DNA from: a virus
DNA: 64,000 bases
Direction: 5' to 3' (one strand)
Virus record (IMG/VR): IMGVR_UViG_3300025732_000017
How positions within the stretch are numbered: position 1 is the stretch's first letter; each line of letters opens with the position of its first letter. Made by a program: the position numbers and the translations under genes. This document shows, piece by piece, positions 1-64,000 of the stretch. The notes beneath the pieces were generated by a model. It was not told the origin of the DNA. It saw only the letters and a list, made by a program, of their open reading frames with translations, and searched no databases.

Positions 1-159
1 AACACCTGAACATCTTGAGCAAGGAATGAAAGACCCTGATGGAAGTGTGCGAACAGTCGCTAGTATAATACATAAAAGAGATCATGATCCTATAACAGAC
101 GCCGCGCGGCCACAACATTTGGGTGATGAAGACTAATAAAATCCCTACTATATAATGGT

Positions 160-579
160 ATGGATTATGAAAACCCCTGGATCTATCTAGATTCGCCTTT
201 TACTTCTGAACAAATAAGCGACCACATTGGCTTTGTGTATAAAATCACAAACACCAACGATGGGCGTTTTTATATTGGCAAAAAACTCTTTACTCGTGCT
301 GGACGAAAGAAAGTCAAGGGCAAGACAAAGAAGATCCGTGTGGAATCTGATTGGATGAAATACTACTCATCATCTGATGAATTGAATGAAGATGTGCAGA
401 AACTAGGTAAGAATGTGTTTCGCCGTGAGATACTCAGACTATGCAAATCAAAGAGCGAATGCACATACTACGAAGCAAAGTATCAATTTGAGTTGTCCGT
501 GTTGCTTGTGAATACATATAACAAATGGATTCAATGCAAGATCAGAAGAAATACACAATTGAGAATTGAACATGAATAA
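160..579 (+). CDS. denA: GIY-YIG endonuclease, T4 endonuclease II (DenA)-like
   Basis: GFVY...FYIGKK GIY-YIG motif, DWMKYYSSS and FRREILRLC segments typical of DenA-like proteins of T4-like phages. Confidence 0.7.
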   Translation: MDYENPWIYLDSPFTSEQISDHIGFVYKITNTNDGRFYIGKKLFTRAGRKKVKGKTKKIRVESDWMKYYSSSDELNEDVQKLGKNVFRREILRLCKSKSECTYYEAKYQFELSVLLVNTYNKWIQCKIRRNTQLRIEHE

Positions 580-1906
580 ATTTTTGCAATCTTCAGTATT
601 TTGTAGTAGACCCTTCACTTCTTTATATATTGCAACTGACGGCACTTTTAGATTTTGCTGTGTAGAAACGCATAATTCTTTAGAAAGCATATCTTTAAAA
701 AACAATATAACAAACACTGATCTGTGTGAACTTTGGAATTCTTCAACCTATCAAAATTTTAGATCTAAATTTCTAAATGATATTCAACCAGATGCATGTC
801 AAAATTGTTTCAAATTGACACAAAAGTCGTGTGATGGGAAACATTATCAATCAAATGGTGCAAGAAGGTTTTTTGATTCGCAATTGGGCATAAACTTTCA
901 AAATTATAATCCCGCAATGGATTTGAGTTCAATAACTTTTATTGAATTGTGGTTTTCAAACAAATGTAATTTGAAATGTAGAATGTGTAATCCAAAACAC
1001 ACAAATCAATTGGTTGATGATTGGAATGATATTTTTCAATCAAACAAAGGTATGCAAGAATTACATTCTTTTTTGAGCGATCAAGAAAAAGAGCAACTAA
1101 AAAAAAGAAGTTGGGACGATGATGAAAGATCTTGGATAAATTTGTCGAATTTCGTAAAAAAAATATATGACAATAATCCCGATCAAATCATTACCTTTGT
1201 CTTATCTGGCGGTGAACCCATGATATGTGAGGGTATGTATAAATTTTTTAATTTTGTGATTGAACATGGTATTTCAAAGAATATCATATTGAGATATAAT
1301 ACAAATCTTACAGTTCTTCCAAACAAAATGTTGGAATATTGGAAATATTTTAAAGTGGTAAATTTATCAATTAGCCTAGATGGTTATGATCATGTAAATG
1401 ACTACATAAGATATCCTTCTAAGTGGAACAAAATAGTTTCAAATATAGATTATGCTAATGAATTATCCAATGAAATCAATATTCGAGCCCAAATTAAACC
1501 AACAGTACAAGCATATAATATATTATCCATAACGGAATTATATGAATGGATGTTGAATAAATCTTTTAATAATTATCCATCAAAAGGAAAAAAGTATAAT
1601 CATATAATGTTTTATAAATTAAATGATCCACTTACAGGTCCTGAAATATTTGATATACAAGTTTTGCCTAAAAAATTAAAAGATATATCAACTAAAAGAT
1701 TATTATCTTTTCTAGAAAAAAATAAAAATAATAATCATATAATAGATACAAACATTTATGAAAGCGGTATAAATTTGATAAAATATCTTTATTCAAAAGA
1801 CAAAACTCATTTATTTACAAAATTTATAGAAACTACAAAATATTTTGATAAAAAAAGAAATCAAAATATTTTAAATATTATGCCAGAACTTAAAGAACTA
1901 TATTGA
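572..1906 (+). CDS. Radical SAM enzyme with SPASM/twitch-type Cys cluster
   Basis: CNLKCRMC (CxxxCxxC), SGGEP, YNTNLT, SLDG motifs; N-terminal Cys cluster (FCSRPF...CC...CQNC). Confidence 0.9.
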   Translation: MNKFLQSSVFCSRPFTSLYIATDGTFRFCCVETHNSLESISLKNNITNTDLCELWNSSTYQNFRSKFLNDIQPDACQNCFKLTQKSCDGKHYQSNGARRFFDSQLGINFQNYNPAMDLSSITFIELWFSNKCNLKCRMCNPKHTNQLVDDWNDIFQSNKGMQELHSFLSDQEKEQLKKRSWDDDERSWINLSNFVKKIYDNNPDQIITFVLSGGEPMICEGMYKFFNFVIEHGISKNIILRYNTNLTVLPNKMLEYWKYFKVVNLSISLDGYDHVNDYIRYPSKWNKIVSNIDYANELSNEINIRAQIKPTVQAYNILSITELYEWMLNKSFNNYPSKGKKYNHIMFYKLNDPLTGPEIFDIQVLPKKLKDISTKRLLSFLEKNKNNNHIIDTNIYESGINLIKYLYSKDKTHLFTKFIETTKYFDKKRNQNILNIMPELKELY

Positions 1907-1931
1907 TTTGAACTTGTTGTGTGATTAAATC

Positions 1932-3185
1932 ATGAATAAAGACATACACGGATATTATGTAGTAAACAATCAAAAATTTCATTCTAAAGTTCAAGCACTA
2001 ATTTGTGCATCTAAACTACTCAATAAAATAAATGAAAAAATTAGTGAATCAAGTTTCAAGATAGAAGATCCTAAAATTTTGATAAAATGGAATTTTAATG
2101 ATGAGGTTTTTCAAGCGTATAATTGGAAAATTGAACCAGAAGAAGATCTAGATACTCTCTATCACAGAAGAGCACTACAACTTAGACAAAAATATGATCA
2201 TATTATTGTTTATTATAGTGGTGGTTCTGATAGTCATAATATGATAATGTCTTTTTTAAATCAAAATTTATTCATAGATGAGATCATTGTTCATCATGTA
2301 AATTCTGGAATAAAAATTCTTGAAAATTTAGAAATGAGTAATGTTGATGCAAGAATACAACCTTTAACTGAGACAAAACTGCAATTATTTCCCAGATTAA
2401 AAGAAATATCGAGTTTATCTCCAAAAACAAAGATAAAGATATTTGATACGACCAATCACACGATTGAAAACTTTTCAAACAAGCAAGACGGAAGCTGGGT
2501 ATTGAACGTTAGAGAAGAGTTGAATCCCATAGATTCCGCAAAATATAATTTTGTTTCTTTTGATGAATACAAGACAATTGTTGAAAAGAATGAAAAAATA
2601 GGAATACTGGTTGGCCTTGATAAGCCAAGATTAAAGATTAGAAATAAAAAAATACATTTGTGTTTTATAGATAGAACCTACAACATGAATTTATTTTATC
2701 CTGAAATAGAAAAATACTCAAACGCTCAAATTGAATTTTTTTATTCTAGTCCTGATGCATGTGATTTGATTTGTAAACAATCACATGCATTAAAAAAATG
2801 GGTTTTGTCTTCCAAACAAAATATATTGTCATTAACTGAAGATTATGAACCAGATTTCTTTGAAAAAACAAAAGAGAAAATATTAACATTAAATAGACTC
2901 TCCAGACTCTTTTTTGAAGAAAACGCAAGACTTTTATTGTATCCAAATACTTGGAAAAAAGATTGGTTTCAAGCAAAGAAATCAACTCTAAATTGGAATT
3001 CGGAAGCGGATCTTTGGTTTCATAATCGCTTCGATGCAAATTCTTTGCATGGATCTTGTTGGAGAAATTCGATCAGATATGTAAGACAAAGAATTAATGA
3101 ACAGTTTTTGGTAAAGTTTGATGATACAACAGGATATGATGGTTTTTGTGAGTATTCAAAATATTATGAAATAGGAAATATTTAA
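1932..3185 (+). CDS. PP-loop (N-type ATP pyrophosphatase-like) protein, substrate unknown
   Basis: YYSGGSDSH = SGGxDS PP-loop. Confidence 0.7.
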   Translation: MNKDIHGYYVVNNQKFHSKVQALICASKLLNKINEKISESSFKIEDPKILIKWNFNDEVFQAYNWKIEPEEDLDTLYHRRALQLRQKYDHIIVYYSGGSDSHNMIMSFLNQNLFIDEIIVHHVNSGIKILENLEMSNVDARIQPLTETKLQLFPRLKEISSLSPKTKIKIFDTTNHTIENFSNKQDGSWVLNVREELNPIDSAKYNFVSFDEYKTIVEKNEKIGILVGLDKPRLKIRNKKIHLCFIDRTYNMNLFYPEIEKYSNAQIEFFYSSPDACDLICKQSHALKKWVLSSKQNILSLTEDYEPDFFEKTKEKILTLNRLSRLFFEENARLLLYPNTWKKDWFQAKKSTLNWNSEADLWFHNRFDANSLHGSCWRNSIRYVRQRINEQFLVKFDDTTGYDGFCEYSKYYEIGNI

Positions 3186-4459
3186 TGATCGATAAAGATA
3201 ATCCGTACTATTATTACTATAGTAAAAACAACACGACATATTTAAGTAAATTTGATGTGCTTAAGTCTGAACCGGATGTGTTTTCAAAAACAAGAATATT
3301 TTTTCATATTCCAAATATTGAAAAATCGTTTAGTGAAATGAATTTATATGAAGAGCCAATTGAAGATCTACAAAAACTTTACTTGGATAGAGCGATTCAA
3401 ATAAGAAATAACTATGATTACGTTGTGTTGTTTTATAGTGGCGGCGCTGACAGTCATTGCATACTAGAAACTTTTATGTTAAATAATATTTTTTTAGATG
3501 AAATTGTAATATTTGATATGTTTGATACTACAACAAAAAAACAAATAGAAATTGAAGATAGTGAAAAATTTTTATATTTGAATGCTGAAGGTCGCGGTCA
3601 TGAAATTGAAAAATCAGCAATACCTTTGGCAAAGTATTTTGTTGAGAATTTTTCACCACGCACTAAAATAACTTATTTTCCTAAAATGCAAGAAGAGCAT
3701 CTTCGTTTTTGGAACAATTTGAGTAAAAATAGTTTTCATGAGAATCTAGATTCAAACGTTACAGAGTTGATTATAAATAGACCTGTTTTTCGTATTAGAG
3801 ACACAAATGTCTTCAATCCAGATTGGAAAAAACTAAAACAAAATAAAAAAGTTGTTCATCTCTGGGGAAGAGAAAAACCAGCAATTCGTTATGATGATCA
3901 TGGGTTTTATTTTTTCTTCAACGATTCTTTATTTCACACCACATTTGATAATAAATATGATCTAACAACAGACGGTCTACCAACATATCATGAATATTTT
4001 CATATACATCCAAGTTCCGCAAAATTGTTTTTAAAACAAGCACACATGTTGGTTAATAAATTACCGAAAAGTTTTTTTTATGAAGATAAAAAAATGATAT
4101 TAGATACAAGATATTACCAAAATAAAGTTTCTGATATCATTTACAATTTTAAAGTAAAATTACCATATCAAGGATTAAAATCTGAAGATCTATTTTTTGG
4201 CTATAAAAATAATCCAAACAATTATCCAAATTTTAAAAAAATTGTTGAACACGCAGGAATAAGAGCAATACAAGCATGGCCAAGCATTATGAAATTTTTC
4301 ATTGACAATAAGAACTTGACTGCAATTGAAAATCATGATAACTTTAAAAAGTTTATCTATGATAATTTTTTTATACAGACAAAAAACAAGAGTTTTAATG
4401 TGTTTAATGATTTAACAACTTTGTGCATAACTAACAAATTTTATTTTAAAAAATGCTAG
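3185..4459 (+). CDS. PP-loop protein, paralog of the upstream gene
   Basis: FYSGGADSH; shares RAxQ(L/I)RxxYD...IDEI and K(E/D)KP segments with 1932..3185. Confidence 0.7.
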   Translation: MIDKDNPYYYYYSKNNTTYLSKFDVLKSEPDVFSKTRIFFHIPNIEKSFSEMNLYEEPIEDLQKLYLDRAIQIRNNYDYVVLFYSGGADSHCILETFMLNNIFLDEIVIFDMFDTTTKKQIEIEDSEKFLYLNAEGRGHEIEKSAIPLAKYFVENFSPRTKITYFPKMQEEHLRFWNNLSKNSFHENLDSNVTELIINRPVFRIRDTNVFNPDWKKLKQNKKVVHLWGREKPAIRYDDHGFYFFFNDSLFHTTFDNKYDLTTDGLPTYHEYFHIHPSSAKLFLKQAHMLVNKLPKSFFYEDKKMILDTRYYQNKVSDIIYNFKVKLPYQGLKSEDLFFGYKNNPNNYPNFKKIVEHAGIRAIQAWPSIMKFFIDNKNLTAIENHDNFKKFIYDNFFIQTKNKSFNVFNDLTTLCITNKFYFKKC

Positions 4460-5754
4460 AAATTATATTTTCCCTATTATTGGGTATTTTTGTCGGAATA
4501 CTTGTTGGATTAGCGCCTGGTGTTGGAATAACAACTTCAGTCGTTTTCATGTATGGTTTTCTCATAGATCAGAGTTTATTGTTCAATATAATTTTTTATT
4601 CTACTCTTTTGAGCACAACACAATATTTTGGTAGTATCCCCACTTTGATATTAGGTGTTCCGGGAGAAACAACTGGACTACCATTGATGAAATTGAGAGA
4701 ACAAATAATAAACGAAAACAAGTTGGAAGATGTATTATTCGGAACATCAATAGGAAGTTTTTTTGCCGCCATCTTTTCTTGTATTCTATGTTGGTATATA
4801 ATTGTAAATTTTTCAAATGTACTATTCTATCTAAAAACTTATATGGTTTTGATATTTTCAGCTATAGGTTTTATACTATCAATTGTTTTTAGTGACAACA
4901 AATTATACCAGTCTTTTTTATTTTTTGTATTTGGCTGGTTGTGTTCAAAAATAGGATTTAATATACAAACAAGAGAAGAGTTCTTGACTTTTAATAACAT
5001 TTATCTATTTGGCGGATTGCCAACAATATCAGTCATCTTTGGCATTTATGGAATACCAAAAATAATAGATTTTTTTAGTATCAATAAGATTGTTTTTAAG
5101 TATGATAATAATGTAAATTCTAGAAAAAAAATAATATGGGAAAACAAATTTGTAATTTTTAGATCTTCAATTATTGGATTTTTTTCCGGATTGATACCTT
5201 TTTGCGGAAATTACATGAGTAGTTTCATAGCATTTTTTATACAAAAAAAGATCGACTCTAAAAATTTTGTGGCTCAGGCAATAAGTTCTGAAACAGCAAA
5301 CAATTCAGGATACATAGCCGTTCTTTTTCCGTTGTTGGCGGTAGGAGTTGCGATGACACCAACTGAATATATTTTTTTGGATATTCTTGAGCAAGGAAAC
5401 ATATCAATAAGCAAAAGCAATGTAAACGAAATACTGTTTACAATTTTTATAACCTTAATGGTTGCAAATATAGTCTGCATGTTTTTTTCTTGGAAAACAA
5501 TCAAATTTATCATGTCTTTCTATCAAAAAATTCATCTACTTGTTCCACTGTTTTTTATTGCTTTTGGTATTTTTACGATATATAATGCTGGTGTTCAATA
5601 CTCACAAGAGATCTATTATTTGATAACTTTTTGTGTTTTTTCATTAATTGGTTTCGTGTTTAGAAGAAAAGACATGATACCATTTATTTTTGCATTCTTG
5701 CTGCAAAACAACATAGAGAATGCATTGATATATACTAAAGCATTGTATTTTTGA
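4453..5754 (+). CDS. tctA: Tripartite tricarboxylate transporter TctA-family permease
   Basis: Many TM segments; GLAPGVG, YFGSIPTLILGVPGE, SETANNSG and PLLAVGV motifs. Confidence 0.85.
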   Translation: MLEIIFSLLLGIFVGILVGLAPGVGITTSVVFMYGFLIDQSLLFNIIFYSTLLSTTQYFGSIPTLILGVPGETTGLPLMKLREQIINENKLEDVLFGTSIGSFFAAIFSCILCWYIIVNFSNVLFYLKTYMVLIFSAIGFILSIVFSDNKLYQSFLFFVFGWLCSKIGFNIQTREEFLTFNNIYLFGGLPTISVIFGIYGIPKIIDFFSINKIVFKYDNNVNSRKKIIWENKFVIFRSSIIGFFSGLIPFCGNYMSSFIAFFIQKKIDSKNFVAQAISSETANNSGYIAVLFPLLAVGVAMTPTEYIFLDILEQGNISISKSNVNEILFTIFITLMVANIVCMFFSWKTIKFIMSFYQKIHLLVPLFFIAFGIFTIYNAGVQYSQEIYYLITFCVFSLIGFVFRRKDMIPFIFAFLLQNNIENALIYTKALYF

Positions 5755-6639
5755 ATGAGGATTATTATGCGTAGATTGATTTTTACCACAATTTGCTTGC
5801 TATTGGCATCACTAAACGCATTTGCACAAGAAATACTTCTTGTAAACACTGGATCTCTTACAGGAAATGTGATGTTTTATGCCAAAGAGACATCAAAAGT
5901 TCTAGAACAAAACAACATGAAACATTCGATAAAGACAACAGGAGACAACTGTGCTTTGGGAAAAATGCTTTGGGATAAGTCTAAAGATCCAACTTTGTTT
6001 TTTACAGGAAACAATTCCGGAAACTTGGATAAAAACATAGAAAACTGTTTCATTAATCCAACCAACGAAAATCTTTTCTATTGGATACTGTCGTCTCCGT
6101 TTTATTTTTGTTCAAGCGGACCTGACGGTAAGACACTACAAGACTTTGTAAAGTCCGGCACATCACATAAAGTAGTAACTGACATAATGCCAGAAATAGA
6201 TGATATTTTTCAAGAAATAGACAAGAGACTAAACATAAAGACTAGATTGGTAAAAGTTGGAAACAACGGAACAAACATATCTGTTAATATGGCCAAATCA
6301 AAAGAAGTTGATTTTACTTTTAAATCGGGCAAACTTGTTTCAAGTCAAACCGGCGGCAATTGCTTTTTCTCAACCAAAAGCACAAAGACGATAAAGACTC
6401 CTAATGAATTGTGGAACACATCTGACATATCGTTTTTGTCTTCTGATTTCTTTATAATGGGAAAAAACTTCAAAGCAAACGAAAAAGATGTAATCGTTTC
6501 ATTAATTCAAAAAGCATGGAATGATAAACCATGGACAGAACTGCGAGTAAAAAGAGAACATGATGACGACATAGTTTCGTTTTCTTCAATCTCGGAGTAC
6601 AAAACAAAAATTGACATGTTACTCAAATCTTTGAGATAA
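5755..6639 (+). CDS. Secreted solute-binding protein, TctC-like (probable start 5767)
   Basis: Signal peptide ending AFA/QE; directly downstream of tctA; sequence divergent. Confidence 0.5.
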   Translation: MRIIMRRLIFTTICLLLASLNAFAQEILLVNTGSLTGNVMFYAKETSKVLEQNNMKHSIKTTGDNCALGKMLWDKSKDPTLFFTGNNSGNLDKNIENCFINPTNENLFYWILSSPFYFCSSGPDGKTLQDFVKSGTSHKVVTDIMPEIDDIFQEIDKRLNIKTRLVKVGNNGTNISVNMAKSKEVDFTFKSGKLVSSQTGGNCFFSTKSTKTIKTPNELWNTSDISFLSSDFFIMGKNFKANEKDVIVSLIQKAWNDKPWTELRVKREHDDDIVSFSSISEYKTKIDMLLKSLR

Positions 6640-6642
6640 GTC

Positions 6643-7161
6643 GTGTTTTTAGAAAAAAATATATGTGATATTTTTTTGTCTCTTTGTACAAAAGACATTG
6701 AAGTTTACAAATCGCATTTTAAAATTCATTACTCAAAAAAAAGAGATTCCACAGACATAGAAAAAAAAATCTATGAAACTTATGCTAGTCATGATAAATC
6801 GTTGTCTACAATATATTATGAATATCAATCTTTGGAATTTAATAAAAAAATACCTAAAGAATTTTATGATTACTACAATTTTGTTGAAGAAAAATGTTAT
6901 ATTAAGATATTGAAAATGCCCCCAGGTAATTTCATGATACCGCATTATGACAATTATTCAGGATTGAAAAACCCCGATGCTGATGCATCTAGATTGTGGA
7001 TTTCTTTGACCGAGCCAAAGTTTGGTCATCTTTTAATTATTAACGATAGGGTTTTTCATATGGTTAAACAAGGAACAGCAACTCGTTTTGAAAAAAACGA
7101 GTTGCATTTTTCAGCAAATCTTGGTTATGAAGATAGATATGTAATGTTAATAACAGGATAA
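6643..7161 (+). CDS. Fe(II)/2OG-type cupin dioxygenase (Asp/Asn beta-hydroxylase-like)
   Basis: PPGNFMIPHYD...RLWISLTEPKFGH...ELH...NLG; HxD...H triad. Confidence 0.7.
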   Translation: MFLEKNICDIFLSLCTKDIEVYKSHFKIHYSKKRDSTDIEKKIYETYASHDKSLSTIYYEYQSLEFNKKIPKEFYDYYNFVEEKCYIKILKMPPGNFMIPHYDNYSGLKNPDADASRLWISLTEPKFGHLLIINDRVFHMVKQGTATRFEKNELHFSANLGYEDRYVMLITG

Positions 7162-7167
7162 CTTTAA

Positions 7168-7821
7168 ATGCATATTTTTAATGATAGTTTATCGGCAGAT
7201 ATATGCAATAAAATGATTAATGTTTCTGAATTTCATTATCAAAAATACGTTGTAGAATATAAAAATCAAAAAAATATAAAATTAATTGTTAAAGATAGAA
7301 ATGAAGTATCTTCAAAATTAAACGATGAATGGTCTAATTTTTATGCTAAAGATGATAGAGAGATACTAATATCAAATGTGTGGCCAACAAAAACATTCAA
7401 AGAAATTCAAATAACAATCAATAATACAAAAAATCGCATAAATTTTGGACCATTTTATGTTCATTATGAATTAGAAGAAATTTTTAATTTAATTCCGGAT
7501 AGTTTTTTAAACAAATTCAATATGAGTAAAAATACTGCCCGAATAGTTTTAAGAAAAAACTTACCTAAAAGAATTTGGCCACCACATAGAGATTATTTTG
7601 TCTCAACTTTTTCAAAACCAATAGATAATATTATTAGATTGTGGATTTCTTTGACAGAGCCAAAATTTGGTCATGTTCTAATTGTAGAAGACAAAATACT
7701 ATATCATCTAAAACAAGGTACAGTTGTTACTTGGGATCCAAAAGAATTACATACTGGTGCAAATCTTGGAATAGAAAATAGATATTTTTTAACCATTGTC
7801 GGAGAAAGTATTCCAAAATGA
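7168..7821 (+). CDS. Fe(II)/2OG-type cupin dioxygenase, paralog
   Basis: PPHRD...RLWISLTEPKFGH...WDPKELHTGANLG. Confidence 0.7.
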   Translation: MHIFNDSLSADICNKMINVSEFHYQKYVVEYKNQKNIKLIVKDRNEVSSKLNDEWSNFYAKDDREILISNVWPTKTFKEIQITINNTKNRINFGPFYVHYELEEIFNLIPDSFLNKFNMSKNTARIVLRKNLPKRIWPPHRDYFVSTFSKPIDNIIRLWISLTEPKFGHVLIVEDKILYHLKQGTVVTWDPKELHTGANLGIENRYFLTIVGESIPK

Positions 7822-9404
7822 AATTGTTGGCCATAACCATAGAATCGCACGATTCTAGTGCAACTTATTTTGACGGAAAAAGATTATTTTTTCATAAAGC
7901 CGAGAGAAGTCTTCAATTAAAAAGATGGCCACAATTTGCTAGAATAACTTTGAATGACGGTAAAAAAATTCCTCTAAACACAAGAGATAAAAGATCTTAC
8001 GATGTGCTAAAAGGATTTTGGGAGCAAGAAGTAAAAAGAGTGTGGAATATCAATTTTTCCGATATTGATCATGTATGGTTTGATGTTCAAGAAACAAATA
8101 GAATAGATCACCACGAGAGACATGCACAAGGTATAAATTTATTAAACTACGAAGAACCTTACGATGCTTTTGTAATCATGGATGGATTGGGTGGAGATGC
8201 TTGGTGGAGCATTTTCAAAAAAGATAAACTATATGTCAAGGGGCACTTTGATAGTTCTGGTGGATCCGTTGGAGTTGGTATGATGATTCTTGCTCATCAA
8301 CTAATAAATGATGTTGAAGCAAGCAAAGTTATGGGATACGTTAGTTATGGAAAAATAAAAGAAGATTTGTTAGAACATTTAAGACAAGAATATGATATGC
8401 AAAGAGTTGGATCACCCATAACATTTCATAGAAAGTGGCCAGGTGGGTTTTCAGAATTTTTGAAAAAAATGGATAGTAATGATATTGATATGAATTCTTT
8501 TGGATCAAAGGAATACTTTACAAATTTTTTCAATAATCATATGGAAATGTTCAAGATTCCTAAAAATGTTAGTTTACAAGAACAATTAGACTATGGTAGA
8601 ACGATATTTGAGAGATCTGGTGAAATTGTTTTGGAAATATTCAAAAAGTATTTGAAACCAACCGATAAAATAGGATATGCTGGTGGGGTTGCTCAAAATG
8701 TAATATGGAATACTACTTTAAAAAAACATTTTCCAAAATTAACAGTTGTGCCATATAGTACAGATGAAGGTTTGTCTCTGGGTATGATGGAATGCATGAG
8801 AAAAAAGTTTAATCTTCCAAAAATGTATTTTGAAAAATATCCTTTCGTAGAAAGTGATCAACATCCAAATTCAATACCAACAGAAGACACAATTAGTAAA
8901 ACTGCCGATTTTCTATCTCAAGGAAAAATTGTCGCTTGGTATCAAGAAAACGGCGAGATAGGACCACGCGCTTTGGGTAATCGATCTATATTCTTGGATC
9001 CTAGAATAGAAGACGGCAAGAATATCATAAACAAAGTAAAGAATAGAGAATCGTTTAGGCCTTTTGGTGCTTCCATTTTGGAAGAGTACGCAAAAGAATA
9101 CTTCGATTTGTCATATCCAAATCCATACATGTTATATGTAGGACAAACTCAAAAAGAAAATTTAAAATGCATTACACACGTTGATGGTACATGTAGAGTT
9201 CAAACTGTAAGCAAAGATTTTCCTAGTTTTATAAGACCACTATTAGAAAACTTTTTCAATAAAACAGGATGTCCTGTTTTGCTAAATACAAGTTTGAATA
9301 TTGCAGGAAAACCAATTGCAGGAAAAATAGATGACGCAAAAAAACTTTTTGCTAGTCAACCAATCGACGTTCTTGTTATAGGAAATGAAATTTATACAAA
9401 GTGA
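7818..9404 (+). CDS. Carbamoyltransferase (NodU/CmcH/TobZ family)
   Basis: HDSSA, HHERHA, DGLG, GGVAQN, EIGPRALGNRS, KNRESFRPF, THVDGTCRVQTV, LLNTSLN. Confidence 0.95.
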   Translation: MKLLAITIESHDSSATYFDGKRLFFHKAERSLQLKRWPQFARITLNDGKKIPLNTRDKRSYDVLKGFWEQEVKRVWNINFSDIDHVWFDVQETNRIDHHERHAQGINLLNYEEPYDAFVIMDGLGGDAWWSIFKKDKLYVKGHFDSSGGSVGVGMMILAHQLINDVEASKVMGYVSYGKIKEDLLEHLRQEYDMQRVGSPITFHRKWPGGFSEFLKKMDSNDIDMNSFGSKEYFTNFFNNHMEMFKIPKNVSLQEQLDYGRTIFERSGEIVLEIFKKYLKPTDKIGYAGGVAQNVIWNTTLKKHFPKLTVVPYSTDEGLSLGMMECMRKKFNLPKMYFEKYPFVESDQHPNSIPTEDTISKTADFLSQGKIVAWYQENGEIGPRALGNRSIFLDPRIEDGKNIINKVKNRESFRPFGASILEEYAKEYFDLSYPNPYMLYVGQTQKENLKCITHVDGTCRVQTVSKDFPSFIRPLLENFFNKTGCPVLLNTSLNIAGKPIAGKIDDAKKLFASQPIDVLVIGNEIYTK

Positions 9405-9411
9405 GGAAAAT

Positions 9412-10983
9412 ATGTTTAAATTATTGACTTTTGTATTTGCTTTTATGATGTTTTTGATTTCACAGTTGGCACTTGCTCAACCGAGAGATAGAATATTAAT
9501 TATTGGTGCAAATATTTCTGATGGAAAAACATACGATCCAAGTCGTCAAGCAGATTTAACAACACCTCTTACAATTGGAAATGTATACGAGACTTTGGTT
9601 ACAGCCACATCGGACAATTATGAGGTTCTAAAGCCGGCACTTGCTAAAAAGTGGGAACTTTCAAATTCTGGTAAGTCTTGGAGATTTTATCTTCGCGACA
9701 ATGCTAAGTTTTGGAACGGCGCCCCCGTCACCGCACATGATGTAAAGTTTTCATTTGATAGATTGAAGAATCTTAAAGATCAGCCAGCGGAATTTGCAGA
9801 CAACATCAAGGAAATTGTCGTGCTAGACAATAATACTCTTGATATTTTTGTTGTAAATCCACAAGAATCATTGCTTCCAGTTCTAACAACTGTGTCACTT
9901 TCCGTCTTTTCAAAGAGTCAGCTTGAAGCACTCGGTGGCGTTAGTGATGTAACAGCAAAAGACAAGGATACTGCGACTAAGCATCTTGATGAAAAGTCTT
10001 ACGGATCTGGTCCATATAGAATGACAAGATGGACAAGAAACGAAGTTGTTGTTCTTGAGCGTAATCCATTTTGGCACGAACGTCTACAGTTTGATAGAGT
10101 AATCATTCGTCATATAGCTGATGGTGCTGCACAATTTTTGGCTCTTCAGAGAAATGATATTGATATTGCATTCAATCTATCAAATGAGCAGCTTGATCTA
10201 GCAAAGAGTAGAGATTTTAGAGTTATTTCCGAACCAAGTCTTGATTATGTTTACATGGTTCTTACAAATAGTTCTGAGTTGAATGGCGCTCTTGCAAACA
10301 AGAACGCAAGACTTGCAATTGCACATGCCATAGATTATGACGGAATCATCAAGAATCTTCTTGGGGGACATGGTGTAAGACCAGCATCAATTCTTCCAAT
10401 TGGAATTGGTGGCACAACACAGGAACAAACAGAAAGATTTGGTTACAAACTGGATCTGGAAAAGGCTAAAAAGTATTTGAGCATGTCAAACAATCCAAAC
10501 GGATTTGAATTTACATTCGCATATTCAACAACACCAATGTTAAGTGTCAATCCAGGACTGCTGGCTCAAAAAATGCAGGCAGATCTTGCAAAGATCAACA
10601 TCAAGATGAATTTGACTCCTATGGATCAATCATCATTGGTAACACAATATAGAACTGCAAAACTGCAATCAGGTGTCGTGTCATATACGATTGATGCTCT
10701 TGATGCTAATCTTTGGACTAGACCCTTTGTTACCAGAATTGCAAAGAGAATGCATTGGGAGCCATCAAAAGACTTCGTGAGTCTCGTTGAGATGGCAGCA
10801 GTAGAATCCAATGTTGTTCGTAGAAATGAGATGTATGAACAGTATCAAAAAAATATGGTAAATGAAGCAACTTTCATCAATATTGTTCAACCAACACTCA
10901 AGATTGCTACAAATAAGCAATTAAAGAATGTAAACTTGACTGCAGCTGGGTGGTACATGAATCTAAAAGATGTTAAAAGATGA
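9412..10983 (+). CDS. ABC transporter substrate-binding protein, family 5 (DppA/OppA-like)
   Basis: Signal peptide; VYETLV, PALAKKWE, FYLRDNAKFWNGAPVTAHDVKFSFDR, GSGPY. Confidence 0.93.
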   Translation: MFKLLTFVFAFMMFLISQLALAQPRDRILIIGANISDGKTYDPSRQADLTTPLTIGNVYETLVTATSDNYEVLKPALAKKWELSNSGKSWRFYLRDNAKFWNGAPVTAHDVKFSFDRLKNLKDQPAEFADNIKEIVVLDNNTLDIFVVNPQESLLPVLTTVSLSVFSKSQLEALGGVSDVTAKDKDTATKHLDEKSYGSGPYRMTRWTRNEVVVLERNPFWHERLQFDRVIIRHIADGAAQFLALQRNDIDIAFNLSNEQLDLAKSRDFRVISEPSLDYVYMVLTNSSELNGALANKNARLAIAHAIDYDGIIKNLLGGHGVRPASILPIGIGGTTQEQTERFGYKLDLEKAKKYLSMSNNPNGFEFTFAYSTTPMLSVNPGLLAQKMQADLAKINIKMNLTPMDQSSLVTQYRTAKLQSGVVSYTIDALDANLWTRPFVTRIAKRMHWEPSKDFVSLVEMAAVESNVVRRNEMYEQYQKNMVNEATFINIVQPTLKIATNKQLKNVNLTAAGWYMNLKDVKR

Positions 10984-11031
10984 AAAACTATCATGCTCAA
11001 TAATCAATAAAGATTCATTCAACGGCAACAC

Positions 11032-11039
11032 TATAAATA
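11032..11039 (+). promoter_or_regulatory. T4-type late promoter TATAAATA
   Basis: Exact consensus about 35 nt upstream of the Nudix ATG at 11074. Confidence 0.7.
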
Positions 11040-11073
11040 TAACGTCGTGTCAAGCACTTGTCAAGAGGGAAAT

Positions 11074-11514
11074 ATGAAAACACTTAGGTCTTTTTTACGC
11101 GAACAAGACAATGAAAGACAAGCAGCCGGTGCATTGTTCTATGCACAGGACACAGGTAAGTATGGTATTGCCAAGAGAAGCCAGCATTGCGATTGCCCGC
11201 ATACATATTCACCAGTAGGTGGTTCAGCTGACACGAACGACAAGGATCTCATGGATACAGTCGTTCGTGAAGTTGGCGAAGAGATCGGATGCAAGATTAC
11301 CAGAGATCAGCTCAAGCACATGTATACGGACTATAGCAGACCTAATTTCCAGTATCATACATTTCTTTGCACGATTCCAAAGCAATCCGAATTCATGCCA
11401 AATCTGAATTATGAAAACGATAGATTTGATTGGTTTGGCAAAGACGAGATGCCCAAGAACTTGCATCCCGGCTTCTCAAAAATGCTCAAGGATACGCATC
11501 ACAATCTTCCATAA
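11074..11514 (+). CDS. Nudix hydrolase
   Basis: GGSADTNDKDLMDTVVREVGEEIG Nudix box. Confidence 0.88.
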   Translation: MKTLRSFLREQDNERQAAGALFYAQDTGKYGIAKRSQHCDCPHTYSPVGGSADTNDKDLMDTVVREVGEEIGCKITRDQLKHMYTDYSRPNFQYHTFLCTIPKQSEFMPNLNYENDRFDWFGKDEMPKNLHPGFSKMLKDTHHNLP

Positions 11515-11639
11515 GTCGCCGAACGACGACAAATCAAAATGTCGTTGAACGACGACATGCGACAAGTTGTCATGGAAATTTGTTAGCACTTGCAAAAAAT
11601 TGTTGCACCTGCTAACATATATAATATGATGTCGGCTCA

Positions 11640-11930
11640 ATGGTGAGCGACGAACAATGGAGGCGCACGATGTGGCCCTGGACAATGGAAGAAAACGAAT
11701 ATCTTGCCAAGTTTTTCAAAACTGAAGAGACCAAGAAGACTGCCGATGCACTCGCACACAAGATGAAGAGATTTGCATTGGATGTCACAGACATGCAGGT
11801 TGATATCGCATCCAAGATGTTTGGATTGGTCAACAAGCACACAGACAATCTTTTTGGTATCTATGAGAATGTCTTCAACAAGCAGGTTACCGACTATCGC
11901 AATGTCGTCCGTTCAATGTACAAGGAGTAA
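11640..11930 (+). CDS. Hypothetical helical protein
   Basis: ORF with phage-like codon use; no motif recognised. Confidence 0.5.
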   Translation: MVSDEQWRRTMWPWTMEENEYLAKFFKTEETKKTADALAHKMKRFALDVTDMQVDIASKMFGLVNKHTDNLFGIYENVFNKQVTDYRNVVRSMYKE

Positions 11931-11933
11931 GCA

Positions 11934-12131
11934 ATGAAGTTCTGTTGGGTAAAGAAAGTAGGAAGCAAGGCTAAGGAGTATGGTCTAAAGTTCCTGAAGG
12001 TTCTGGAAGAAGCAAACAAGCGTCGTGCCGAGAGAGCAATCTCACATGAGCTGCGTTACTACTATCAGAGAGAGTATCGTAATGACTTTTTGGAAAAGTT
12101 TCCATATCATGCGGTAACACGCAGAGACTGA
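11934..12131 (+). CDS. Hypothetical protein
   Basis: ORF followed by a terminator. Confidence 0.5.
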   Translation: MKFCWVKKVGSKAKEYGLKFLKVLEEANKRRAERAISHELRYYYQREYRNDFLEKFPYHAVTRRD

Positions 12132-12134
12132 CAG

Positions 12135-12160
12135 AAGGGGCGCCAAAAGCGCCCCTTTTT
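12135..12160 (+). terminator. Rho-independent terminator
   Basis: AAGGGGCGC-caaaa-GCGCCCCTT followed by T run. Confidence 0.8.
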
Positions 12161-12230
12161 GCTAAGTGCTTGATTTCATTCACAAAATTTAGGCCTTGAC
12201 TTTCGGACATATGAATAGTAATATGGAAAC

Positions 12231-12710
12231 ATGTTTAGGGTATTTGTAGGTAGTAAAAATGACGCCGTTCGCTTGGTCAAGCAACACAATGCAACGCATT
12301 GGATCAGTTTGCTTGATCTTGGCGATAGACAATTCTTTCCACCGGGAATGAATGATGTCAATCGGCTTTGGTTGAATTTTGAGGATGTGCTAAGGTCCAC
12401 CGATCGCGGTGCGCCAACGCGAGATCATGTCCAGAAAATACTGGACTTTACCAAGGATCTTGCAGATGGTGTCGTGGTTGTGAACTGCTTTGCTGGTGTT
12501 AGCCGCTCGACGGCAGCTGCGCTTGCGATACTGTTCCAACATCATCGCTGTGTGGAGACGGCAGTTGCTGAACTATTGGATGTGCGTCCGAACGCCTGTC
12601 CGAATCCTGTGATCAGCAAACACGCCGACGATATACTAGGCTGCAATGGACGCTTGTTCGATGCCGCCGAGCACATGGCGAAAACGAGAATTCTTGACAT
12701 ACTGCGATAA
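12231..12710 (+). CDS. CX5R protein-tyrosine/dual-specificity phosphatase-like protein
   Basis: VNCFAGVSRSTAAAL, ACPNP; preceded by extended promoter (TTGAC at 12196). Confidence 0.85.
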   Translation: MFRVFVGSKNDAVRLVKQHNATHWISLLDLGDRQFFPPGMNDVNRLWLNFEDVLRSTDRGAPTRDHVQKILDFTKDLADGVVVVNCFAGVSRSTAAALAILFQHHRCVETAVAELLDVRPNACPNPVISKHADDILGCNGRLFDAAEHMAKTRILDILR

Positions 12711-12799
12711 GTCATTGAATTGATTGAATAAATTTAGGCCTTGACTTATCGTAGTTACCCACATATACTGAGGCTTGTAAGTTGATTGATGAGGTAACG

Positions 12800-12943
12800 A
12801 TGAACCCGAACGAAACGCAGTCTTCTTTTGATGAGGCTGTTGCCGATCCGACCCTCTGGGAAGGATATGAGCAGTGGCTTGACGAGCAGGCTAGCATTTC
12901 GGACTTTGAACTCTGGCATGAGGAAAACGAATACCAGGGTTGA
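12800..12943 (+). CDS. Small very acidic protein (47 aa)
   Basis: GAGG RBS, promoter TTGAC 12741...TATACT; MNPNETQSSFDEAVADPTLWEGYEQWLDEQASISDFELWHEENEYQG. Confidence 0.6.
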   Translation: MNPNETQSSFDEAVADPTLWEGYEQWLDEQASISDFELWHEENEYQG

Positions 12944-13140
12944 TAAAAAAAGTCCTTGTGGTTCCAAAAAAAGTTTAGTAGAATACAGAAATGATGAAAC
13001 GAGACGACTAAATAGAGACATGAAACAGAGAACACATAAACAGAATTCAAATCGCGTCACACTAAAGCCTGAATGGTCAGCCATTCAAGCAGAGAGGCTT
13101 GTCTTGTAAACGGAGTTCCAACTTCGTTACACACAAGACA

Positions 13141-13166
13141 AGCCCTCCTCAGCGAGGGCTTTTTTG
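13141..13166 (+). terminator. Rho-independent terminator
   Basis: AGCCCTC-ctcagc-GAGGGCT followed by T run. Confidence 0.7.
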
Positions 13167-13323
13167 TTGACAAAGTGATGAATACCAGATAGTATCTGAT
13201 ATTCGATAAACGCAACGAGGGCGTGTCCTGCACTAGATTAGGACGAACGGTCGGCACCGAGGATGAAAGCTGCGGGGAGAACGCAGCGAGTAAAATCCGG
13301 AGGCAAGAAACATCAGAGTAACA

Positions 13324-13462
13324 TCTGATGTTTTCTAGTGTGCAGGGGACGAATTGCAATGAACCGCAAGAGGATAAGTTGCCTTTCGGTTGATCTGCCA
13401 ATCAGCGAACGCAAATCCTGGCAGGGATTTATTATATTCTCTGCACACCAGAAAACATCAGA
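13324..13462 (+). ncRNA. Unknown structured RNA A, closed by a 22-bp stem
   Basis: 13324-13345 pairs with 13441-13462 (one mismatch); ends 4 nt before tRNA-fMet. Confidence 0.6.
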
Positions 13463-13466
13463 ATAA

Positions 13467-13541
13467 CGCAGAGTGGAGCAGAAGCAGCTCGTCTGGCTCA
13501 TACCCAGAAGGCCACAGGTGCAAGTCCTGTCTCTGCAACCA
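13467..13541 (+). tRNA. tRNA-fMet (CAT), initiator-like
   Basis: Cloverleaf, C1:A72 mismatch, CCA end. Confidence 0.85.
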
Positions 13542-13689
13542 ATAAGGTGTCGTCATATTGGCGGCACCTACTAGGATGCTTATCTGTGAAGCCCAGCCAG
13601 GGTGGAGATAAGCCAATTGGGTCGCGCAATCCAATGAAGTCGCAATTGAGCGGTGGCACCGACAATTGTGGAGTCCTAGAAAATATCAT

Positions 13690-13777
13690 GGAAGTGTGGG
13701 AGAGTGGTTTAATCCGTCAGTCTTGAAAACTGAAGGACCTACGGGTCCCGTGAGTTCGAATCTCACCGCTTCCGCCA
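13690..13777 (+). tRNA. tRNA-Ser (TGA)
   Basis: Cloverleaf with long variable arm, CCA. Confidence 0.95.
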
Positions 13778-13811
13778 TTCATAAATAAGAAGAATAATTG
13801 AGAGACAGAAC

Positions 13812-14438
13812 ATGTTTACCTTCAAGTCTTTTCTGACAGAAAAGAAAGATCCGAATTCGGATACCGTGCATTTCACGGACATGGACGAGACACTATTCCA
13901 CTATGGAGATGGTCTTCGTATTCATGTCGTGAACCACGAAGGTAAGCGTGTTCAGAGTCTATCCAACTCAGAATTCAATACGCACAAACTACCCAAAGGT
14001 CATCGCTATGACTTCAGCGAGTTCCGCTCAGCGGAAAAGTTTGGCAAGACAGCCAAGCCAATTCGCAAGATGCTAGCCAAGATCAAGGGTATACATAAGA
14101 ATAACAAGAATGTCGCGATTGTTACTGCTCGCGCAGACTTTGACGATAAGGATAAGTTTGCACACCACATGAAAAGATTTGGATTGGATATCAATCAGAT
14201 CCATGTGCATCGCGCAGGCAATCTTGGACTAACGCCAGCTGAAGGCAAGAAACGAGTGATGTCTGATCAGATACGCAAGAATGGATACAAGACAGCGCAT
14301 CTGTATGATGATTCACAAGCCAATTTGGATGCATTTACTTCATTGAAGAAAGATCATCCAGATGTCACGTTTCATGCCCATCATGTTCATCATGATCCCG
14401 AGACTGGCGAGACAAAGATAACAACCAAGACCGTTTGA
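13812..14438 (+). CDS. HAD-superfamily phosphatase-like protein
   Basis: DMDETL motif I, VTAR motif II, YDD motif IV; CATAAATA late-type promoter at 13780. Confidence 0.75.
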   Translation: MFTFKSFLTEKKDPNSDTVHFTDMDETLFHYGDGLRIHVVNHEGKRVQSLSNSEFNTHKLPKGHRYDFSEFRSAEKFGKTAKPIRKMLAKIKGIHKNNKNVAIVTARADFDDKDKFAHHMKRFGLDINQIHVHRAGNLGLTPAEGKKRVMSDQIRKNGYKTAHLYDDSQANLDAFTSLKKDHPDVTFHAHHVHHDPETGETKITTKTV

Positions 14439-14443
14439 TATAC

Positions 14444-14519
14444 GGAGCGTTCGTCTAGAGGCCTAGGACCGCGGGCTTTCAATCCGCTAACAGGGGTTCG
14501 AATCCCCTACGCTCTACCA
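14444..14519 (+). tRNA. tRNA-Glu (TTC)
   Basis: Cloverleaf, CCA. Confidence 0.95.
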
Positions 14520-14603
14520 TTTTGCCAAGTTTTTGAGATAAAACTGGCCGCACATGGTCGCGAGAGAAACAGGTTGGAAACGTGCCATGATGTTCCAATC
14601 ACC

Positions 14604-14716
14604 TATCTTCATCACTCTGTGCATCAGGCGCGGCCGCGCCCCTATGCTAGAGCATAGCCTATCCATGCTGGGTAGGTTGTAGTGCAATTCTACCGATGCA
14701 CAGAGTCATGAAGATA
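14604..14716 (+). ncRNA. Unknown structured RNA B, closed by a 22-bp stem
   Basis: 14604-14625 pairs with 14695-14716 (one mismatch), enclosing several hairpins; 2 nt before tRNA-Val. Confidence 0.6.
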
Positions 14717-14718
14717 AT

Positions 14719-14794
14719 GGGCGCAGCGCCAGATGGGAAGGCATCGCGTTTACACCGCGACATTGAGCGGGTTCGATTCCCGAGGCGCCCACCA
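14719..14794 (+). tRNA. tRNA-Val (TAC)
   Basis: Cloverleaf (A7:G66 mismatch), CCA. Confidence 0.9.
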
Positions 14795-14799
14795 AGTTT

Positions 14800-14870
14800 G
14801 GATCGGATATCAACGGGGGATGGGTTCGTTTCGACAGCCCATCTCGGAAGTTCAAATCTTCCCCGATCCA
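14800..14870 (+). ncRNA. tRNA-like element with aberrant anticodon arm, no encoded CCA
   Basis: Acceptor GGATCGG/CCGATCC and T-arm GGAAG-TTCAAAT-CTTCC; no canonical 7-nt anticodon loop. Confidence 0.5.
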
Positions 14871-14878
14871 ATTCAAAT

Positions 14879-14956
14879 GGACCGATGACTGGAATTGGCT
14901 ATCAGTCTTGACTCTTAATCAAGAATATGTGGGTTCGAACCCCACTCGGTCCTCCA
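14879..14956 (+). tRNA. tRNA-Lys (CTT)
   Basis: Cloverleaf, U73, CCA. Confidence 0.93.
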
Positions 14957-14961
14957 CTAAA

Positions 14962-15195
14962 AGCGGCTTAGTGATCGTGCATAGCACACAGACGGAGGGA
15001 CTGCTGTAGAAAGTGTCCTGGGATAATATCCCGTCGCTCAATTTCAACTTCGCTGGAGAGGGAATGGTAGGGCTCATGCGGCCAGCATGAATCTGAATTC
15101 GGCTCTCAAAATAAAGGCATTGCCAGACCATGAAACGCCTGGACACTGGCCGTGGTAAAGTAGTGGGTTGTTGGTTCGATTCCAACCGCGAATCA
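14962..15195 (+). ncRNA. Unknown multi-helix RNA ending in a T-arm-like hairpin
   Basis: AGTGTCC/GGACACT, GGGAT/ATCCC, TCATGC/GCATGA, GAGAG/CTCTC helices; GTTGG-TTCGATT-CCAAC at 15170-15186. Confidence 0.45.
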
Positions 15196-15200
15196 ATTTA

Positions 15201-15275
15201 GGGCCCTTAGTGCTAGTGGGAACACGTCGGTTTTGCATACCGAAGTCAGGAGTTCGACTCTCCTAGGGTCCACCA
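15201..15275 (+). tRNA. tRNA-Ala (TGC)
   Basis: Cloverleaf, G3:U70, CCA. Confidence 0.95.
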
Positions 15276-15361
15276 ATTGACGGCTCATGGATTGCAGTTC
15301 ATGGGTGTAGTCGGTCAGCCAGGTATAATCAATGAAAGACTGCAATCTTTCAATTATATCT

Positions 15362-15433
15362 GCTTCGTTCGTCTAGAGGAGTAGGACACCGACCACACGG
15401 TCTGGAAACGTTGGTGCAAGTCCAACACGAAGA
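15362..15433 (+). ncRNA. Degenerate tRNA-like element (Glu/Asp-type D arm, 4-nt anticodon loop)
   Basis: CTTCGT/ACGAAG acceptor, GTTGG-TGCAAGT-CCAAC T-arm, GACC-acac-GGTC; no CCA. Confidence 0.5.
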
Positions 15434-15451
15434 TTTGCTGATTTCATTCAT

Positions 15452-15527
15452 GCTCCTGTCGTCTAGAGGCCTAGGACATTGCCCTCTCAAGGCAGAAACA
15501 CGGGTTCAAATCCCGTCAGGAGTACCA
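15452..15527 (+). tRNA. tRNA-Glu (CTC)
   Basis: Cloverleaf, CCA. Confidence 0.95.
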
Positions 15528-15533
15528 GTTGAT

Positions 15534-15608
15534 GGAGGCTATCGTCTAGTGGCGAGGACGGCGGTTTGTGAGTCCGCAGGCGAGAGTTCAATTCTCTCTA
15601 GTCTCCCA
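15534..15608 (+). tRNA. tRNA-His (GTG) with G-1:C73
   Basis: Cloverleaf, anticodon loop TTGTGAG; full CCA not encoded after C73. Confidence 0.85.
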
Positions 15609-15620
15609 TCAAAATCTTAT

Positions 15621-15694
15621 TGGAGGATCGGCTAACGGCAGGCCTGCGGCCTTTGACTCCGCTAATCTTGGTTCGAATCCAAGTCCTCCAGCCA
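15621..15694 (+). tRNA. tRNA-Gln (TTG)
   Basis: Cloverleaf, CCA. Confidence 0.93.
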
Positions 15695-15696
15695 GC

Positions 15697-16206
15697 TTAG
15701 TAAAGAATGAGAGAACGTCCCCTAACAAATCCAGATGGAATATCACAATCGAATTTTATTCTTGTGTTTGTTTTACCATCTGTAATCCAGATTTGCTTGT
15801 GCGTTCTTTTATATCCTTTATTTGATTTACCTCGTAAAGATGCACTTATTTTATCTTTATGTTCTTTAGATTTTGGTTTTGCAATAAATGCATTACTAAT
15901 TCTTATTTTAGTTTCTAATGAATAAAGTTTGCCGGCGACACCATCGCCACCATCTGTCATGTTGCGGAGAATGCCTGTGCCTAAGTCTTTGCGACCATAC
16001 CAACGAATATAACGTCGCTCTAGTGCAGATGCACCTGTGTTGGACAGATTAGTTTCAATAAACACTATTCTGGATCTGTCTTTAGGAACTGCAATACGAT
16101 GATTTTTTGAATACGCTCTTTTGTTGCAGCCCTTACCGATGTAGTAAGGAGTTCCATCTGGGCGTAGATATGCATAGACATAGTAGCAATAAATATCGTT
16201 TGACAT
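15697..16206 (-). CDS. Free-standing GIY-YIG homing endonuclease (Seg-like, NUMOD3-type C-terminus)
   Basis: YYVYAY...[28 protein letters not shown] motifs; antisense insertion in the tRNA array. Confidence 0.88.
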
Positions 16207-16292
16207 TGCTGTGTCTTCCTGTTAGAGTTATAGACATAGAGTGGATGGAAGTTGTCGCTTCGCGATCCACACTTATTTATACGAAAGTTTAT

Positions 16293-16367
16293 TCACCTCT
16301 CGGCTAATTGGTAGGCCTTTTCGCTCTGAACGAAACAGTCTTGGTTCGAATCCACGGAGGTGATCCA
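16293..16367 (+). tRNA. tRNA-Gln (CTG)
   Basis: Cloverleaf with one T-stem mismatch, CCA. Confidence 0.88.
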
Positions 16368-16374
16368 ATAATAT

Positions 16375-16459
16375 TCTCGGTCGGGGTATCCTGTTAGAGT
16401 TCTGCGCTCATTATGCATGTGAGAAAGCGAAGTCTGTGCAAATCAGACACCGAGAGCCA
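16375..16459 (+). ncRNA. Atypical tRNA-like RNA with CCA end
   Basis: TCTCGGT/ACCGAGA-G-CCA acceptor, GTCTG-TGCAAAT-CAGAC T-arm; enlarged D region; possible anticodon loop TATGCAT lacking U33. Confidence 0.55.
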
Positions 16460-16465
16460 ATTTAT

Positions 16466-16555
16466 GGAGAGTGGGCAGGACGGTAATGCAGCGGTTTGCT
16501 AAACCGTAGATCAGGTAAAATGGATCACAGGGTTCGACCCCCTGACTCTCCGCCA
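16466..16555 (+). tRNA. tRNA-Ser (GCT)
   Basis: Cloverleaf, long variable arm, CCA. Confidence 0.95.
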
Positions 16556-16556
16556 T

Positions 16557-16630
16557 ATCAGCGTAGTGTAACGGTAGCACGGCAGCCTCCAAAACTGCTT
16601 GTCAGGGTTCGAATCCTTGCGCTGGTGCCA
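16557..16630 (+). tRNA. tRNA-Trp (CCA)
   Basis: Cloverleaf, CCA. Confidence 0.92.
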
Positions 16631-16639
16631 TTTTAGCCC

Positions 16640-16668
16640 TTGACATGCCCAGCATGTCATAGTATACT
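16640..16668 (+). promoter_or_regulatory. sigma70-type promoter
   Basis: TTGACA-N17-TATACT. Confidence 0.8.
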
Positions 16669-16690
16669 TCAGATGTTGTTTGAAAATTGA

Positions 16691-16871
16691 ATATGACTTT
16701 CTGATGGGCGAGAAGTGCATCATCACACATTGGATGAAGCACCTTTGAGACGCGCGGGCGTCAGACCAGGCGAAAGCCTTTAGGGGTCGGCCTTTGACGC
16801 GGTCACCTGTCACGGCGAAGATTGTGGGGATGACAGCCACAATTGGATCCTCGCCCATCAGAAAGTCATAT
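16691..16871 (+). ncRNA. Unknown structured RNA C, closed by a perfect 22-bp stem
   Basis: ATATGACTTTCTGATGGGCGAG (16691-16712) is the exact reverse complement of 16850-16871; internal helices; starts 22 nt after its own promoter. Confidence 0.7.
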
Positions 16872-16881
16872 CAGTAAATAT

Positions 16882-16956
16882 GCTCCTGTGGCTCAACGGA
16901 AGAGCGGCCGGTTTCTACCCGGTAGGTTGTGGGTTCGAATCCTGCCAGGAGCGCCA
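16882..16956 (+). tRNA. tRNA-Arg (TCT)
   Basis: Cloverleaf, CCA. Confidence 0.93.
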
Positions 16957-17114
16957 TCATACTTCATCGGCTCGCGCCGTGAAGTTGTCATGCAGATCTT
17001 ATTGTTTGTGCTGCATGATTTAGAGTAAACAATACGATTCAAGCTGAGTGGGGGCTTGAGTAAGAGATAAATGGCATGATGCAACGCTCATGAACATAGC
17101 CCACTCCTAATTAT

Positions 17115-17190
17115 TCCCCTGTAGCACAGCGGTAGTTGCATTCGGCTGTTAACCGAAATGTCGTTCGTTCGAATCGAACCGGGGGAGCCA
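17115..17190 (+). tRNA. tRNA-Asn (GTT)
   Basis: Cloverleaf, CCA. Confidence 0.93.
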
Positions 17191-17194
17191 ATAC

Positions 17195-17270
17195 GCCTGC
17201 ATGGTCCAAAGGCACAAGACGCCCGTCTCATACGCGGGAAATCCTGGTTCGACTCCATGTGCAGGCACCA
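17195..17270 (+). tRNA. tRNA (CAT), elongator Met or Ile2
   Basis: Cloverleaf, anticodon loop CTCATAC, CCA. Confidence 0.85.
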
Positions 17271-17275
17271 ATTAC

Positions 17276-17369
17276 GGCCCTGTAGTTTAACGGTAGAACA
17301 CCCGGCTTATACTCGGCATTGTCTCCAGATTAGAGAGCAGTCCAGGTTCGAATCCTGGCGGGGCCACCA
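17276..17369 (+). tRNA. tRNA with TAT anticodon (Ile, AUA-reading) and a long variable arm
   Basis: GGCCCTG/CGGGGCC acceptor, loop CTTATAC, about 24-nt extra arm, CCAGG-TTCGAAT-CCTGG T-arm, CCA. Confidence 0.8.
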
Positions 17370-17447
17370 CTTCAGAATTTAGCAAGGCGGTAGAAGTCCG
17401 ACACGGTGCACCAGATGGGTTGTTGACCCTACTTGCTAAACCCATAC

Positions 17448-17523
17448 GGACTGATAGCATAATGGTTAATGCGTTCTGCTCATAACAGAGATTATGGGGG
17501 TTCGAATCCCTCTCGGTCCACCA
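17448..17523 (+). tRNA. tRNA (CAT), elongator Met or Ile2
   Basis: Cloverleaf, loop CTCATAA, CCA. Confidence 0.88.
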
Positions 17524-17529
17524 AGATAT

Positions 17530-17604
17530 GCTCGTCTAGTTCAACGGCCAGAACACCCGTTTCGTAAACGGGAGATCAAGGCTCGATTCCTTGGATGAGC
17601 ACCA
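17530..17604 (+). tRNA. tRNA-Thr (CGT)
   Basis: Cloverleaf, CCA. Confidence 0.92.
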
Positions 17605-17613
17605 AAATAGTTC

Positions 17614-17642
17614 TTGACATTACCCATTAGATTGGGTATAAT
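17614..17642 (+). promoter_or_regulatory. sigma70-type promoter
   Basis: TTGACA-N17-TATAAT perfect consensus. Confidence 0.85.
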
Positions 17643-17665
17643 GACTTCAAGAGTTGAAGATATAT

Positions 17666-17740
17666 GCCCATATAGCACAGCGGTAGTGCAGCGGTTTTGT
17701 AAACCGAAGGTCGGGAGTTCAATCCTCTCTGTGGGCACCA
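17666..17740 (+). tRNA. tRNA-Thr (TGT)
   Basis: Cloverleaf, CCA. Confidence 0.95.
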
Positions 17741-17747
17741 GTTTAAA

Positions 17748-17824
17748 GGTCCGTTCGTCTAGTGGCTTAAGACATCCGCCTGTCACGCGGAAGATCACGG
17801 ATTCGAATTCCGTACGGATCGCCA
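17748..17824 (+). tRNA. tRNA-Asp (GTC)
   Basis: Cloverleaf, CCA. Confidence 0.95.
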
Positions 17825-17828
17825 TTAT

Positions 17829-17903
17829 GGGGGTGTGGCTCAATCGCGGAGCGTTCGCCTGATTAGCGAAAGGTTGTAGGTTCAAGTCCTACCACCCCTA
17901 CCA
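17829..17903 (+). tRNA. tRNA-Ile (GAT)
   Basis: Cloverleaf, CCA. Confidence 0.92.
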
Positions 17904-17951
17904 ATTGGTGTATAGTAGCATGTAGTTTGTGTAAGTCGTTCGTCCAGAATT

Positions 17952-18034
17952 GGACCGGTCACCGTAGTGGCGAGCGGCGCAGACTTTTAATCTGCTATTA
18001 TACATCGTGGGTTCGAGTCCCACCCGGTCCTCCA
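17952..18034 (+). tRNA. tRNA-Lys (TTT) with enlarged variable region
   Basis: GCAGA-CTTTTAA-TCTGC; about 11-nt variable region; U73; CCA. Confidence 0.88.
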
Positions 18035-18039
18035 TTTAT

Positions 18040-18114
18040 AGCCTCGTAGTATAACGGAGAGAACATCTGACTACGAATCAGAAGATGAGGGTTCGATTCC
18101 TTCCGAGGCTGCCA
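18040..18114 (+). tRNA. tRNA-Arg (ACG)
   Basis: Cloverleaf, CCA. Confidence 0.93.
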
Positions 18115-18118
18115 GTTA

Positions 18119-18194
18119 CGGAGAGTTTGATAGCGGCTAATCGACATGCTTTGGGAGCATGGTTTCGTGGGTTCGAGTCCCACCTCTCCGACCA
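18119..18194 (+). tRNA. tRNA-Pro (TGG)
   Basis: Cloverleaf, CCA. Confidence 0.93.
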
Positions 18195-18198
18195 TTTT

Positions 18199-18274
18199 GG
18201 ATCGTTAGTGAAGCTGGTGCACACGTTCCGCTGAAGACGGAAAGAACTCTGTTCGATTCAGAGACGATCCACCA
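18199..18274 (+). tRNA. tRNA-Phe (GAA)
   Basis: Cloverleaf, CCA. Confidence 0.92.
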
Positions 18275-18276
18275 TT

Positions 18277-18525
18277 ATGGAGATATACATGATTGAATTG
18301 GAAAATCTTAGTGACATTCAAAAGTCACTATGTGATATTCTTTGGGAACTTGATGGTCCCGATGAACTTCAGGCATTTCTCAATGGTCTTCCAGAACGTC
18401 TGCGTAGAGATGCTGAATCCATGATTCAGATGATGCTCTTAAATAGTATTGACAAGACGGAAGATACCAAGTATGCTGATGAAATCTTGAGTAAGATACT
18501 GAACAAAGACAAGACTACTGATTGA
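18277..18525 (+). CDS. Hypothetical protein
   Basis: ORF with GGAG RBS upstream of an internal ATG. Confidence 0.55.
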   Translation: MEIYMIELENLSDIQKSLCDILWELDGPDELQAFLNGLPERLRRDAESMIQMMLLNSIDKTEDTKYADEILSKILNKDKTTD

Positions 18526-18542
18526 ATTGAAAGGAGGTAACA

Positions 18543-19100
18543 ATGTCTATCGGACTCAGAACGCTCGTACTAAATGCGGACTATCATCCAATATCATTGT
18601 TTCCTCTGCACACAATTCCAGTAGAGGATGCGGTGACGCGCCTGTTCAATGGCACCTGTCAGCTTGTATATGAGCATGATCGCAAGATCTTGACGCCAAG
18701 TCTGAACATGAAGTGGCCATCGGTCATTGCTCGTATTGACACCAAGCGTGTCAAGGAGCGTGTAAAGTTGGGCGCTGAAGGTTTGTATTACCGTGATCAC
18801 GGTCTGTGTGCATACTGCGAAACTCCTTTGACGCTAAAGTGCATCACATTCGATCACGTTGTTCCAAAGAGCAAGGGTGGAACCTATTCTTGGGACAATC
18901 TTGTTTCGGCTTGCAGTACCTGCAATCTGCTCAAGGGCGATTCTCCGCCTGTGGGTAAGTGGGCACCAAAGCGTAAGCCATACAAGCCTTCATACTATGA
19001 CCTGCTTGCTGTAAGAAAGAAGTTTCCGATTCAGATCGATGACGAGAATTGGATTCAGTTCATTGGTAAGTGGGATGCGCCTGTGGTGGTCAAGAACTAG
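18543..19100 (+). CDS. HNH endonuclease (McrA-like)
   Basis: LVLNADY N-terminus; RDHGLCAYC...TFDHVVPKSKGG..WDNLVSACSTCNLLKG. Confidence 0.9.
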   Translation: MSIGLRTLVLNADYHPISLFPLHTIPVEDAVTRLFNGTCQLVYEHDRKILTPSLNMKWPSVIARIDTKRVKERVKLGAEGLYYRDHGLCAYCETPLTLKCITFDHVVPKSKGGTYSWDNLVSACSTCNLLKGDSPPVGKWAPKRKPYKPSYYDLLAVRKKFPIQIDDENWIQFIGKWDAPVVVKN

Positions 19101-19109
19101 AAATAGTTC

Positions 19110-19138
19110 TTGACTCACCCAACAAGATATAGTATATT
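19110..19138 (+). promoter_or_regulatory. sigma70-type promoter
   Basis: TTGACT-N17-TATATT just upstream of tRNA-Tyr. Confidence 0.7.
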
Positions 19139-19147
19139 ATGGATTAT

Positions 19148-19240
19148 GGGAGCGTTGGTACTATGGTGTGTGTGCCTCCTGACTGTAAATCAGGTCCCTT
19201 GTGGTAAACGATGCTGGTTCGACTCCGGCCGCTCCCACCA
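19148..19240 (+). tRNA. tRNA-Tyr (GTA)
   Basis: Cloverleaf, long variable arm, CCA. Confidence 0.92.
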
Positions 19241-19244
19241 AATT

Positions 19245-19318
19245 GCGTGGTTGGTATATTGATTGTGCCTCGGCCTTCCAAGCCGATGAAACGAGTTTGA
19301 TTCTCGTACCACGCTCCA
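19245..19318 (+). tRNA. tRNA-Gly (TCC)
   Basis: Cloverleaf, CCA. Confidence 0.92.
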
Positions 19319-19323
19319 GTTTT

Positions 19324-19398
19324 GCGGATGTAGCACAGTGGTAGTGCATCACGTTGCCAACGTGAATGTCGTGGGTTCGACCCCCATCATCCGCTCCA
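19324..19398 (+). tRNA. tRNA-Gly (GCC)
   Basis: Cloverleaf, CCA. Confidence 0.95.
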
Positions 19399-19483
19399 GT
19401 TTTTGAGCCTACGCCTAGCGGCGATAGGTCTATCGAGGTTTTCTTGGCTGTACCAGCATAGCAAAACAACCAAGACGAGTTTT

Positions 19484-19560
19484 GCCCTTGTATCCCAATT
19501 GGCAGAGGAGGCTGATTCAAAACCAGCATGTTGTCGGTTCGACTCCGACCGAGGGCACCA
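19484..19560 (+). tRNA. tRNA-Leu (CAA), short variable loop
   Basis: Cloverleaf, loop TTCAAAA, 5-nt variable loop, CCA. Confidence 0.88.
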
Positions 19561-19699
19561 AAACACCGAATGCGACGACCAGTATCGCATTCGGTCAGCA
19601 CCGAAGTACGTTAGAATTTGAGCGTTTGAAGTGACGTAATGGCGATGAGAGGTCATATGACTCATTGTAACCATCTCCCGCTTCGGTGCGAATCTATAT

Positions 19700-19776
19700 G
19701 CTCCTGTAGCCCAACTGGCAGAGGCATTGGTCTTAGGAACCAAGTGTTGTGAGTTCGACTCTCACCGGGAGCACCA
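19700..19776 (+). tRNA. tRNA-Leu (TAG), short variable loop
   Basis: Cloverleaf, CCA. Confidence 0.9.
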
Positions 19777-19789
19777 TTTTGTTTGTTAT

Positions 19790-19865
19790 GAGCGTGTGAC
19801 CCGAATGGCTAGGGACCTGACTGCAACTCAGGTATATGTAGGTTCAACTCCTATCACGCTCTCCA
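19790..19865 (+). tRNA. tRNA-Cys (GCA)
   Basis: Cloverleaf, U73, CCA. Confidence 0.93.
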
Positions 19866-20468
19866 ATGTTTAGGAATTGCATCTTTCATTTGAGATTCTA
19901 TCTCTTGTTTTATCTCTTCGTAATTTTCAGGTTGTTGTGTTTTCTTATAATTACTTTTCAATTCTGAAAAATCAATGTCCTCGTAATATATGCGTTGATT
20001 AAAAATTTGCAGATGATTGGCATAAAAAAGACTTCTAGATAATCTTGTTATTAGGATAGAAATATCTTTAGGTATAATTTTCACCGTATATTTTTTTTCT
20101 AATTCGTGTTTCAAAGTATGAAATTTATCAAGATGATCTGCAATATACCAACTAGCCAATTGAGATACTATATCTTTTCGCATTAGTAATATTTTGTATC
20201 CATTCTCTATTTCGTTTAGATATGGTGATCTAAATTGCAAGTCGTGTAGCCAAAATTTTACTATGTATTTGTTTGTGGTTTTTTTATACTGAATGTATTC
20301 TTCATAATGTAATAGATAAGATTTGTCTAGACTGTAAATTTTAGAATGCCAGGGCTCACGAAATGCTCTTATTTTTAGTTTCTGTTCTAATAATTCCACA
20401 TAAGGTGTGGATCCACATCTAGGAGCAACACCAATAATAACTATAGGGAATTTGTCAAAATTCATCAC
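19854..20468 (-). CDS. Sulfotransferase-like protein (Stf0-like)
   Basis: N-terminal APRCGSTP (5'-PSB-like loop), EPW, ILLMRKDIVSQLASWYIA (3'-PB-like), IYYED. Confidence 0.6.
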   Translation of the reverse strand: MMNFDKFPIVIIGVAPRCGSTPYVELLEQKLKIRAFREPWHSKIYSLDKSYLLHYEEYIQYKKTTNKYIVKFWLHDLQFRSPYLNEIENGYKILLMRKDIVSQLASWYIADHLDKFHTLKHELEKKYTVKIIPKDISILITRLSRSLFYANHLQIFNQRIYYEDIDFSELKSNYKKTQQPENYEEIKQEIESQMKDAIPKHWRA

Positions 20469-21268
20469 AGTCCCATTTCCTTTCTTATCTTAGTCGCACT
20501 AATGCTGGTAATGCTTTCATCAAATGTTTCTTGCTCAATCTTGTATCCAACATCTCGTCCATATGTGATGTTGACGATGTTTGGTACAAGACGAATGATA
20601 TAACGATTGTTGTATTCGCAATCCAAATCACGACGAATTCGTTCCTCTACATCGGAGAATGAGAATGGATTCTTTTCGTCGTTGCAATTGCGAACCATGA
20701 TGGCAACTTGACCTGTTTTTGCAATTGCACGTTCAAACAATGCACGATGGCCTTTGTGCCATGGTTGCCAGCGACCAAGCATTTGCACAGTTGGTTTTTC
20801 CCAATCAAATTCAGGACGTAAGTTATTCATTATTGCATGAGCAATTTTTGGCGCCCATTTCTTTGCATCCATTTCAGAGATACGGAAATCATAATTGTGG
20901 TGTGATGGTTTTTCAAACAAAGCATTCGTGTTTGCATATTTGCTTTGATCAATCGTGTCCATCCATATGATCCAATCGGCATCATATATTTTTCGCATGT
21001 CCAATAATGGACAGACAAAGTCAACAATGACGTACTTGCTGTCAGATTTGTCTGCAAGCAAACGCATTCTCTGCGCTTGGCGCAATCTTCCCTTTATGGA
21101 AAAATCCCAATCATTGTGCATCTCCCTGACTTGGTCAGCATTATACCAGACTGCGTTATGATTTTTTAGGCAATTAAGAAGTTCTTTTGCTAGTGTAGTT
21201 TTTCCAGATCCCGGAAGACCCATGATTAGAATTCGCGTTGACATCATATACTCCGCATAATAAGACAA
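20465..21268 (-). CDS. APS-kinase-like domain fused to a cytidyltransferase-like (HxGH) domain
   Basis: ILIMGLPGSGKTT, NADQVR, DWDFS..GRLRQA; C-terminal GRWQPWHKGH and ISATKIR. Confidence 0.85.
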   Translation of the reverse strand: MSYYAEYMMSTRILIMGLPGSGKTTLAKELLNCLKNHNAVWYNADQVREMHNDWDFSIKGRLRQAQRMRLLADKSDSKYVIVDFVCPLLDMRKIYDADWIIWMDTIDQSKYANTNALFEKPSHHNYDFRISEMDAKKWAPKIAHAIMNNLRPEFDWEKPTVQMLGRWQPWHKGHRALFERAIAKTGQVAIMVRNCNDEKNPFSFSDVEERIRRDLDCEYNNRYIIRLVPNIVNITYGRDVGYKIEQETFDESITSISATKIRKEMGL

Positions 21269-21288
21269 ACTATATATTCATGTTTGCA

Positions 21289-21364
21289 GGGACCATAGTT
21301 CAGTGGCAAGAACACCTGCTCGACACGCAGGGGGTCGTTGGTTCAAATCCATCTGGTCCCACCA
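21289..21364 (+). tRNA. tRNA-Val (GAC)
   Basis: Cloverleaf, C33 instead of U33, CCA. Confidence 0.88.
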
Positions 21365-21365
21365 C

Positions 21366-21440
21366 GTCCTCATAGTATAGTGGCGATTACACGGCTTTGG
21401 TAAAGCTGAGATGGCAGTTCAATTCTGCCTGAGGGCACCA
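21366..21440 (+). tRNA. tRNA-Thr (GGT)
   Basis: Cloverleaf, CCA. Confidence 0.92.
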
Positions 21441-21447
21441 TTTCCTC

Positions 21448-21476
21448 TTGACATTCTAAAACGACTACTATATACT
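21448..21476 (+). promoter_or_regulatory. sigma70-type promoter
   Basis: TTGACA-N17-TATACT. Confidence 0.8.
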
Positions 21477-21517
21477 GTACATGCTAGTGTTTTCTAGTGA
21501 TTTCAAAGGAGAAGTAA

Positions 21518-21964
21518 ATGATGAAGTATCTTTCTGCACTTGCGGGCGCCATGATGGCAACCACCGCTATGGCTGGTGATCTTTATGTAACTGGTAGCCT
21601 GGGCACCCATGCTACTGGATCTGGTGATGCTGTCGTTGGCGTTGCTCTTGGCATGGAGACACACAAGAATCTTCGCGTTGAGGCTGCATATGAGTACGAT
21701 GTAGACACCAAGGGCAATAGGCTGTTTGCACATGCTCTTCCTCAGGCTCAGATTCCCGGCACTGCTCTGACACCATACGTTCTCGTTGGTGTTGGCGTTG
21801 ATCTTGAATCTCTTGATTCAAAGCCAATGTATGCTCTTGGTGGCGGCGTTCGCGTCGAGTTGACCAAGTCTACAGATCTTGATCTTCGTTATCGTCGTGT
21901 TGATAACACCGATAACACGGACAAGCGTGAAGTCGTTTCCGCTGGTGTTAGCGTAAAGTTCTGA
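21518..21964 (+). CDS. Small outer-membrane beta-barrel protein (OmpA/OmpW-like 8-stranded)
   Basis: Signal peptide (AMA/GD), amphipathic strands LRVEAAYEY, PYVLVGVG, DLDLRYR, terminal Phe. Confidence 0.85.
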   Translation: MMKYLSALAGAMMATTAMAGDLYVTGSLGTHATGSGDAVVGVALGMETHKNLRVEAAYEYDVDTKGNRLFAHALPQAQIPGTALTPYVLVGVGVDLESLDSKPMYALGGGVRVELTKSTDLDLRYRRVDNTDNTDKREVVSAGVSVKF

Positions 21965-21973
21965 TCGAAAGTA

Positions 21974-21999
21974 GTGGCGGCGGCATTAGTCGCCGCCAC
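21974..21999 (+). terminator. GC-rich hairpin, probable terminator
   Basis: GTGGCGGCGGC-atta-GTCGCCGCCAC just after the OMP stop. Confidence 0.55.
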
Positions 22000-22007
22000 A
22001 ATCAGAA

Positions 22008-22556
22008 ATGCATACGTTCAAGTTCCACAAAAATTTCTGGCAGTTGATTGTTACCACGACTGCCAAATCAAGACTCGCCCCCAATTTCGTTGGGCTAGTC
22101 CAGGCAGCATATGCCAAAACACCAGAAGGTAGTTTTGTCAACACGCTAAATGACGTTGTCGCAACTAACTGGATTGCCCTAGACTGGGACAAAGACGAAG
22201 ATGCTGACTCTTGCATTTTCTTCAGAAAGTCGAGGCCAAATGAATCTTGGAAAGGATTCAAGATTCAAGGAATAGGACACGATACGCAAAGGACATCTAT
22301 CGATAAAGTCTTGATCAAAGTCAAGGATCAGTTAAGAAAGAAAGGTTGGTGGATAGAGGCATCTGATGCTTTTGAGCATATCCTCTATAAGGATAGAAGA
22401 GTTCCCGTCGTTACAGACGAGGATTTTCTAGTCTCCTTGTTTCCGACTTCAAATCTTCAACTTTTGAATGATCGACAAAAGCCGGGAAAATATGTCAGAG
22501 GAGTTGCAGGTAAGTCTGTCAAGGAAAGTGTATTTGGCAACCCCACGTTAAAATGA
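22008..22556 (+). CDS. Hypothetical protein
   Basis: 182-aa ORF, no motif recognised. Confidence 0.6.
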   Translation: MHTFKFHKNFWQLIVTTTAKSRLAPNFVGLVQAAYAKTPEGSFVNTLNDVVATNWIALDWDKDEDADSCIFFRKSRPNESWKGFKIQGIGHDTQRTSIDKVLIKVKDQLRKKGWWIEASDAFEHILYKDRRVPVVTDEDFLVSLFPTSNLQLLNDRQKPGKYVRGVAGKSVKESVFGNPTLK

Positions 22557-22559
22557 TAA

Positions 22560-23093
22560 ATGGAGAAAAATATGCTCACGAAGGTACCCAATGTTGTTTT
22601 TCATACTCGCGTTCGCGATGATACTGCTACTGGTCCAAATCCGTATAGATGGGCGCAAGTAAGCACGTTTGAACTCTTTGGCGAAAAGAGAATCCTTGCA
22701 TTCTCTCTTCCCGGTGCATTTACACCAACATGTTCCACATATCAGGTTCCTCGCTTTGAGGAAATGTACAACAAGTTCCGCGCTCTTGGCATTGATGATG
22801 TCTACTGCATTTCTGTCAATGATGCATTCGTCATGAATGCTTGGGCCAAGAAGCAGGGCATTGAAAACATCAAGATGATTCCAGATGGCTCGGCCAAATT
22901 CACTCGCCAAATGGGAATGCTTGTTGACAAGGATAATCTGGGATTCGGCATGCGTTCATGGCGATATGCATTCTTGGTAGAGAATGAAAAGATCGTCAGG
23001 TCTTGGATTGAGCCTGGTCTAAAGGATCTCGCAATGGATGATCCATATGGCGAGACAAATCCAGAAAAGATCTATGAGGATCTAACCAAGTAA
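22560..23093 (+). CDS. Peroxiredoxin (Prx5 type; probable start 22572)
   Basis: FSLPGAFTPTCS, SVNDAFVMNAW, GFGMRSWRY. Confidence 0.95.
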   Translation: MEKNMLTKVPNVVFHTRVRDDTATGPNPYRWAQVSTFELFGEKRILAFSLPGAFTPTCSTYQVPRFEEMYNKFRALGIDDVYCISVNDAFVMNAWAKKQGIENIKMIPDGSAKFTRQMGMLVDKDNLGFGMRSWRYAFLVENEKIVRSWIEPGLKDLAMDDPYGETNPEKIYEDLTK

Positions 23094-23150
23094 CATAAAT
23101 AAAAATGTAGATTTTTTCTACACAACACACAACACACAAAGGAATAAATC

Positions 23151-23339
23151 ATGAAAAATCCATATGAAATGCGCTATGAATATTATCGCTCAGCTAAAGA
23201 ACAGTTGCTAGAGGAATATCATGCAAAAATTACTGAAATGCAAATCGCAGATCGTAAAGACGATTTTCCAAAGTACCCAACAACTGACGATATCATTGCG
23301 CTAGCTGAACGAATCAAATCTTTTACAGAAAAAAAATAA
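23151..23339 (+). CDS. Small conserved T4-like phage protein
   Basis: NPYEMRY...PKYPT..DIIALAE pattern; CATAAATA at about 23094. Confidence 0.55.
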   Translation: MKNPYEMRYEYYRSAKEQLLEEYHAKITEMQIADRKDDFPKYPTTDDIIALAERIKSFTEKK

Positions 23340-23378
23340 GCCTTGACATTTCCAGAACTGTCGCGTAATATGATGAAC

Positions 23379-23750
23379 ATGAAGATCATCTATGTCCGCG
23401 ACAGTTCTGGAAAGAAAAAGCCTTCCAAGTCCAAGCGACTGGAAGCAATTCGTCTAGAACATCAGAAGTTTCTTGCCTCCGTCGGTTACAAGGGAACTTC
23501 CCGCTTGGTGCGAGCAAAGCCAGCTGCGCTGGTTGCTCCTAGTGCGCCATCAATTCCTTCCAGCTCGCTTCGCGACATGATCGCACCTTGCCCAAAGAAG
23601 GATATCTTTGAGCGTACCAGAAACGAGTCCGAAGAAGTCAAGGAAGCCATTCGTGCAAAGGCTGCTAGAACTGCGCCAGCCTATAACAAGGGCGCTCTGC
23701 AGTACATTACTGATGGTGATAATTTGAAGACACTCGGTAGAAAGGTTTAG
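23379..23750 (+). CDS. Hypothetical T4-like phage protein
   Basis: APAYNKGALQYI C-terminal motif; promoter TTGACA 23343-N17-TAATAT. Confidence 0.6.
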   Translation: MKIIYVRDSSGKKKPSKSKRLEAIRLEHQKFLASVGYKGTSRLVRAKPAALVAPSAPSIPSSSLRDMIAPCPKKDIFERTRNESEEVKEAIRAKAARTAPAYNKGALQYITDGDNLKTLGRKV

Positions 23751-24482
23751 GAGAATAAGCTGATGGATATACTATTATCAATTTTCATTGGCATGATATT
23801 AGTGAGAATATGGGATTGTTATTGGGAACTTGAAAAAATTCGCAAAGAAGAAAAAGAATGAAAGCGCAAATTTTACTCAATGGTCAAATGATTAGATTTG
23901 ATAATTTTACGATGGAGATTCTAAATGGAATTTTATTCATCTCCGTTTTGGTTGTGGATGTATCTTCGCGCCAACTCAAGGCACTTGCTGACTGGTTTGC
24001 TGAGAAATACCCAAATCAGACTATAATTGCTATAGTTTCCCAAAATTCAAAGGTTTGAACATGAAAGACAATATTAAACCGTGCCTGATGGATACCATCA
24101 TTGTTCCCAGGGAACGAAATACAATTTATCAACACCCAGAATCCTATCTCTGGTCGCAGCGTAGCATTTATCTAATGGAAAACAAGATGGAAAGTCTCAA
24201 GAACGCCCTTGACAATATCCGTCAGATATGTGAGAATGAAAACATCAAGCCGAAGATGAAGTTGACGTTTGTGGAAACAATTGCTGGTCTTGCTCTTGGA
24301 TTGACTAATGATGACGGCCGTAGCTGAATACACACCCGAACAGATTGAGACAATCAAGCTGCGAGCGCGGCGACTAATCAATGGTGTTTCCCATACACCG
24401 ACTTTCATTGACGCTAATCACCTGATGATTGAACAGCTTCTAAATATTGTGGATCAATATGAAAGGCTCAAGGAGGCCTCAG

Positions 24483-24896
24483 ATGCGTAATGTCGTTCTT
24501 TCTCTTTTTGCTGCTTCTATGCTTGCCGGCTGTGCTGGTGCTGGTCCTAATCAGACTGGCGGTGCTGTCGTTGGCGGTGTCGCAGGTGGCGTTCTTGGCT
24601 CTATGTTTGGTGGTGGTACCGGGCGCCTCGTTGGCACTGGCCTGGGTGCTGCTATTGGCACAGCGGTAGGCTCTTCTGTCGGCGCATCCATGGATCGCCA
24701 GGAGCAGATGCAGAATCAGCCCGTGCATCAGCCATATCATGCGCCGTCGCATATGTATGGTCAGAACAATCTTTCCCGCCCTCACGCCTCAGCTGGTGAG
24801 GAGTCTGCATACAATCGCGGCCGCGCCGAGCGCGAGGCTCAGATCCAGCAGCGTCGTGAGCAGGACGCATACATGCGTGGTCTTCGCGGTTACTAA
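24483..24896 (+). CDS. Glycine-zipper lipoprotein
   Basis: Lipobox LAGC, GAVVGGVAGGVLG...GAAIGTAVGSSVG. Confidence 0.85.
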   Translation: MRNVVLSLFAASMLAGCAGAGPNQTGGAVVGGVAGGVLGSMFGGGTGRLVGTGLGAAIGTAVGSSVGASMDRQEQMQNQPVHQPYHAPSHMYGQNNLSRPHASAGEESAYNRGRAEREAQIQQRREQDAYMRGLRGY

Positions 24897-24911
24897 TAAG
24901 GAGTTTTTGTA

Positions 24912-25169
24912 ATGGAATTTACTGTCTACACCTCGCCATCTTGCGGTTATTGCAAGATGGCCAAGGAACTGATTTCACAAAAGGGTCACAAGTATATTGA
25001 AAAGAGCATCGGCAAGGACTTGACTAAGGATGAGTTCTTTGCTAAGATGGGTCCAGGTATCAAGAGTGTGCCTCAGGTCTTCATTGGAGATAAGCGTATC
25101 GGTGGATACGAGAATCTTCGTGAATACTATGAGGAGATCACCAACAACTTTGGCAAGCAAGGATTTTGA
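24912..25169 (+). CDS. Glutaredoxin
   Basis: CGYC, SVPQVF, IGGY. Confidence 0.93.
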   Translation: MEFTVYTSPSCGYCKMAKELISQKGHKYIEKSIGKDLTKDEFFAKMGPGIKSVPQVFIGDKRIGGYENLREYYEEITNNFGKQGF

Positions 25170-25170
25170 T

Positions 25171-25419
25171 ATGTACACCAAGCACCAGCTCAAGGAATTT
25201 TGTCAGAACGGTGTTGTCACCGTCGTGTTCACCAAGGCCGATGGATCAGAGCGTACCATGAAGGCTACGCTGCTTCCAGAGTATGTGAACAATGGCAAGA
25301 CTCTGCTTCAGGAGAACGAGAACAAGCGCCCAGAGAATCCTGATGTCCTCGCCGTGTGGGATGTTGATGCAAATGGATGGCGCAGTTTTCGTATTGATTC
25401 AATCAAGGGAGTTTCATAA
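25171..25419 (+). CDS. Conserved T4-like protein (SH3/WYL-like fold)
   Basis: VTVVFTKADGSERTMKATL...VWDVDANGWRSFRID. Confidence 0.75.
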   Translation: MYTKHQLKEFCQNGVVTVVFTKADGSERTMKATLLPEYVNNGKTLLQENENKRPENPDVLAVWDVDANGWRSFRIDSIKGVS

Positions 25420-25505
25420 TGCCACACGCACATAAGAACCGTCCGCGCAAGGGTCGTCGCAAGATTGGCTCCAAGAAGCGTCGCGCACGTTCTCTTCGCA
25501 AGTAA
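25419..25505 (+). CDS. Very basic 28-aa peptide
   Basis: MPHAHKNRPRKGRRKIGSKKRRARSLRK; TAATG overlap with the upstream stop. Confidence 0.55.
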   Translation: MPHAHKNRPRKGRRKIGSKKRRARSLRK

Positions 25506-25512
25506 GATATCT

Positions 25513-25589
25513 GCCCACATAGACCAATAGGCAGAGTCAAGGAACTTAAAATTCCTGTGTTGTGAGTTCGAATCTCACTGTGGGCACCA
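25513..25589 (+). tRNA. tRNA-Leu (TAA), short variable loop
   Basis: Cloverleaf, AGGAA-CTTAAAA-TTCCT, CCA. Confidence 0.9.
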
Positions 25590-25604
25590 ATTCCAGAGGA
25601 TACC

Positions 25605-26714
25605 ATGGCACTATCTGTAAAGATCGCCAGAAAGCCTAAGAAGCCTCGCGTCACCCGTGAAATCAACATGGGTTCCGAGCCTCGCTTTGATCCAGACAAG
25701 ATCGCCGATCCGCAGGAACTTTCGGATGCGTATAACTGGTACAATACCGAGTACGACTATGCGGACTCGCGTCGTTTTCTTTTGACCTATATGAAGGCCA
25801 ATGGATACGACAAGGATCAGCTTGAGAAGGTATCCAATCTTCCTACAACATTCCATGTGACGACTGTGGGCTGGGTTGCTCGCATTCTGTCGCGTGGTGC
25901 AACTGTAAATGATCAATGCCGTGAATGGTTTGATGCTCAGGTTCAGAGTATTCTGGAGCATCAGCCAAAGGCTGTCGTGCAGGAAGTCAAGTTTACGGTA
26001 GACAAGTCATTTCTGTTGTTTGATCGCATCGTGTCCACGATTGACGAACAGCTGGATCTTTTCTTTGATGACAAGGTCGAGTCTTGGAATCTGAAGGAGC
26101 ATCTTTCTGGTGTGACTATCACTCCCGCTGTTGGAAAGCGTGTGGTGTCGCATTTTGATCGTCTCATGCAGGAATATGATGAGGCTCTGACTCGCAAGGA
26201 CGAGCAACTGAACGAGGCTTATTCCAAGATCTCTCGTCCCAAGCTGAAGCGTATGCGTGAGTTTCTGGCTTCCATCATTGCGTCTCTAAGTGCTGAGAGC
26301 CACAAGACCAAGGTGGTTCGTGCTGCTCGCGCTCCTCGTGCGAAGTCGGCGCATCAGCTTGTGCAGAAGATGAGGTATCAGCTTTCTCACAAGGAGCTGG
26401 ATCTTCTTAGTGTTGCACCAGAGTCCATCATTGGTGCATCGCAGCTGTGGGTGTACAATACCAAGACGCGGAAACTTGGCGTGTACAATGCACAGGGCAC
26501 TTCTGGATTGAAGGTCAAGGGTTCTACCATTCTGGGCTTTGATGAAGCAACGTCTGTGTCCAAGAAGCTGCGTAAGCCCGAGAAGGTTCTGCCTACGGTT
26601 GCACAGGGTGGTAAGGTTGCTCTTCGGTCTGTGCTGGATGATGTAAATGCAGTTGCATCGCCCTTGACTGGGCGTGTGAATGCTGATACAATTCTGCTTA
26701 GAACCGTGAAGTGA
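25605..26714 (+). CDS. Conserved T4-like phage hypothetical protein
   Basis: IIGASQLWVYNTKTRKLGVY...LRKPE...GRVNADTILL. Confidence 0.7.
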   Translation: MALSVKIARKPKKPRVTREINMGSEPRFDPDKIADPQELSDAYNWYNTEYDYADSRRFLLTYMKANGYDKDQLEKVSNLPTTFHVTTVGWVARILSRGATVNDQCREWFDAQVQSILEHQPKAVVQEVKFTVDKSFLLFDRIVSTIDEQLDLFFDDKVESWNLKEHLSGVTITPAVGKRVVSHFDRLMQEYDEALTRKDEQLNEAYSKISRPKLKRMREFLASIIASLSAESHKTKVVRAARAPRAKSAHQLVQKMRYQLSHKELDLLSVAPESIIGASQLWVYNTKTRKLGVYNAQGTSGLKVKGSTILGFDEATSVSKKLRKPEKVLPTVAQGGKVALRSVLDDVNAVASPLTGRVNADTILLRTVK

Positions 26715-26729
26715 AATGGAAGGTGAACA

Positions 26730-27071
26730 ATGAGCCTTGACGTATACATATCAGCTGTCAGAACTGTGAATGTCTATGAGGGTAATATTACCCACAATCT
26801 GAACAAGATGGCCATGGAAGTGAAGCTGTCCAATGGGCACACTCTGTATGACGTTCTGTGGCGTCCAGAGGAACATAACTACATGAAGGCCAGCGAGATC
26901 TCGCCTCTTCTTGTAGAAGGAATCATGATTCTTCGCTCAGAGCGTGAGAGGTTCCTTCCTTTCAATCCTCCAAATGGTTTTGGAGATTATTGGGGTCTTG
27001 TTGACTTTACACAAGAATATCTCAACGCCTGTCTGGAAAATCCAGATGGTGAGATTCGGGCTTGCAGATGA
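26730..27071 (+). CDS. Hypothetical phage protein
   Basis: NITHNLNKMA...FNPPNGFGDY. Confidence 0.6.
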   Translation: MSLDVYISAVRTVNVYEGNITHNLNKMAMEVKLSNGHTLYDVLWRPEEHNYMKASEISPLLVEGIMILRSERERFLPFNPPNGFGDYWGLVDFTQEYLNACLENPDGEIRACR

Positions 27072-27077
27072 AAGATC

Positions 27078-27251
27078 ATGAATCCGTTTGACCATGTACA
27101 GATAACCATAACGCCCTTGATGGACGATCCACAATATGCAAGCTGTCCAAGGTGTCGCAAGTACACACGCGAAGGTATCCATAACATGGATTGTCTATGC
27201 AATAGATGCGTGGATGCATTGGAACATATGAAAAAGGATGATAAACGATGA
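27078..27251 (+). CDS. Small Cys4 zinc-finger protein
   Basis: SCPRCRKY...CLCNRC, resembling the IleRS/FPG-type finger. Confidence 0.5.
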   Translation: MNPFDHVQITITPLMDDPQYASCPRCRKYTREGIHNMDCLCNRCVDALEHMKKDDKR

Positions 27252-27468
27252 CGATGAGCGAGAATTACCTTACCGGCGTAGAGAGAATGATAGACGAGCG
27301 AAACAAGCCATCATGCGACGAGCGGATTGATGAGTTGTCTGAACTGGCAAACGCATACATGGATCAGTATGTCCATTTCAAGGACATGGTCTTTGATATC
27401 ATTGAAGGCAAGCTGTCTATTGAAGACGCCAAGATCCAAATGCATGGACTTGAGAGAGGATATGACAA

Positions 27469-27834
27469 GTGACTGAAGACAATCCGACTAACGTGCTTTC
27501 GTTTCCCAAGAAAAAGCTGACGGGAACACTAAGCGCAACACAATCCAAGGAAGAGTTTGTAAAGCAGCTCGGCGAACACAAGGAAAAGTATATTGATATG
27601 GTTCTTGCAAGGACCATGAATCAGCTATACAATCGTATGGCAACCGAGGGCTTCAACACCGAAGATGATGTCTTCTTCAATGATTTCTGCTTTGTTGTGG
27701 AAGGATTGAAGTCTGCCATGCTTCGCCAGTGTGGACTGGAACATCCAATCCAGAAGTTCGTTGATGAGAACTTTGAATCTGCGCCACAGGAAAATACGGA
27801 AGACGATATTCCAGATGACGATGAAGACAAATAA
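27469..27834 (+). CDS. Hypothetical protein with acidic tail
   Basis: ORF, GTGA overlap with the upstream gene. Confidence 0.55.
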   Translation: MTEDNPTNVLSFPKKKLTGTLSATQSKEEFVKQLGEHKEKYIDMVLARTMNQLYNRMATEGFNTEDDVFFNDFCFVVEGLKSAMLRQCGLEHPIQKFVDENFESAPQENTEDDIPDDDEDK

Positions 27835-27875
27835 AAGTCCTTGATTTTCCCAGTAACATAACATATAATGAATTC

Positions 27876-28718
27876 ATGATTATCATTGATTACAATCAGC
27901 TCTGTATTGCAAATTTGATGAAGCAGATTGGCAATACTTCAAACCTGGAAGAGGGCCTTGTGCGACACATGGTCCTCAATTCCATTCGTGCAATCTCCAA
28001 GAAGTTTCGGAATCATGGCGATATCGTTATCGCATGTGATGGTCCGACATATTGGCGTCGCGAAGTCTTTCCGCAATACAAGCAGCATCGCAAGAAGGAC
28101 CGCGAAAAGTCTGGGCATGATTGGTCTGCCATCTTCACCATTCTGCACAAGATCCGTGAAGAGATTTCTACCAACATGCCATACAAGGTCATTCGTGTGG
28201 AAGGTGCCGAGGCAGACGATATCATTGCGACTCTTACCAAGAAGTATTGTCCGCATGAATCTGTCGTGATCGTGTCATCCGACAAGGACTTTGTTCAGCT
28301 CCATGTCAGCAAGAATGTGAAGCAGTGGTCGCCCATTCTCGGCAAGTTCGTGGCTACGGATACGCCAATGCGCGACAAGCTGGAGCATATTCTGCAGGGT
28401 GATCGTGGCGACGGTATTCCGAATGCGCTGTCCGCAGACGACTCTTTTGTCACTGGTCAGAGACAGAAACCTATAAATAAGACGAGACTAGCCGAGTGGG
28501 TGGAGATGTCTTATGACGATCTATCCAAGCACGGCCAGCTCGGACATGGATTTACACGGAACAGAATGCTTATTGATTTTGACAACATTCCTAGCGCAAT
28601 CTCGCAAGCCATCGTCGCTCAGTACGAATCCATTACGCCCAAGCCTCGCGCTGCCATGATCAATTATTTCATGGCGTCTCGCCTAACCAACCTAATTTCC
28701 TCTATTGATGAGTTTTGA
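27876..28718 (+). CDS. rnh: T4-type RNase H / 5'-3' exonuclease
   Basis: IIIDYNQ, YWRREVFPQYK, EADDIIA, SSDKDFVQL, GDRGDGIPN. Confidence 0.95.
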   Translation: MIIIDYNQLCIANLMKQIGNTSNLEEGLVRHMVLNSIRAISKKFRNHGDIVIACDGPTYWRREVFPQYKQHRKKDREKSGHDWSAIFTILHKIREEISTNMPYKVIRVEGAEADDIIATLTKKYCPHESVVIVSSDKDFVQLHVSKNVKQWSPILGKFVATDTPMRDKLEHILQGDRGDGIPNALSADDSFVTGQRQKPINKTRLAEWVEMSYDDLSKHGQLGHGFTRNRMLIDFDNIPSAISQAIVAQYESITPKPRAAMINYFMASRLTNLISSIDEF

Positions 28719-29161
28719 AAATGATATTGACAATTTCTGAAGTGTTTGAACGATTTGAGAAAGCGGAGACAGATGCTGATCGCATCAATGTTCTCCGTGC
28801 AAACAATACCAGGACGCTACGCAAGGTTCTTGCGTGTGCGTTCAATCCAAATATTGAATTCACGACTGAAGGTCGTTGGCCAAATTGGAAGCCGTCAGAT
28901 GTACCTACGGGCATGACATATGGTGATCTGCATCGCGAGTTTGATCGCATGTATCTATTCATCAAGAATCATCCAAAGCGCCCTACGACTCTTACAGAGA
29001 AGCGTTCAGATCAGCTATTGATCCAGATGCTGGAGATGATGCCTCAAGGCGATGCAATTGTCACGCTGAACATGATGGGCAAGAACCTGAAGGTCAAGGG
29101 TCTTACTAAAGAACTAGCCGAAGCTGCATTCGGTCCAAATCTATTGAATGAGAGTGTTTGA
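28715..29161 (+). CDS. Conserved T4-like hypothetical protein
   Basis: Typical neighbour of rnh; FIQ/LLIQMLE-type helix. Confidence 0.6.
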   Translation: MKMILTISEVFERFEKAETDADRINVLRANNTRTLRKVLACAFNPNIEFTTEGRWPNWKPSDVPTGMTYGDLHREFDRMYLFIKNHPKRPTTLTEKRSDQLLIQMLEMMPQGDAIVTLNMMGKNLKVKGLTKELAEAAFGPNLLNESV

Positions 29162-29191
29162 TTATGATTACCGCAAACAGGAGATATCCAA

Positions 29192-29587
29192 ATGCGAAAT
29201 CGTACCAAATCAAAGTTAGCAAAGGAAATGTCACGCACACATGAGAAGTGCAAGTATGTTCCAACGCAAGAAGAAATTTCTCGTTGGTTCAATATAATCA
29301 ATCGCGAGATCTTCAAGAATGATCTTCCGCAGTTTAGAAAGATTGAGATTCGTCGTCGCCATGGTTGTTGGGGTGAGTGTATTGGAGACACCAGCAAGAC
29401 CAAAGGCCGTTTCTCTGATCTTTCCCTCAACCACTACCAAAAATCAAAAAAGCATTTCATCGAGGTTCTGATACACGAAATGGTTCACCATTATCAATGG
29501 ATCCACGAGAACACGATGACACACGGCGAAAGTTTTTTCGCATGGAAGCCAATCCTGGCAAAGTATAACGTAAATCTAACCGCATAA
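29192..29587 (+). CDS. SprT-like zinc metalloprotease
   Basis: LIHEMVHHYQ (HExxH), THGESF. Confidence 0.8.
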   Translation: MRNRTKSKLAKEMSRTHEKCKYVPTQEEISRWFNIINREIFKNDLPQFRKIEIRRRHGCWGECIGDTSKTKGRFSDLSLNHYQKSKKHFIEVLIHEMVHHYQWIHENTMTHGESFFAWKPILAKYNVNLTA

Positions 29588-29779
29588 GGAGTAAAATAGC
29601 AAAACATGTCCAAGCGTAAGTACAATACTGATGATCAGTACGAAGACGACGATATTGATTATGATATGAATAAGGCAGTTCGCAAGGAACGCCGACCAAA
29701 TTCCAAGAACTTACTCAAGAAATGGCAAGACGCCGACGACGAATTTGATGACGATTTCTACTCACGCTGAGGACATGCA

Positions 29780-30103
29780 ATGATTATGCTAAATGTGGTA
29801 AACCTTATTCTCCAGAAGACAGCCAATGGAGCAATTCATTGCGAGGAGACAACACGCATTCTCGTCCATGCTGTGGATATTCTTCAAGTGTATGAACAAC
29901 ATTCCAAGCGCGATACGCACACATATGCAATCGTCAAGTCGCCAAGTGGCGCAACAAACATCTATCGCATTCGTGAGACGATTGATTGTGTTCAGAGAAT
30001 GATTCTCGGTCTACCGAATAAAACTGTGCCTTCAGCACGGATTCAAGCTGCAGTAGATCTTCTTCACGGAACTACCAATTCTGAAAATCTTCTTCATCCG
30101 TAG
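29780..30103 (+). CDS. Hypothetical protein
   Basis: ORF with GGA RBS. Confidence 0.5.
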   Translation: MIMLNVVNLILQKTANGAIHCEETTRILVHAVDILQVYEQHSKRDTHTYAIVKSPSGATNIYRIRETIDCVQRMILGLPNKTVPSARIQAAVDLLHGTTNSENLLHP

Positions 30104-30404
30104 GAAATATTGGATCAATAGGCTCATGGCCATATATGTTTCGCATGTCCATGAGCCTATCAATGTTCTTTTCCGATCTGGCAGACTTCAATTGATTGAC
30201 AAGTCTTCTCTGTTCTTGCTCTGGCGTAAGTGCTTGAACACCCCAGTTACGATTCTTCGCTCCGCAGTATCTGGAACAGAATCTTGCTTTAGGTCTAATC
30301 GTGATGAATTCCTTGTTGCAATGAGCACAGATCTTTTTTACTTGTGCTGTGATCGGGCGACCGACAGGACGACCAGTAGGAATATATTTTTTCTTTTTAG
30401 GCAT
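30072..30404 (-). CDS. Small Cys-rich putative DNA-binding protein
   Basis: TGRPVGRP, ICAHCNKEF...ARFCSRYC; lone antisense gene. Confidence 0.55.
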   Translation of the reverse strand: MPKKKKYIPTGRPVGRPITAQVKKICAHCNKEFITIRPKARFCSRYCGAKNRNWGVQALTPEQEQRRLVNQLKSARSEKNIDRLMDMRNIYGHEPIDPIFPTDEEDFQNW

Positions 30405-31610
30405 GGAGATATTTATGAGTGATGATAAGAAATTCATAGACAGGATTGCACGTTCTCTATATGCAGAACAATACAAGATTTCAACATGGGATTCCATGAG
30501 TGAAGAAAAACGACAATTCTGGAGAGATGAAGCTGAAAGGTTCATTGAAGCAGCAAACGAAACTGGTATCGCATTATATGATGTGGATGATCATAGATGA
30601 ACATCAAGGATACTGAAAAGCTGATTGAGCTGCTGGATTCCATTCTAAACATGTTTGAAAAGGTTCCTACCATAGATCCAACGGGCCACAATAATTTCAT
30701 GTGGCTGATGATGTATGACATGATGACGAAGCCTATCGTGATCATGCAGAACATTCTCTATCTGCATCTAGATGCACTCAAGGAAAAAGAAAATGCACAT
30801 TCTGGAACTGACGAAGACAATAGACTCGGCGATTAGTCGTGCCGTAAAGTTTCGCGAGAATGGATCGCTTGCACATACTCTGGACCAGGATGTGTTTCGT
30901 GTCATATCAATTGCAATTGCAACGGAAATACTGGACACATACATAGTCAAAAAGAAGGACGAGTGATATGAAACGTGTTGGTGTTCTTGCTCTGTTTCTA
31001 CTTGGTGGATGCTTGGCGCATGATCCATACTACAATCCGCCACGCTATCATCATTACTCACAGCCATACTATCACCGACACTATCATCGTCCCGTGTGTC
31101 ATACGCACTATCAGTGGAATCCATACACTCACAGATACTATCCTCGTCGTATTTGTTATTGACATACCCAATCAATTCATATATGATGTGAAGCATGGAT
31201 AAATTCATTTTCAATTCCGTCGTTCGTAATCTGGATGATCGCATTCAGGATTACTTCTTTCTCAAGCAAAAGATGGGTGTTGATCATGCAACCGTGCATG
31301 ACGCAATCCAAGACATATTCTCGCTTGCCGACCAACTGGTTTCTCTGAAAGACGACGAATGACATTTTGGCAATTCTGCATTCTGACTCTTGGTGTTGGA
31401 TTTGTCATAACGATGGGTATCTTGTATTTTACTGACATTGGTAAAGAAGATGATTGAGAAACGAAAGATTGAAATCACCATGAAGGAATTCTATGAAGCC
31501 ATTCGGCTTTTCGTGCATGAGACGCATGGTGTCGTAATGCCCGTTGAACGCACCGATGTCAAGATGTCCACAGACGAACACAAACTTACATTTGAATGGG
31601 AATACAAGTG

Positions 31611-32012
31611 ATGAGCAAGAAACTTTGGAATACGATTGACCACACGATCCTCAAGGCTCTACCAAATGCTGCACGAGGCTATGAACAGAGGATAACCATT
31701 CCCGAGTTCACATTCCTTGGTGCAAAGGAACAACCAGACTTTGGCGTAATCGTGATTTGGTTCTATGGCAATGAAAAGACGATTGAGCTGAAGAGCCTAA
31801 AGCAGTACATCTATCAGTATCGTGACACGATCATTTCCTATGAGAGATGTTTGGATGTGATGTTCAAGCACATGATGGAAGTATATAAGCCAGACAGAAT
31901 TCGCATTGAGATTGATTTCCGTCCACGTGGTGGAATTTCTAGCAAGCTGACTGTGGATTCCGATTGGGGTCATCTTGGTGGAACAGATAAAGTTTGGCAA
32001 CATCACAAATAA
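31611..32012 (+). CDS. QueF-like T-fold protein lacking the catalytic Cys
   Basis: PEFTFLG..EQPDFG, IELKSLKQYI.QYRD..ISYE, FRPRGGI. Confidence 0.85.
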   Translation: MSKKLWNTIDHTILKALPNAARGYEQRITIPEFTFLGAKEQPDFGVIVIWFYGNEKTIELKSLKQYIYQYRDTIISYERCLDVMFKHMMEVYKPDRIRIEIDFRPRGGISSKLTVDSDWGHLGGTDKVWQHHK

Positions 32013-32072
32013 GCCTTGATTTTCCCAATACACCAATATATAATGTAGATACAATCAAATTAGGAGATTGAA

Positions 32073-32432
32073 ATGAAGACTTTTACTCGTATGGCTGCTC
32101 AGGGCGATTTCGTGATCTTCCGCATCAATGAGATGCCGAAGAATGTGGAGCGCATCGAGATCAAGAACAACCATCTCACGGTTGCTCACTCTGAGACTGG
32201 ACATAATCATGTCGCTGTCCTGAAGCGTCCAGAGTCCGTTGAAGCGTTCAAGGAGACTGGCACCAAGGATGTGGATCTGTACAAGATGTTCCTTCTTGTG
32301 AAGGATCCGACTCCGATTGAACATCTTCGGCCACACGACACACATGAAACTCTGCTTGTTGCTCCGGGCAAGTATGAGATCCGCAGGCAGCGTGAGTACA
32401 CCCCGGAGGGTTTCCGTCGCGCTCAGGACTAA
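32073..32432 (+). CDS. Conserved phage hypothetical protein
   Basis: AAQGD, VAHSETGHNH, HLRPHDTH, PGKYEIRRQREY; His-rich. Confidence 0.7.
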   Translation: MKTFTRMAAQGDFVIFRINEMPKNVERIEIKNNHLTVAHSETGHNHVAVLKRPESVEAFKETGTKDVDLYKMFLLVKDPTPIEHLRPHDTHETLLVAPGKYEIRRQREYTPEGFRRAQD

Positions 32433-32446
32433 GCTGAGACAAACAG

Positions 32447-32478
32447 AAAAGACGGCGCCACAAACGCCGTCTTTTTTT
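32447..32478 (+). terminator. Rho-independent terminator
   Basis: AAAAGACGGCG-ccacaaa-CGCCGTC followed by T run. Confidence 0.85.
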
Positions 32479-32851
32479 ATTGGTGGTATTCATGAAGCCA
32501 ATGAATGATATTATAGCGGCGCCGCGCAGCTGCGAGTGGATGTATCGGCGTGCATATCGTGCCATTTTATGGGACTTGTTTCTGGTGGACTATGTAAAGA
32601 CCAGAATAATGTTAGATGTGGAACATGAGGATCTAAACCATGAAGTATAGAGTTTATACCAACGTTATTCATTCCATGTATGCTCGTCTGGATGATCAAA
32701 TTGTTTCGGGATGCAGGCCTGGATTATTTGACGAGGCTGGATTGACCGTTGATATGGTAACGGTAATTGAAAAGGTACGCAGACCAGTTCTGGCCCAGAT
32801 ATATTCGCAAATTGAACGCCCTGACATTTCCAATCAATCGGAAGATCAGTC

Positions 32852-33013
32852 ATGAACGAGTCATTTGATGAAGTCTGGCAACAAGCCCGAAATCAAGTCT
32901 GGAATCGTGTCATGAAACGAGTCAATGATGAGGTCTGGGGCAAAGTCTTCTGGGATGAAGTCTCGGATCAAGTCGAGGATCAAGTCTTGGATCAAGTTGA
33001 GGATCAGACATGA
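32852..33013 (+). CDS. QV tetrapeptide-repeat microprotein (cluster A)
   Basis: MNESFDEVWQQARNQVWNRV...SDQVEDQVLDQVEDQT; ATGA overlap with 32640..32855. Confidence 0.6.
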   Translation: MNESFDEVWQQARNQVWNRVMKRVNDEVWGKVFWDEVSDQVEDQVLDQVEDQT

Positions 33014-33082
33014 AATTCACCCTTGACATTCCCAATCTATAATTGTATCATTACCTCATAGTCATCAAAGGAGATAATCGTA

Positions 33083-33955
33083 ATGGCTAAGACGAAGAAG
33101 AAGCTGGATAAGCTGACGCAGGCTCAGATTGATGCGATGCCCAAGTATGTTGAGAAGTGGGTCGCGATCGGTCTTTCCACTGAGCGTGTGGATTTTGAGA
33201 AGGTCAAGCCGCTTGTGGCCAAGTGCTACGAGAAGGCTGGATACAAGGTTCCAAACTTCCACTTTGCACAGGGTCCTGACGAGGGCTATGAGACGTATCT
33301 GGCTCTCGGTGGCAAGCCTGGGCGTTCCGAGTATACCTCGGGCTGCATGTTTGGTTCGATGGAAGCATCTTGGCTTTCCTACTACGACTACTACAAGAAC
33401 GAGACGGACATCGAGATTGACAACATTGACCACATGAAGGAGCTGGTCATGTCGTCTGGTTGGGTCTATCTCGGCGACACCGATGCGATTATCCATGATC
33501 GCCCGACGATCATTGCCCGCGACGAGCAGGGTCGTCTGCACTCGGAGACTGGTCCCGCTATTCAGTATGGTGATGGCTGGGAGCGTTTCTACTGGCACGG
33601 TAACTGCATTCCGCGCGAGTGGATCATGGAGCGTGAGAAGCTGACTGCGGAGATCGCCATCGGTCAGCAGAACGTCGAGCTGCGTCGTTGCGCGTGTGAG
33701 ATCCTTGGTTGGGCAAAGATCCTTGATAGTCTCAAGGCAACTGTGCTTGACGAGGACGAGGATCCGATGATCGGGACTCTGCTTGAGGTTGAGATTCCTG
33801 AGATTGGCAAGGAGAAGTTTCTGAAGGTTCTGTGTGGCACTGGTCGCACGTTTGCAATTCCGGTTCCTCCGGATGTGAATACTGCGCTTGAGGCCAATTC
33901 GTGGACGTATGGAATGGATCCGAAGATGCTGCGGGATCTTGAAGTTCGCACCTGA
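33083..33955 (+). CDS. DUF6745-like protein
   Basis: LTQAQ...YVEKW..IGLST, ASWLSYYDY, GWVY, HDRP...DEQGRLHSETGPAIQYGDGW..WHG, NVELRR, LKVLCGTGR.F..PVPP. Confidence 0.7.
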   Translation: MAKTKKKLDKLTQAQIDAMPKYVEKWVAIGLSTERVDFEKVKPLVAKCYEKAGYKVPNFHFAQGPDEGYETYLALGGKPGRSEYTSGCMFGSMEASWLSYYDYYKNETDIEIDNIDHMKELVMSSGWVYLGDTDAIIHDRPTIIARDEQGRLHSETGPAIQYGDGWERFYWHGNCIPREWIMEREKLTAEIAIGQQNVELRRCACEILGWAKILDSLKATVLDEDEDPMIGTLLEVEIPEIGKEKFLKVLCGTGRTFAIPVPPDVNTALEANSWTYGMDPKMLRDLEVRT

Positions 33956-33998
33956 GAAAAGGAACGCGGTTTAGAGAAATCTGGGCCGCGTTTTACTT

Positions 33999-34584
33999 AT
34001 GAACATAGATGACAAGTTAGGAATCAAGTCAGAAATCCACAATGAATATCGATGATCAAGTCTGTGATCAAGTCTGTGATCAAGTCTGGAATCATGCTTG
34101 GCACGGTCAAGTCTGGGATCAAGTCGAGAATCAAGTCTGGATTCAAGTCTCGAATCAAGTCTGGAATCAAGTCAAGAGTCAAGTCTTGAATCAAGTCAGG
34201 AATCAAGTCAGGAATCCACAATGAACATTGATGACCAAGTAACAAATCATGTTAGCGATAGATGCCATATTGGATCCTCCGAAGAAATTTTCAAGCAAGT
34301 CTGCTGGGATTCATACTGTATGGTCTGGAGTAAAGTTAGAATTGAAGTCGGCAATCAAGTCCAAATTCTGGATTTAGTCTATCGTTGGATTCACAATGAA
34401 CATAGATGATACTGTAATAGGTTTGATTCGCAACGATCCAAACTTTACATTCCATAAAGAATGTGATAATACAAATCAGACCGTCCTATGGGAATTTGAT
34501 AGTCAGATATGGCGTAGAATATACATTGATGTTCTGCATGTAATAATGAATGATGCAGATTTTCCAGAATTCCGCGATACATGA
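33999..34584 (+). repeat. QV microprotein cluster B: tandem MNIDD-starting ORFs
   Basis: Frameshifted relic at 33999, then 34042..34224, 34221..34409, 34396..34584; 12-bp unit like GATCAAGTCTGG. Confidence 0.75.
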
Positions 34585-34970
34585 AAAAGAAAGATCTTGT
34601 CATAATTGCTTGTGGCGGTCGCGATTATACAGACTCAGACTTTGTTAGTGCCACACTTTCCAAACTATCACGATTGACCACTATCATCGTCGGCGGTGCG
34701 CGTGGTGCTGATACCCTTGCAGAATATTGGGCAAATCAACAGAATTGGAAAAATAAACGACAGATAACAATCCAGAGAATTGATGCTGATTGGAAGACGC
34801 ATGGCAAAAAGGCTGGTTATATTCGCAATTCAGAAATGCTAAAGGAATTATTGAAGCATCGTGATAAGGGGAAAGATGTAGGTGTTGTTGCGTTTCCGGG
34901 TGGAACTGGAACCGAAATGATGATCAAACTTGCCAAGAAATCCGATGTGGGTGTATGGCAACCAAAGTAG
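34581..34970 (+). CDS. SLOG-family protein (DUF2493/YspA-like)
   Basis: IIACGGRDY, IIVGGARGAD, ADWKTHGKKAG.IRN, AFPGGTGT. Confidence 0.85.
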   Translation: MKKKDLVIIACGGRDYTDSDFVSATLSKLSRLTTIIVGGARGADTLAEYWANQQNWKNKRQITIQRIDADWKTHGKKAGYIRNSEMLKELLKHRDKGKDVGVVAFPGGTGTEMMIKLAKKSDVGVWQPK

Positions 34971-35024
34971 ACCCTTGACAATAGATTGCTGATCATCTAT
35001 GATGGGTTCATGAAAGGAAATGGC

Positions 35025-35417
35025 ATGATTCCCAAGATTGGTCAAGAAGTGACTGTGCGTGTTCGCAATTCATTGGCAACGCATCGGCATCTGTATGCTG
35101 CTGGTGTTGTCACCGAGTTTGAGACATTCACTGGTAAGGTCTGTGCTCCTGAAAAGTGGCAAGATCCCAAGCGAACGCTGAATCTTACTACAGGCATTCG
35201 GTCTTTTCCCATTCGCTCCCTCTCTCTGGATAATGTTGTCTCCATTGATGGCAAGCGACATGAAGCCAAGAAAACTGACATGACCACAAAGACCTGGACT
35301 GTGCCTGGTTCCAAGGGCAATGTGTATACGATCACCGAGGTCAATGGTCAGCGTTCATGCACCTGTGTCGGATATTCGTTCCGTCGCACCTGTAAGCACG
35401 TTATTGGAGGAAAGTAA
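35025..35417 (+). CDS. SWIM zinc-finger protein
   Basis: VPGSKGNVYTI...CTCVGYSFRRTCKH. Confidence 0.8.
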   Translation: MIPKIGQEVTVRVRNSLATHRHLYAAGVVTEFETFTGKVCAPEKWQDPKRTLNLTTGIRSFPIRSLSLDNVVSIDGKRHEAKKTDMTTKTWTVPGSKGNVYTITEVNGQRSCTCVGYSFRRTCKHVIGGK

Positions 35418-36087
35418 TGTATCGCTACATTATCACGTTTGAGAAGGATGGTTATCAGCATCGTGAGTTGGCATTTGCCAGCACTGCTTTTGTTTTGGGT
35501 GAGATGCTGGCGAATGGACTATTGTCTGCGTGGAATGCGACTGTGGATGATATTCTATTTATTGAGGAGACTCCCGTATCTTGAACATATACGATCCTAC
35601 CTAGATTCCGTACATTGCATTGCAGGTATGAGTGACTGCGTTACCATGGAAGTCAGATTTCCTCCTTGACAATTCCAGAGACACCTGTCATAGTGTGTCC
35701 ATGATCAAGATGAAATCCAAGACGCGCCCTGCGCGCCGTCATCCGATCTTCGCGGATCTGATGACACCTAAATACCGAAAGCGAATTGTGCCTTCCAAGA
35801 AGGTCTATTCGCGCAAGCGCCAGAAGATGGAGAACTGATGAAGAACTATGATTCCAAATTTCTGTGTGTCGGTGTCGGTGGACGCTATTGCGTCTGCTGC
35901 TTTGACCCACCTGGATCCAAGGCACGCCGACTGGAATACCGTCGTGCCAAGCGCGCCGCCAAGCGCGAGGCCATGAAGGTCGAGGAAATGAACCTCGAGG
36001 ACTAAGTCCTTGATCCTACTGGGCAATTTTAGCCCTTGACAATTCCCTAAGGATGTGTCATAGTGTGTTCATAATCAAACTGACCAC

Positions 36088-36429
36088 ATGATGAAGGAGA
36101 CAAAGATGCAGGACTGGAAAATGCCCACCGAGATGCCCGCCCACGACATGGACATTGCGCTGACGATGTTCGCCGATCACCTGATCGGCATCGCGCCGTA
36201 CAGCAAGCCCAATGTCACCTTTGAGCGTGGATCCAAGTTCATGCGCGTGGTGAAGTCGGATGGTTCTTCGCGATCCGCCTATGCGTTCATCGTCATGTTT
36301 GACCATGATCGGTGGATGGTTGGTGACATTCTGAAGCCCGCGTCGTGGAAGGCGCCTGCCAAGAACTTCAGTCGCGGTAATGTGCTGAATCCGAAGTCCT
36401 ATCAGAACTTCAGCTACTACGGCCTGTGA
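36088..36429 (+). CDS. Early hypothetical protein, paralog of 49193..49537
   Basis: Shared VTFE.GSK..RVV...RSAYAFIV...VGDILK.ASWKAPAKNF.RGNV. Confidence 0.7.
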   Translation: MMKETKMQDWKMPTEMPAHDMDIALTMFADHLIGIAPYSKPNVTFERGSKFMRVVKSDGSSRSAYAFIVMFDHDRWMVGDILKPASWKAPAKNFSRGNVLNPKSYQNFSYYGL

Positions 36430-36928
36430 GGAGATAAATCATGTCCAACTTTGATCTGTCGCTGTTTGTCTGGAACAAGGACAGAAAGAGCCTGGTGATG
36501 AATAATTTCACCCATGCCTTTCCACAGGAGTTTATGGTGCGTTCGCATCACACTGGCAAGGAAGTGCGGTTTTGCCGTGTGGAGCACTTTGACGTTCTAT
36601 ATGACCAGGATCAATGGGATGGTGAGCAGATGGTGTATCGCCCGGTTGGCACAGTTGCCAATGTGGAATATGCTGCACTCTGTCGCGGATGAGGATCATG
36701 TCCATCTATTACCGAATTGAGGAAACTGTTGGCGCACACTACATCGTGTGGAATAATATGTTCACAACGATGGAAAGTGCTGTGGAGTATATTGATCAGC
36801 ACTCAGAAAATCTGAGGGATCGTCTTCACGTGGCTGCATATGATTCCAATGGTTGGTCGCCTGTTCGAATGGGAGTTGTTTACTAATGACCCTTGACAAA
36901 GGGTTGGGCACCTGTCATAGTGTAGAAG

Positions 36929-37276
36929 ATGAATCGCAAGGAGTTGGAAATGTCGCATACCGGTTTCACCGTTGAGGTTTACATCCGCGATGCCAGGATT
37001 CGTGGCAAGATGACTCGTGGACGCATTGACTGGCTTTCCAAGAACTTCCTTGGTTTTCGTTTCCTTGAGGCCATGGATTTTCAGGTTGCTTCCGAGAAGG
37101 AAGCTGAGCAGCTGGCCAAGCAGGCGCACAAGCATCGTGGGCTTGACAAGCTGCACTTCAAGGTGCATCAGATCTATGTGACGCGCCAGAATGCGATGAC
37201 GGGCAAAGATTACCAGGAGAGGTATGACACGCCGACCTGGTGCTCGCCTTCGTCGGAGTCATACTGGTCCATGTGA
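36929..37276 (+). CDS. Early hypothetical protein
   Basis: Promoter TTGACA 36893; C-terminal TP.WCSPSSESYWSM. Confidence 0.6.
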   Translation: MNRKELEMSHTGFTVEVYIRDARIRGKMTRGRIDWLSKNFLGFRFLEAMDFQVASEKEAEQLAKQAHKHRGLDKLHFKVHQIYVTRQNAMTGKDYQERYDTPTWCSPSSESYWSM

Positions 37277-37475
37277 GGAATCCAATGTCTAATATGTCAT
37301 ACTGTCGTTTCCAGAACACAGAGAAGGATCTGCGAGATTGTCTGAATGCAATGCGTAAAGCATCCAGCATTTTTGACATGGATCTATCGAATGATGAATA
37401 TGAGGCATTCCAGGAAATGACCTCGCTTATTTTACACTTTAGCATTGAAGCTGATAGGCTTCAGAAGGATGATGT

Positions 37476-37844
37476 ATGATGGCCAATCCAATCTTGGATA
37501 AGATATCCAAGCTGAATGCGGAGATTGAACAGCTTCGCGCAGAGAATAGTCATCTGCGCCGTGTGGGCATGGATAGGCCTTCTGCCGAACTACATGAGGC
37601 GGCGATGGCGGAACTGCGCGCCGAAAACGAGCGCCTCCGCTCTGAGGTGGAGGAACAGGCGCGCCTGCTGGGCATGGGCAGCGAGCGCGAAGCGAGGTTG
37701 CGCGCTCGCGTCGAGGTGCTGAGCGCAGCAATTGTTCTTATGGCGTCGCTGGCACCGAAAATGACAATCGACACCAGCGACCCACAAGGCGTGGCGCGGG
37801 ATTTCGTGGAAATTGCGCGCGCCACTCTGGAGGCCAAGCCATGA
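37476..37844 (+). CDS. Coiled-coil hypothetical protein
   Basis: Heptad-rich LRAENERLR. Confidence 0.55.
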   Translation: MMANPILDKISKLNAEIEQLRAENSHLRRVGMDRPSAELHEAAMAELRAENERLRSEVEEQARLLGMGSEREARLRARVEVLSAAIVLMASLAPKMTIDTSDPQGVARDFVEIARATLEAKP

Positions 37845-38187
37845 CCAAGCAATATGAATCCAGTTCCAGTTATGCACAACTGAATGCCGATATTACCGCA
37901 GTAAAGAAAGACAAAATCATCGCAGATCTTATAGCTGAAAACACCGATCTTCGTACCCGCGGTACGATATTAGAAGAGGCAGTTCGGTTTTACGCGGACG
38001 TTCACACATGGAAGTCTGCATCGGTCTTCATGTGTGGCCATGACGGAAACTCTAGGGCTACGATTGATCGCGGAGAAAAGGCTCGCGGAGCCCTAAGATC
38101 CTTGGGAAAGCCTTCGGCAAAATAAGCCCTTGACATTGCCCAAGACCTAGTCTATACTGTGTTCATAGATCAACAAGGAGAACCCAA

Positions 38188-38634
38188 ATGGCGTTCATGA
38201 ACCAGACGATCAAGTCCGAGCTGCTTCCCGGTATCAAGGCCGTGCTCCGCAAGTATGGCCTCAAGGGTACCGTCTCCGTTGGAAACCACACCGCGCTTTC
38301 CGTCACGATCCGCGAAGGCAAGCTGGATTTCATCGGTGACGCCATCTCCGTGCTGCGCTCGCCACAGAATGCCAATATCCCCTTCCTGTCGGATTCTATC
38401 GCATCCCTCCTGAAGGAACAGTCGCTGGATGTCAATACGTACCACATCCGTTCCAACCACTCCGGCATCTGCCAAAAGGCTCTGCTGGAGCTGCACCAGG
38501 CCATGAACGATGGTAATTGGGACAAGTCCGACCCACAGACCGACTATTTCAACGTGGGCTGGTATACCTACATCAATATCGGAAAGTGGCGCAAGCCCTA
38601 CCGCTGCACCGCTCAGATGCCAAAGGTGGCATAA
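38188..38634 (+). CDS. Early hypothetical protein, paralog of 42560..43021
   Basis: Shared PGIKAVLRKYGLKG...VGNHT.LS...DVNTYH...SDPQTDYFNVGWY..NIG.W.KPY. Confidence 0.7.
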   Translation: MAFMNQTIKSELLPGIKAVLRKYGLKGTVSVGNHTALSVTIREGKLDFIGDAISVLRSPQNANIPFLSDSIASLLKEQSLDVNTYHIRSNHSGICQKALLELHQAMNDGNWDKSDPQTDYFNVGWYTYINIGKWRKPYRCTAQMPKVA

Positions 38635-38846
38635 ACGATGACTGAAACGTTCGGCGCCTTTCTAATGATCGTGACCTATCTTATCGGATTGGTCACGGGT
38701 TATATCATATGGGCGCCTATGTCCAATTTCAAAAGAGGATTCGTGGACGGAATCACCCTCAGATTTATTTGGAAACGATGAAAATCCGTCCTTGACATTG
38801 CCCAAGATCTAGTCTATACTGGATTCATACTTAGGGAGATCCTATC

Positions 38847-39341
38847 GTGTTCCAGGTTTTCGTCGGCTCCAAAAGCCAAGCCCGCAACCTCGTCCGCATC
38901 CATAATGCGACGCATTGGATCTCCCTGCTCGACCACGACGATACCCATCCACAGATGGATCGTCAGGATCATGTGCTCCGCCTCCTGCTGAATTGCGACG
39001 ATCAGCTAAAGGTCACGGATCCACACGCACCAACCCGCAACCAAGTCCAGCAGATCCTGGATTTCACCCGCAACCTCACCGATGCAACCATCGTCGTGAA
39101 CTGCTTTGCTGGTGTGGCCAGATCTACCGCGGCTGCGCTGGCCATTCTCGTCCAGCACCATGGATCCATAGATCACGCTATAAACCTGCTCCGCGCAGAT
39201 CGCCCCCAGGCCATGCCAAATCCAGTCATCAGCCAGTTCGCTGACGATATTCTAGGCCTCGATGGAAAGCTTTTCGCAGCCTCCGAGAAGGTGGCACAGA
39301 GCCGTGTTCTGGAGATAATTGACGATATGGACAATTCGTGA
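38847..39341 (+). CDS. CX5R phosphatase-like protein, paralog of 12231..12710
   Basis: VNCFAGVARSTAAAL, AMPNP; same N-terminus MF.VFVGSK..A..LV..HNATHWISLLD. Confidence 0.85.
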   Translation: MFQVFVGSKSQARNLVRIHNATHWISLLDHDDTHPQMDRQDHVLRLLLNCDDQLKVTDPHAPTRNQVQQILDFTRNLTDATIVVNCFAGVARSTAAALAILVQHHGSIDHAINLLRADRPQAMPNPVISQFADDILGLDGKLFAASEKVAQSRVLEIIDDMDNS

Positions 39342-39351
39342 GAAACCCACA

Positions 39352-39668
39352 ATGAACATCGATGACCAAGTCTGGAATCAAGTCTGGAATCAAATCTATG
39401 ATCAACTCTTGAATCAAGTCAGGAATCAAGTCTATGATCAAGTCGAGGATCAAGTCAGGAATCAAGTCAGGAATCAAGTCTGGACTCAAGCCAGGAATCC
39501 ACAATGAACATCGATGACCAAGTCTACAATCAAGTCTGGGATCAAGTCTGGGATCAAGTCTGGAATCAAGTCTGGCTTCAAGTCTCGATTCGAGCCTGGG
39601 ACCAGGTTCGGAATCAATATCTTCAAGATGCCAATTCCAGGGCGCCAGAGAACACGGACTCCGCCTAA
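39352..39668 (+). repeat. QV microprotein cluster C (39352..39507, 39504..39668)
   Basis: MNIDDQVWNQVWNQ...RNPQ and MNIDDQVYNQVWDQVWDQV...; ATGA coupling. Confidence 0.75.
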
Positions 39669-40081
39669 GTCATTGATTCGACTCGGTAATTTCGAGGCTT
39701 GACAAGGCACAGTTTTTGCCCTACACTCAGTCCATAAAACCAAAACAAGGAAATGGCAATGTTTATCTATGAAGTCACTAGATCCACGTGGGGTAGTTCT
39801 GGTAACGACGATCAGCCATTTGGCCTCTATGAATCCAAGGATATAGCTGATAAGCTGGCTAAGTCTCTTATGGAGGTTGATTTTCCTGTTACGGTTACCA
39901 TTACACAGCATGAAGTCTTTAGTGAGCCTAAGGTAAACGGAGAATGGAGCGGCAGAAAGAAGTGGCGATATGAAAACGAACACTGGATTCGCTGGGATAA
40001 ATTCTATGGTCACCGAGAATAATCCATTGATTCGACTGGGTAATTCTTGCCCTTGACAAAAGGCCCGATCTAGGTTATTCT

Positions 40082-40480
40082 GTGACTCTGAGAAAGGAGA
40101 TGGTCATGAATCTGAAGGTTCGGCAGCTGGAAACCGCATTGCTCTTTGACAGGCCGACGCCTGTTCCTGAGGGCTTTCGTCTGATCGGCCGAGATGGCTT
40201 TTATTGTCGCGGTGAAGAGGTCTGGTGGGAATACAAGGGCAAGGGCTATCTCTATGGCCAAAGCCTGAATTGCCGCGAGGATTTTGAGTACAGGCTGCGA
40301 GTGAATGATGAGGCCATCCTCATCCCACGCGAGGTGGCGGCCATGAAGACTATTCTGAAGACGACGCGGGATGCCAATGTTCGCAAGGCATTGTCGGCGC
40401 GCCTTCGCCTTCATGAGGAGGCCTATGAACTGCGCCGTATCCGTCGTGGTGTTCGTCGTGTCATGGGACCCGTTGATTGA
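40082..40480 (+). CDS. Early hypothetical protein
   Basis: Follows promoter repeat at 40053. Confidence 0.55.
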   Translation: MTLRKEMVMNLKVRQLETALLFDRPTPVPEGFRLIGRDGFYCRGEEVWWEYKGKGYLYGQSLNCREDFEYRLRVNDEAILIPREVAAMKTILKTTRDANVRKALSARLRLHEEAYELRRIRRGVRRVMGPVD

Positions 40481-41259
40481 TGGCTAATTCCAGCCCTGAA
40501 GATGCCAATAATCCAGGAAAGATGCCAATTTCGTAACGTATGACGCAAAAGATGCCAATTCCAGGGCGTCAGAGAACACACAGAGACACAGGGAAACGAT
40601 ATATGCGCTATACAAAAGCTGACATTCCGCGGCGACCAGGTCGCAATTGGCACAAACGACGCATCATCGGCGGCATATGGATGGCAGAACAGCGATGGTA
40701 CCAAACGCCTGCGCTGCGCACCAGAGAGCGAATGGAGGACCTACAGCACCTCGCCGGACAGCCCAGGCGACGCCAGATGCCAAGGATCCTGCTATCGACG
40801 CTGCTCTGGCACGCCGCCGAGAACCGAAAAAGCCGCCTGAGGCGCCTAAGCCATTGATTCCATTAGGTAATTCCAGCCCTTGACAAGGCGCCTGATCTAG
40901 CATATTCTGTGACTCTGATTGCGGAGGTATCAATGTCTCAGACGTTCTACACGGTCCATGTTCCTGACGGCGACGACCCTGGTCTGGGTAATTGGAAGCT
41001 GAGCACGGCCAGCCTGGCTATCGCCTTTGCACAGGATCTCGGCGTCAGGTGTGAGGTCCGAGTCCATGATGGCGACAAGATTCCCATGCGTCTATGCACT
41101 GTTCTCCCTGGGACCTTCGATGGCCATCCTAATCTTATCTGGCCCTATCCGTGACGTGGACTTCTAACCCATTGATCTGATTGGGCAATTCCAGCCCTTG
41201 ACAAGGCGCCTGATCTAGCATATTCTGTGACTCTGATTGCGGAAGAGGAAAGGAAACCG

Positions 41260-42159
41260 ATGGCTACCATGAACCACACGGTCAGCTTTGACCGGGCTTG
41301 CGGCAAGTATGTCGCCATGTGCGATGGCAAGGTTGTCACCAAGACCAAGTCGCTGAACCGTGCGAAGCGCCTGCTCCGTATGCACCTCGACGGCCTCCGT
41401 GAGGTTGCCAAGGCTGAGGTTGATGCGGGTCTCAATTTCTCGGTGGCTGATCGGTTCACCTTTCTCGAGGCCCTGACCACGATGGTCGCGAACGGCACCT
41501 CGCCGTCGGCTATTGTCACGGGTGAGGGTGGTATCGGCAAGACGCACACCGTCACCAAGACCCTCGCCTCCATGGGCTTTGTCAATTGCATGGAGATCCC
41601 CGAGGGCGTGTCGGTGCCAACTCGCAAGACCTACACCATGGTCAAGGGCTACTCCACGCCCTATGCGCTGTACCGTACGCTGTGCGAGAATGCCGACCGC
41701 ATCGTGGTGTTCGATGACTGCGACAGCATCCTCAAGGACCCGACGGCCATCAACCTGCTCAAGGCGGCGCTCGACAGCTACTCCAAGCGTATCGTCTGCT
41801 GGCAGTCCGAGGTCAAGGGCTCCGACCTGCCCACGTCCTTCGTGTTCAATGGTGGGGTGATCTTCATCTCCAACTACACGCTGGGCACGCTGGATCAGGC
41901 CGTGCGTACCCGTGCGCTGTGCGTGGATCTGAGCATGACGGCCGACCAGAAGCTGGAGCGCATGGAGCAGATCCTGCGCGAGCCGGATTATCGCACCGAC
42001 GTGTCGCTATCCATGAAGCTGGAGGCGCTGGGTGCGATCCGCGAGAACCTGTCGAAGGTCAAGAACCTGTCGCTCCGTACGCTGAAGCAGGTGATCGACG
42101 TTCGCAAGGGCAACCGCAAGGACTGGGCCAAGCTGGCTCTGTATGTGATGTCCCAGTAA
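41260..42159 (+). CDS. P-loop (AAA-like) ATPase
   Basis: GEGGIGKT Walker A, IVVFDD Walker B, FISN sensor. Confidence 0.85.
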   Translation: MATMNHTVSFDRACGKYVAMCDGKVVTKTKSLNRAKRLLRMHLDGLREVAKAEVDAGLNFSVADRFTFLEALTTMVANGTSPSAIVTGEGGIGKTHTVTKTLASMGFVNCMEIPEGVSVPTRKTYTMVKGYSTPYALYRTLCENADRIVVFDDCDSILKDPTAINLLKAALDSYSKRIVCWQSEVKGSDLPTSFVFNGGVIFISNYTLGTLDQAVRTRALCVDLSMTADQKLERMEQILREPDYRTDVSLSMKLEALGAIRENLSKVKNLSLRTLKQVIDVRKGNRKDWAKLALYVMSQ

Positions 42160-42559
42160 CCCCTTGATCTGACACGGTAATTCCAGGGGTTGACAAAGTA
42201 CCAATCCCTGGATATACTGGTACCAAGATTGGAAAACAGGATTCGGGAAAGGAATCTTCATGCTCATTGGAATTTTGAACTACGCTACCTCTTTCATGTT
42301 GGCCTTTGCCGCCGCGTGCTGGAATCGGGGAGGCTGGGCTAATGCGTTGATCATTAGTGCGCTTCTCCTGTTGTCCTTGTTCAATCTAATCCTCGGGGCC
42401 ATGCACTACCCCGGACTCCTGGTGTTGCCGCCAAAACTGTGAGAGGCTAACCGAAGGCACTCATACCTAACCACTTGATCTGACACGGTAATTCCAGGGG
42501 TTGACAAAGTACCAATCCCTGGATATACTGGTATCAAGATTGGAAAACAGGAGAAACGA

Positions 42560-43021
42560 ATGGCGTTCATGGATCAGAAGCGGAAGGCGCAGCTCGCGCC
42601 TGGTATCAAGGCGGTGCTTCGGAAGTACGGCCTCAAGGGTTCGCTGAGGGTGGGCAACCACACCTCGCTGAGCCTGACCCTGACCGAGGGTTCGCTGGAC
42701 CTCATCGGTAATGGGGTGGCTGTGCTCCATCGTGAGGCTGACACCTACCCGCATGATATCAAGGGCAAGTGGATGCGTGAGGCGGCTGCCTACATGCAGA
42801 AGACCCAGTCCACGGATGTCAACACCTACCATGCGAAGGATGCGTTCACGGGCGTCTGCCAGAAGGCGATCCTGGAGCTGATCGCGGCGATGAATGTGGG
42901 CAACCACGACGAGTCCGATCCTCAGACTGACTACTTCAATGTCGGCTGGTACATCCATGTGAACGTCGGTCGGTGGAACAAGCCCTACCGGTTCACCGGC
43001 GCCAATCGGAAGGTGGCCTGA
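42560..43021 (+). CDS. Early hypothetical protein, paralog of 38188..38634
   Basis: See paralog; GGAG RBS inside the promoter repeat. Confidence 0.7.
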   Translation: MAFMDQKRKAQLAPGIKAVLRKYGLKGSLRVGNHTSLSLTLTEGSLDLIGNGVAVLHREADTYPHDIKGKWMREAAAYMQKTQSTDVNTYHAKDAFTGVCQKAILELIAAMNVGNHDESDPQTDYFNVGWYIHVNVGRWNKPYRFTGANRKVA

Positions 43022-43296
43022 TCATGACGCGCAAGCAGCGATTGGAGCAGGCCCTATCCCATCTTGGGAAGGTGGAGGATCTTCTGAATCCCAAGGGTGT
43101 CGTGCCTGGACCGGACATGCTCCTCACCTCCCTGGAGAGGACCATTGAGGAGGTGGAATACCAGCTGGCTATGCTGGAGATGGCGGAAAGTGCCAACCAG
43201 GAGTAACTGGTTGATTCCACTCACAAATTTCCACCCTTGACTAGGGTGCCAATACCAAGTATTCTGTGAACATACTGAAAGACAAAGGAGATACCA

Positions 43297-44052
43297 ATGC
43301 GTAACTATGAAATGGTTCTTATGGCCCTGAAGTCGGGCGAGACCAAGACGGCTACGGACCTCAAGGCGGAGCTGCCGGGTCTGGAGTGGTGGAACATGCA
43401 CAAGTATGTGGCGCGTGCCAAGTACCTGGCAGGTGCTGAGATTGAGCTGATGAAGGCTGGCAAGCCGCTCAAGGCTGCCCGTGCGCGGGATGCTGAGACT
43501 CTGCGCCTGGTGAATGCCGACAAGTTCAAGGCCTGGTCGCCTGTCACCAAGACTGGTGGTCCGCTGTTCCGCAAGGCCAACCCGAAGGCCAAGACCCAGA
43601 AGGCCAAGGTGAAGGCTGCGAAGCCTCCGAAGCCTGCGAAGCCGACCAAGACCAAGATCCCTCCGGCGATCCAGGCGAAGCTGAATGCCCAGCATGCCAA
43701 GTCCAACTCGCTGATCGCCGCTGCGATGGCGAAGGATCCGTGGCTCGGTCGTCGTGGCCGTGTCACCCAGGAGGCTACCAATCTGGTCAATCCGGTGGCG
43801 CCGCCCGATCAGCCCGGTCATGGTGAGCTGAAGGGTGCCAATGTCGTGGATATGATCAAGGCTGAGCTGGCTGCGACTGCGCCGGCGAAGGGTACCAAGA
43901 AGGCTGCTGCTCTTCCGCGTGGTCCGAAGGCGACGCCTGCGCCTGCTCCGGTCAAGGTCGAGCGGGTGTCGGATGTGGTGACTCCGCTGTCGGATGATCC
44001 GCTGGACATTCCGGACTTCCTCCGTATCAAGTCCACCAAGACGGAGGAGTGA
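43297..44052 (+). CDS. Lys/Ala/Pro-rich protein, possibly nucleic-acid binding
   Basis: Histone-like K/A/P composition; C-terminal LDIPDFLR peptide. Confidence 0.6.
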   Translation: MRNYEMVLMALKSGETKTATDLKAELPGLEWWNMHKYVARAKYLAGAEIELMKAGKPLKAARARDAETLRLVNADKFKAWSPVTKTGGPLFRKANPKAKTQKAKVKAAKPPKPAKPTKTKIPPAIQAKLNAQHAKSNSLIAAAMAKDPWLGRRGRVTQEATNLVNPVAPPDQPGHGELKGANVVDMIKAELAATAPAKGTKKAAALPRGPKATPAPAPVKVERVSDVVTPLSDDPLDIPDFLRIKSTKTEE

Positions 44053-44607
44053 GGAGGCGCCCAGCACAACCCTGGGCTAGCGTGCTTCCGCGCGAATAAA
44101 GCAGGTGGTTCCTGCAGGAAGGCAAGTCTGCTCGGCGTAGGAGCGACGGTGGGATGGGCACCGCAGGTTAGCCGGACAAAGGGATCGGACTAACCACCCA
44201 TCACCTAAGCCCTTGATCTGATTGGGCAATTCCAGCCTTGACAAAGTACCAATTCTCGCCTATACTGGTACCAAGATCGGAAAGAGGAGAGCAGAGATGG
44301 TTCGCAAGTATACCAACATGGTTCTGGAGATGGTTGAAGAGGGCATCCTGGACAAGGATGTGGTCATCATGGCCTGCCTGAAGTACATGTCGGAGGCTGA
44401 GGTCCGTGACATGGCCGAGGCGAACGGGTTCGTCCCCGAGGATGAGGAGGAGGAGATTCGGTCCGACTATGAGGCCAATCGCACCTATGAGCGAGTGCGA
44501 GTGGTGGCTGGGCAGTAAGCCCTTGATCTGATTGGGCAATTCCAGGGCTTGACAGAGCGTCAATTCTCGCCTATACTGAGTTCATGATCAAGCAAAGGGA
44601 GACGGTG

Positions 44608-44853
44608 ATGCAGACGTTCCGTGTTGATATCGACCTCGACGGCGATAGCACTATTGGCGAGTTCCTGGAGACTCTCGCGGAGTATCGCGGCTCGGCGCAA
44701 ATTGTGTCCTATGACGCGGCTCCCGACGCTGGCGGTTGCCCGACGATGGTGCTGGAATTCACGTCCTATGAGGTTGCGCTGGAGTTCGCCATGGAATGGT
44801 TCGGCGAGTCGTTTGAGGATGCCAAGGAGTACGTGGAGACGATTACGGTGTAA
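44608..44853 (+). CDS. Acidic early protein, paralog of 48858..49109
   Basis: MQTFRV.IDLD...T(I/L)GEFL...YDA.PDAGG.P.M.LEFTSYE...EYVETITV. Confidence 0.7.
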   Translation: MQTFRVDIDLDGDSTIGEFLETLAEYRGSAQIVSYDAAPDAGGCPTMVLEFTSYEVALEFAMEWFGESFEDAKEYVETITV

Positions 44854-45200
44854 CCCCTTGACCTGACAAGGCTTTTCCAGGGCCTTGACAGCGCCCTGGT
44901 TTCGCCCTATACTGGTACCAAGATCGGAAAGGGAAACAGAGATGACCAAGACCAAGACCCCGACCAGGAAGCCCCGCAAGCCCACCATCCTCTCTTCCTG
45001 GGAATGGTCACAGTATCATCAGCAGATGATCGAGTACCTCGAGGAGAAGCTGGAGCGCAGGGAGCAGAAGATCGCGCAGCTGGAACGCCAGATCGAGCGC
45101 CTGCAGGGTAAGTAACCCATTGATCTGACACGGCTTTTCCAGGGCTTGACAGAAGCCTGATCCAGCCCTATACTGGTACCAAGATCGGAAAGGGAAACAG

Positions 45201-45941
45201 ATGCAGACGAACCTCCTCACTCGCGGCAACCCCAAGGTCCTGAAGGGCGAGAGCCAGGGCTACCTGACCTTCATCCTTCACCTGGCGCCGGCGTCGCTGT
45301 CGGGCTACAACACCTGCGCCGCGGCGACTGATGGCTGCAAGCTGGCGTGTCTGAACACCGCTGGTCGTGGTGGCATTCCCAATGCTCGCCCCGTGACCGT
45401 GCAGGCTCGCAATGGTGCCATGACGGTGTCCAACGTGATCCAGGCGGCTCGCATCCGCAAGACCGTGTGGTTCTTCCAGGACCGCGTCGGCTTCATGGCT
45501 CAGCTGGTCAAGGAAATCCGTGCGGGCATCCGCTATGCTCAGAAGATGGGCCTGATCCCCGTGTTCCGTCTGAATGGCACCTCCGATCTGCGCTGGGAGA
45601 GTGTCGGTGTGGATGGTGCGCGCAATGTCATGGAGCTGTTCCCGGACGTGCAGTTCTATGATTACACCAAGCTGTCCAATCGCAGGGACCTGCCTGCCAA
45701 CTACAAGCTGACCTTCTCCCTGGCGGAGAATAACGACCTCCAGGCGTGGGCTGCTGCTTCGGCTGGTCTGAACGTCGCTGCGGTGTTCCGTGGCAAGCTG
45801 CCCGCGACCTTCATGGGTCGCACGGTGATCAATGGTGATGACTCGGATCTGCGTTTCCTTGATCCGGTGGGTGTGGTGGTTGGTCTGAAGGCGAAGGGCA
45901 AGGCGAAGCGGGACACGACGGGCTTTGTGAGGGCTGCCTAA
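45201..45941 (+). CDS. GP88-like phage protein
   Basis: C..A..GC..ACL...GRG, VFRLNGTSD, VQFYDYTK, YKLTFS, GD.SDLRFLD, GLKAKG. Confidence 0.75.
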   Translation: MQTNLLTRGNPKVLKGESQGYLTFILHLAPASLSGYNTCAAATDGCKLACLNTAGRGGIPNARPVTVQARNGAMTVSNVIQAARIRKTVWFFQDRVGFMAQLVKEIRAGIRYAQKMGLIPVFRLNGTSDLRWESVGVDGARNVMELFPDVQFYDYTKLSNRRDLPANYKLTFSLAENNDLQAWAAASAGLNVAAVFRGKLPATFMGRTVINGDDSDLRFLDPVGVVVGLKAKGKAKRDTTGFVRAA

Positions 45942-46029
45942 GCCATTGATCTGATTGGGCAATTCCAGCCTTGACAGAGCACCAGTTTCGCCCTATACTG
46001 GTACCAAGATCGGAAACAAGGAGACAGCG

Positions 46030-46263
46030 ATGGCCAAGTCCAAGACCAAGTCCAAGACCAAGTCCAAGACCAAGTCCAAGACCAAGGTCTATGTCGTGCT
46101 GAATGAGTCGAAATGGCCCACGACGGTTGTGGGTGTGTTCAGTACGCGCGGCCTCGCCATGGCAGGCGCCAAGAAGGAGCGCCAGAAATGGCCGAACATC
46201 GGGATTCTTCGGATTTCCCATCACATGGTTGATAATCCCGAATGGTACGTGGGAAAGCCTTGA
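46030..46263 (+). CDS. Early protein with KSKT x4 N-terminal repeat
   Basis: 12-bp tandem CCAAGTCCAAGA. Confidence 0.6.
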   Translation: MAKSKTKSKTKSKTKSKTKVYVVLNESKWPTTVVGVFSTRGLAMAGAKKERQKWPNIGILRISHHMVDNPEWYVGKP

Positions 46264-48077
46264 TCTGACACAGCTTTTCCAGGGCCTTGACAGAGCACCA
46301 GTTTCGCCCTATACTGGTACCATGATCGGAAACAAGGAGACAGCGATGACCAAGATCCGCTTCACGGCCCCCTCCCCTCGCGCCGACCGCATCCACGGCC
46401 TGACCAAGATGGGTCGCGCCATCGTGGACTACTTCGCGGCTCGCCCGGGTCAGGTGATCTCCCGCACCACGGTGGAGCTGCACCTCGCCTCGCGTGGCTT
46501 CAAGCGCCCCGCGGTCACCGCGACGGTCTGCTCGGATCTGGCCCACTCGGGTCATCTGAAGCCGATGCCGTTCGGCATGTACCAGTTCCGCGCTGCGGCC
46601 TAAGGAAAGGATTGATCATGCATACCATCACGTTCCTCGCTCAGTCGCTGGCTCTGGCTGGTGTTCTGTTCGCCGCTGGCGTCGGCCTGGTCGCGCTGAT
46701 CGGGTTCTTCGCTGATCGCAACCGCTAAGGAGCAAGACCATGTTTAGGATCACCGAAGGCAGGGGTTTTCAGATGACGTTCGCAAACGGATGGACGGTCT
46801 CTGTCCAATGGGGTGCTGGCAATTACTGTCCGAACCACCACGTCCTTCCGTCTGGTAAGTCGGAGAGGGCTTATGAAGATATGCAGCGTAAGCTGGGCGA
46901 GGAGGGCGTGCTTGTCGCGGAGGCAGGCTGGTGGAAGGGCTCCGGTGACGTGGAGGTTAGTGGTTTCATGACGCCCGACCAGGTTCTGGCCCTCATGGTC
47001 GAGCTGGCAGCTAGGGAGTAAGACCGTGGTCTGCATTTCCGTGGACACGCTGGCTCTGTTCGCATTTGGTATCAGTCTGGTCGTGCTGGCTCGACTGATC
47101 ACCCGCAACCGCTAAGGAGATGCACATGGATTGCCTTCAGCCGCTAGTTTTCTTTCTGACCTACGCTGCGGTGCTCGGCATCGCCGTGTGGGTTGTAATC
47201 GCCATCCGTAATGAGGAGTAAGATCATGACAATGGATTCCAGGGAGCTGGCGAAGGCGCTGGCTGAGAAGGCGAAGGCTGCTTCCATTCCCTATTCGGAG
47301 TATGAGGCGAAGGTGGACTATCCGTTCGCCCTGGGCTATCTGACAGGCACCGTGCAGGATCTTCTGCTCCGCCTGTCGCCAGGCCAGCGCGAGACTATTG
47401 CGAAGCAGTACGGTATCAGCTGAGGAGACAGAGATGACCGAGACCCTGGAGCTGGCGAAGGCGCTGGCTGAGAATGAAGAGCTGCGCGTGGCCAATAAAG
47501 AGTTGGTGTTGGGTATCACCACCATAACTCTCCGCCTTCTGGAAGATATTGATCGACAGCGCGCGGAGAATGAAGGGCTGCGCGCGGAGAATGAAGGGCT
47601 GCGCGCAGAGCTGCGCCAGGCGATCAAGGAGCTGGCAGATTGTGAACAGTTCAGCGACTACTAACTCGCCGGCTCCGACCGCTAACCCCTTGATCTGACA
47701 CGGTAATTCCAGCCTTGACATAGGCCTGATCCCACCCTATACTGAGTACATAAGGTGGAAACAAGGAGACGACAGATGACCCAGATCCCCGCAACCAAGG
47801 TCTATATCCTCTTCGTGGAAGAGACCGCGCATGGTGGTTGGGAGTGGGAGACCCATCTCCATGGTGTATATGCGACGCGGGAGAAGGCTCAGGAGGCCCG
47901 TAAGGCTCTCGCAGCCAAGAGGGCGTTCTCGATTCGCTGCGGTGAGTGGAAGTCGCGCATCCGCGCTGTGCCTCTGCATGCCTAACCCCTTGATCTGACA
48001 CGGCAATTCCAGCCTTGACATAGGCCTGATCCCGCCCTATACTGAATACATAAGTTGGAAACACAAGGAGACGACGA

Positions 48078-48404
48078 ATGGCGAAGCTGCTGATCCAGAC
48101 CCAGGTCTATGAGAACTACGGCGCCCATGATTGGAACGGCGAGGGCGAGTGCCCGCAGTACTGGAAGCCGAAGTTTGGTTCGGACTACGTCCTTCCCAAT
48201 TTCACCGCCTTCACCGACGCGGCCTCGGTGGTCGAGGCGCTGAAGCCTCAGGTGGAGGCCAACGACCACAGCTGGCGCGAGTGGATCATCCACTGGGAGG
48301 TGCTGGCCGATGACCAGCCGACGCCCTGGGAGGCCGACCAGCTCCGCTGGGATGGTCGAGTGACCTTCCCAGCCAAGGTCCTCACCCTCCCGGTGGCGGC
48401 CTGA
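48078..48404 (+). CDS. Early hypothetical phage protein
   Basis: IQTQVYENYGAHDW.G.GECPQYWKPK.G. Confidence 0.65.
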   Translation: MAKLLIQTQVYENYGAHDWNGEGECPQYWKPKFGSDYVLPNFTAFTDAASVVEALKPQVEANDHSWREWIIHWEVLADDQPTPWEADQLRWDGRVTFPAKVLTLPVAA

Positions 48405-48423
48405 ACGGAACAAGGAGACAGAG

Positions 48424-48767
48424 ATGACGCAGACCTTCGATTTCGGCTTCGGCCCTGTCCCGGCTCACAAGCACCCGAATGGCGGTGGCTGGGTCGCCGA
48501 CACCGCTTATGTCGCCGACACCGCTTATGTCGGGCCTGATGCTCGGGTCTTCGGCAATGCTGTGGTCGGCAGCAATGCTCGGATCTACGGCTATGCTCGG
48601 GTCTACGGCAATGCCTGGGTCTGCGACGATGCTCGGGTCGGCGACAAGGCTCTGGTCTCCGATATGCTATAGTCAACGGCAATGCTGTGGTCTCCGGCAA
48701 TGCTGTGGTCGGCGGCAGCGCTTGGGTCGGCGGCAATGCTTGGGTCACCGAGGGTACTCACACCTAA
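48424..48767 (+). pseudogene. Hexapeptide (A.V.GN) repeat gene interrupted by a 1-nt frameshift
   Basis: ARVYGN repeats stop at 48672 but continue in another frame to TAA 48767; GATATGCT where GATAATGCT is expected. Confidence 0.6.
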
Positions 48768-48857
48768 CCCATTGATCTGACACGGCAATTCCAGCCTTGA
48801 CCTGGCGCCAGATCCGCCCTATACTGAGTACATAAGTTCGAAACAAGGAGAGCAGAG

Positions 48858-49109
48858 ATGCAGACGTTCCGTGTTGTGATAGACCTTGACAGCGAGTGGA
48901 CTCTTGGCGAGTTCCTCAACCTGCTCTCTGAGCATGGCTCGCCGCGGATTGTGTGCTATGACGCGACTCCCGACGCTGGCGGCAGCCCGATGATGATCCT
49001 TGAATTCACGTCCTATGAGGATGCGCTGGGGTTCGCCCAGCTTTGGTTCGCCGAGGACGAGGCGCCATCGCGGATGTCGGCGGAGTACGTGGAGACGATT
49101 ACGGTGTAA
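48858..49109 (+). CDS. Acidic early protein, paralog of 44608..44853
   Basis: See paralog. Confidence 0.7.
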   Translation: MQTFRVVIDLDSEWTLGEFLNLLSEHGSPRIVCYDATPDAGGSPMMILEFTSYEDALGFAQLWFAEDEAPSRMSAEYVETITV

Positions 49110-49192
49110 CCCCTTGATCTGACACGGCTTTTCCAGCCTTGACAGAGGCCTGATCGGGACCCTATACTGAGTACATGATCAAGGAGACAGAG

Positions 49193-49537
49193 ATGACCCA
49201 GACCTTCACTGCCCCGCACGACCTCGACCTCGCGCTGACGGCCTACGCCGATGCGCTGGAGCAGAAGCGCACCGCGGCGGCCAACATGGCCAGCTACCAC
49301 GTGTCGGTCACCTTTGAGCCCGGGTCCAAGTACCTGCGCGTGGTGATGGCTGATGGGTACAGGACCACGGGCACGCACCGGTCCGCCTACGCCTTCATCG
49401 TGGCGAAGGACATGGGCCAGTTCAAGGTGGGTGACATCCTGAAGGCGGCCTCCTGGAAGGCTCCGGCCAAGAACTTCGCCCGGGGCAATGTGTTCCGCCC
49501 GGAGACCTACGCGAAGCACAGCCCGTACGGGCTTTGA
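49193..49537 (+). CDS. Early hypothetical protein, paralog of 36088..36429
   Basis: See paralog. Confidence 0.7.
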   Translation: MTQTFTAPHDLDLALTAYADALEQKRTAAANMASYHVSVTFEPGSKYLRVVMADGYRTTGTHRSAYAFIVAKDMGQFKVGDILKAASWKAPAKNFARGNVFRPETYAKHSPYGL

Positions 49538-49946
49538 TCCGAACCAAGGAGTCTATCATGAACCAGCCGACCAAAGCCTTCCTCATCCAGCTCCGCGACC
49601 TCTGCCGCGCCCATGGCGTGGATTTCTCTGCTGACCTGAATGGCGTGTCCTTCACCAGCGCCGATGAAAGCCCGATCTACTGGGTCCACGCCGACGTGGA
49701 GAGCCTCGAGGACCTCGAGGCCCAGCTGGCGCAGGACTGATCTAAGCCATTGATCTGACACGGCTTTTCCAGCCTTGACCTGGCGCCAGATCCGCCCTAT
49801 ACTGAGTACATGATCAAGGAAAGGAAGACAGAGATGAACCGGATCGTGATCGCCTGCCACCTGTTCAATACGGCCGTGGCTTTTACCTACCTCGCGACGT
49901 GGCTGTTCAAGTAAGCAACCACCCCATCCCAACCAAGGAGATCCCT

Positions 49947-50660
49947 ATGACCGTGACGTATCACGACCACTCCACCACCCCCTTCACCTACCGCACCGAC
50001 GCCTTCAAGGGCGCGACCCTGGCTGTCTGGTCCGAGTGCATCCGCATCATGTCGGATGTGTGGGCGCACGAACAGCGCGCCCTGGTGTGGGATGAGGAAG
50101 CCGGCAAGTTCGGCACCCTCTCGCTGGACAATTCCGAATTCTCCAGCAAGACCCAGCCCCAGCACGCCACCGTGGACGCGCCGGCCGAGCTGATCGCCCG
50201 CTACCGCGATTCCGTCATCGCCCGCAACCACACCCGCCTCCTCGAGGCCTTCAAGGCCAAGAAGGAAGAGGAGCGCATGGCCGTCCGCACCGGCGCCGTC
50301 GTCCTGGTCAAGCGTGGCCGCAAGGACATCGGCAAGGTGGGGAAGGTGGTCTTTATCAAGGACATGCCCTACTCCACCGGCTGGCGCTCCCACCTGGCGC
50401 CCAAGGCCTGCATCGCCCTCGATGGTCAGAAGACCACCGTCCAGGGCCGCTATGGCAAGACCTTCGACCGCTACACCAACACCATCTGGGTGTGGGTGAA
50501 GAACCTGGACCTGGCGAAGGTGCCGGCGCCCTATGAGGTCACCGACGAGGATCTGGCGCGCATCCGCCAGCAGGCTGAAGCCGAGGCTGACATGCAGCTG
50601 ATCCGCTGGGGCATGAAGGAGGTGTCGTGGCGCAAGCCGGCGAGCTGGCAGGCAGCGTGA
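49947..50660 (+). CDS. Hypothetical protein with SH3/KOW-like central segment
   Basis: GAVVLVKRGRKDIGKVGKVVFI; AAGGAG RBS. Confidence 0.6.
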   Translation: MTVTYHDHSTTPFTYRTDAFKGATLAVWSECIRIMSDVWAHEQRALVWDEEAGKFGTLSLDNSEFSSKTQPQHATVDAPAELIARYRDSVIARNHTRLLEAFKAKKEEERMAVRTGAVVLVKRGRKDIGKVGKVVFIKDMPYSTGWRSHLAPKACIALDGQKTTVQGRYGKTFDRYTNTIWVWVKNLDLAKVPAPYEVTDEDLARIRQQAEAEADMQLIRWGMKEVSWRKPASWQAA

Positions 50661-51031
50661 GGTGGCGCCCCGGTGGTGTAAAGCACAGAGCGAAGCGTGA
50701 ACACCACCGGGGCTGTACAGACCTTTACATAAGGCGAAAACTATATGGGGTTTGGGAAGACACTCTTTTAGCGACCACACCGGTTCAGAGCGCGTCCCAT
50801 TTTTTCGCTGTGGGGGTCTGCATATCTCTGCACGATTCTGCACCCCCCGTCAGTTTCTGTGTTTTTTCCTCTAAGTTCTCCCCGTATTTCTCTGTGCGCC
50901 CTTATTGTTCTACATACCCCCCGTCAAATCTCTGTGGAATTCCGCTAAGTTCTACCCCGTACTTTGTTCTTGACTATGTGTTTTTGGAATGATACACTAC
51001 CTAGTGTAGGGTATGAACAATAGGTATTATC

Positions 51032-52460
51032 GTGGAAAACATTCATTCTGATATTCTGAGTCCTCTTCATAGTATTCTACATGCTCATATATGGATGAAT
51101 GTAGGGTTCAGAGGGTTCAAATTTGATAGCAACATGGATGTTTTGAATGGTGTTTCATCAATGATTCATCCTGTTAGCTGGAGCTGTGTTCAAGAGATAT
51201 GGAAGCAGGATGTGAACTCATGAATTCTGTCAAAGATCAAGTTTGGGATCGAGTTTGGGATCAAGCCAGAATTCAAGTCTGTGATCAAGCCGGGAATCCA
51301 GTCTGGATTGTCTGGATTCAAGTCTGGAATCAAGTCAGGTATAAGTCATGAATTCTGTCAAAGATCAAGTTTGGAATCAAGTTTGGGATCGAGTTTGGAA
51401 TCAAGTTTGGGATCAAGTTTGGGATCAAGTCGGGATTCAAGTCTGTGATCAAGCCGGGAATCAAGTCTGGCTTCAAGTCTGGGATCAAGTCGGGAATCGA
51501 GCCCGGATTCAAATCAGGAATCAATCATGAATTCTGTCAAGAGTATGATTTGGGTTCAAACTCCACATCCAGTCATCTGGCATCAGCATCAAGCCTGGCT
51601 CCAAGTCTGGAATCAAGTCTGTGATCAATTCGGGAATCAAGTCTTCCTTCAAGTCGAGGATCATCAAGCCTGGAATCAAGTCTTGTATCAAATCAGGATT
51701 CAATCATGAAGTCTGTCAAGTCTAAATTCTGGTATCAAGTTAGGGATCAAGTCGGGAATCAAGTCTCCAATCAAGTCTTGTCTCAAGTCTGGGGTCAAGT
51801 CTGGAATCAAGACGGAGATACGTTGTGAAGTCTGTCAAAGATCAAGTTCATGACCAAGTCTGGCGTCAAGTCAGGAATCAAGTCTGGGATCAAGTCAGGA
51901 TTCAAGACGGACATCAAGTCTGGCATCAAGTCTTTGATCAAATCGAGAATCAAGTCATGAATCAAATCTGGGCTCAAGTCTGGTATCAATCATGAAACAT
52001 GTTGATCGAGAAGTCTGGTTTCAAGTCTGGCTTCAAGTCAGGAATCAAGTCGAGGATCAAGTCTTGGATCAAGTCGAGAATCAAATCTGGAATCAAGTTC
52101 GGGATCAAGTCGGAGATACGTTATGAATTCTGTCAAGAGTATGATTTGGGTTCAAACTCCAACTCTAGTCATCTGGCGTCAAGTGTCGCATCCCTTCTGG
52201 GATAGAATCAGGAGTGAAATCTATATGCCTGTTTGGAGGGAGCCGAATAATGTTTTGATTGCTCTGAAGCAGGATGTGAACTCATGAATTCTGTCAACGA
52301 TCCGGTCTGGAATCGAGCATCTAGTTCAGCTCCACCCGTCAGCCATCAAGTCACGCCTCGTGTCTCTGGTCCGGTCTGGAATGAAGTGTATATTCCTGTT
52401 TTGGAAACACTCAACATTGTTTTGACTGCTCTGAAGCAGGATATTACAAGTGGTTCATGA
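51032..52460 (+). repeat. QV microprotein cluster D: about 9 tandem coupled ORFs
   Basis: 51032..51223 (diverged), 51220..51351, 51348..51530, 51527..51709, 51706..51828, 51825..51995, 51992..52126, 52123..(frameshift)..52287, 52284..52460; ATGA/GTGA overlaps; M(N/K)SVK starts. Confidence 0.8.
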
Positions 52461-52551
52461 ATGGTTTGTAATGGATTCTGGTGATGGTACGCTGCGTTAT
52501 AGATAGGTATAGGGGATGTTCCCCTTACATGTCTCTCAATGGAGAATACAC

Positions 52552-52725
52552 ATGAGAACACTCGCATTTGCTATTGCTACGATTTTTGCTCTGAATACTG
52601 GTGTTGCTTTGGCTGCTGATCCACCAAAGGCTCCTGCTGCGAAGACTGACGCTGCCAACAAGAAGAAGGCACCAAAGAAGAATGCTGATGCAAAGAAGAC
52701 ACCAGCGCCAGCTGCCAAGAAGTAA
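52552..52725 (+). CDS. Secreted Lys/Ala-rich peptide
   Basis: Signal peptide (ALA/AD) plus low-complexity KKAP tail. Confidence 0.65.
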   Translation: MRTLAFAIATIFALNTGVALAADPPKAPAAKTDAANKKKAPKKNADAKKTPAPAAKK

Positions 52726-52786
52726 CATGTGAGATTGTGGGGGGCTCTACAGTCGTGGAGCCTCCTTTTTTTTATTGGAGGAAGGA

Positions 52787-53182
52787 ATGATAGAGTGCTT
52801 GATCTTGGGTGATTCCATTGCTGTTGGCATACAGCAGCATCGCATTGAATGTGCGTCATATGCACATGTCGGATGGACATCGGAGAAATGGAATCGTACA
52901 TACCTGAACAAGGATTTGTCTGCACAAGTCGTTGTCATATCCCTTGGCTCCAATGATTGGTCCGATAAGGTTACCAAGTATGAACTGATGCGTCTCCGCG
53001 AGAAGGTTCGTGCCGATCTCGTGTTTTGGATATTGCCCGCGATAAAGCCCGAGATACGAAACGTGGTGCGTGAGGTCGCTGACATGCGTGGTGACTTGGT
53101 CGTGCCAATTACAGATATATCCAAGGATGGTGTTCATCCGACGCCAGCTGGATACAAGGAACTTGCAAGAAAGGTAAAATGA
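52787..53182 (+). CDS. SGNH/GDSL hydrolase-like protein
   Basis: ILGDSIAVG, SLGSND, DGVHPT. Confidence 0.85.
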   Translation: MIECLILGDSIAVGIQQHRIECASYAHVGWTSEKWNRTYLNKDLSAQVVVISLGSNDWSDKVTKYELMRLREKVRADLVFWILPAIKPEIRNVVREVADMRGDLVVPITDISKDGVHPTPAGYKELARKVK

Positions 53183-53183
53183 A

Positions 53184-53900
53184 ATGAAGCTGCATGAATT
53201 GAAAATGGACAAGGAGACATGCGACAAGTTGATTGCATGTGCGATCTCCATGGAATCTGCCGAGGAGACGCGAGGTGATCGTGATGGTACACCTGCGTTT
53301 GTCAGTCGCACAAAAGAGGTGATGCCAGGTCTACATAAACATCCAATTGGACCTAATGGAACTCTATCATCCATTAGTCGCACAAAAGGTGGAATCAAGG
53401 AGTCAGCTGCGATCAAGGATCGCAGCATGTTTGCTGATGACCGAGAATACCTGATTCTGAAGCACTATGAAAATCATCAGGAATCTGGATACACGAATTA
53501 TACGTCGGCTGAGATTGATGCTTTGGTTCCACAGGAAATTCTGGATCATTTCAAGTTGCGTCGTGAGGATTGTCGCATTGACGTAAAGCGTTCTTCTCCG
53601 GGAAAAATACACATTCCACACAAGGACTATTACATCAACTACAAGTACAATCTCGTGGACAACAATGGAAATCTCGAATACGTTCCAAAGGATTCCATGA
53701 ATGGCATTGATGTCATACGAATCTGGATTACATTGACGGAACCGCGCTTTGGTCATGTATTGATCGTTGAGGACACTCCATTCTACCATTTGGAGCAGGG
53801 TTCAATCGTGACATGGGATACGCATGAACTGCACACGGCTGCAAATCTTGGATATGAGGATAGGTTCATCATGACGATTACGGGAAGCATTTGTGCGTAA
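53184..53900 (+). CDS. Fe(II)/2OG-type cupin dioxygenase, third paralog
   Basis: IPHKD...RIWITLTEPRFGH...WDTHELHTAANLGYEDR. Confidence 0.7.
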   Translation: MKLHELKMDKETCDKLIACAISMESAEETRGDRDGTPAFVSRTKEVMPGLHKHPIGPNGTLSSISRTKGGIKESAAIKDRSMFADDREYLILKHYENHQESGYTNYTSAEIDALVPQEILDHFKLRREDCRIDVKRSSPGKIHIPHKDYYINYKYNLVDNNGNLEYVPKDSMNGIDVIRIWITLTEPRFGHVLIVEDTPFYHLEQGSIVTWDTHELHTAANLGYEDRFIMTITGSICA

Positions 53901-54105
53901 GATGGAAACACCCTGCGTCAAGGTTTGCGTGATTGACGAGAAGACGACGCATTGCATTGGATGTGGGCGCACTCGCCGCGAGATTGCCGAGTGGACATGC
54001 TTGACAAAGAACGAGCGGTTGTCTATAATGGCAGAATGCTTGGTTCGCATTGAGAGGATGACGAAACGTGGAAAACTGGATTCGGGAAAAAGTAGACGCG
54101 ACTGA
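53893..54105 (+). CDS. DUF1289-like Cys-rich protein
   Basis: TPCVKVC......CIGCGRT..EIAEW. Confidence 0.8.
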   Translation: MRKMETPCVKVCVIDEKTTHCIGCGRTRREIAEWTCLTKNERLSIMAECLVRIERMTKRGKLDSGKSRRD

Positions 54106-54929
54106 CATGGAGACGAAGATTGCTCTGGTCGCATGGGTCATGAAGCATATCGTGGATCATGCGAAAGATGGCGGTTCTTTTCGATATCTGATCTACACTC
54201 GTCTTGGACTGGATACGTCTGCGTATGTTCCACTGTGTGCTGATGGCATGACGATTTCCAATGAGTTTGATCTAAATCTGAAGGATGATCTGGTCGCAGC
54301 ATTGAAGGCGAAGGATTATCGCAAGATGAAGGATATCCTTGGATTGTGCGATCAGTTGGATTGTTGGAATCATGCATCTGTCTGGACACCTCAGGTTGAT
54401 GGTGTTTCCGCGCTGTGTTTCATGCATTCTGGAAAAGACTTGTGCGGTAATAAAGACGCTTGACATTTCCAATAGTTTGGTGCATAATGACAGCATGATG
54501 TACACGATACACTTCACCAATCTGGAAAGCGCGGACGCTGAGTTCGCGCATTTTCATGATGTTCTGGATCATCTTCGCACACACAACTTTACTGCTACTG
54601 TAAAGCGCGATGGGCGAGTTATCGCGACATGGTCTCCGTCTAATGGACTGGACATGTCTTTTCCTACCATGGAGAGTTTTGAAAATGTCTAGTAGGTCCT
54701 ACGATATTGATCCTGTGCTTGAGGAGTTTCCTGGGCGCTGTGGTTTCCAAATCTTCCTCTTTGAGGGAGATGATTGCGTGTGGGAAGATTTCTTCGCGAC
54801 GAAGGAAGACGCTGTGGATTTTGGCGAGGACTTCCTTGAGGGTTGGTTCCGCGATGGCTTTCCGACCTCGCATGTCAAGTGGCATCAGGAGAGGGAGACG
54901 CGAATTCCATACGATGCATAAATATTCGT

Positions 54930-55520
54930 ATGGATACATTCAAAAGATTTCTAGAAGAGCGTTTCGTCAATTTGTTGCATGATGATCCTCGCAAGCATCA
55001 ATATGCTGATGAGGTTCATGGTATGCTGCAGAAGGCTTATGAGAAGATCGGAGGCATTCATGGCTCTGGCTTCCGCGACAAGCACGACATGATCAAGAAC
55101 ATTCCGATGTGGAAGCTGAAGAAGAAGGGTGGCAAGATCGTCTCTGCTGTCTTCTACAAGGACAAGGATGGGCGCAAGTCCGTTGCTACTGCTTCCGATG
55201 GTTCGGAAGAAGGTAAAAAGGGTGTTGCTGAGATCTTTCGTGATGATCTGAAGCGTGGTCGTGCATATGGCGAGAGATCTTCCGCTGCTCTATCATTCAC
55301 CAAGAGAGTAGTTGGTGCAGATGAGTTGGGCAAGCATGTTGTTCCATATCATCATGTACACAAGCATTTGTCTCCAGGTGAGGAGATTCGTCGCCCACCA
55401 GAGAATGATCCTGAGTTACAAAGACATCCAGAATATAGAGATCATTTTTATCAGAGAAAGATTGGTGATGCGTGGCACACCAAGTTGATGATTGGCAAGC
55501 CAGGGATGAAGTTGAAATGA
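54930..55520 (+). CDS. Late hypothetical protein (possible virion-internal)
   Basis: CATAAATA at 54917; N-terminus MDTFKRFLEE. Confidence 0.65.
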   Translation: MDTFKRFLEERFVNLLHDDPRKHQYADEVHGMLQKAYEKIGGIHGSGFRDKHDMIKNIPMWKLKKKGGKIVSAVFYKDKDGRKSVATASDGSEEGKKGVAEIFRDDLKRGRAYGERSSAALSFTKRVVGADELGKHVVPYHHVHKHLSPGEEIRRPPENDPELQRHPEYRDHFYQRKIGDAWHTKLMIGKPGMKLK

Positions 55521-56042
55521 GATCTTATAGAATTGTTGAAGTGATTTCCAACCTGCACAAGAACTATGTGGTTCATTTGTATGAGGCTGGGATTGAGGAA
55601 GAGAAGCGGCTTGTATTTGAGAGCCGTGATCGTGCCGAAGAAGCAGCTCTGCATTATGTCACCGAGTACAGTGGTTATTTGCCATTTGATGATGAGTGAC
55701 GCTGTTCGCTAAATAATTTCGTATATCATGTATCTGATGAAACATACAGACACTCCAATGATGTGGATTTCAGAACATGAACATAAACATAGACAAGATC
55801 CTAAGGGATCCAAGGCAAGACCTATTCGTTTATGATAATATCTCCAAGAGATGGTATTGCCGAGAATACTCCGATTCCATTTGTCCAGAACCAAGCATAG
55901 AGTTTTATACCAAACTCGTCGTCATGGAAATTTTGGTGATGTTGGGTGAATGCGAAAATCCCCAGAAAAAAGTCCTTGACGGCGCTGATCGCATTGACTA
56001 TAATAGATTCATTGATATGGTTCGTGAAAGGTTCAATGTACC

Positions 56043-56510
56043 ATGGAAAAGTACTTCATCAAGCCCACCGAAGGATTCCATTTCTCCAAAAATGGACTGA
56101 AGATGGTTCAGGAGCACTACGGCGGAACATATGTCGGATACTTCTGCACGAAGCGTCGCGACGGAAGCTGGAATGATACTCCTGTAGATGTTTTCTATCA
56201 GCCGAATCCTGATGTGTCCAAGGGACATTCACATTACTTTGGTGTGTTTCGTCGTGATGTTGGCGTGTACATTACCAATGCGATTTCGGTGACTGAGCAG
56301 CCGATGCTTGGTGTTGTTGCGAACGATGGCGAAGTTGTAGTGTCCAGATATAGACATGATTATAGGAGGAGCAATGATGGATCCGTATTCATTGATGGGG
56401 GTCGAGATTATACTAAGTATGGCTGGGCTAATTCTTCTGGTGATGTTGGCGGTGTTCTACCGAAGCTGACCCAGGTCAAGATCGTGGAAGACAAGCTGGT
56501 CGCAGAATGA
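56043..56510 (+). CDS. Conserved phage hypothetical protein
   Basis: PVDVFYQ.NP...GHSHYFG, SRYRHDY, FIDGGRDY. Confidence 0.65.
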   Translation: MEKYFIKPTEGFHFSKNGLKMVQEHYGGTYVGYFCTKRRDGSWNDTPVDVFYQPNPDVSKGHSHYFGVFRRDVGVYITNAISVTEQPMLGVVANDGEVVVSRYRHDYRRSNDGSVFIDGGRDYTKYGWANSSGDVGGVLPKLTQVKIVEDKLVAE

Positions 56511-57150
56511 TCGTCCAGCTGCATCCTTCCATTCCTGTTGTCACACCGCAGGGTAATGCTCAGGCCATGATGGTAATTGATTATGGTCCTGAGCATGATC
56601 TTATTTGGGTTTGTTTTCTTGACAGCAATGGTCAATGCTGGTCATATAGAAATTCGGAGATTCGTGGACAGAAGAATATAACGATGGGGCGTTTTGATGT
56701 TGAAACACGATAATTCTCCTCTAGTCAGAACCAATACACAGATCAAGGACAATCTGCGAGAATTGTCCAAAGCAATTCATGCATATCAGCAGTCATTGGA
56801 CAATGCTGTCGCGGAGATTGAGTTTCTTGAAAAGCAGAGGCTTCAGCTGCAATATCAAATTGAATTTGCATTTACATTTCCTGATGGCGAGTCTTTGTCA
56901 TTGGAACAGTTGGCTGACGATTATTATCGTCTGAAAAAGCAGGTCGGTGAATGGTGACTGAATTTGATCGCATCATGAACAAGATCTCGGATCGTCAGGA
57001 TGGTCGCATCTATCAGATGTGGCGAGCATGGATGGTGATGCCCGAGCCTAGATTACAGTTCCATGAAATTATCTCCAGGGAGTTTGGTTTGTCATTGAAT
57101 GAGGCCTACATACTGGTGAGGCACTTATTTCCTTCAAACAGGAGTGGTCA

Positions 57151-58098
57151 ATGAAAAAAATCATAATCTCTACACTATCAGTTCTCTTTAGTGCGTCCGT
57201 TTACGCTCAAACATTAGATCCAAACTTGAAAGCATACTCATCGGTACCAGCTGTATCAGGAACCATTAAGTCAATCGGTTCTGATACACTCAACAATCTG
57301 ATGACACTTTGGGCTGAAGGTTTTAGAAAAGTTTATCCAAATGTTCAGATTGAAATTGAAGGAAAAGGTTCTTCTACTGCTCCACCAGCTCTCGTAGCAG
57401 GAACAGCTCAGTTTGGTCCAATGAGTCGCCTAATGAAAGGCGCTGAGATTGATGCATTTGAAAAGAAGTTTGGTTATAAGCCCACAGCTATCAATGTTTC
57501 CCTTGACAGTCTAGCTGTCTATGTTCACAAGGATAATCCAATCAAGTGCTTGACCCTTCAGCAAGTTGACGCCATCTTCTCCAAGAATCGTCGCGGCGGT
57601 TATGTAGGGGATATTACTAACTGGTCTCAAGTTGGTGTGACCAACGCAGGAGTCATGAGTATTTATGGTAGAAACTCTGCATCTGGAACTTATGGGTTTT
57701 TCAAGGAAACCGCTCTATTCAATGGCGACTATAAGGATTCTGTAAAGGAACAGCCAGGAAGTTCTACGGTGGTGCAAGGAGTTGCATCTGATAAAAACGG
57801 AATTGGCTATTCTGGTATTGGGTACAAGACTGCTGACGTTCGCGCAGTTCCAATTGCAAGCAAGCCAGGAAGCGAATGCTTTGAGGCAACCGAAGAAAAC
57901 GTGCTGAGTGGCGACTATCCTCTAGCAAGATTCCTCGTTGTCTATGTAAACAAGAATCCAACCCAAAAGATGGATCCTCTGAGACTTGAATTCATCAAGT
58001 TCATTCTTTCTAAAGAGGGACAAGAAGTAAACATCAAGGACGGTTACTATCCAGTAACTTCTGCAATAGTTGAAGATGAACTAAACAAAGTAAAGTGA
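57151..58098 (+). CDS. pstS: Phosphate-binding protein PstS
   Basis: SIGSDTL, GKGSSTA, GPMSR, GRNSASGTYGFF, GIGYSG, YPLARFL. Confidence 0.95.
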   Translation: MKKIIISTLSVLFSASVYAQTLDPNLKAYSSVPAVSGTIKSIGSDTLNNLMTLWAEGFRKVYPNVQIEIEGKGSSTAPPALVAGTAQFGPMSRLMKGAEIDAFEKKFGYKPTAINVSLDSLAVYVHKDNPIKCLTLQQVDAIFSKNRRGGYVGDITNWSQVGVTNAGVMSIYGRNSASGTYGFFKETALFNGDYKDSVKEQPGSSTVVQGVASDKNGIGYSGIGYKTADVRAVPIASKPGSECFEATEENVLSGDYPLARFLVVYVNKNPTQKMDPLRLEFIKFILSKEGQEVNIKDGYYPVTSAIVEDELNKVK

Positions 58099-58109
58099 GG
58101 AGAAATATT

Positions 58110-58406
58110 ATGGCAAAGTATATCTTGAAGTGCATTGATGATACGAATGATGCTCTTGGAGCAACTGTGACATATGAGTTTGAAGCTGAAGAGATGACGA
58201 ATATCACATATCATCTTGCTCAGTTTCTTCGTTCAGCAGGATTCACTTGGGTTGATGATGTTGAGGTCGTAAAGGATAATTTTCTTGATGATCCCGATGC
58301 GCCTGCTGAGGACATAATTGATGATTCTTCTATCATGTATAGTGCGGGTGGTTCTGATCGTGCTGATGACAACATGTCAGTATCGCACGATAGGGATACG
58401 AAGTAA
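58110..58406 (+). CDS. Acidic hypothetical protein
   Basis: TYEFEAE...FLRSAGF.WV. Confidence 0.55.
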   Translation: MAKYILKCIDDTNDALGATVTYEFEAEEMTNITYHLAQFLRSAGFTWVDDVEVVKDNFLDDPDAPAEDIIDDSSIMYSAGGSDRADDNMSVSHDRDTK

Positions 58407-58952
58407 TCAGTCTGTTGGACGGATGTTCATTGAGATGTCTTGGCCAACCATGTGGCTTTTGAGCATCCATCCAATTTTTGCATGTTTGTCGAGGCGATCT
58501 TCTAGGTAATTGACAAGACCGAAGTTACTATCTCTCTCGGCAAAACTTCTGGCAGCAATCAACGAATCATGGGTTGAGGTGTTTGCAGCAAATAGACGAG
58601 CAAACATTGTTTTTGGGCCAGGCACTTCTGAAGAATCTGACATGGTCGACATCATTTCAAATTCCTTGAATGTGCCTGGTGCATAACTTCCCAATGCACG
58701 AATTTGTTCTGCTGTCTTGTCAATTTCTTCAAAGATCTGTTCATATAGTTTTCCAAAGAAATCGTGATATGATGAGAAGAAAGGACCCTCTACATTCCAA
58801 TGATACTTGTGTGCAAGTAGATACATGCTGAATGTATTGGCTAGAACGACATGCATTGAACGGACAAGATCTGATTTGCCCATGAATTGCTCATTGAGTT
58901 CTTGTTCCAACAAAAGTTCGGTGTTGTTTTCTTGTTCGTTCTGTTCTTCCAT
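58407..58952 (-). CDS. dps: Dps / ferritin-like DNA protection protein
   Basis: HKYHWNVEGPFF...H..F..LYE, DKTAEQIRALG, HAKIGWML; acidic N-terminal extension. Confidence 0.92.
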   Translation of the reverse strand: MEEQNEQENNTELLLEQELNEQFMGKSDLVRSMHVVLANTFSMYLLAHKYHWNVEGPFFSSYHDFFGKLYEQIFEEIDKTAEQIRALGSYAPGTFKEFEMMSTMSDSSEVPGPKTMFARLFAANTSTHDSLIAARSFAERDSNFGLVNYLEDRLDKHAKIGWMLKSHMVGQDISMNIRPTD

Positions 58953-58954
58953 GA

Positions 58955-58987
58955 TTGACATTCCCTCTCAACTATGATATATTTATA
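58955..58987. promoter_or_regulatory. Overlapping divergent promoters
   Basis: Plus strand TTGACA(58955)-N17-TATATT; minus strand TATAAATA at 58980-58987. Confidence 0.65.
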
Positions 58988-58990
58988 ACC

Positions 58991-59566
58991 ATGAATATCT
59001 TCTATCTCTCCCATGATCCCGTTCAATGTGCCGAGTGGCATGTTGACAAGCATTGCGTAAAGATGATTCTGGAAAGCGCACAGTTGCTTTCCACTGCTCA
59101 TCGCGTAATTGATGGCACGCCGACGACTGAAAAACGTCTTATTGCAGGATCGTCTCCTGCACGTTGGCGTAATATCAAGCGTTGGTCATTGCCAAATGAT
59201 TCGCGTTTTCCAAATGATCGTGATGCAATTGTCTATCAGGCTACGCACATGAATCATCCATCTGCGGTTTGGTCGCGAGAAAACAATGAAAACTACAGTT
59301 GGCTTTTCAATTTGTTTACATGCCTGATGGACGAATATTCGTATCGTTATGAGAAGGAACATGTCTGTCGTAAACTTGTTCCATATTTGCAATTTGCTCC
59401 TGCAAATATTCCTGTGAATAAGTTTACGCAGCCAACTCCTGCAATGCCAGATGAATACAAGGTGAATGGTGACAGCATTGCATCATATCACAATTATTAT
59501 CGTGGAGCCAAGGCACGAATGGCTGCGTGGAAGAAGCGTGATGTACCGTCATGGTACAATAAATAA
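58991..59566 (+). CDS. Pyrimidine-dimer DNA glycosylase (DenV family)-like protein
   Basis: MNIFYL..DP..CA..HVDKH.VKMILESAQLLSTAH, THMNHPS.VW, AMPDEYK. Confidence 0.85.
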   Translation: MNIFYLSHDPVQCAEWHVDKHCVKMILESAQLLSTAHRVIDGTPTTEKRLIAGSSPARWRNIKRWSLPNDSRFPNDRDAIVYQATHMNHPSAVWSRENNENYSWLFNLFTCLMDEYSYRYEKEHVCRKLVPYLQFAPANIPVNKFTQPTPAMPDEYKVNGDSIASYHNYYRGAKARMAAWKKRDVPSWYNK

Positions 59567-59592
59567 ATTGTATTATTTTTTGGAAATATAGA

Positions 59593-60804
59593 ATGAGTTC
59601 TACTTTTTGTGCGAGAAACTATGATTATTACTTCGTAGAGTTAGATAGACTTGTTTGGAAAATGTGTTGTCACACCACTCCAAGGACCATGGCTGCTGGT
59701 GCTGATTGGTTCAATGGTGCAGAAATGCAGGATCGTAGACATGCAGCTAGCAATAATATAAAACATAAAGACTGTCATTTTTGTTGGAAATTAGAAGATT
59801 CTGGATTTCTAAGTCCTCGTCATCATTCTTTAAAAACATATAAAGACTCCAGTGAATTTGGTAATAAAGATATTTTAGAAATAAAACTTAGTAATATTTG
59901 TGATTTAGCATGTAGATATTGTGATGCTCCATTTAGTACTATTTGGGCCCAGAGAAAAGGATCTTATGTTAAAAATGACATAAATGGTGTTCCTACGGTA
60001 CAACAATATGATAAAAAATTTATGAGTAATTTTACGTCTACTGCTGATTATAAAAAAGTTTTTCAACAATTTGTTGATTGGTTGAATAGAGAAATGCCCA
60101 GATTTACCAAAGGTCGTGGCATAACATTTACAGGTGGTGAACCATTTTTAGACAATAATTTGTACGAACTTATTGAACAATTAAATTTAAAAGACACAAG
60201 AATAGTATTTAATACAAACATAAACACACCCGAAAACAAATGGAAACAACAAACTGATTTGTTGCAAAAACTTATTGCAAAAAATAATACAGTCATGCTA
60301 AGATGTAGTATTGATGGAATTGGTGCTCAACAAGAGTGGCAAAGACAAGGCTGTGATTGGAATCTCATGAAAGAAAATTGGATGAGACTTGGTTCTTTGC
60401 CGCTAACAATGGGTGCCGCCCTTACTGTAACACCTTTAACTCTAGAAAGTATGTGTGGTGTTGGTGCTTTTGTAAAACTAACCTCAAAAAAAATGAATAA
60501 AATACCAATATGGTTTCCTTCATCTGTAGTAAATTTTCCAAAACAACTTTGTCCAATAGAATGGTTTTCTTCTTTTAAAAAAGAAATAGAGACAATGTTA
60601 AAATTGGTTAGAGCTGATACTGTATTTTCTGGTGAAGTTGTTTTAAACGAATTAAATTCTTGGCTAAGTAGTTCAAATATTCAACCTTCAATACAAGCAA
60701 AAGACATGCTTGTGTCCAAATTGGATGAAGCCGAAAAACTTTATGGTGGCGGTTCTTGGAGAGAAATCTATCCTAAAGTTGCAGAAATAGCCACAAAGAA
60801 ATAA
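59593..60804 (+). CDS. Radical SAM enzyme with twitch/SPASM-type N-terminus
   Basis: ICDLACRYC, TGGEPF, NTN, SIDG; AT-rich. Confidence 0.88.
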   Translation: MSSTFCARNYDYYFVELDRLVWKMCCHTTPRTMAAGADWFNGAEMQDRRHAASNNIKHKDCHFCWKLEDSGFLSPRHHSLKTYKDSSEFGNKDILEIKLSNICDLACRYCDAPFSTIWAQRKGSYVKNDINGVPTVQQYDKKFMSNFTSTADYKKVFQQFVDWLNREMPRFTKGRGITFTGGEPFLDNNLYELIEQLNLKDTRIVFNTNINTPENKWKQQTDLLQKLIAKNNTVMLRCSIDGIGAQQEWQRQGCDWNLMKENWMRLGSLPLTMGAALTVTPLTLESMCGVGAFVKLTSKKMNKIPIWFPSSVVNFPKQLCPIEWFSSFKKEIETMLKLVRADTVFSGEVVLNELNSWLSSSNIQPSIQAKDMLVSKLDEAEKLYGGGSWREIYPKVAEIATKK

Positions 60805-60849
60805 TAAGCATAAATAATAGCATGTTCAACTCTAACCCAGGATTATATA

Positions 60850-61107
60850 ATGCCAACGTATGACTTCATCAATGAAGAGACTGGTGAGATCTTTGAGATG
60901 CAGATGTCCATCGCTGAGAAGGAAAAGTATCTAAAGAAGAACAAGCATATCAAGCAGGCTGTGACGAAAATGTCTATCGGCGATTCAGTTCATCTTGGAA
61001 TCACGAAGCCGCCAGCCGATTTCCAAAAAGGAGTTATTGGTCGCATGAAGGAAAAGATTCATGGAAACAAGATCAATTCCAAATTCGGTATTCCGAGAGA
61101 GTGGTGA
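60850..61107 (+). CDS. FmdB-like small protein
   Basis: MPTYDF...TGEIFE..MSIAE..YL..N.HIKQ; CATAAATA at about 60809. Confidence 0.65.
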   Translation: MPTYDFINEETGEIFEMQMSIAEKEKYLKKNKHIKQAVTKMSIGDSVHLGITKPPADFQKGVIGRMKEKIHGNKINSKFGIPREW

Positions 61108-61207
61108 GTGATTAGTCCCATTTCTCCCGTGTATAGAACAGTATTCAACACCAAAAGAGGATCTCGCGAAAATGCAGGATCCTCTTTGTCATTTCAGAGA
61201 GGCGTAC

Positions 61208-61906
61208 ATGTCAAAGAAAAAGAAGAGACTGCAAAACCAGCAACAGCAAAATCATTTCTCTCTACGAACAATCTCTCCACTAACACTCAATCAATCATCA
61301 ACATTCAAGGCCTTTGAGCAGGGCAAGCACCTTCTTCTACACGGCGTCGCAGGCACAGGCAAGACATATATCTCTCTCTATCTTGCACTAAACGAGGTGC
61401 TAAACAAATCAAGATACAAACAAATAGTCATCATACGAAGTGTCGTTCCATCACGCGACATGGGATTTCTTCCAGGAACTGCAAAAGACAAAGCCAGAGT
61501 CTATGAAGATCCATACAAGATGATTTGCGATGATCTTTTCAGTCGTGGTGATGGATATGAGATTCTAAAGACCAAGAGACTTGTAGATTTCAATACGACA
61601 TCATTCTTGCGCGGTGTTACATTCAATGATGCGATCATCATTGTTGACGAATGTCAGAACATGATAGGTCAGGAATTGGATACTGTGATGACTCGCGTTG
61701 GAAACAACTGTCGTATTGTTTTCTGTGGTGACTTTAGGCAAACTGATTTGGCCAAGCATGAGGAAAAGCGAGGACTCTTGACATTCATGAATATTCTTGA
61801 TAAAATGTCTTGTTTTGAAAAGATTGAGTTCGGAAAGGAAGACATTGTTCGTTCCGCACTTGTCAAATCATACATTATTTCCAAACTGGAGTTAGGATAC
61901 GTTTGA
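61208..61906 (+). CDS. phoH: PhoH-family ATPase
   Basis: GVAGTGKT, RSVV...GFLPG, FLRG.TF, DECQN, TRVG, GD..Q.DL, DIVRS.LV. Confidence 0.95.
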   Translation: MSKKKKRLQNQQQQNHFSLRTISPLTLNQSSTFKAFEQGKHLLLHGVAGTGKTYISLYLALNEVLNKSRYKQIVIIRSVVPSRDMGFLPGTAKDKARVYEDPYKMICDDLFSRGDGYEILKTKRLVDFNTTSFLRGVTFNDAIIIVDECQNMIGQELDTVMTRVGNNCRIVFCGDFRQTDLAKHEEKRGLLTFMNILDKMSCFEKIEFGKEDIVRSALVKSYIISKLELGYV

Positions 61907-62068
61907 TATGTTGATTTATGCTGCGCCTTTGATCATTTGGATGATCATGCAATTAATGAGGACAATCATGCTCACTTGGCCAAATGCATTCAATGCTTGG
62001 ATGTGCGTCTTTACATATTTGGCAATTGGATTGATTTTCCTAAACTTCTTGTTTTCATTGGCACAGTA

Positions 62069-62722
62069 ATGAAGAAGTTTCGTCATGCATTTGTGAATCT
62101 TCCGCAGTTGACGGAAGAATATATTGACGGAAGGAGACACTACAAGACTCCAGAAGGTAATGTGTATCCTTCCGTCACTACCATTCTCTCGCGTCTACCA
62201 AACGAAAGTTTGCGTGAGTGGCAAAAGAGAGTTGGTGAAGAAGAAGTAAATCGTGTTTCCAAAGTATCTGCTCGTCGTGGCACCAATCTTCATGAAATAT
62301 GTGAGCGATATCTATTGAATGAAGAAAGACCGATGCGTGGACACATGCCGGATGTTCAAGGCATGTTTGTAGAATTGTGCAAGTATATTGATCGGATAGA
62401 TGAGATTTATGCGATTGAAGCACAGTTGTATTGTGACACATATCAATTTGCCGGACGATGCGATGTCATTGGTACATTTGATGGGCATCCTGCAATCATG
62501 GACTTCAAGACTACGAAGTCTGAAGTTGATTCCAGCATGGATAAGGTCAAGAAGTATTTCATGCAGTTATCCGCATATTCTCTTGCGTTTGAGGAAAGAA
62601 CTGGTCAGGAAATAAATCTTGGTGTGCTGTTGTTTGCATCCAATGAGACTGAACCTAGTTGCATTCAAGCGGACTTGACCAAGTACAAGATGGAATTTAT
62701 TTCAGTTCTTGACAATCCCTAA
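62069..62722 (+). CDS. PD-(D/E)XK exonuclease of T4-like phages
   Basis: YPSVTTILS, W.KRVG, RGT.LH, AGRCD, IMDFKT, QLSAY. Confidence 0.9.
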   Translation: MKKFRHAFVNLPQLTEEYIDGRRHYKTPEGNVYPSVTTILSRLPNESLREWQKRVGEEEVNRVSKVSARRGTNLHEICERYLLNEERPMRGHMPDVQGMFVELCKYIDRIDEIYAIEAQLYCDTYQFAGRCDVIGTFDGHPAIMDFKTTKSEVDSSMDKVKKYFMQLSAYSLAFEERTGQEINLGVLLFASNETEPSCIQADLTKYKMEFISVLDNP

Positions 62723-62737
62723 ATATTAGATTATACT
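62709..62737 (+). promoter_or_regulatory. sigma70-type promoter of the tmRNA gene
   Basis: TTGACA-N17-TATACT. Confidence 0.8.
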
Positions 62738-62743
62738 ATGGAT

Positions 62744-63071
62744 ATTGCTGTTGATGACGACGCAATAAGCAGGCTGGACCCGGCTTCAATGCCGGCATCT
62801 CCACCAGTAGATACAATGTGAGGGGCTAGTTGCATGGCACACGCGAACAGAGTGCAACCCATCACATAATAGTCGCGATAAAGGTGATGAGCATTGTATC
62901 TACTAATGGGGATGTAAGGGATCGACAGATGCGTAAAGGTTGTCGGAGGTAATCGGTAAGGAACGACCGTCAATTAGTCCAAACAATAGATGCAAACGAT
63001 AATTACGCATCTGAGATGGCTCTAGCAGCCTGAACGGGGTTCGGTGGGGACCTGGCAACAGAATCCCACCA
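62744..63071 (+). ncRNA. ssrA: Circularly permuted two-piece tmRNA (alphaproteobacterial type)
   Basis: Acceptor piece ends ...CATCTCCACCA (62806); coding piece starts GGGGATG (62908) giving G3:U70; tag 62992-63033 = ANDNYASEMALAA*; 3' tail GGTGGGGA...CAACAGAATCCCACC. Confidence 0.93.
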
Positions 63072-63288
63072 CTTTCATAAATCGTAGAGGAGTAATCACG
63101 ATGACTGAAGTATCTTGCTATGTTATGCGACCATTGTCTTTCGCAACTGATAACGAATGCACCTATAAGAATCTGCGTTCGGTCAATTTGAATCGTGCCA
63201 AGAAGCAGAAGAATGTCTATAAACTTTCTTATGGACAGTATGGCACGGAAAATTATGTTTGCTATCTAGCAACACGCGACTAATTACC

Positions 63289-63894
63289 ATGAAGAAACTA
63301 CTGGCAATAGGATTAGTCCTATTGGCTAGCACTCTTGCTTTGAGACAGTATCCATACGATACTGCGCCAAAAGCCTATGCTCAATTACCCGACACAGACA
63401 AGGTTTATGAGTATAGACACGAACTTCCAGATCTTAGCGAGTATAAGCTGGAAGAGCCTGAGATCAAGATGGTATATGTTGATCCGAAGGAAAGAGAGTG
63501 TTTGGCTAAGGCGATATATTGGGAGGCTCGCAATCAGTCCCTTGATGGAAAGATTGCGGTTGGCTTTGTCGTGATCAATCGTGTCAATGCTGGTCTATGG
63601 CATGACAGCGTTTGCAAGGTCGTGTTTCAAGGTTGCCAGTTCTCTTGGGTTTGCACAGCAAATGCAAAGAAGAATCCTGCAAATAACAAGAACTACGACG
63701 AGCAGATTGCGTGGGCTGAATCAATTGCCCTTGCAAACGAGTTACTTTCAGAGTATAATGAAATTCAAGACGTTACATATGGTGCGGTTTTCTTTCATGC
63801 TCACTATGTGAGACCAGATTGGTCAAAGTGGAAGAAGGTTGAACGTACTGTGCGTATTGATGATCATATCTTTTATCGTTTGAGGTCCATGTAA
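63289..63894 (+). CDS. Cell wall hydrolase (SleB/Hydrolase_2)
   Basis: CLAKAIYWEAR, AVGFVVINRV, VCKVV.Q..QFSW, GAVFFHA.YV.P.W, IDDHIFY. Confidence 0.92.
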   Translation: MKKLLAIGLVLLASTLALRQYPYDTAPKAYAQLPDTDKVYEYRHELPDLSEYKLEEPEIKMVYVDPKERECLAKAIYWEARNQSLDGKIAVGFVVINRVNAGLWHDSVCKVVFQGCQFSWVCTANAKKNPANNKNYDEQIAWAESIALANELLSEYNEIQDVTYGAVFFHAHYVRPDWSKWKKVERTVRIDDHIFYRLRSM

Positions 63895-64000
63895 TGCCCA
63901 CTAAGGATGAAATGCTTTCCTTTGCCAAAAACATTGAAAGCATCGTGAAGGAAAAAGACCTAAACTACATTGATGCCATCACGCATTTTTGTGAGGTCAA
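63894..64000 (+). CDS. gp33: Late transcription coactivator gp33 (partial, runs off the window)
   Basis: F..NIE.IV.EK.LNYIDAI.HFCE; TAATG overlap. Confidence 0.75.
   Translation, partial: MPTKDEMLSFAKNIESIVKEKDLNYIDAITHFCEV

Follow-up and report, generated by a model that had tools for sequence, protein, structure and literature searches.

The DNA analysed here is a 64,000-nt viral stretch (IMGVR_UViG_3300025732_000017), referred to as the window, which harbors the tRNA operon of a lake phage. Behind a terminator-like hairpin and a sigma-70-like promoter, a structured leader RNA precedes three modules (M1, M2, and M3), each closed by a long stem and located immediately upstream of a tRNA gene (Table 1). 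M1 and M3 both have promoters ahead of them on the + strand; that of M3, named in an earlier sequence-only reading of this DNA, was recovered.

Table 1. Features of the tRNA operon (positions in the window).
Feature	Position	Strand	Remarks
Terminator-like hairpin	13140-13161		Just upstream of the 13167-13195 promoter
Sigma-70-like promoter TTGACA-N17-TAGTAT	13167-13195	+	Start of tRNA operon; 10/12 matches
Structured leader RNA	13206-13306	+	Conserved, GAA/AGUA internal loop, ahead of M1; alignment of nine relatives
R'	13307-13317	+	Partial copy of M1 right arm; can pair with outer 10 nt of left arm
M1	13324-13462	+	22-bp closing stem (28 pairs with G.U); three hairpins, cloverleaf-like four-way junction
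M1 arms	13324-13345 / 13441-13462	+	22 nt, 95% complementary, one A.C mismatch
M1 core	13389-13430	+	Hairpin A loop CUGCCA 13395-13400; GCGAA 13405-13409; hairpin B loop UGGCAG 13419-13424
tRNA-Met (CAU)	13467-13541	+	4 nt downstream of M1
M2	14604-14716	+	22-bp closing stem with conserved central C.C mismatch; tRNA-like cloverleaf, four hairpins
M2 arms	14604-14625 / 14695-14716	+	22 nt, 95% complementary, one C.C mismatch
M2 hairpins	14627-14640; 14642-14657 (tetraloop); 14658-14676; 14679-14693	+	Predicted fold
M2 T-arm-like hairpin GUAG-UGCAAUU-CUAC	14679-14693	+	1 nt before 3' strand of closing stem
tRNA-Val (UAC)	14719-14794	+	2 nt downstream of M2
Sigma-70-like promoter TTGACA-N17-TATACT	16640-16668	+	11/12 matches; ~20 nt before M3
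M3	16691-16871	+	Perfect 22-bp closing stem; five hairpins
M3 arms	16691-16712 / 16850-16871	+	22 nt, 100% complementary
M3 core	16801-16843	+	Loop A holds CUGUCA 16807-16812; GCGAA 16815-16819; loop B holds UGACAG 16831-16836
tRNA-Arg (UCU)	16882-16956	+	10 nt downstream of M3

An inverted-repeat scan of positions 12000-26000 yielded the arm pairs of M1, M2, and M3, each 22 nt long and exactly those named in the sequence-only reading; in 14 kb, chance is not expected to yield a 22-bp repeat whose arms lie within 400 nt and mismatch at no more than one position. The enclosed 95, 69, and 137 nt, previously described as about 70-140 nt of nested hairpins, adopt multibranched folds with z-scores of -7.4 (M1), -8.0 (M2), and -8.0 (M3), and none of 200 shuffles folded equally well. 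Since ARAGORN places the tRNA starts at 13467, 14719, and 16882, the modules end 4, 2, and 10 nt before the next tRNA, in agreement with the earlier spacing. Two further statements of that reading require correction. The stems are not of the same length, as M1 extends to 28 pairs counting G.U, M2 and M3 reach 24, and arms in relatives comprise mostly 20-27 pairs (~16-18 in some). Neither are the module sequences unrelated: M1 and M3 have a common core, and the arms of M1 and M2 share an inner UGUGCA box. RNase III substrates comprise about two turns (at least 20 bp) of nearly uninterrupted dsRNA, a length reached by the 22-bp stems with their maximum of one mismatch and by the 20-27-bp stems of most relatives.

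The modules are real and uncatalogued in Rfam. Membership in a known family, which the sequence-only reading had counted as evidence against its proposal, did not emerge from Rfam 15 covariance models, which gave no hit at gathering threshold for M1-M3 in the whole window and the array; with each module searched alone at E<=10, only chance-level hits of 9-15 bits appeared. The leader RNA has no Rfam match either; 9 of its 23 predicted pairs stay paired despite two-sided changes in the nine aligned relatives. R' co-changes with the arms between two arm lineages (AAACATCAGA vs ACAAGTATCA).

Placement beside tRNAs and variation among relatives

The modules lie on the same strand as the adjoining tRNAs. 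In the fetched tRNA arrays, 20 of 26 distinct long-stem modules end at most 10 nt before a tRNA and three begin at most 10 nt after one, a count that is partly biased as some loci were fetched via patterns anchored on the arms or the tRNA-Met start. A stricter scan of 4.47 Mb with 724 tRNAs points in the same direction, with 16 of 38 modules ending at most 10 nt before a tRNA and none starting within that distance after one. Contigs from RNA libraries span parts of the array and hint at transcription of the + strand, with DNA carry-over possible and RNA ends and levels not readable from such contigs.

At the tRNA-Met site, the arms of two phage lineages differ at 6 of 21 stem positions, all compensated, so that the covariation in homologs whose absence would have refuted the sequence-only reading is present. 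One-sided changes in closing stems mostly lead to G.U pairs on the tRNA-sense strand (at least seven events vs a single A.C in a hand tally). As far as these comparisons go, pairing is probably maintained by selection; perfect arms can also arise without it, when template switching corrects near-palindromes or when repeated arms recombine.

The most telling feature, missed by the sequence-only reading, is that at any one site the stem is better conserved than what it encloses: among near-identical phages the contents are exchanged, doubled, or absent. In phages that are ~97-99% identical, the same tRNA-Met stem is nearly empty (L295, enclosing an 8-nt loop only) or holds a tRNA-like fold, a rod, the fold of the window, or a tandem pair of modules. 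Tandem modules with identical arms are found in L001 and L324, the tandem joint 13462->13328 appears in DNA runs, and M0 is present in L001 only. Five M2 variants have invariant arms and interiors differing by up to ~15-30%; in L072, M2 is decayed. M1 and M2 are absent from a relative whose neighbouring gene is 79% identical (protein), and the modules are dispensable. Other phages carry independent stems (L214, L301 with four modules, L304, and L226), and content types recur in different stems: the loop-pair core in M1, M3, and L214, and the T-arm type in M2, the Y-lineage, and L304.

Predicted folds of the module contents

A tRNA-like shape is taken here as the cloverleaf arm order together with a T-arm (5-bp stem and 7-nt loop of the UUCRANU type) adjoining the 3' strand of the end helix. 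This shape is found in the M2 homologs of L066 and L215 (T-arm GGUAG-UUCGAUU-CUACC) and in L113 (GUGAG-UUCGAUU-CUCAU). M2 of the window keeps the T-arm and a long extra arm, a tetraloop replaces the anticodon loop, and its T-loop UGCAAUU is a looser variant, a similar form of which is used by the phage's own tRNA-Met; M1 fits in part, with cloverleaf topology and without a T-loop. ARAGORN labels the M2 of L066 'tRNA-???', and the tRNA-Sec model matches it weakly (14 bits, E=1.9). True tRNAs can be dismissed for M1, M2, and M3, which gave no hit with the tRNA model (RF00005), M2 having a tetraloop instead of a 7-nt anticodon loop. Across the modules, the contents are cloverleaf-like, tRNA-shaped, and unable to decode.

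The core common to M1 and M3 consists of a hairpin, GCGAA, and a second hairpin, with 6-nt loops that are mutually complementary. In the first, anticodon-arm-like hairpin, the loop CUNNNN is matched by an exact complement in the loop of the hairpin that follows. At this place the motif accommodates four loop pairs (CUGCCA/UGGCAG, CUACUA/UAGUAG, CUGUCA/UGACAG, and CUGACC/GGUCAG), and in three of the four the anticodon-like loop reads CU, three nucleotides, and A; an interior-shuffle control gave a complementary loop pair in 0.75 of 46 modules. Loop-loop pairing is less certain in M3 because its minimum-energy fold pairs CUGUCA with an upstream UGACG. M3 differs from its counterpart in L001 at two positions only, both unpaired. 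In L299, the M1 core is 100% conserved, while the adjacent hairpin has diverged, and each of two inner hairpins in the M2 family shows a two-sided change (C-G to A-U and A-U to G-C). Judged by the co-varying loops, the invariant L299 core, and the compensatory changes in M2, the contents are likewise conserved, with signs of selection of their own.

Relation to known RNAs and proposed role

The closest known relatives are the stable RNAs of the T5 and T4 tRNA clusters. The tRNA cluster of the T5 record NC_005859 contains entries labelled 'stable RNA with unknown functions' and 'tRNA-like stable RNA', comprising the stable RNAs RNAIII, RNAI, RNAIV, and RNA2H and the tRNA-like RNA1 and RNA2. Like the modules, they are interspersed with same-strand phage tRNA genes, RNAIII and RNAX adjoin the 5' end of a tRNA (tRNA-His for RNAIII), RNAIII, RNAIV, and RNA2H have paired ends enclosing several hairpins, and RNA1 and RNA2 carry T-arms, as does M2. 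The T5 closing stems are shorter (~8-12 bp vs 20-28 bp), no sequence similarity exists, and the T5 RNAs showed no complementary loop pair. The species 1 and species 2 RNAs of phage T4 (rnaC and rnaD) are likewise small, stable products of a T4-type tRNA cluster, and rnaC shares a T-arm with M2; in contrast to the modules, they come after a tRNA (tRNA-Arg) rather than before one, lack a long closing helix, and show no sequence similarity. We know of no cassette-like swapping of contents under a constant stem in T5 and, to our knowledge, none of the small stable RNAs of the T4 and T5 tRNA clusters, known for about fifty years, has a known function.

More distant parallels exist. Bacterial rRNA operons contain intervening sequences and processing stalks cut by RNase III. 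There, as in the modules, the ends of the insert form a long helix of about two turns suited to this enzyme, the apex is variable, and occurrence is sporadic between strains; intervening sequences, however, lie in or around rRNA and their contents are not tRNA-shaped, whereas the modules precede tRNAs and are tRNA-shaped. The phi29 pRNA (~120 nt) has a long 5'/3' helix, a central junction, and two complementary loops that co-vary between relatives, all features shared with the modules; its loops pair between molecules to form a ring on the packaging motor. No Rfam match or sequence similarity connects it with the modules, and no packaging RNA is known to us in T4-type phages.

It is proposed, with a probability of roughly 0.55, that M1-M3 are small non-coding RNA genes that a large, T4-like freshwater phage carries in its tRNA operon, and that they belong to a wider class of stem-closed modules 5' of phage tRNAs. 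A module would be co-transcribed with the tRNAs from the + strand, and its ends would pair to a helix of 20-28 bp. By cleaving at the 5' end of the following tRNA, RNase P would leave 2-10 nt as a 3' tail on the module, and the 5' side may be set by an RNase III cut within the helix or by trimming to the helix base. The helix would shield both RNA ends and, because of this, render the RNA long-lived. Small phage RNAs in a tRNA precursor, with a 3' end set by RNase P, had been suggested by the sequence-only reading; the 5'-side bias and the position of the T5 stable RNAs fit this suggestion and lend that reading partial support, and the processing itself we infer. At the tRNA-Met and M2 sites the stem is kept and the contents are exchanged, and the stem would therefore serve as a general frame for expression and processing. 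Our best guess is that the module RNAs bind or distract a factor recognising tRNA shape.

The stem alone may instead be the functional part, a hairpin within the tRNA precursor that serves RNase III-type processing or insulation, and the apical contents would be a tolerated passenger (such as a decayed tRNA or a captured fragment). The nearly empty stem of L295, the at least four unrelated contents within one stem, the invariant arms of the five M2 variants, and the conserved C.C mismatch at the centre of the M2 helix would all be accounted for, and R' would let the leader end as a hairpin following a mid-helix cut. This explanation is nevertheless rather unlikely: the contents show signs of selection, the same content types (loop-pair core, T-arm) occur in different stems, and L003/L004 matures the same tRNAs without such a stem. 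Selfish or recombination-driven DNA cassettes, whose palindromic arms make the hypervariable tRNA region prone to insertion, deletion, and exchange without any role of the RNA (comparable to miniature inverted-repeat elements and to the promoter-stem-loop cassettes known from T4-type phages), would explain presence and absence between near-identical phages, as for M0, the tandem joint, and the identical arms of tandem modules; single-module variants even resemble deletions between direct arm copies. DNA mobility leaves the co-variation within the contents unexplained, though, and the strict orientation with modules on the 5' side of tRNAs and the preference of the sense strand for G.U pairs also make it a distinctly improbable account. 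Miniature inverted-repeat elements proper, recognised by multiple near-identical copies that share terminal repeats and are flanked by target-site duplications, were rejected, as every arm sequence is confined to its own site in the window, arms differ between sites, and the alignment shows no duplicated flanks.

A bacterial Y-RNA of the YrlA type, with a long terminal stem binding Ro60/Rsr and a tRNA-like module, matches the layout of M2, L113, and L304, in which a long 5'/3' stem accompanies a T-arm-bearing tRNA-like part. Such an identity is very improbable, as the tRNA-like part has normal arm order, unlike YrlA, no Y-RNA model of Rfam matched at E<=10 in small-range scans, and a TROVE domain was found neither in four partial relatives nor in the large ORFs tested within the window; searches of the same four partial relatives found no phage RNase III or Ro60, which also weighs against the main proposal.

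The reading as small RNA genes can be extended, on an unlikely and speculative note, to large freshwater phages in general. The constant 20-28-bp helix beside a tRNA would be a universal frame from which tRNA-processing enzymes release any enclosed small RNA and under which contents are traded between phages, and one content type would represent a new RNA class, its anticodon-like loop paired to its own 'codon' loop, acting as decoy or inhibitor of host defences in which tRNA anticodon loops are cut or sensed; or else the loops may pair between molecules, forming dimers or rings like those of phi29 pRNA.

For the small RNAs of T4- and T5-type tRNA clusters, comparative leverage is gained from a defined architecture (a long helix joining the ends, contents shaped like tRNA, and strict placement ahead of a tRNA) and from natural experiments, in which near-identical phages have the same stem empty, differently filled, or doubled. 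The co-varying loop pair is a testable motif that points to a specific RNA-RNA contact, and the constant stem could be a practical frame for stable small-RNA expression in bacteria. If the contents are tRNA mimics directed against host defences that target tRNAs, the role of phage tRNA arrays in counter-defence would extend beyond a supply of spare tRNAs.

Stem-closed modules in the tRNA array

The window derives from an uncultured freshwater phage and is contained almost completely in freshwater-metagenome DNA runs. Its 34 tRNA genes lie within 13.4-25.6 kb, and a two-piece tmRNA of the alpha type is located at 62.7 kb. Searched at the nucleotide level, 50,697 deposited phage records returned tRNA matches only and no close relative, and a protein search of phage records with a neighbouring ORF gave no match. 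A HAD-phosphatase-like gene within the array matches Pfam Acid_phosphat_B weakly; its relatives are found in 59 viral contigs, mostly without adjacent tRNAs.

An inverted-repeat scan of 12-26 kb yields exactly the three stem pairs described by the sequence-only reading, termed M1, M2 and M3, and their distances to the following tRNAs, measured from ARAGORN tRNA starts, agree with that reading as well (see table). The promoter that it assigned to M3, TTGACA-N17-TATACT, is present and scores 11/12. All three modules fold into a long end helix around several hairpins, with z-scores of -7.4 to -8.0, and 0 of 200 shuffles reach the native folding. They fit no known family in searches of Rfam 15 with the window, the array and the single modules (no match at gathering thresholds, at E<=10 across the array, or per module alone), and literature searches found no description of such modules. 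The repeats, the folds and the absence from Rfam stand, while the supposed unrelatedness of the sequences does not, since M1 and M3 have a common core; the interpretation given by the sequence-only reading is supported in part. A hammerhead reading of the strings CUGAUG...GAAA in the arms (the closing-stem halves) was discarded, since the two strings are base-paired to one another inside the stem, the order of the core is unsuitable, and Rfam gives no match.

Coordinates of the modules and neighbouring features (window unless a related locus, L, is named)
Feature	Coordinates	Location	Description
Leader RNA	13206-13306	start of tRNA operon, ahead of M1	structured; 9/23 pairs co-vary, nine relatives
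R'	13307-13317	end of leader	partial copy of M1 right arm
M1	13324-13462	4 nt before tRNA-Met	22-nt arms, 1 mismatch; 95 nt enclosed; three hairpins
Spacer	13542-13689	tRNA-Met to tRNA-Ser	148 nt
HAD-phosphatase-like gene	13812-14438	within tRNA array	208 aa
M2	14604-14716	2 nt before tRNA-Val	22-nt arms, 1 mismatch; 69 nt enclosed; four hairpins
Insert	14800-14878		79 nt, tRNA-like
Divergent segment	15693-16633		flanks 95-99% identical to L001
ORF	15697-16206	minus strand	169 aa, NUMOD3 motif
Spacer	16368-16465	tRNA-Gln to tRNA-Ser	~98 nt
M3	16691-16871	10 nt before tRNA-Arg	22-nt arms, 0 mismatches; 137 nt enclosed; five hairpins
tmRNA intervening segment	62807-62907		12-bp closing stem, two hairpins
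Recurring hairpin, L001	11806-11853, 14266-14313		18 bp, 12-nt loop
Recurring hairpin, L215	8476-8523		18 bp, 12-nt loop
Recurring hairpin, L137		reverse strand	18 bp, 12-nt loop
tRNA-like content, L113	984-1101	Y arms	7-nt anticodon-position loop
tRNA-like content, L324	1139-1266	Y arms	15-nt anticodon-position loop

Related loci were gathered via the HAD-like gene of the array, arm and tRNA-Met patterns, and a leader pattern. The matches listed by the metagenome scan with the leader pattern were mostly due to chance, the relevant ones among them being L269, L295, L298, L299, L320, L324, L326 and L328. Scans of viral contigs with the M3 arm and the arm of a second lineage (Y) gave nearly exclusively chance 15-mer matches, and the M3 arm scan revealed no M3 variant beyond L001. 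In the array regions of all fetched loci, 26 distinct modules were counted (arms of at least 17 pairs, interiors of at least 40 nt), 20 of which end at most 10 nt before a tRNA and 3 of which start at most 10 nt after one. A stricter scan for Watson-Crick arms of at least 20, covering 4.47 Mb with 724 tRNAs, gave 16/38 and 0/38, respectively; this positional bias is partly one of ascertainment, as arms or the start of tRNA-Met had served to retrieve some of the loci. Independent stems are those of M2, M3, L214, L304, L226 and four L301 modules, located before tRNA-His, Glu, Asp and Tyr. The L301 modules occupy the entire inter-tRNA gap, leaving no space for a promoter, so that they must belong to a precursor that is polycistronic.

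Exchange of contents under a constant stem

Among the relatives, one set of arms before tRNA-Met surrounds widely differing contents. The arms of the window (lineage X) enclose M1 in the window and L002; in L066, L072, L082, L106 and L110 they hold another module of 141 nt, M1b, and in L295 next to nothing, the hairpin there measuring 54 nt with a loop of 8 nt. L001 and L299, whose flanks share ~97-99% identity with the window, harbor M0 and M1 in tandem. Contigs of the DNA runs likewise contain the tandem joint (13462->13328), GCATTCT lying in between. Y arms enclose a tRNA-like content (L113, L136), a rod-like content (L137, L201), or both in tandem (L324). They differ from X arms at 6/21 positions, each compensated in the partner arm, so that the stem co-variation called for by the earlier reading is found in homologs. 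X, Y and M2 arms have the inner box UGUGCAU in common. The modules are not universal: L003/L004, the relative next in distance, whose neighbouring protein is 79% identical, lack M1 and M2, and only 4 nt separate tRNA-Glu from tRNA-Val. Run coverage was read from contigs, which break at repeats, and stretches that RNA contigs leave uncovered (in X15, M2 and the greater part of M3) were not taken as absence; the short joints 14626->14695, 16699->16863 and 14511->14724 were left out because their sides are shorter than 30 nt.

Further parts of the array also vary or show structure. The tRNA-Met to tRNA-Ser spacer has a sequence that both arm lineages conserve, and it looks like another uncatalogued structured RNA. 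The 79-nt insert (GGAAGUUCAAAUCUUCC) has a T-arm and a stem resembling an acceptor, without an ARAGORN call; it is absent from L001, and in three runs contigs skip it through the joint 14799->14879. The spacer between tRNA-Gln and tRNA-Ser has a tRNA-like acceptor, a T-arm and a CCA end, its L001 counterpart comprising 11 nt only. The divergent segment has no similarity to its L001 counterpart, with differing versions of tRNA-Gln, tRNA-Ser and tRNA-Trp, and its NUMOD3 ORF probably encodes a homing endonuclease. In arrays of relatives, a recurring hairpin (CCTAGAA...ATAG / CTAT...TTCTAGG) stands at the start of ~650-nt inserts and may represent a leader for endonuclease genes that were inserted there.

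Loop-pair core and tRNA-like folds

The core common to M1 and M3 consists of a short hairpin A, GCGAA at its 3' foot, and a hairpin B. The six-nucleotide loop of A is exactly complementary to that of B, in four different pairings: CUGCCA/UGGCAG in M1, CUACUA/UAGUAG in M0 and M1b, CUGUCA/UGACAG in M3, and CUGACC/GGUCAG in L214, an independent module before tRNA-Leu. After interior shuffling, a 6-nt loop-loop match occurs in only 0.75 of 46 modules. The motif is based on pattern scans and this shuffle control, as a MAFFT alignment of the cores misplaced M1. The contact is least certain in M3, where the minimum-energy fold shows competing local pairing instead. In L299, the M1 core is the same as in the window and the adjacent hairpin is largely replaced. 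All four A loops start with CU and three of four end with A; judged by sequence, these nucleotides would resemble anticodon-loop positions 32-33 and 37, with the B loop corresponding to the matching codon followed by AG. M1, M0 and M1b, with three hairpins within the end helix, have a cloverleaf topology. The module contents are not junk. The intervening segment of the tmRNA, with the complementary loop strings CGCGA and UCGCG, follows the same design idea.

M2 is predicted to form a tRNA-like cloverleaf, its four hairpins being in turn the counterparts of the D, anticodon, extra and T arms. The T-arm counterpart has the sequence GUAG-UGCAAUU-CUAC in the window, whereas L066 and L215 have GGUAG-UUCGAUU-CUACC; the L066 copy receives the ARAGORN call 'tRNA-???' and a weak tRNA-Sec model score (14 bits). 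Because a tetraloop occupies the anticodon position, M2 is unable to decode. In five variants the arms are invariant, the central C.C stem mismatch is kept in 5/5, and two inner hairpins are each changed on both sides; the L072 copy is a decayed remnant. In the tRNA-like content of the Y lineage, the loop CCGCGUU at the anticodon position of L113 is replaced by a longer one in L324; that position is therefore free to change.

Probable selection, proposed processing and known parallels

The perfect arms could also be maintained if template switching corrects near-palindromes and repeated arms recombine with each other, and arm co-variation alone is therefore weaker evidence than it appears. Folding energies of both strands are close to each other and do not decide between them. 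Read on the tRNA-sense strand, one-sided changes in the closing stem mostly lead to G.U pairs: L136, L113 and L295 have them, L137 has two, two M2 positions show them, and the inner extension of M1 adds three, opposed by a single A.C in this hand tally. Selection on the sense RNA is favoured by this G.U bias, by the strictness of the orientation and by co-varying positions within the contents. M1, M2 and M3 are very likely (about 0.8) genes for structured RNAs that selection maintains.

The conserved leader RNA with which the operon starts contains a loop-E-like internal loop (GAA/AGUA), has no match in Rfam, and occurs also in L003 and L269, relatives without long-stem modules. It ends in R', which can base-pair with the left arm over its outer 10 nt and differs between lineages X and Y in step with the arms. 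This arrangement would fit cleavage by RNase III: halfway along the 22-bp helix, a cut would produce a leader ending in a small R' hairpin, with a predicted 3' end near 13334-13336. Alternatively, R' may be left over from an upstream module that has been lost. Processing by RNase P at the 3' side and by RNase III or trimming at the helix is plausible, at roughly even odds. Neither an RNase III nor a TROVE domain was found in the four partial relatives searched, and a reading of the modules as Y RNAs is supported neither by these nor by the per-module Rfam searches.

The modules are of the same kind as RNAs of the T5 and T4 tRNA clusters. The T5 cluster has eight annotated non-tRNA RNAs, several termed 'stable RNA with unknown functions' and two 'tRNA-like stable RNA'. 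RNAIII adjoins tRNA-His and RNAX adjoins tRNA-Arg; RNAIII, RNAIV and RNA2H have closing stems of ~8-12 bp with several hairpins inside, and RNA1 and RNA2 possess T-arms. T4 rnaC has a T-arm, but T4 rnaC/rnaD lack a long closing helix and are ruled out as direct relatives. The window modules differ from the T5/T4 RNAs in their much longer end helix, in contents that are exchanged like cassettes while the stem stays constant, and in the pair of complementary loops. Intervening sequences of rRNA are removed by RNase III, and phi29 pRNA has complementary loops that co-vary; both may serve as useful mechanistic parallels, not as relatives. For the phage, the best guess, of low confidence, is that the modules would act as tRNA mimics or decoys.

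Follow-up and report, generated by a model that had tools for sequence, protein, structure and literature searches.

The window analysed here, a stretch of viral DNA of 64,000 nucleotides (IMG/VR record IMGVR_UViG_3300025732_000017), encodes a DUF6745 protein from which the tetrapeptide tract of its homologues is missing, together with 16 small genes of which most encode such a tract, and it raises the question of whether these small genes provide the tract in trans. An earlier note, made from the sequence alone, had proposed such a split system, and we find this to be the best-supported reading, with a probability of roughly 0.6: a divided DUF6745 protein whose tract would be supplied by a fast-changing library of mini-genes, as exchangeable tracts on one core. 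Tract homology, co-occurrence, the lack of mini-ORFs at fused loci and a model of the complex all point this way. In a large uncultured phage, the region would then serve as an accessory module, composed of a conserved gene pair and the library. The DUF6745 family is abundant (more than 1000 matches in one length band); the literature searched holds neither its name nor a published function for any member, nor a paper describing a repeat-less DUF6745 gene accompanied by detached tract mini-genes.

A library of overlapping mini-ORFs

Sixteen ORFs of 40-71 aa, all on the + strand, are arranged in four clusters (A with two, B with three, C with two and D with nine), and there is one additional vestigial unit. 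Cluster A consists of a 71 aa non-periodic ORF (32640-32855) and, joined to it by an ATGA overlap, a 53 aa tract microprotein (32852-33013) with a tail of four x-D-Q-V tetrads. The vestigial seventeenth unit (34000-34045), read directly from the sequence, has an MNIDD start, an RNPQ-type junction, almost no tract and a broken frame. Cluster B contains ORFs at 34042-34224 (60 aa, MNIDDQV...RNPQ), at 34221-34409 (62 aa, with the start kept, the periodicity mostly lost and weak tract matches in seven loci), and at 34396-34584 (62 aa, with the MNIDD start only), the last having an ATGA overlap with the start of a SLOG/YspA gene at 34581 (PF10686, E 9e-13). The two members of cluster C are at 39352-39507 (51 aa, MNIDDQV...RNPQ) and 39504-39668 (54 aa, MNIDDQV..., with a non-repeat tail and a TAA stop).

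Cluster D begins with a non-periodic 63 aa ORF with a GTG start (51032-51223), which has only its KQDVNS end in common with other members, followed by ORFs at 51220-51351 (43 aa, MNSVKDQV...) and 51348-51530 (60 aa), the latter having the most regular tract and serving as query for homologue searches. The fourth member (51527-51709, 60 aa) is degenerate in its N-terminal half and periodic in its C-terminal half, with tract matches in 107 loci. The fifth (51706-51828, 40 aa) has a GDTL end and runs by a GTGA overlap into the sixth (51825-51995, 56 aa), which has a GTG start; the seventh (51992-52126, 44 aa) again ends in GDTL. The last two are degenerate, one (52123-52287, 54 aa) having the N-terminus MNSVKSMIWVQTP as in the fourth member and the KQDVNS end of the first, and the other (52284-52460, 58 aa) weak residual similarity.

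Nine or ten of the 16 are clearly periodic, and seven are partly or fully degenerate. Among the seven, those at 34221, 51527, 52123 and 52284 are partly degenerate yet match tracts elsewhere, and those at 32640, 34396 and 51032 lack periodicity and had no relative detected (E<=1e-3) among the related loci retrieved; these three are counted as members by position and a start or end motif only, and their membership is doubtful. The set thus agrees with the roughly 16 ATGA-chained mini-ORFs in four clusters that the earlier note described, and the recurring ends it listed (RNPQ, QS, GDTL and KQDVNS) are all present. Its claim of fixed starts holds for MNIDD and, in cluster D, M(N/K)SV(K/N), and fails for both members of cluster A, for the first of cluster D and for one that begins MKHVD. 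Similarly, drifted members were said to keep their ends, as those at 51032 and 52123 do with KQDVNS; that at 34221 retains the start, and that at 34396 retains nothing but its MNIDD start.

Successive ORFs share 4-base stop/start overlaps at 12 junctions (11 ATGA and one GTGA), including the one into the gene at 34581. These overlaps, the conserved N- and C-terminal motifs, and the use of the same frame within fused proteins are signs of coding, and because the overlaps link neighbours we infer that the mini-genes are translated, probably as coupled chains. No more than about half of the mini-ORF starts in the window have a Shine-Dalgarno-like motif ahead of them; across the related loci the share is 20%, against 7% of random positions.

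The underlying DNA forms 12 bp arrays at 32871-33006, 34055-34216, 39367-39617 and 51235-52111 (Tandem Repeats Finder), with the consensus GATCAAGTCTGG or its rotations. The motif CAAGTC-N6-CAAGTC occurs 43 times in the window against none in 100 shuffles, with 40 of the 43 inside the four clusters; the other three fall at 46 kb, in a KSKT tract that is unrelated. Read in frame, the unit encodes x-(D/N)-Q-V. We collected 77 in-frame tetrads by the presence of Q[VI], so the constancy of the third and fourth positions (Q in all 77; V in 71 and I in six) is by construction; the second position is mostly N (29) or D (27), and the first is W (30), R (11), then E, L, G and others. A PHROGs scan of the larger ORFs revealed no reverse transcriptase, the enzyme that together with a template repeat would mark the target of a diversity-generating retroelement.

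The DUF6745 core and the internal tract of its homologues

The gene at 33083-33955 (+ strand), the only DUF6745 copy in the window, encodes a 290 aa protein that the earlier note had recognised as DUF6745-like, and it matches PF20530 (E 3e-29) over positions 9-199 of the 206 in the profile, with a score of 102.2 bits where 27 would suffice. Its AF2 model has a pLDDT of 92.4, and upstream of the domain it has the N-terminal helical region (L-T-x-x-Q ... W-x-x-x-G-L-S-T), in which L11, W26, G30 and Y49 are invariant across 77 homologues. Where the homologues have a tetrapeptide tract there is a linker of 20 non-repetitive residues (66-85), as the note had also claimed: residues 6-65 and 86-290 align on the two sides of a 150-residue tract region in a fused homologue, UOF77368.1 of Caudoviricetes sp. 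MW202476 (PF20530, phrog_31813; 42% identity over 211 residues). Such repeat-less forms of about 285 aa make up more than 100 database clusters.

Upstream is a gene for a His-rich partner of 119 aa (32073-32432, + strand; phrog_27831, E 6.8e-10), an all-beta protein (AF2 pLDDT 82) with H39, E41, H46, H84 and H91 invariant in the alignment and no match in the PDB. Of 86 related loci searched with tblastn, fused forms included, 79 have this partner next to DUF6745.

The statement in the note that DUF6745 proteins carry QV-type repeats internally is borne out. A profile built from 37 mini-proteins and searched against 1.84 billion representative proteins (50%-identity clusters) gave 3667 matches at E<=1e-3, and 97 of the best 105 of these carry PF20530; with a single mini-protein (51348) as query, 35 of 55 matches to longer proteins did so. 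The same mini-protein matches the internal tract of Mycobacterium phage prophiGD102-1 gp38 (QSM05137.1; E 2e-8), which is itself a PF20530 protein (6e-29) and, like UOF77368.1, has the same N-terminal helices and C-terminal domain as the window protein. In these and other phages and prophages the tract is inserted between the two, at the site of the linker, and reads xDQV, xDQL, xSSL or xDSV. Period and residue logic are shared, with x-D/G-Q-L in gp38, x-S-S-L in MW202476 and x-D/N-Q-V in the metagenomic proteins P0125 and P0139, and the His-rich neighbour is the same. The difference is that in the window the tract is encoded apart, in four arrays of small genes, all 16 of them separate ORFs outside any DUF6745 frame with a start and a stop of their own. 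The x-D/N-Q-V tract is not exclusive to DUF6745, as two proteins outside the family, P0147 and P0154, carry it together with a macro-like domain.

Linkage to repeat-less DUF6745 and a model of the complex

Related loci (n=83) contain 275 mini-ORFs, spread over 59 of them. Mini-ORF density is 2.1 per kb at 0-500 bp downstream of a repeat-less DUF6745 gene and 0.03 at 3-5 kb downstream, and it is 0.03-0.14 per kb in all bins beyond 3 kb. Free QV ORFs accompany the gene in 59 of 80 repeat-less viral loci, the co-occurrence that the note had proposed to look for, and are concentrated within about 1 kb of it; none was seen in the other 21 in the DNA examined. At 77 fused loci there were nine apparent cases; eight proved to be GC-rich artefacts, and the ninth is a locus that in fact lacks the repeat. 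This contrast between split and fused loci is largely clade-structured: at least six changes of state are placed on a quick tree, and a sign test is without power because only three independent pairs fall on supported branches.

We modelled the window DUF6745 protein together with the first mini-protein of cluster B (34042), as the note had suggested, and the model supports docking. The ipSAE is 0.72 (0.72, 0.75 and 0.63 in three runs) against 0.00 for the best of three controls; among solved complexes 58 of 80 attain this mark, and among mismatched pairs two of 110, counts that are only a rough guide here because the alignments were our own. The partner is modelled as folded (pLDDT at least 72), with no less than 25% of contacts common to the runs. 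Its lowest-error contacts are Q35, V36, Q39, V40, Q43, V44, Q47, V48, Q51 and Q55, such that the invariant Q and V of the tract are turned toward the core, and the residues without contact (9, 26, 29, 30, 34, 42, 46, 50 and 54) are all at the first two positions of the tetrad. The predicted seat on DUF6745 comprises helix 13-30, the linker edges (65-69 and 81-90) and helix 92-107. If binding is through the invariant Q and V as modelled, the D/N position would face away from the core, with the variable first position (W/R/E/G/L...) at the rim, and therefore one core could be loaded with many alternative tracts. It is plausible, as the note suggested, that the mini-proteins act as interchangeable specificity subunits; both their binding in the cell and this exchangeability are what we infer from the model.

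A different interpretation is that the mini-proteins were born from the DUF6745 tract and now act independently, for instance by binding or soaking up host factors in free form or as decoys that aggregate, with adjacency marking only their birthplace. Clusters C and D, at 5.4 and 17 kb from the window's DUF6745 gene, are consistent with this, as are the second array often seen 5-10 kb away in other loci (32 mini-ORFs fall in that bin), the macro-like fusions, and the W/Q/N-rich composition of the mini-proteins. We nonetheless judge independent action unlikely, since it would not account for the density peak within 1 kb of repeat-less DUF6745 genes, the absence of arrays beside fused forms, or a model in which the invariant Q and V are buried against DUF6745 with controls at zero. 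The amyloid-like decoy that the note had offered as an option finds no support: there is no sign of aggregation-prone beta structure, and in the model the partner is folded and packs against the core.

Turnover, codon usage and related repeat systems

The arrays turn over fast, the mini-proteins being 31-63% identical to their best match in phages whose DUF6745 and partner proteins are 86% and 92% identical. They probably change by duplication of units, slippage of the tract and decay. Within the tracts third codon positions are almost invariant, and variation is concentrated at the first and second positions of the codons for the two variable residues. Of 95 tract codons for Gln 87 are CAA, and of 95 for Val 69 are GTC, whereas neighbouring genes prefer CAG over CAA (93:31) and have GTC at 29% of their Val codons; almost all related loci, those of distant phages included, are dominated by the CAA/GTC pair. 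This departure from genome usage hints at a constraint at the nucleotide level that the protein model does not explain.

Such arrays could be decaying debris, or a selfish expansion of a slippage-prone 12 bp repeat after loss of the tract, with ORFs that are mostly untranslated or neutral. The frame-broken vestige and the seven degenerate members fit this proposition, as does a repeat that is open in every frame on both strands, one array of which (in locus L002) was passed over by the gene caller. It is nevertheless improbable, as frame, start (of the M(K/N)SV(K/R) type), stop/start overlaps and a tail specific to the lineage are all kept in the 275 ORFs of the 59 loci, change is concentrated in the variable residues with Q and V fixed, and the arrangement persists across phages with DUF6745 proteins only 40-64% identical. 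Less probable still is a primary function in the nucleic acid, as recombination cassettes, protein-binding repeats or structured RNA with a secondary reading frame: the codon bias, its spread among loci and the near-invariant third positions would suit it, but the window DUF6745 has no tract to receive cassette copies, the Q-(V/L) peptide pattern is retained with different codons in high-GC relatives, and each unit has its own start and stop and peptide ends that are conserved.

Returning to a split DUF6745 with its tract supplied in trans, a tract that is detachable and provided as a gene library would be a new viral route to diversify one complex without mutation. It would also illustrate cleanly how a gene can split and one of the pieces be amplified. 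Core, partner and inserts are small, separable and easily co-expressed, which offers an experimental handle.

Short in-frame repeats of variable number are known from other phage proteins. In the VR2 of Bordetella phage BMP-1 bbp36, a non-essential gene, isolates differ in the number of copies of a short in-frame DNA repeat (PMC2884959); by description it has a 24-bp unit, belongs to a different protein, and has no known detached copies. In Microcystis phage Ma-LMM01, gp174, named a DUF6745 protein, is the top BFVD structural match to the window protein (E 8.7e-16), although its insert is non-repetitive and no tetrapeptide tract; the adjoining gp175 is homologous to the His-rich partner (E 2e-11). 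The two genes belong to the middle transcription class (B5, at replication time; PMC5780444 supplement), which shows only that such a core pair is transcribed during infection.

Hypervariable tetrapeptide tracts are also known from phage proteins, among them mycobacteriophage Tweety gp54 (with Che8 gp57 and PMC gp51), a mutationally tunable counter-defence against Phrann gp29/gp30 (PMC9262239). Its central tract has 15-48 tetrapeptides with two fixed and two variable positions, varying at first and second codon positions with the third invariant (PMC2884959), a pattern the window tract shares, and genetics show that changes in tract length alter counter-defence activity (PMC9262239). The Tweety tract is internal and single, that of the window a library of free genes. 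By analogy with this length-tunable tract, phage-host conflict or host take-over is the most likely field for the window system. A more specific version, possible and offered tentatively, is that DUF6745 and its metal-binding-looking partner form a chassis for exchangeable helical inserts, giving 10-16 versions of the complex per infection, each with a different W/R/E/G pattern; variable host targets, for example defence proteins, would then be matched by a hard-wired set of many genes in place of repeat slippage. Tweety gp54 was rejected as a homologue, since the domains that flank its tract are unrelated to those of DUF6745 (no Pfam match; 0.1% hhalign probability against the DUF6745 profile). 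Some proteobacterial DUF6745 tracts read A-A-T-x, close to the A-A-x-S/Y of Tweety.

Repeat arrays and mini-genes around a DUF6745 gene

Arrays of a 12-bp repeat were located by Tandem Repeats Finder at 32.87–33.01, 34.06–34.22, 39.37–39.62 and 51.24–52.11 kb (clusters A to D), with the consensus GATCAAGTCTGG or a rotation of it. The motif CAAGTC-N6-CAAGTC occurs 43 times in the window, compared with none in 100 shuffles, and 40 of these copies are within the four clusters. The remaining three lie at 46 kb (46034–46086), where 4.4 copies of CCAAGTCCAAGA encode KSKT repeats in ORF 45955–46263; this unrelated tract was rejected as an array member, and CAAGTC is common to it and the arrays by chance.

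The arrays encode 16 ORFs of 40–71 aa, all on the + strand, as are nearly all genes of the window. We refer to these as mini-genes. Those of clusters B and C start with MNIDD and most of those in cluster D with M(N/K)SV(K/N), one cluster D member has MKHVD, and both cluster A members and D1 have starts other than MNIDD or M(N/K)SV(K/N); the ends are RNPQ, QS, GDTL or KQDVNS. Four-base stop/start overlaps are present at 12 junctions, one of them leading into the SLOG/YspA gene at 34581, and a collapsed, frame-broken 17th unit is found at 34000–34045. The Shine-Dalgarno signal preceding the mini-genes is weak (20%, versus 7% at random positions) and is thus not relied on as evidence.

Nine or ten of the 16 mini-ORFs are clearly periodic and four are partly degenerate, yet match tracts elsewhere; no relatives were detectable for those starting at 32640, 34396 and 51032. 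Identity between any two within the window never exceeds 79%. Among 77 tetrads, selected for Q[VI], W (30) and R (11) lead at the first position, followed by E, L, G and others, and the second is N in 29 and D in 27. The nucleotide variation at these two variable residues falls in the first and second codon positions, with third positions nearly fixed.

The sole DUF6745 gene in the window is at 33083–33955 (PF20530, E 3e-29), confirming the family assignment made in the earlier note; its repeat-less form of about 285 aa is represented by more than 100 clusters at 47–90% identity. Together, the repeat arrays, ORFs, overlaps and Pfam match confirm the description of about 16 predicted repeat microproteins in four clusters around a repeat-less DUF6745 gene.

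A DUF6745 tract probably supplied in trans

The reading best supported by tract homology, linkage and a docking model, to which we give a probability of about 0.6, is that the window encodes a split DUF6745, in which a diversifying library of mini-proteins supplies the repeat tract in trans, as the earlier note had envisaged. An MW202476 homologue aligns with residues 6–65 and 86–290 of the window protein, with about 150 extra residues between these segments that are mostly (x-S-S-L)n, and prophiGD102-1 gp38 (PF20530, 6e-29) has (x-D/G-Q-L)n at the same site. These two homologues bear out the proposal that homologues carry internally the repeat that is replaced by a short linker in the window copy. 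A window mini-protein matches the gp38 tract (tblastn, E 2e-8), and when one mini-protein was searched against longer proteins, 35 of the 55 matches had PF20530 on record; P0125 and P0139, for example, carry x-D/N-Q-V itself. A profile built from 37 mini-protein sequences of the window and related phages (alignment A4) matched 3667 of 1.84 billion representatives at E≤1e-3, and 97 of the 105 best matches contain DUF6745. Judged by sequence, then, the mini-proteins appear to be the DUF6745 tract. Bacterial DUF6745 relatives, mostly from Alphaproteobacteria, have tracts of x-D-Q-L, x-S-Q-L, x-A-Q-V, A-A-T-x or S-V-x-A.

A minority of the matches are built differently, for example with a macro-like domain ahead of the tract (P0147, P0154). 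In P0147, P0154 and P0146, which are not DUF6745 proteins, the N-terminal part is macro-like (PF01661, E 7.5e-4, below the cut-off) or DUF7666-like, and is followed by an x-D/N-Q-V tract and then a conserved C-terminal module of about 70 aa.

A word-indexed search for free mini-protein relatives gave one match among 11 candidates, and because such an index is ill-suited to low-complexity queries, free mini-ORFs were counted in six-frame scans of related loci, requiring four or more in-register xxQ[V/I/L] tetrads on the + strand. Among 83 repeat-less loci (80 viral contigs and three loci of close relatives), 59 have mini-ORFs, 275 in total, and a few further loci have x-x-Q-L or x-D-R-V instead. 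Within 500 bp downstream of DUF6745 the mini-ORFs reach 2.1 per kb, and over the same distance upstream 0.85 per kb, compared with 0.03 per kb at 3–5 kb downstream and 0.03–0.14 per kb in every bin beyond 3 kb. A second scan added 77 loci with a fused DUF6745, in which the tract is internal. Apparent free periodic ORFs were seen in nine of these, but eight are GC-rich wrong-frame artefacts and the ninth locus (L074) is actually repeat-less, with flanking arrays. Free QV ORFs therefore co-occur with the repeat-less gene, as had been predicted, although the Fisher p of 9e-16 for the raw contrast (59/80 viral repeat-less loci versus 9/77 fused) overstates the evidence because the two states are clade-structured. 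In a tree of the C-terminal domain, built quickly by ML from 129 distinct rows, the state changes at least six times, and in none of the only three independent pairs on supported branches do free ORFs accompany the fused state, three pairs being too few for a sign test to reach significance.

Binding of a mini-protein to DUF6745 is predicted, and is supported by a complex model built using ESMFold2 with the DUF6745 alignment (A2) and A4, the first row of which is 34042–34221. The ipSAE is 0.72 (runs of 0.72, 0.75 and 0.63) whereas the best of three controls scores 0.00, the partner-chain pLDDT is at least 72, and the runs have 25% or more of their contacts in common. Of 80 solved complexes, 58 attain this ipSAE mark, as do 2 of 110 mismatched pairs, a calibration that is only rough here because our own alignments were supplied. 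The modelled interface on DUF6745 comprises helix 13–30, residues 48–54, the linker edges (65, 69, 81–90) and helix 92–107, and surrounds the site of the tract in fused homologues. The lowest-error mini-protein contacts are Q35, V36, Q39, V40, Q43, V44, Q47, V48, Q51 and Q55, whereas the residues without contact (9, 26, 29, 30, 34, 42, 46, 50, 54) are all at first or second positions. Since the contacts centre on Q and V and leave the first and second positions free, the invariant pair would constitute a docking stripe, and the variable positions would be displayed. We conjecture that the split DUF6745 may have a role in host interaction; nothing was found in favour of the alternative suggestion in the earlier note that the peptides are amyloid-like decoys.

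The His-rich partner and other neighbours

In 79 of 86 loci examined, a homologue of the His-rich protein encoded at 32073–32432 (phrog_27831) lies next to DUF6745, in either gene order and with fused forms included. Residues H39, E41, H46, H84 and H91 are invariant and an RQREY...EG.R tail is conserved; the invariant His/Glu set looks like a putative metal site. In phage Ma-LMM01, gp174 is a DUF6745 protein (BFVD match, E 8.7e-16) whose insert is non-repetitive, and the adjoining gp175 is homologous to the partner (E 2e-11). Both genes belong to middle class B5, and their expression rises alongside that of replication genes (RNA-seq, PMC5780444 supplementary file 4).

The DUF6745 model (pLDDT 92.4) has no Foldseek match in the PDB at E≤1e-3, the best VIA-align wide Z being 4.4 over 54 residues, and the all-beta partner model (pLDDT 82) likewise has no Foldseek match in the PDB (best Z 3.0). 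Atlas fold look-ups for function returned viral hypothetical clusters only, and no paper in the literature collection searched names DUF6745. The partner fold aligns within a 366-aa PF20530 Atlas cluster (TM 0.67 over 97 residues), which may be a partner-core fusion, although this is only a lead.

Other neighbours (QueF-like, SLOG, dual-specificity phosphatase) were rejected as parts of the module, as their association with it is not conserved. The SLOG/YspA-family gene (34581–34970; PF10686, E 9e-13; phrog_289), whose ATG overlaps the stop codon of the final cluster B mini-gene, is present in only four other DUF6745 loci; the dual-specificity phosphatase-like gene (38847–39341; PF00782, E 9e-9) is directly upstream of cluster C.

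Array turnover, Tweety gp54 and the setting of the window

In close relatives with DUF6745 and partner proteins 86% and 92% identical to those of the window, arrays occupy similar places, but their mini-proteins are only 31–63% identical to the best window matches and no one-to-one mini-gene orthologues were found. Clusters B and C have a common junction cassette (...RNPQ + MNIDDQV) and cluster D has different junctions, which would fit array growth through duplication of whole units plus dispersal. Within the tracts, Gln is CAA in 87 of 95 codons and Val is GTC in 69 of 95, whereas in neighbouring genes CAG is favored over CAA (93:31) and GTC makes up 29% of Val codons. The CAA/GTC pair is also dominant in the arrays of most related phages of 37–49% GC (loci L002–L084). 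Slippage can account for uniform codons inside a single phage, but not for the sharing of this preference between phages, which amounts to conservation at the nucleotide level.

A similar pattern of codon variation is seen in Tweety gene 54, with 40–48 tetrapeptides that have two fixed alanines and vary at first and second codon positions, third positions being invariant (PMC2884959); escape mutants overcoming the Phrann gp29/gp30 defence vary in repeat number (PMC9262239). Tweety gp54 was rejected as a DUF6745 member, having no Pfam family and an hhalign probability of 0.1% against the DUF6745 profile, and is an analogue rather than a relative. Chromosomal DUF6745 relatives in Alphaproteobacteria and Pseudothauera (L176, L178, L180, L186) have A-A-T-x or x-x-A-T tracts resembling the A-A-x-S/Y of Tweety gp54, although the flanking domains are unrelated.

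The window looks like a plastic region of a large phage. Megablast of 12 kb of it against GenBank phages gave no match, and hence no close relative there. Auxiliary-type genes encode a Nol-like carbamoyltransferase (7818–9404, E 1.5e-122), two radical-SAM proteins (566–1906 and 59593–60804), a PstS-like phosphate-binding protein (57151–58098) and PhoH (61172–61906); RNaseH-type exonucleases are also encoded. Across positions 1–64000, with genes almost all on the + strand, G+C ranges from 28% (1–8 kb) through about 45% to 56–60% (40–50 kb), which suggests either an accessory region of strongly mosaic origin or an assembly that is chimeric. Where G+C is 60%, an 18/36-bp tandem repeat of 11.6 copies (48424–48775) encodes a hexapeptide-like x-A-R-V-x-G tract, and there may be a frameshift, because the ORF ends at 48672 and the repeat continues to 48751.
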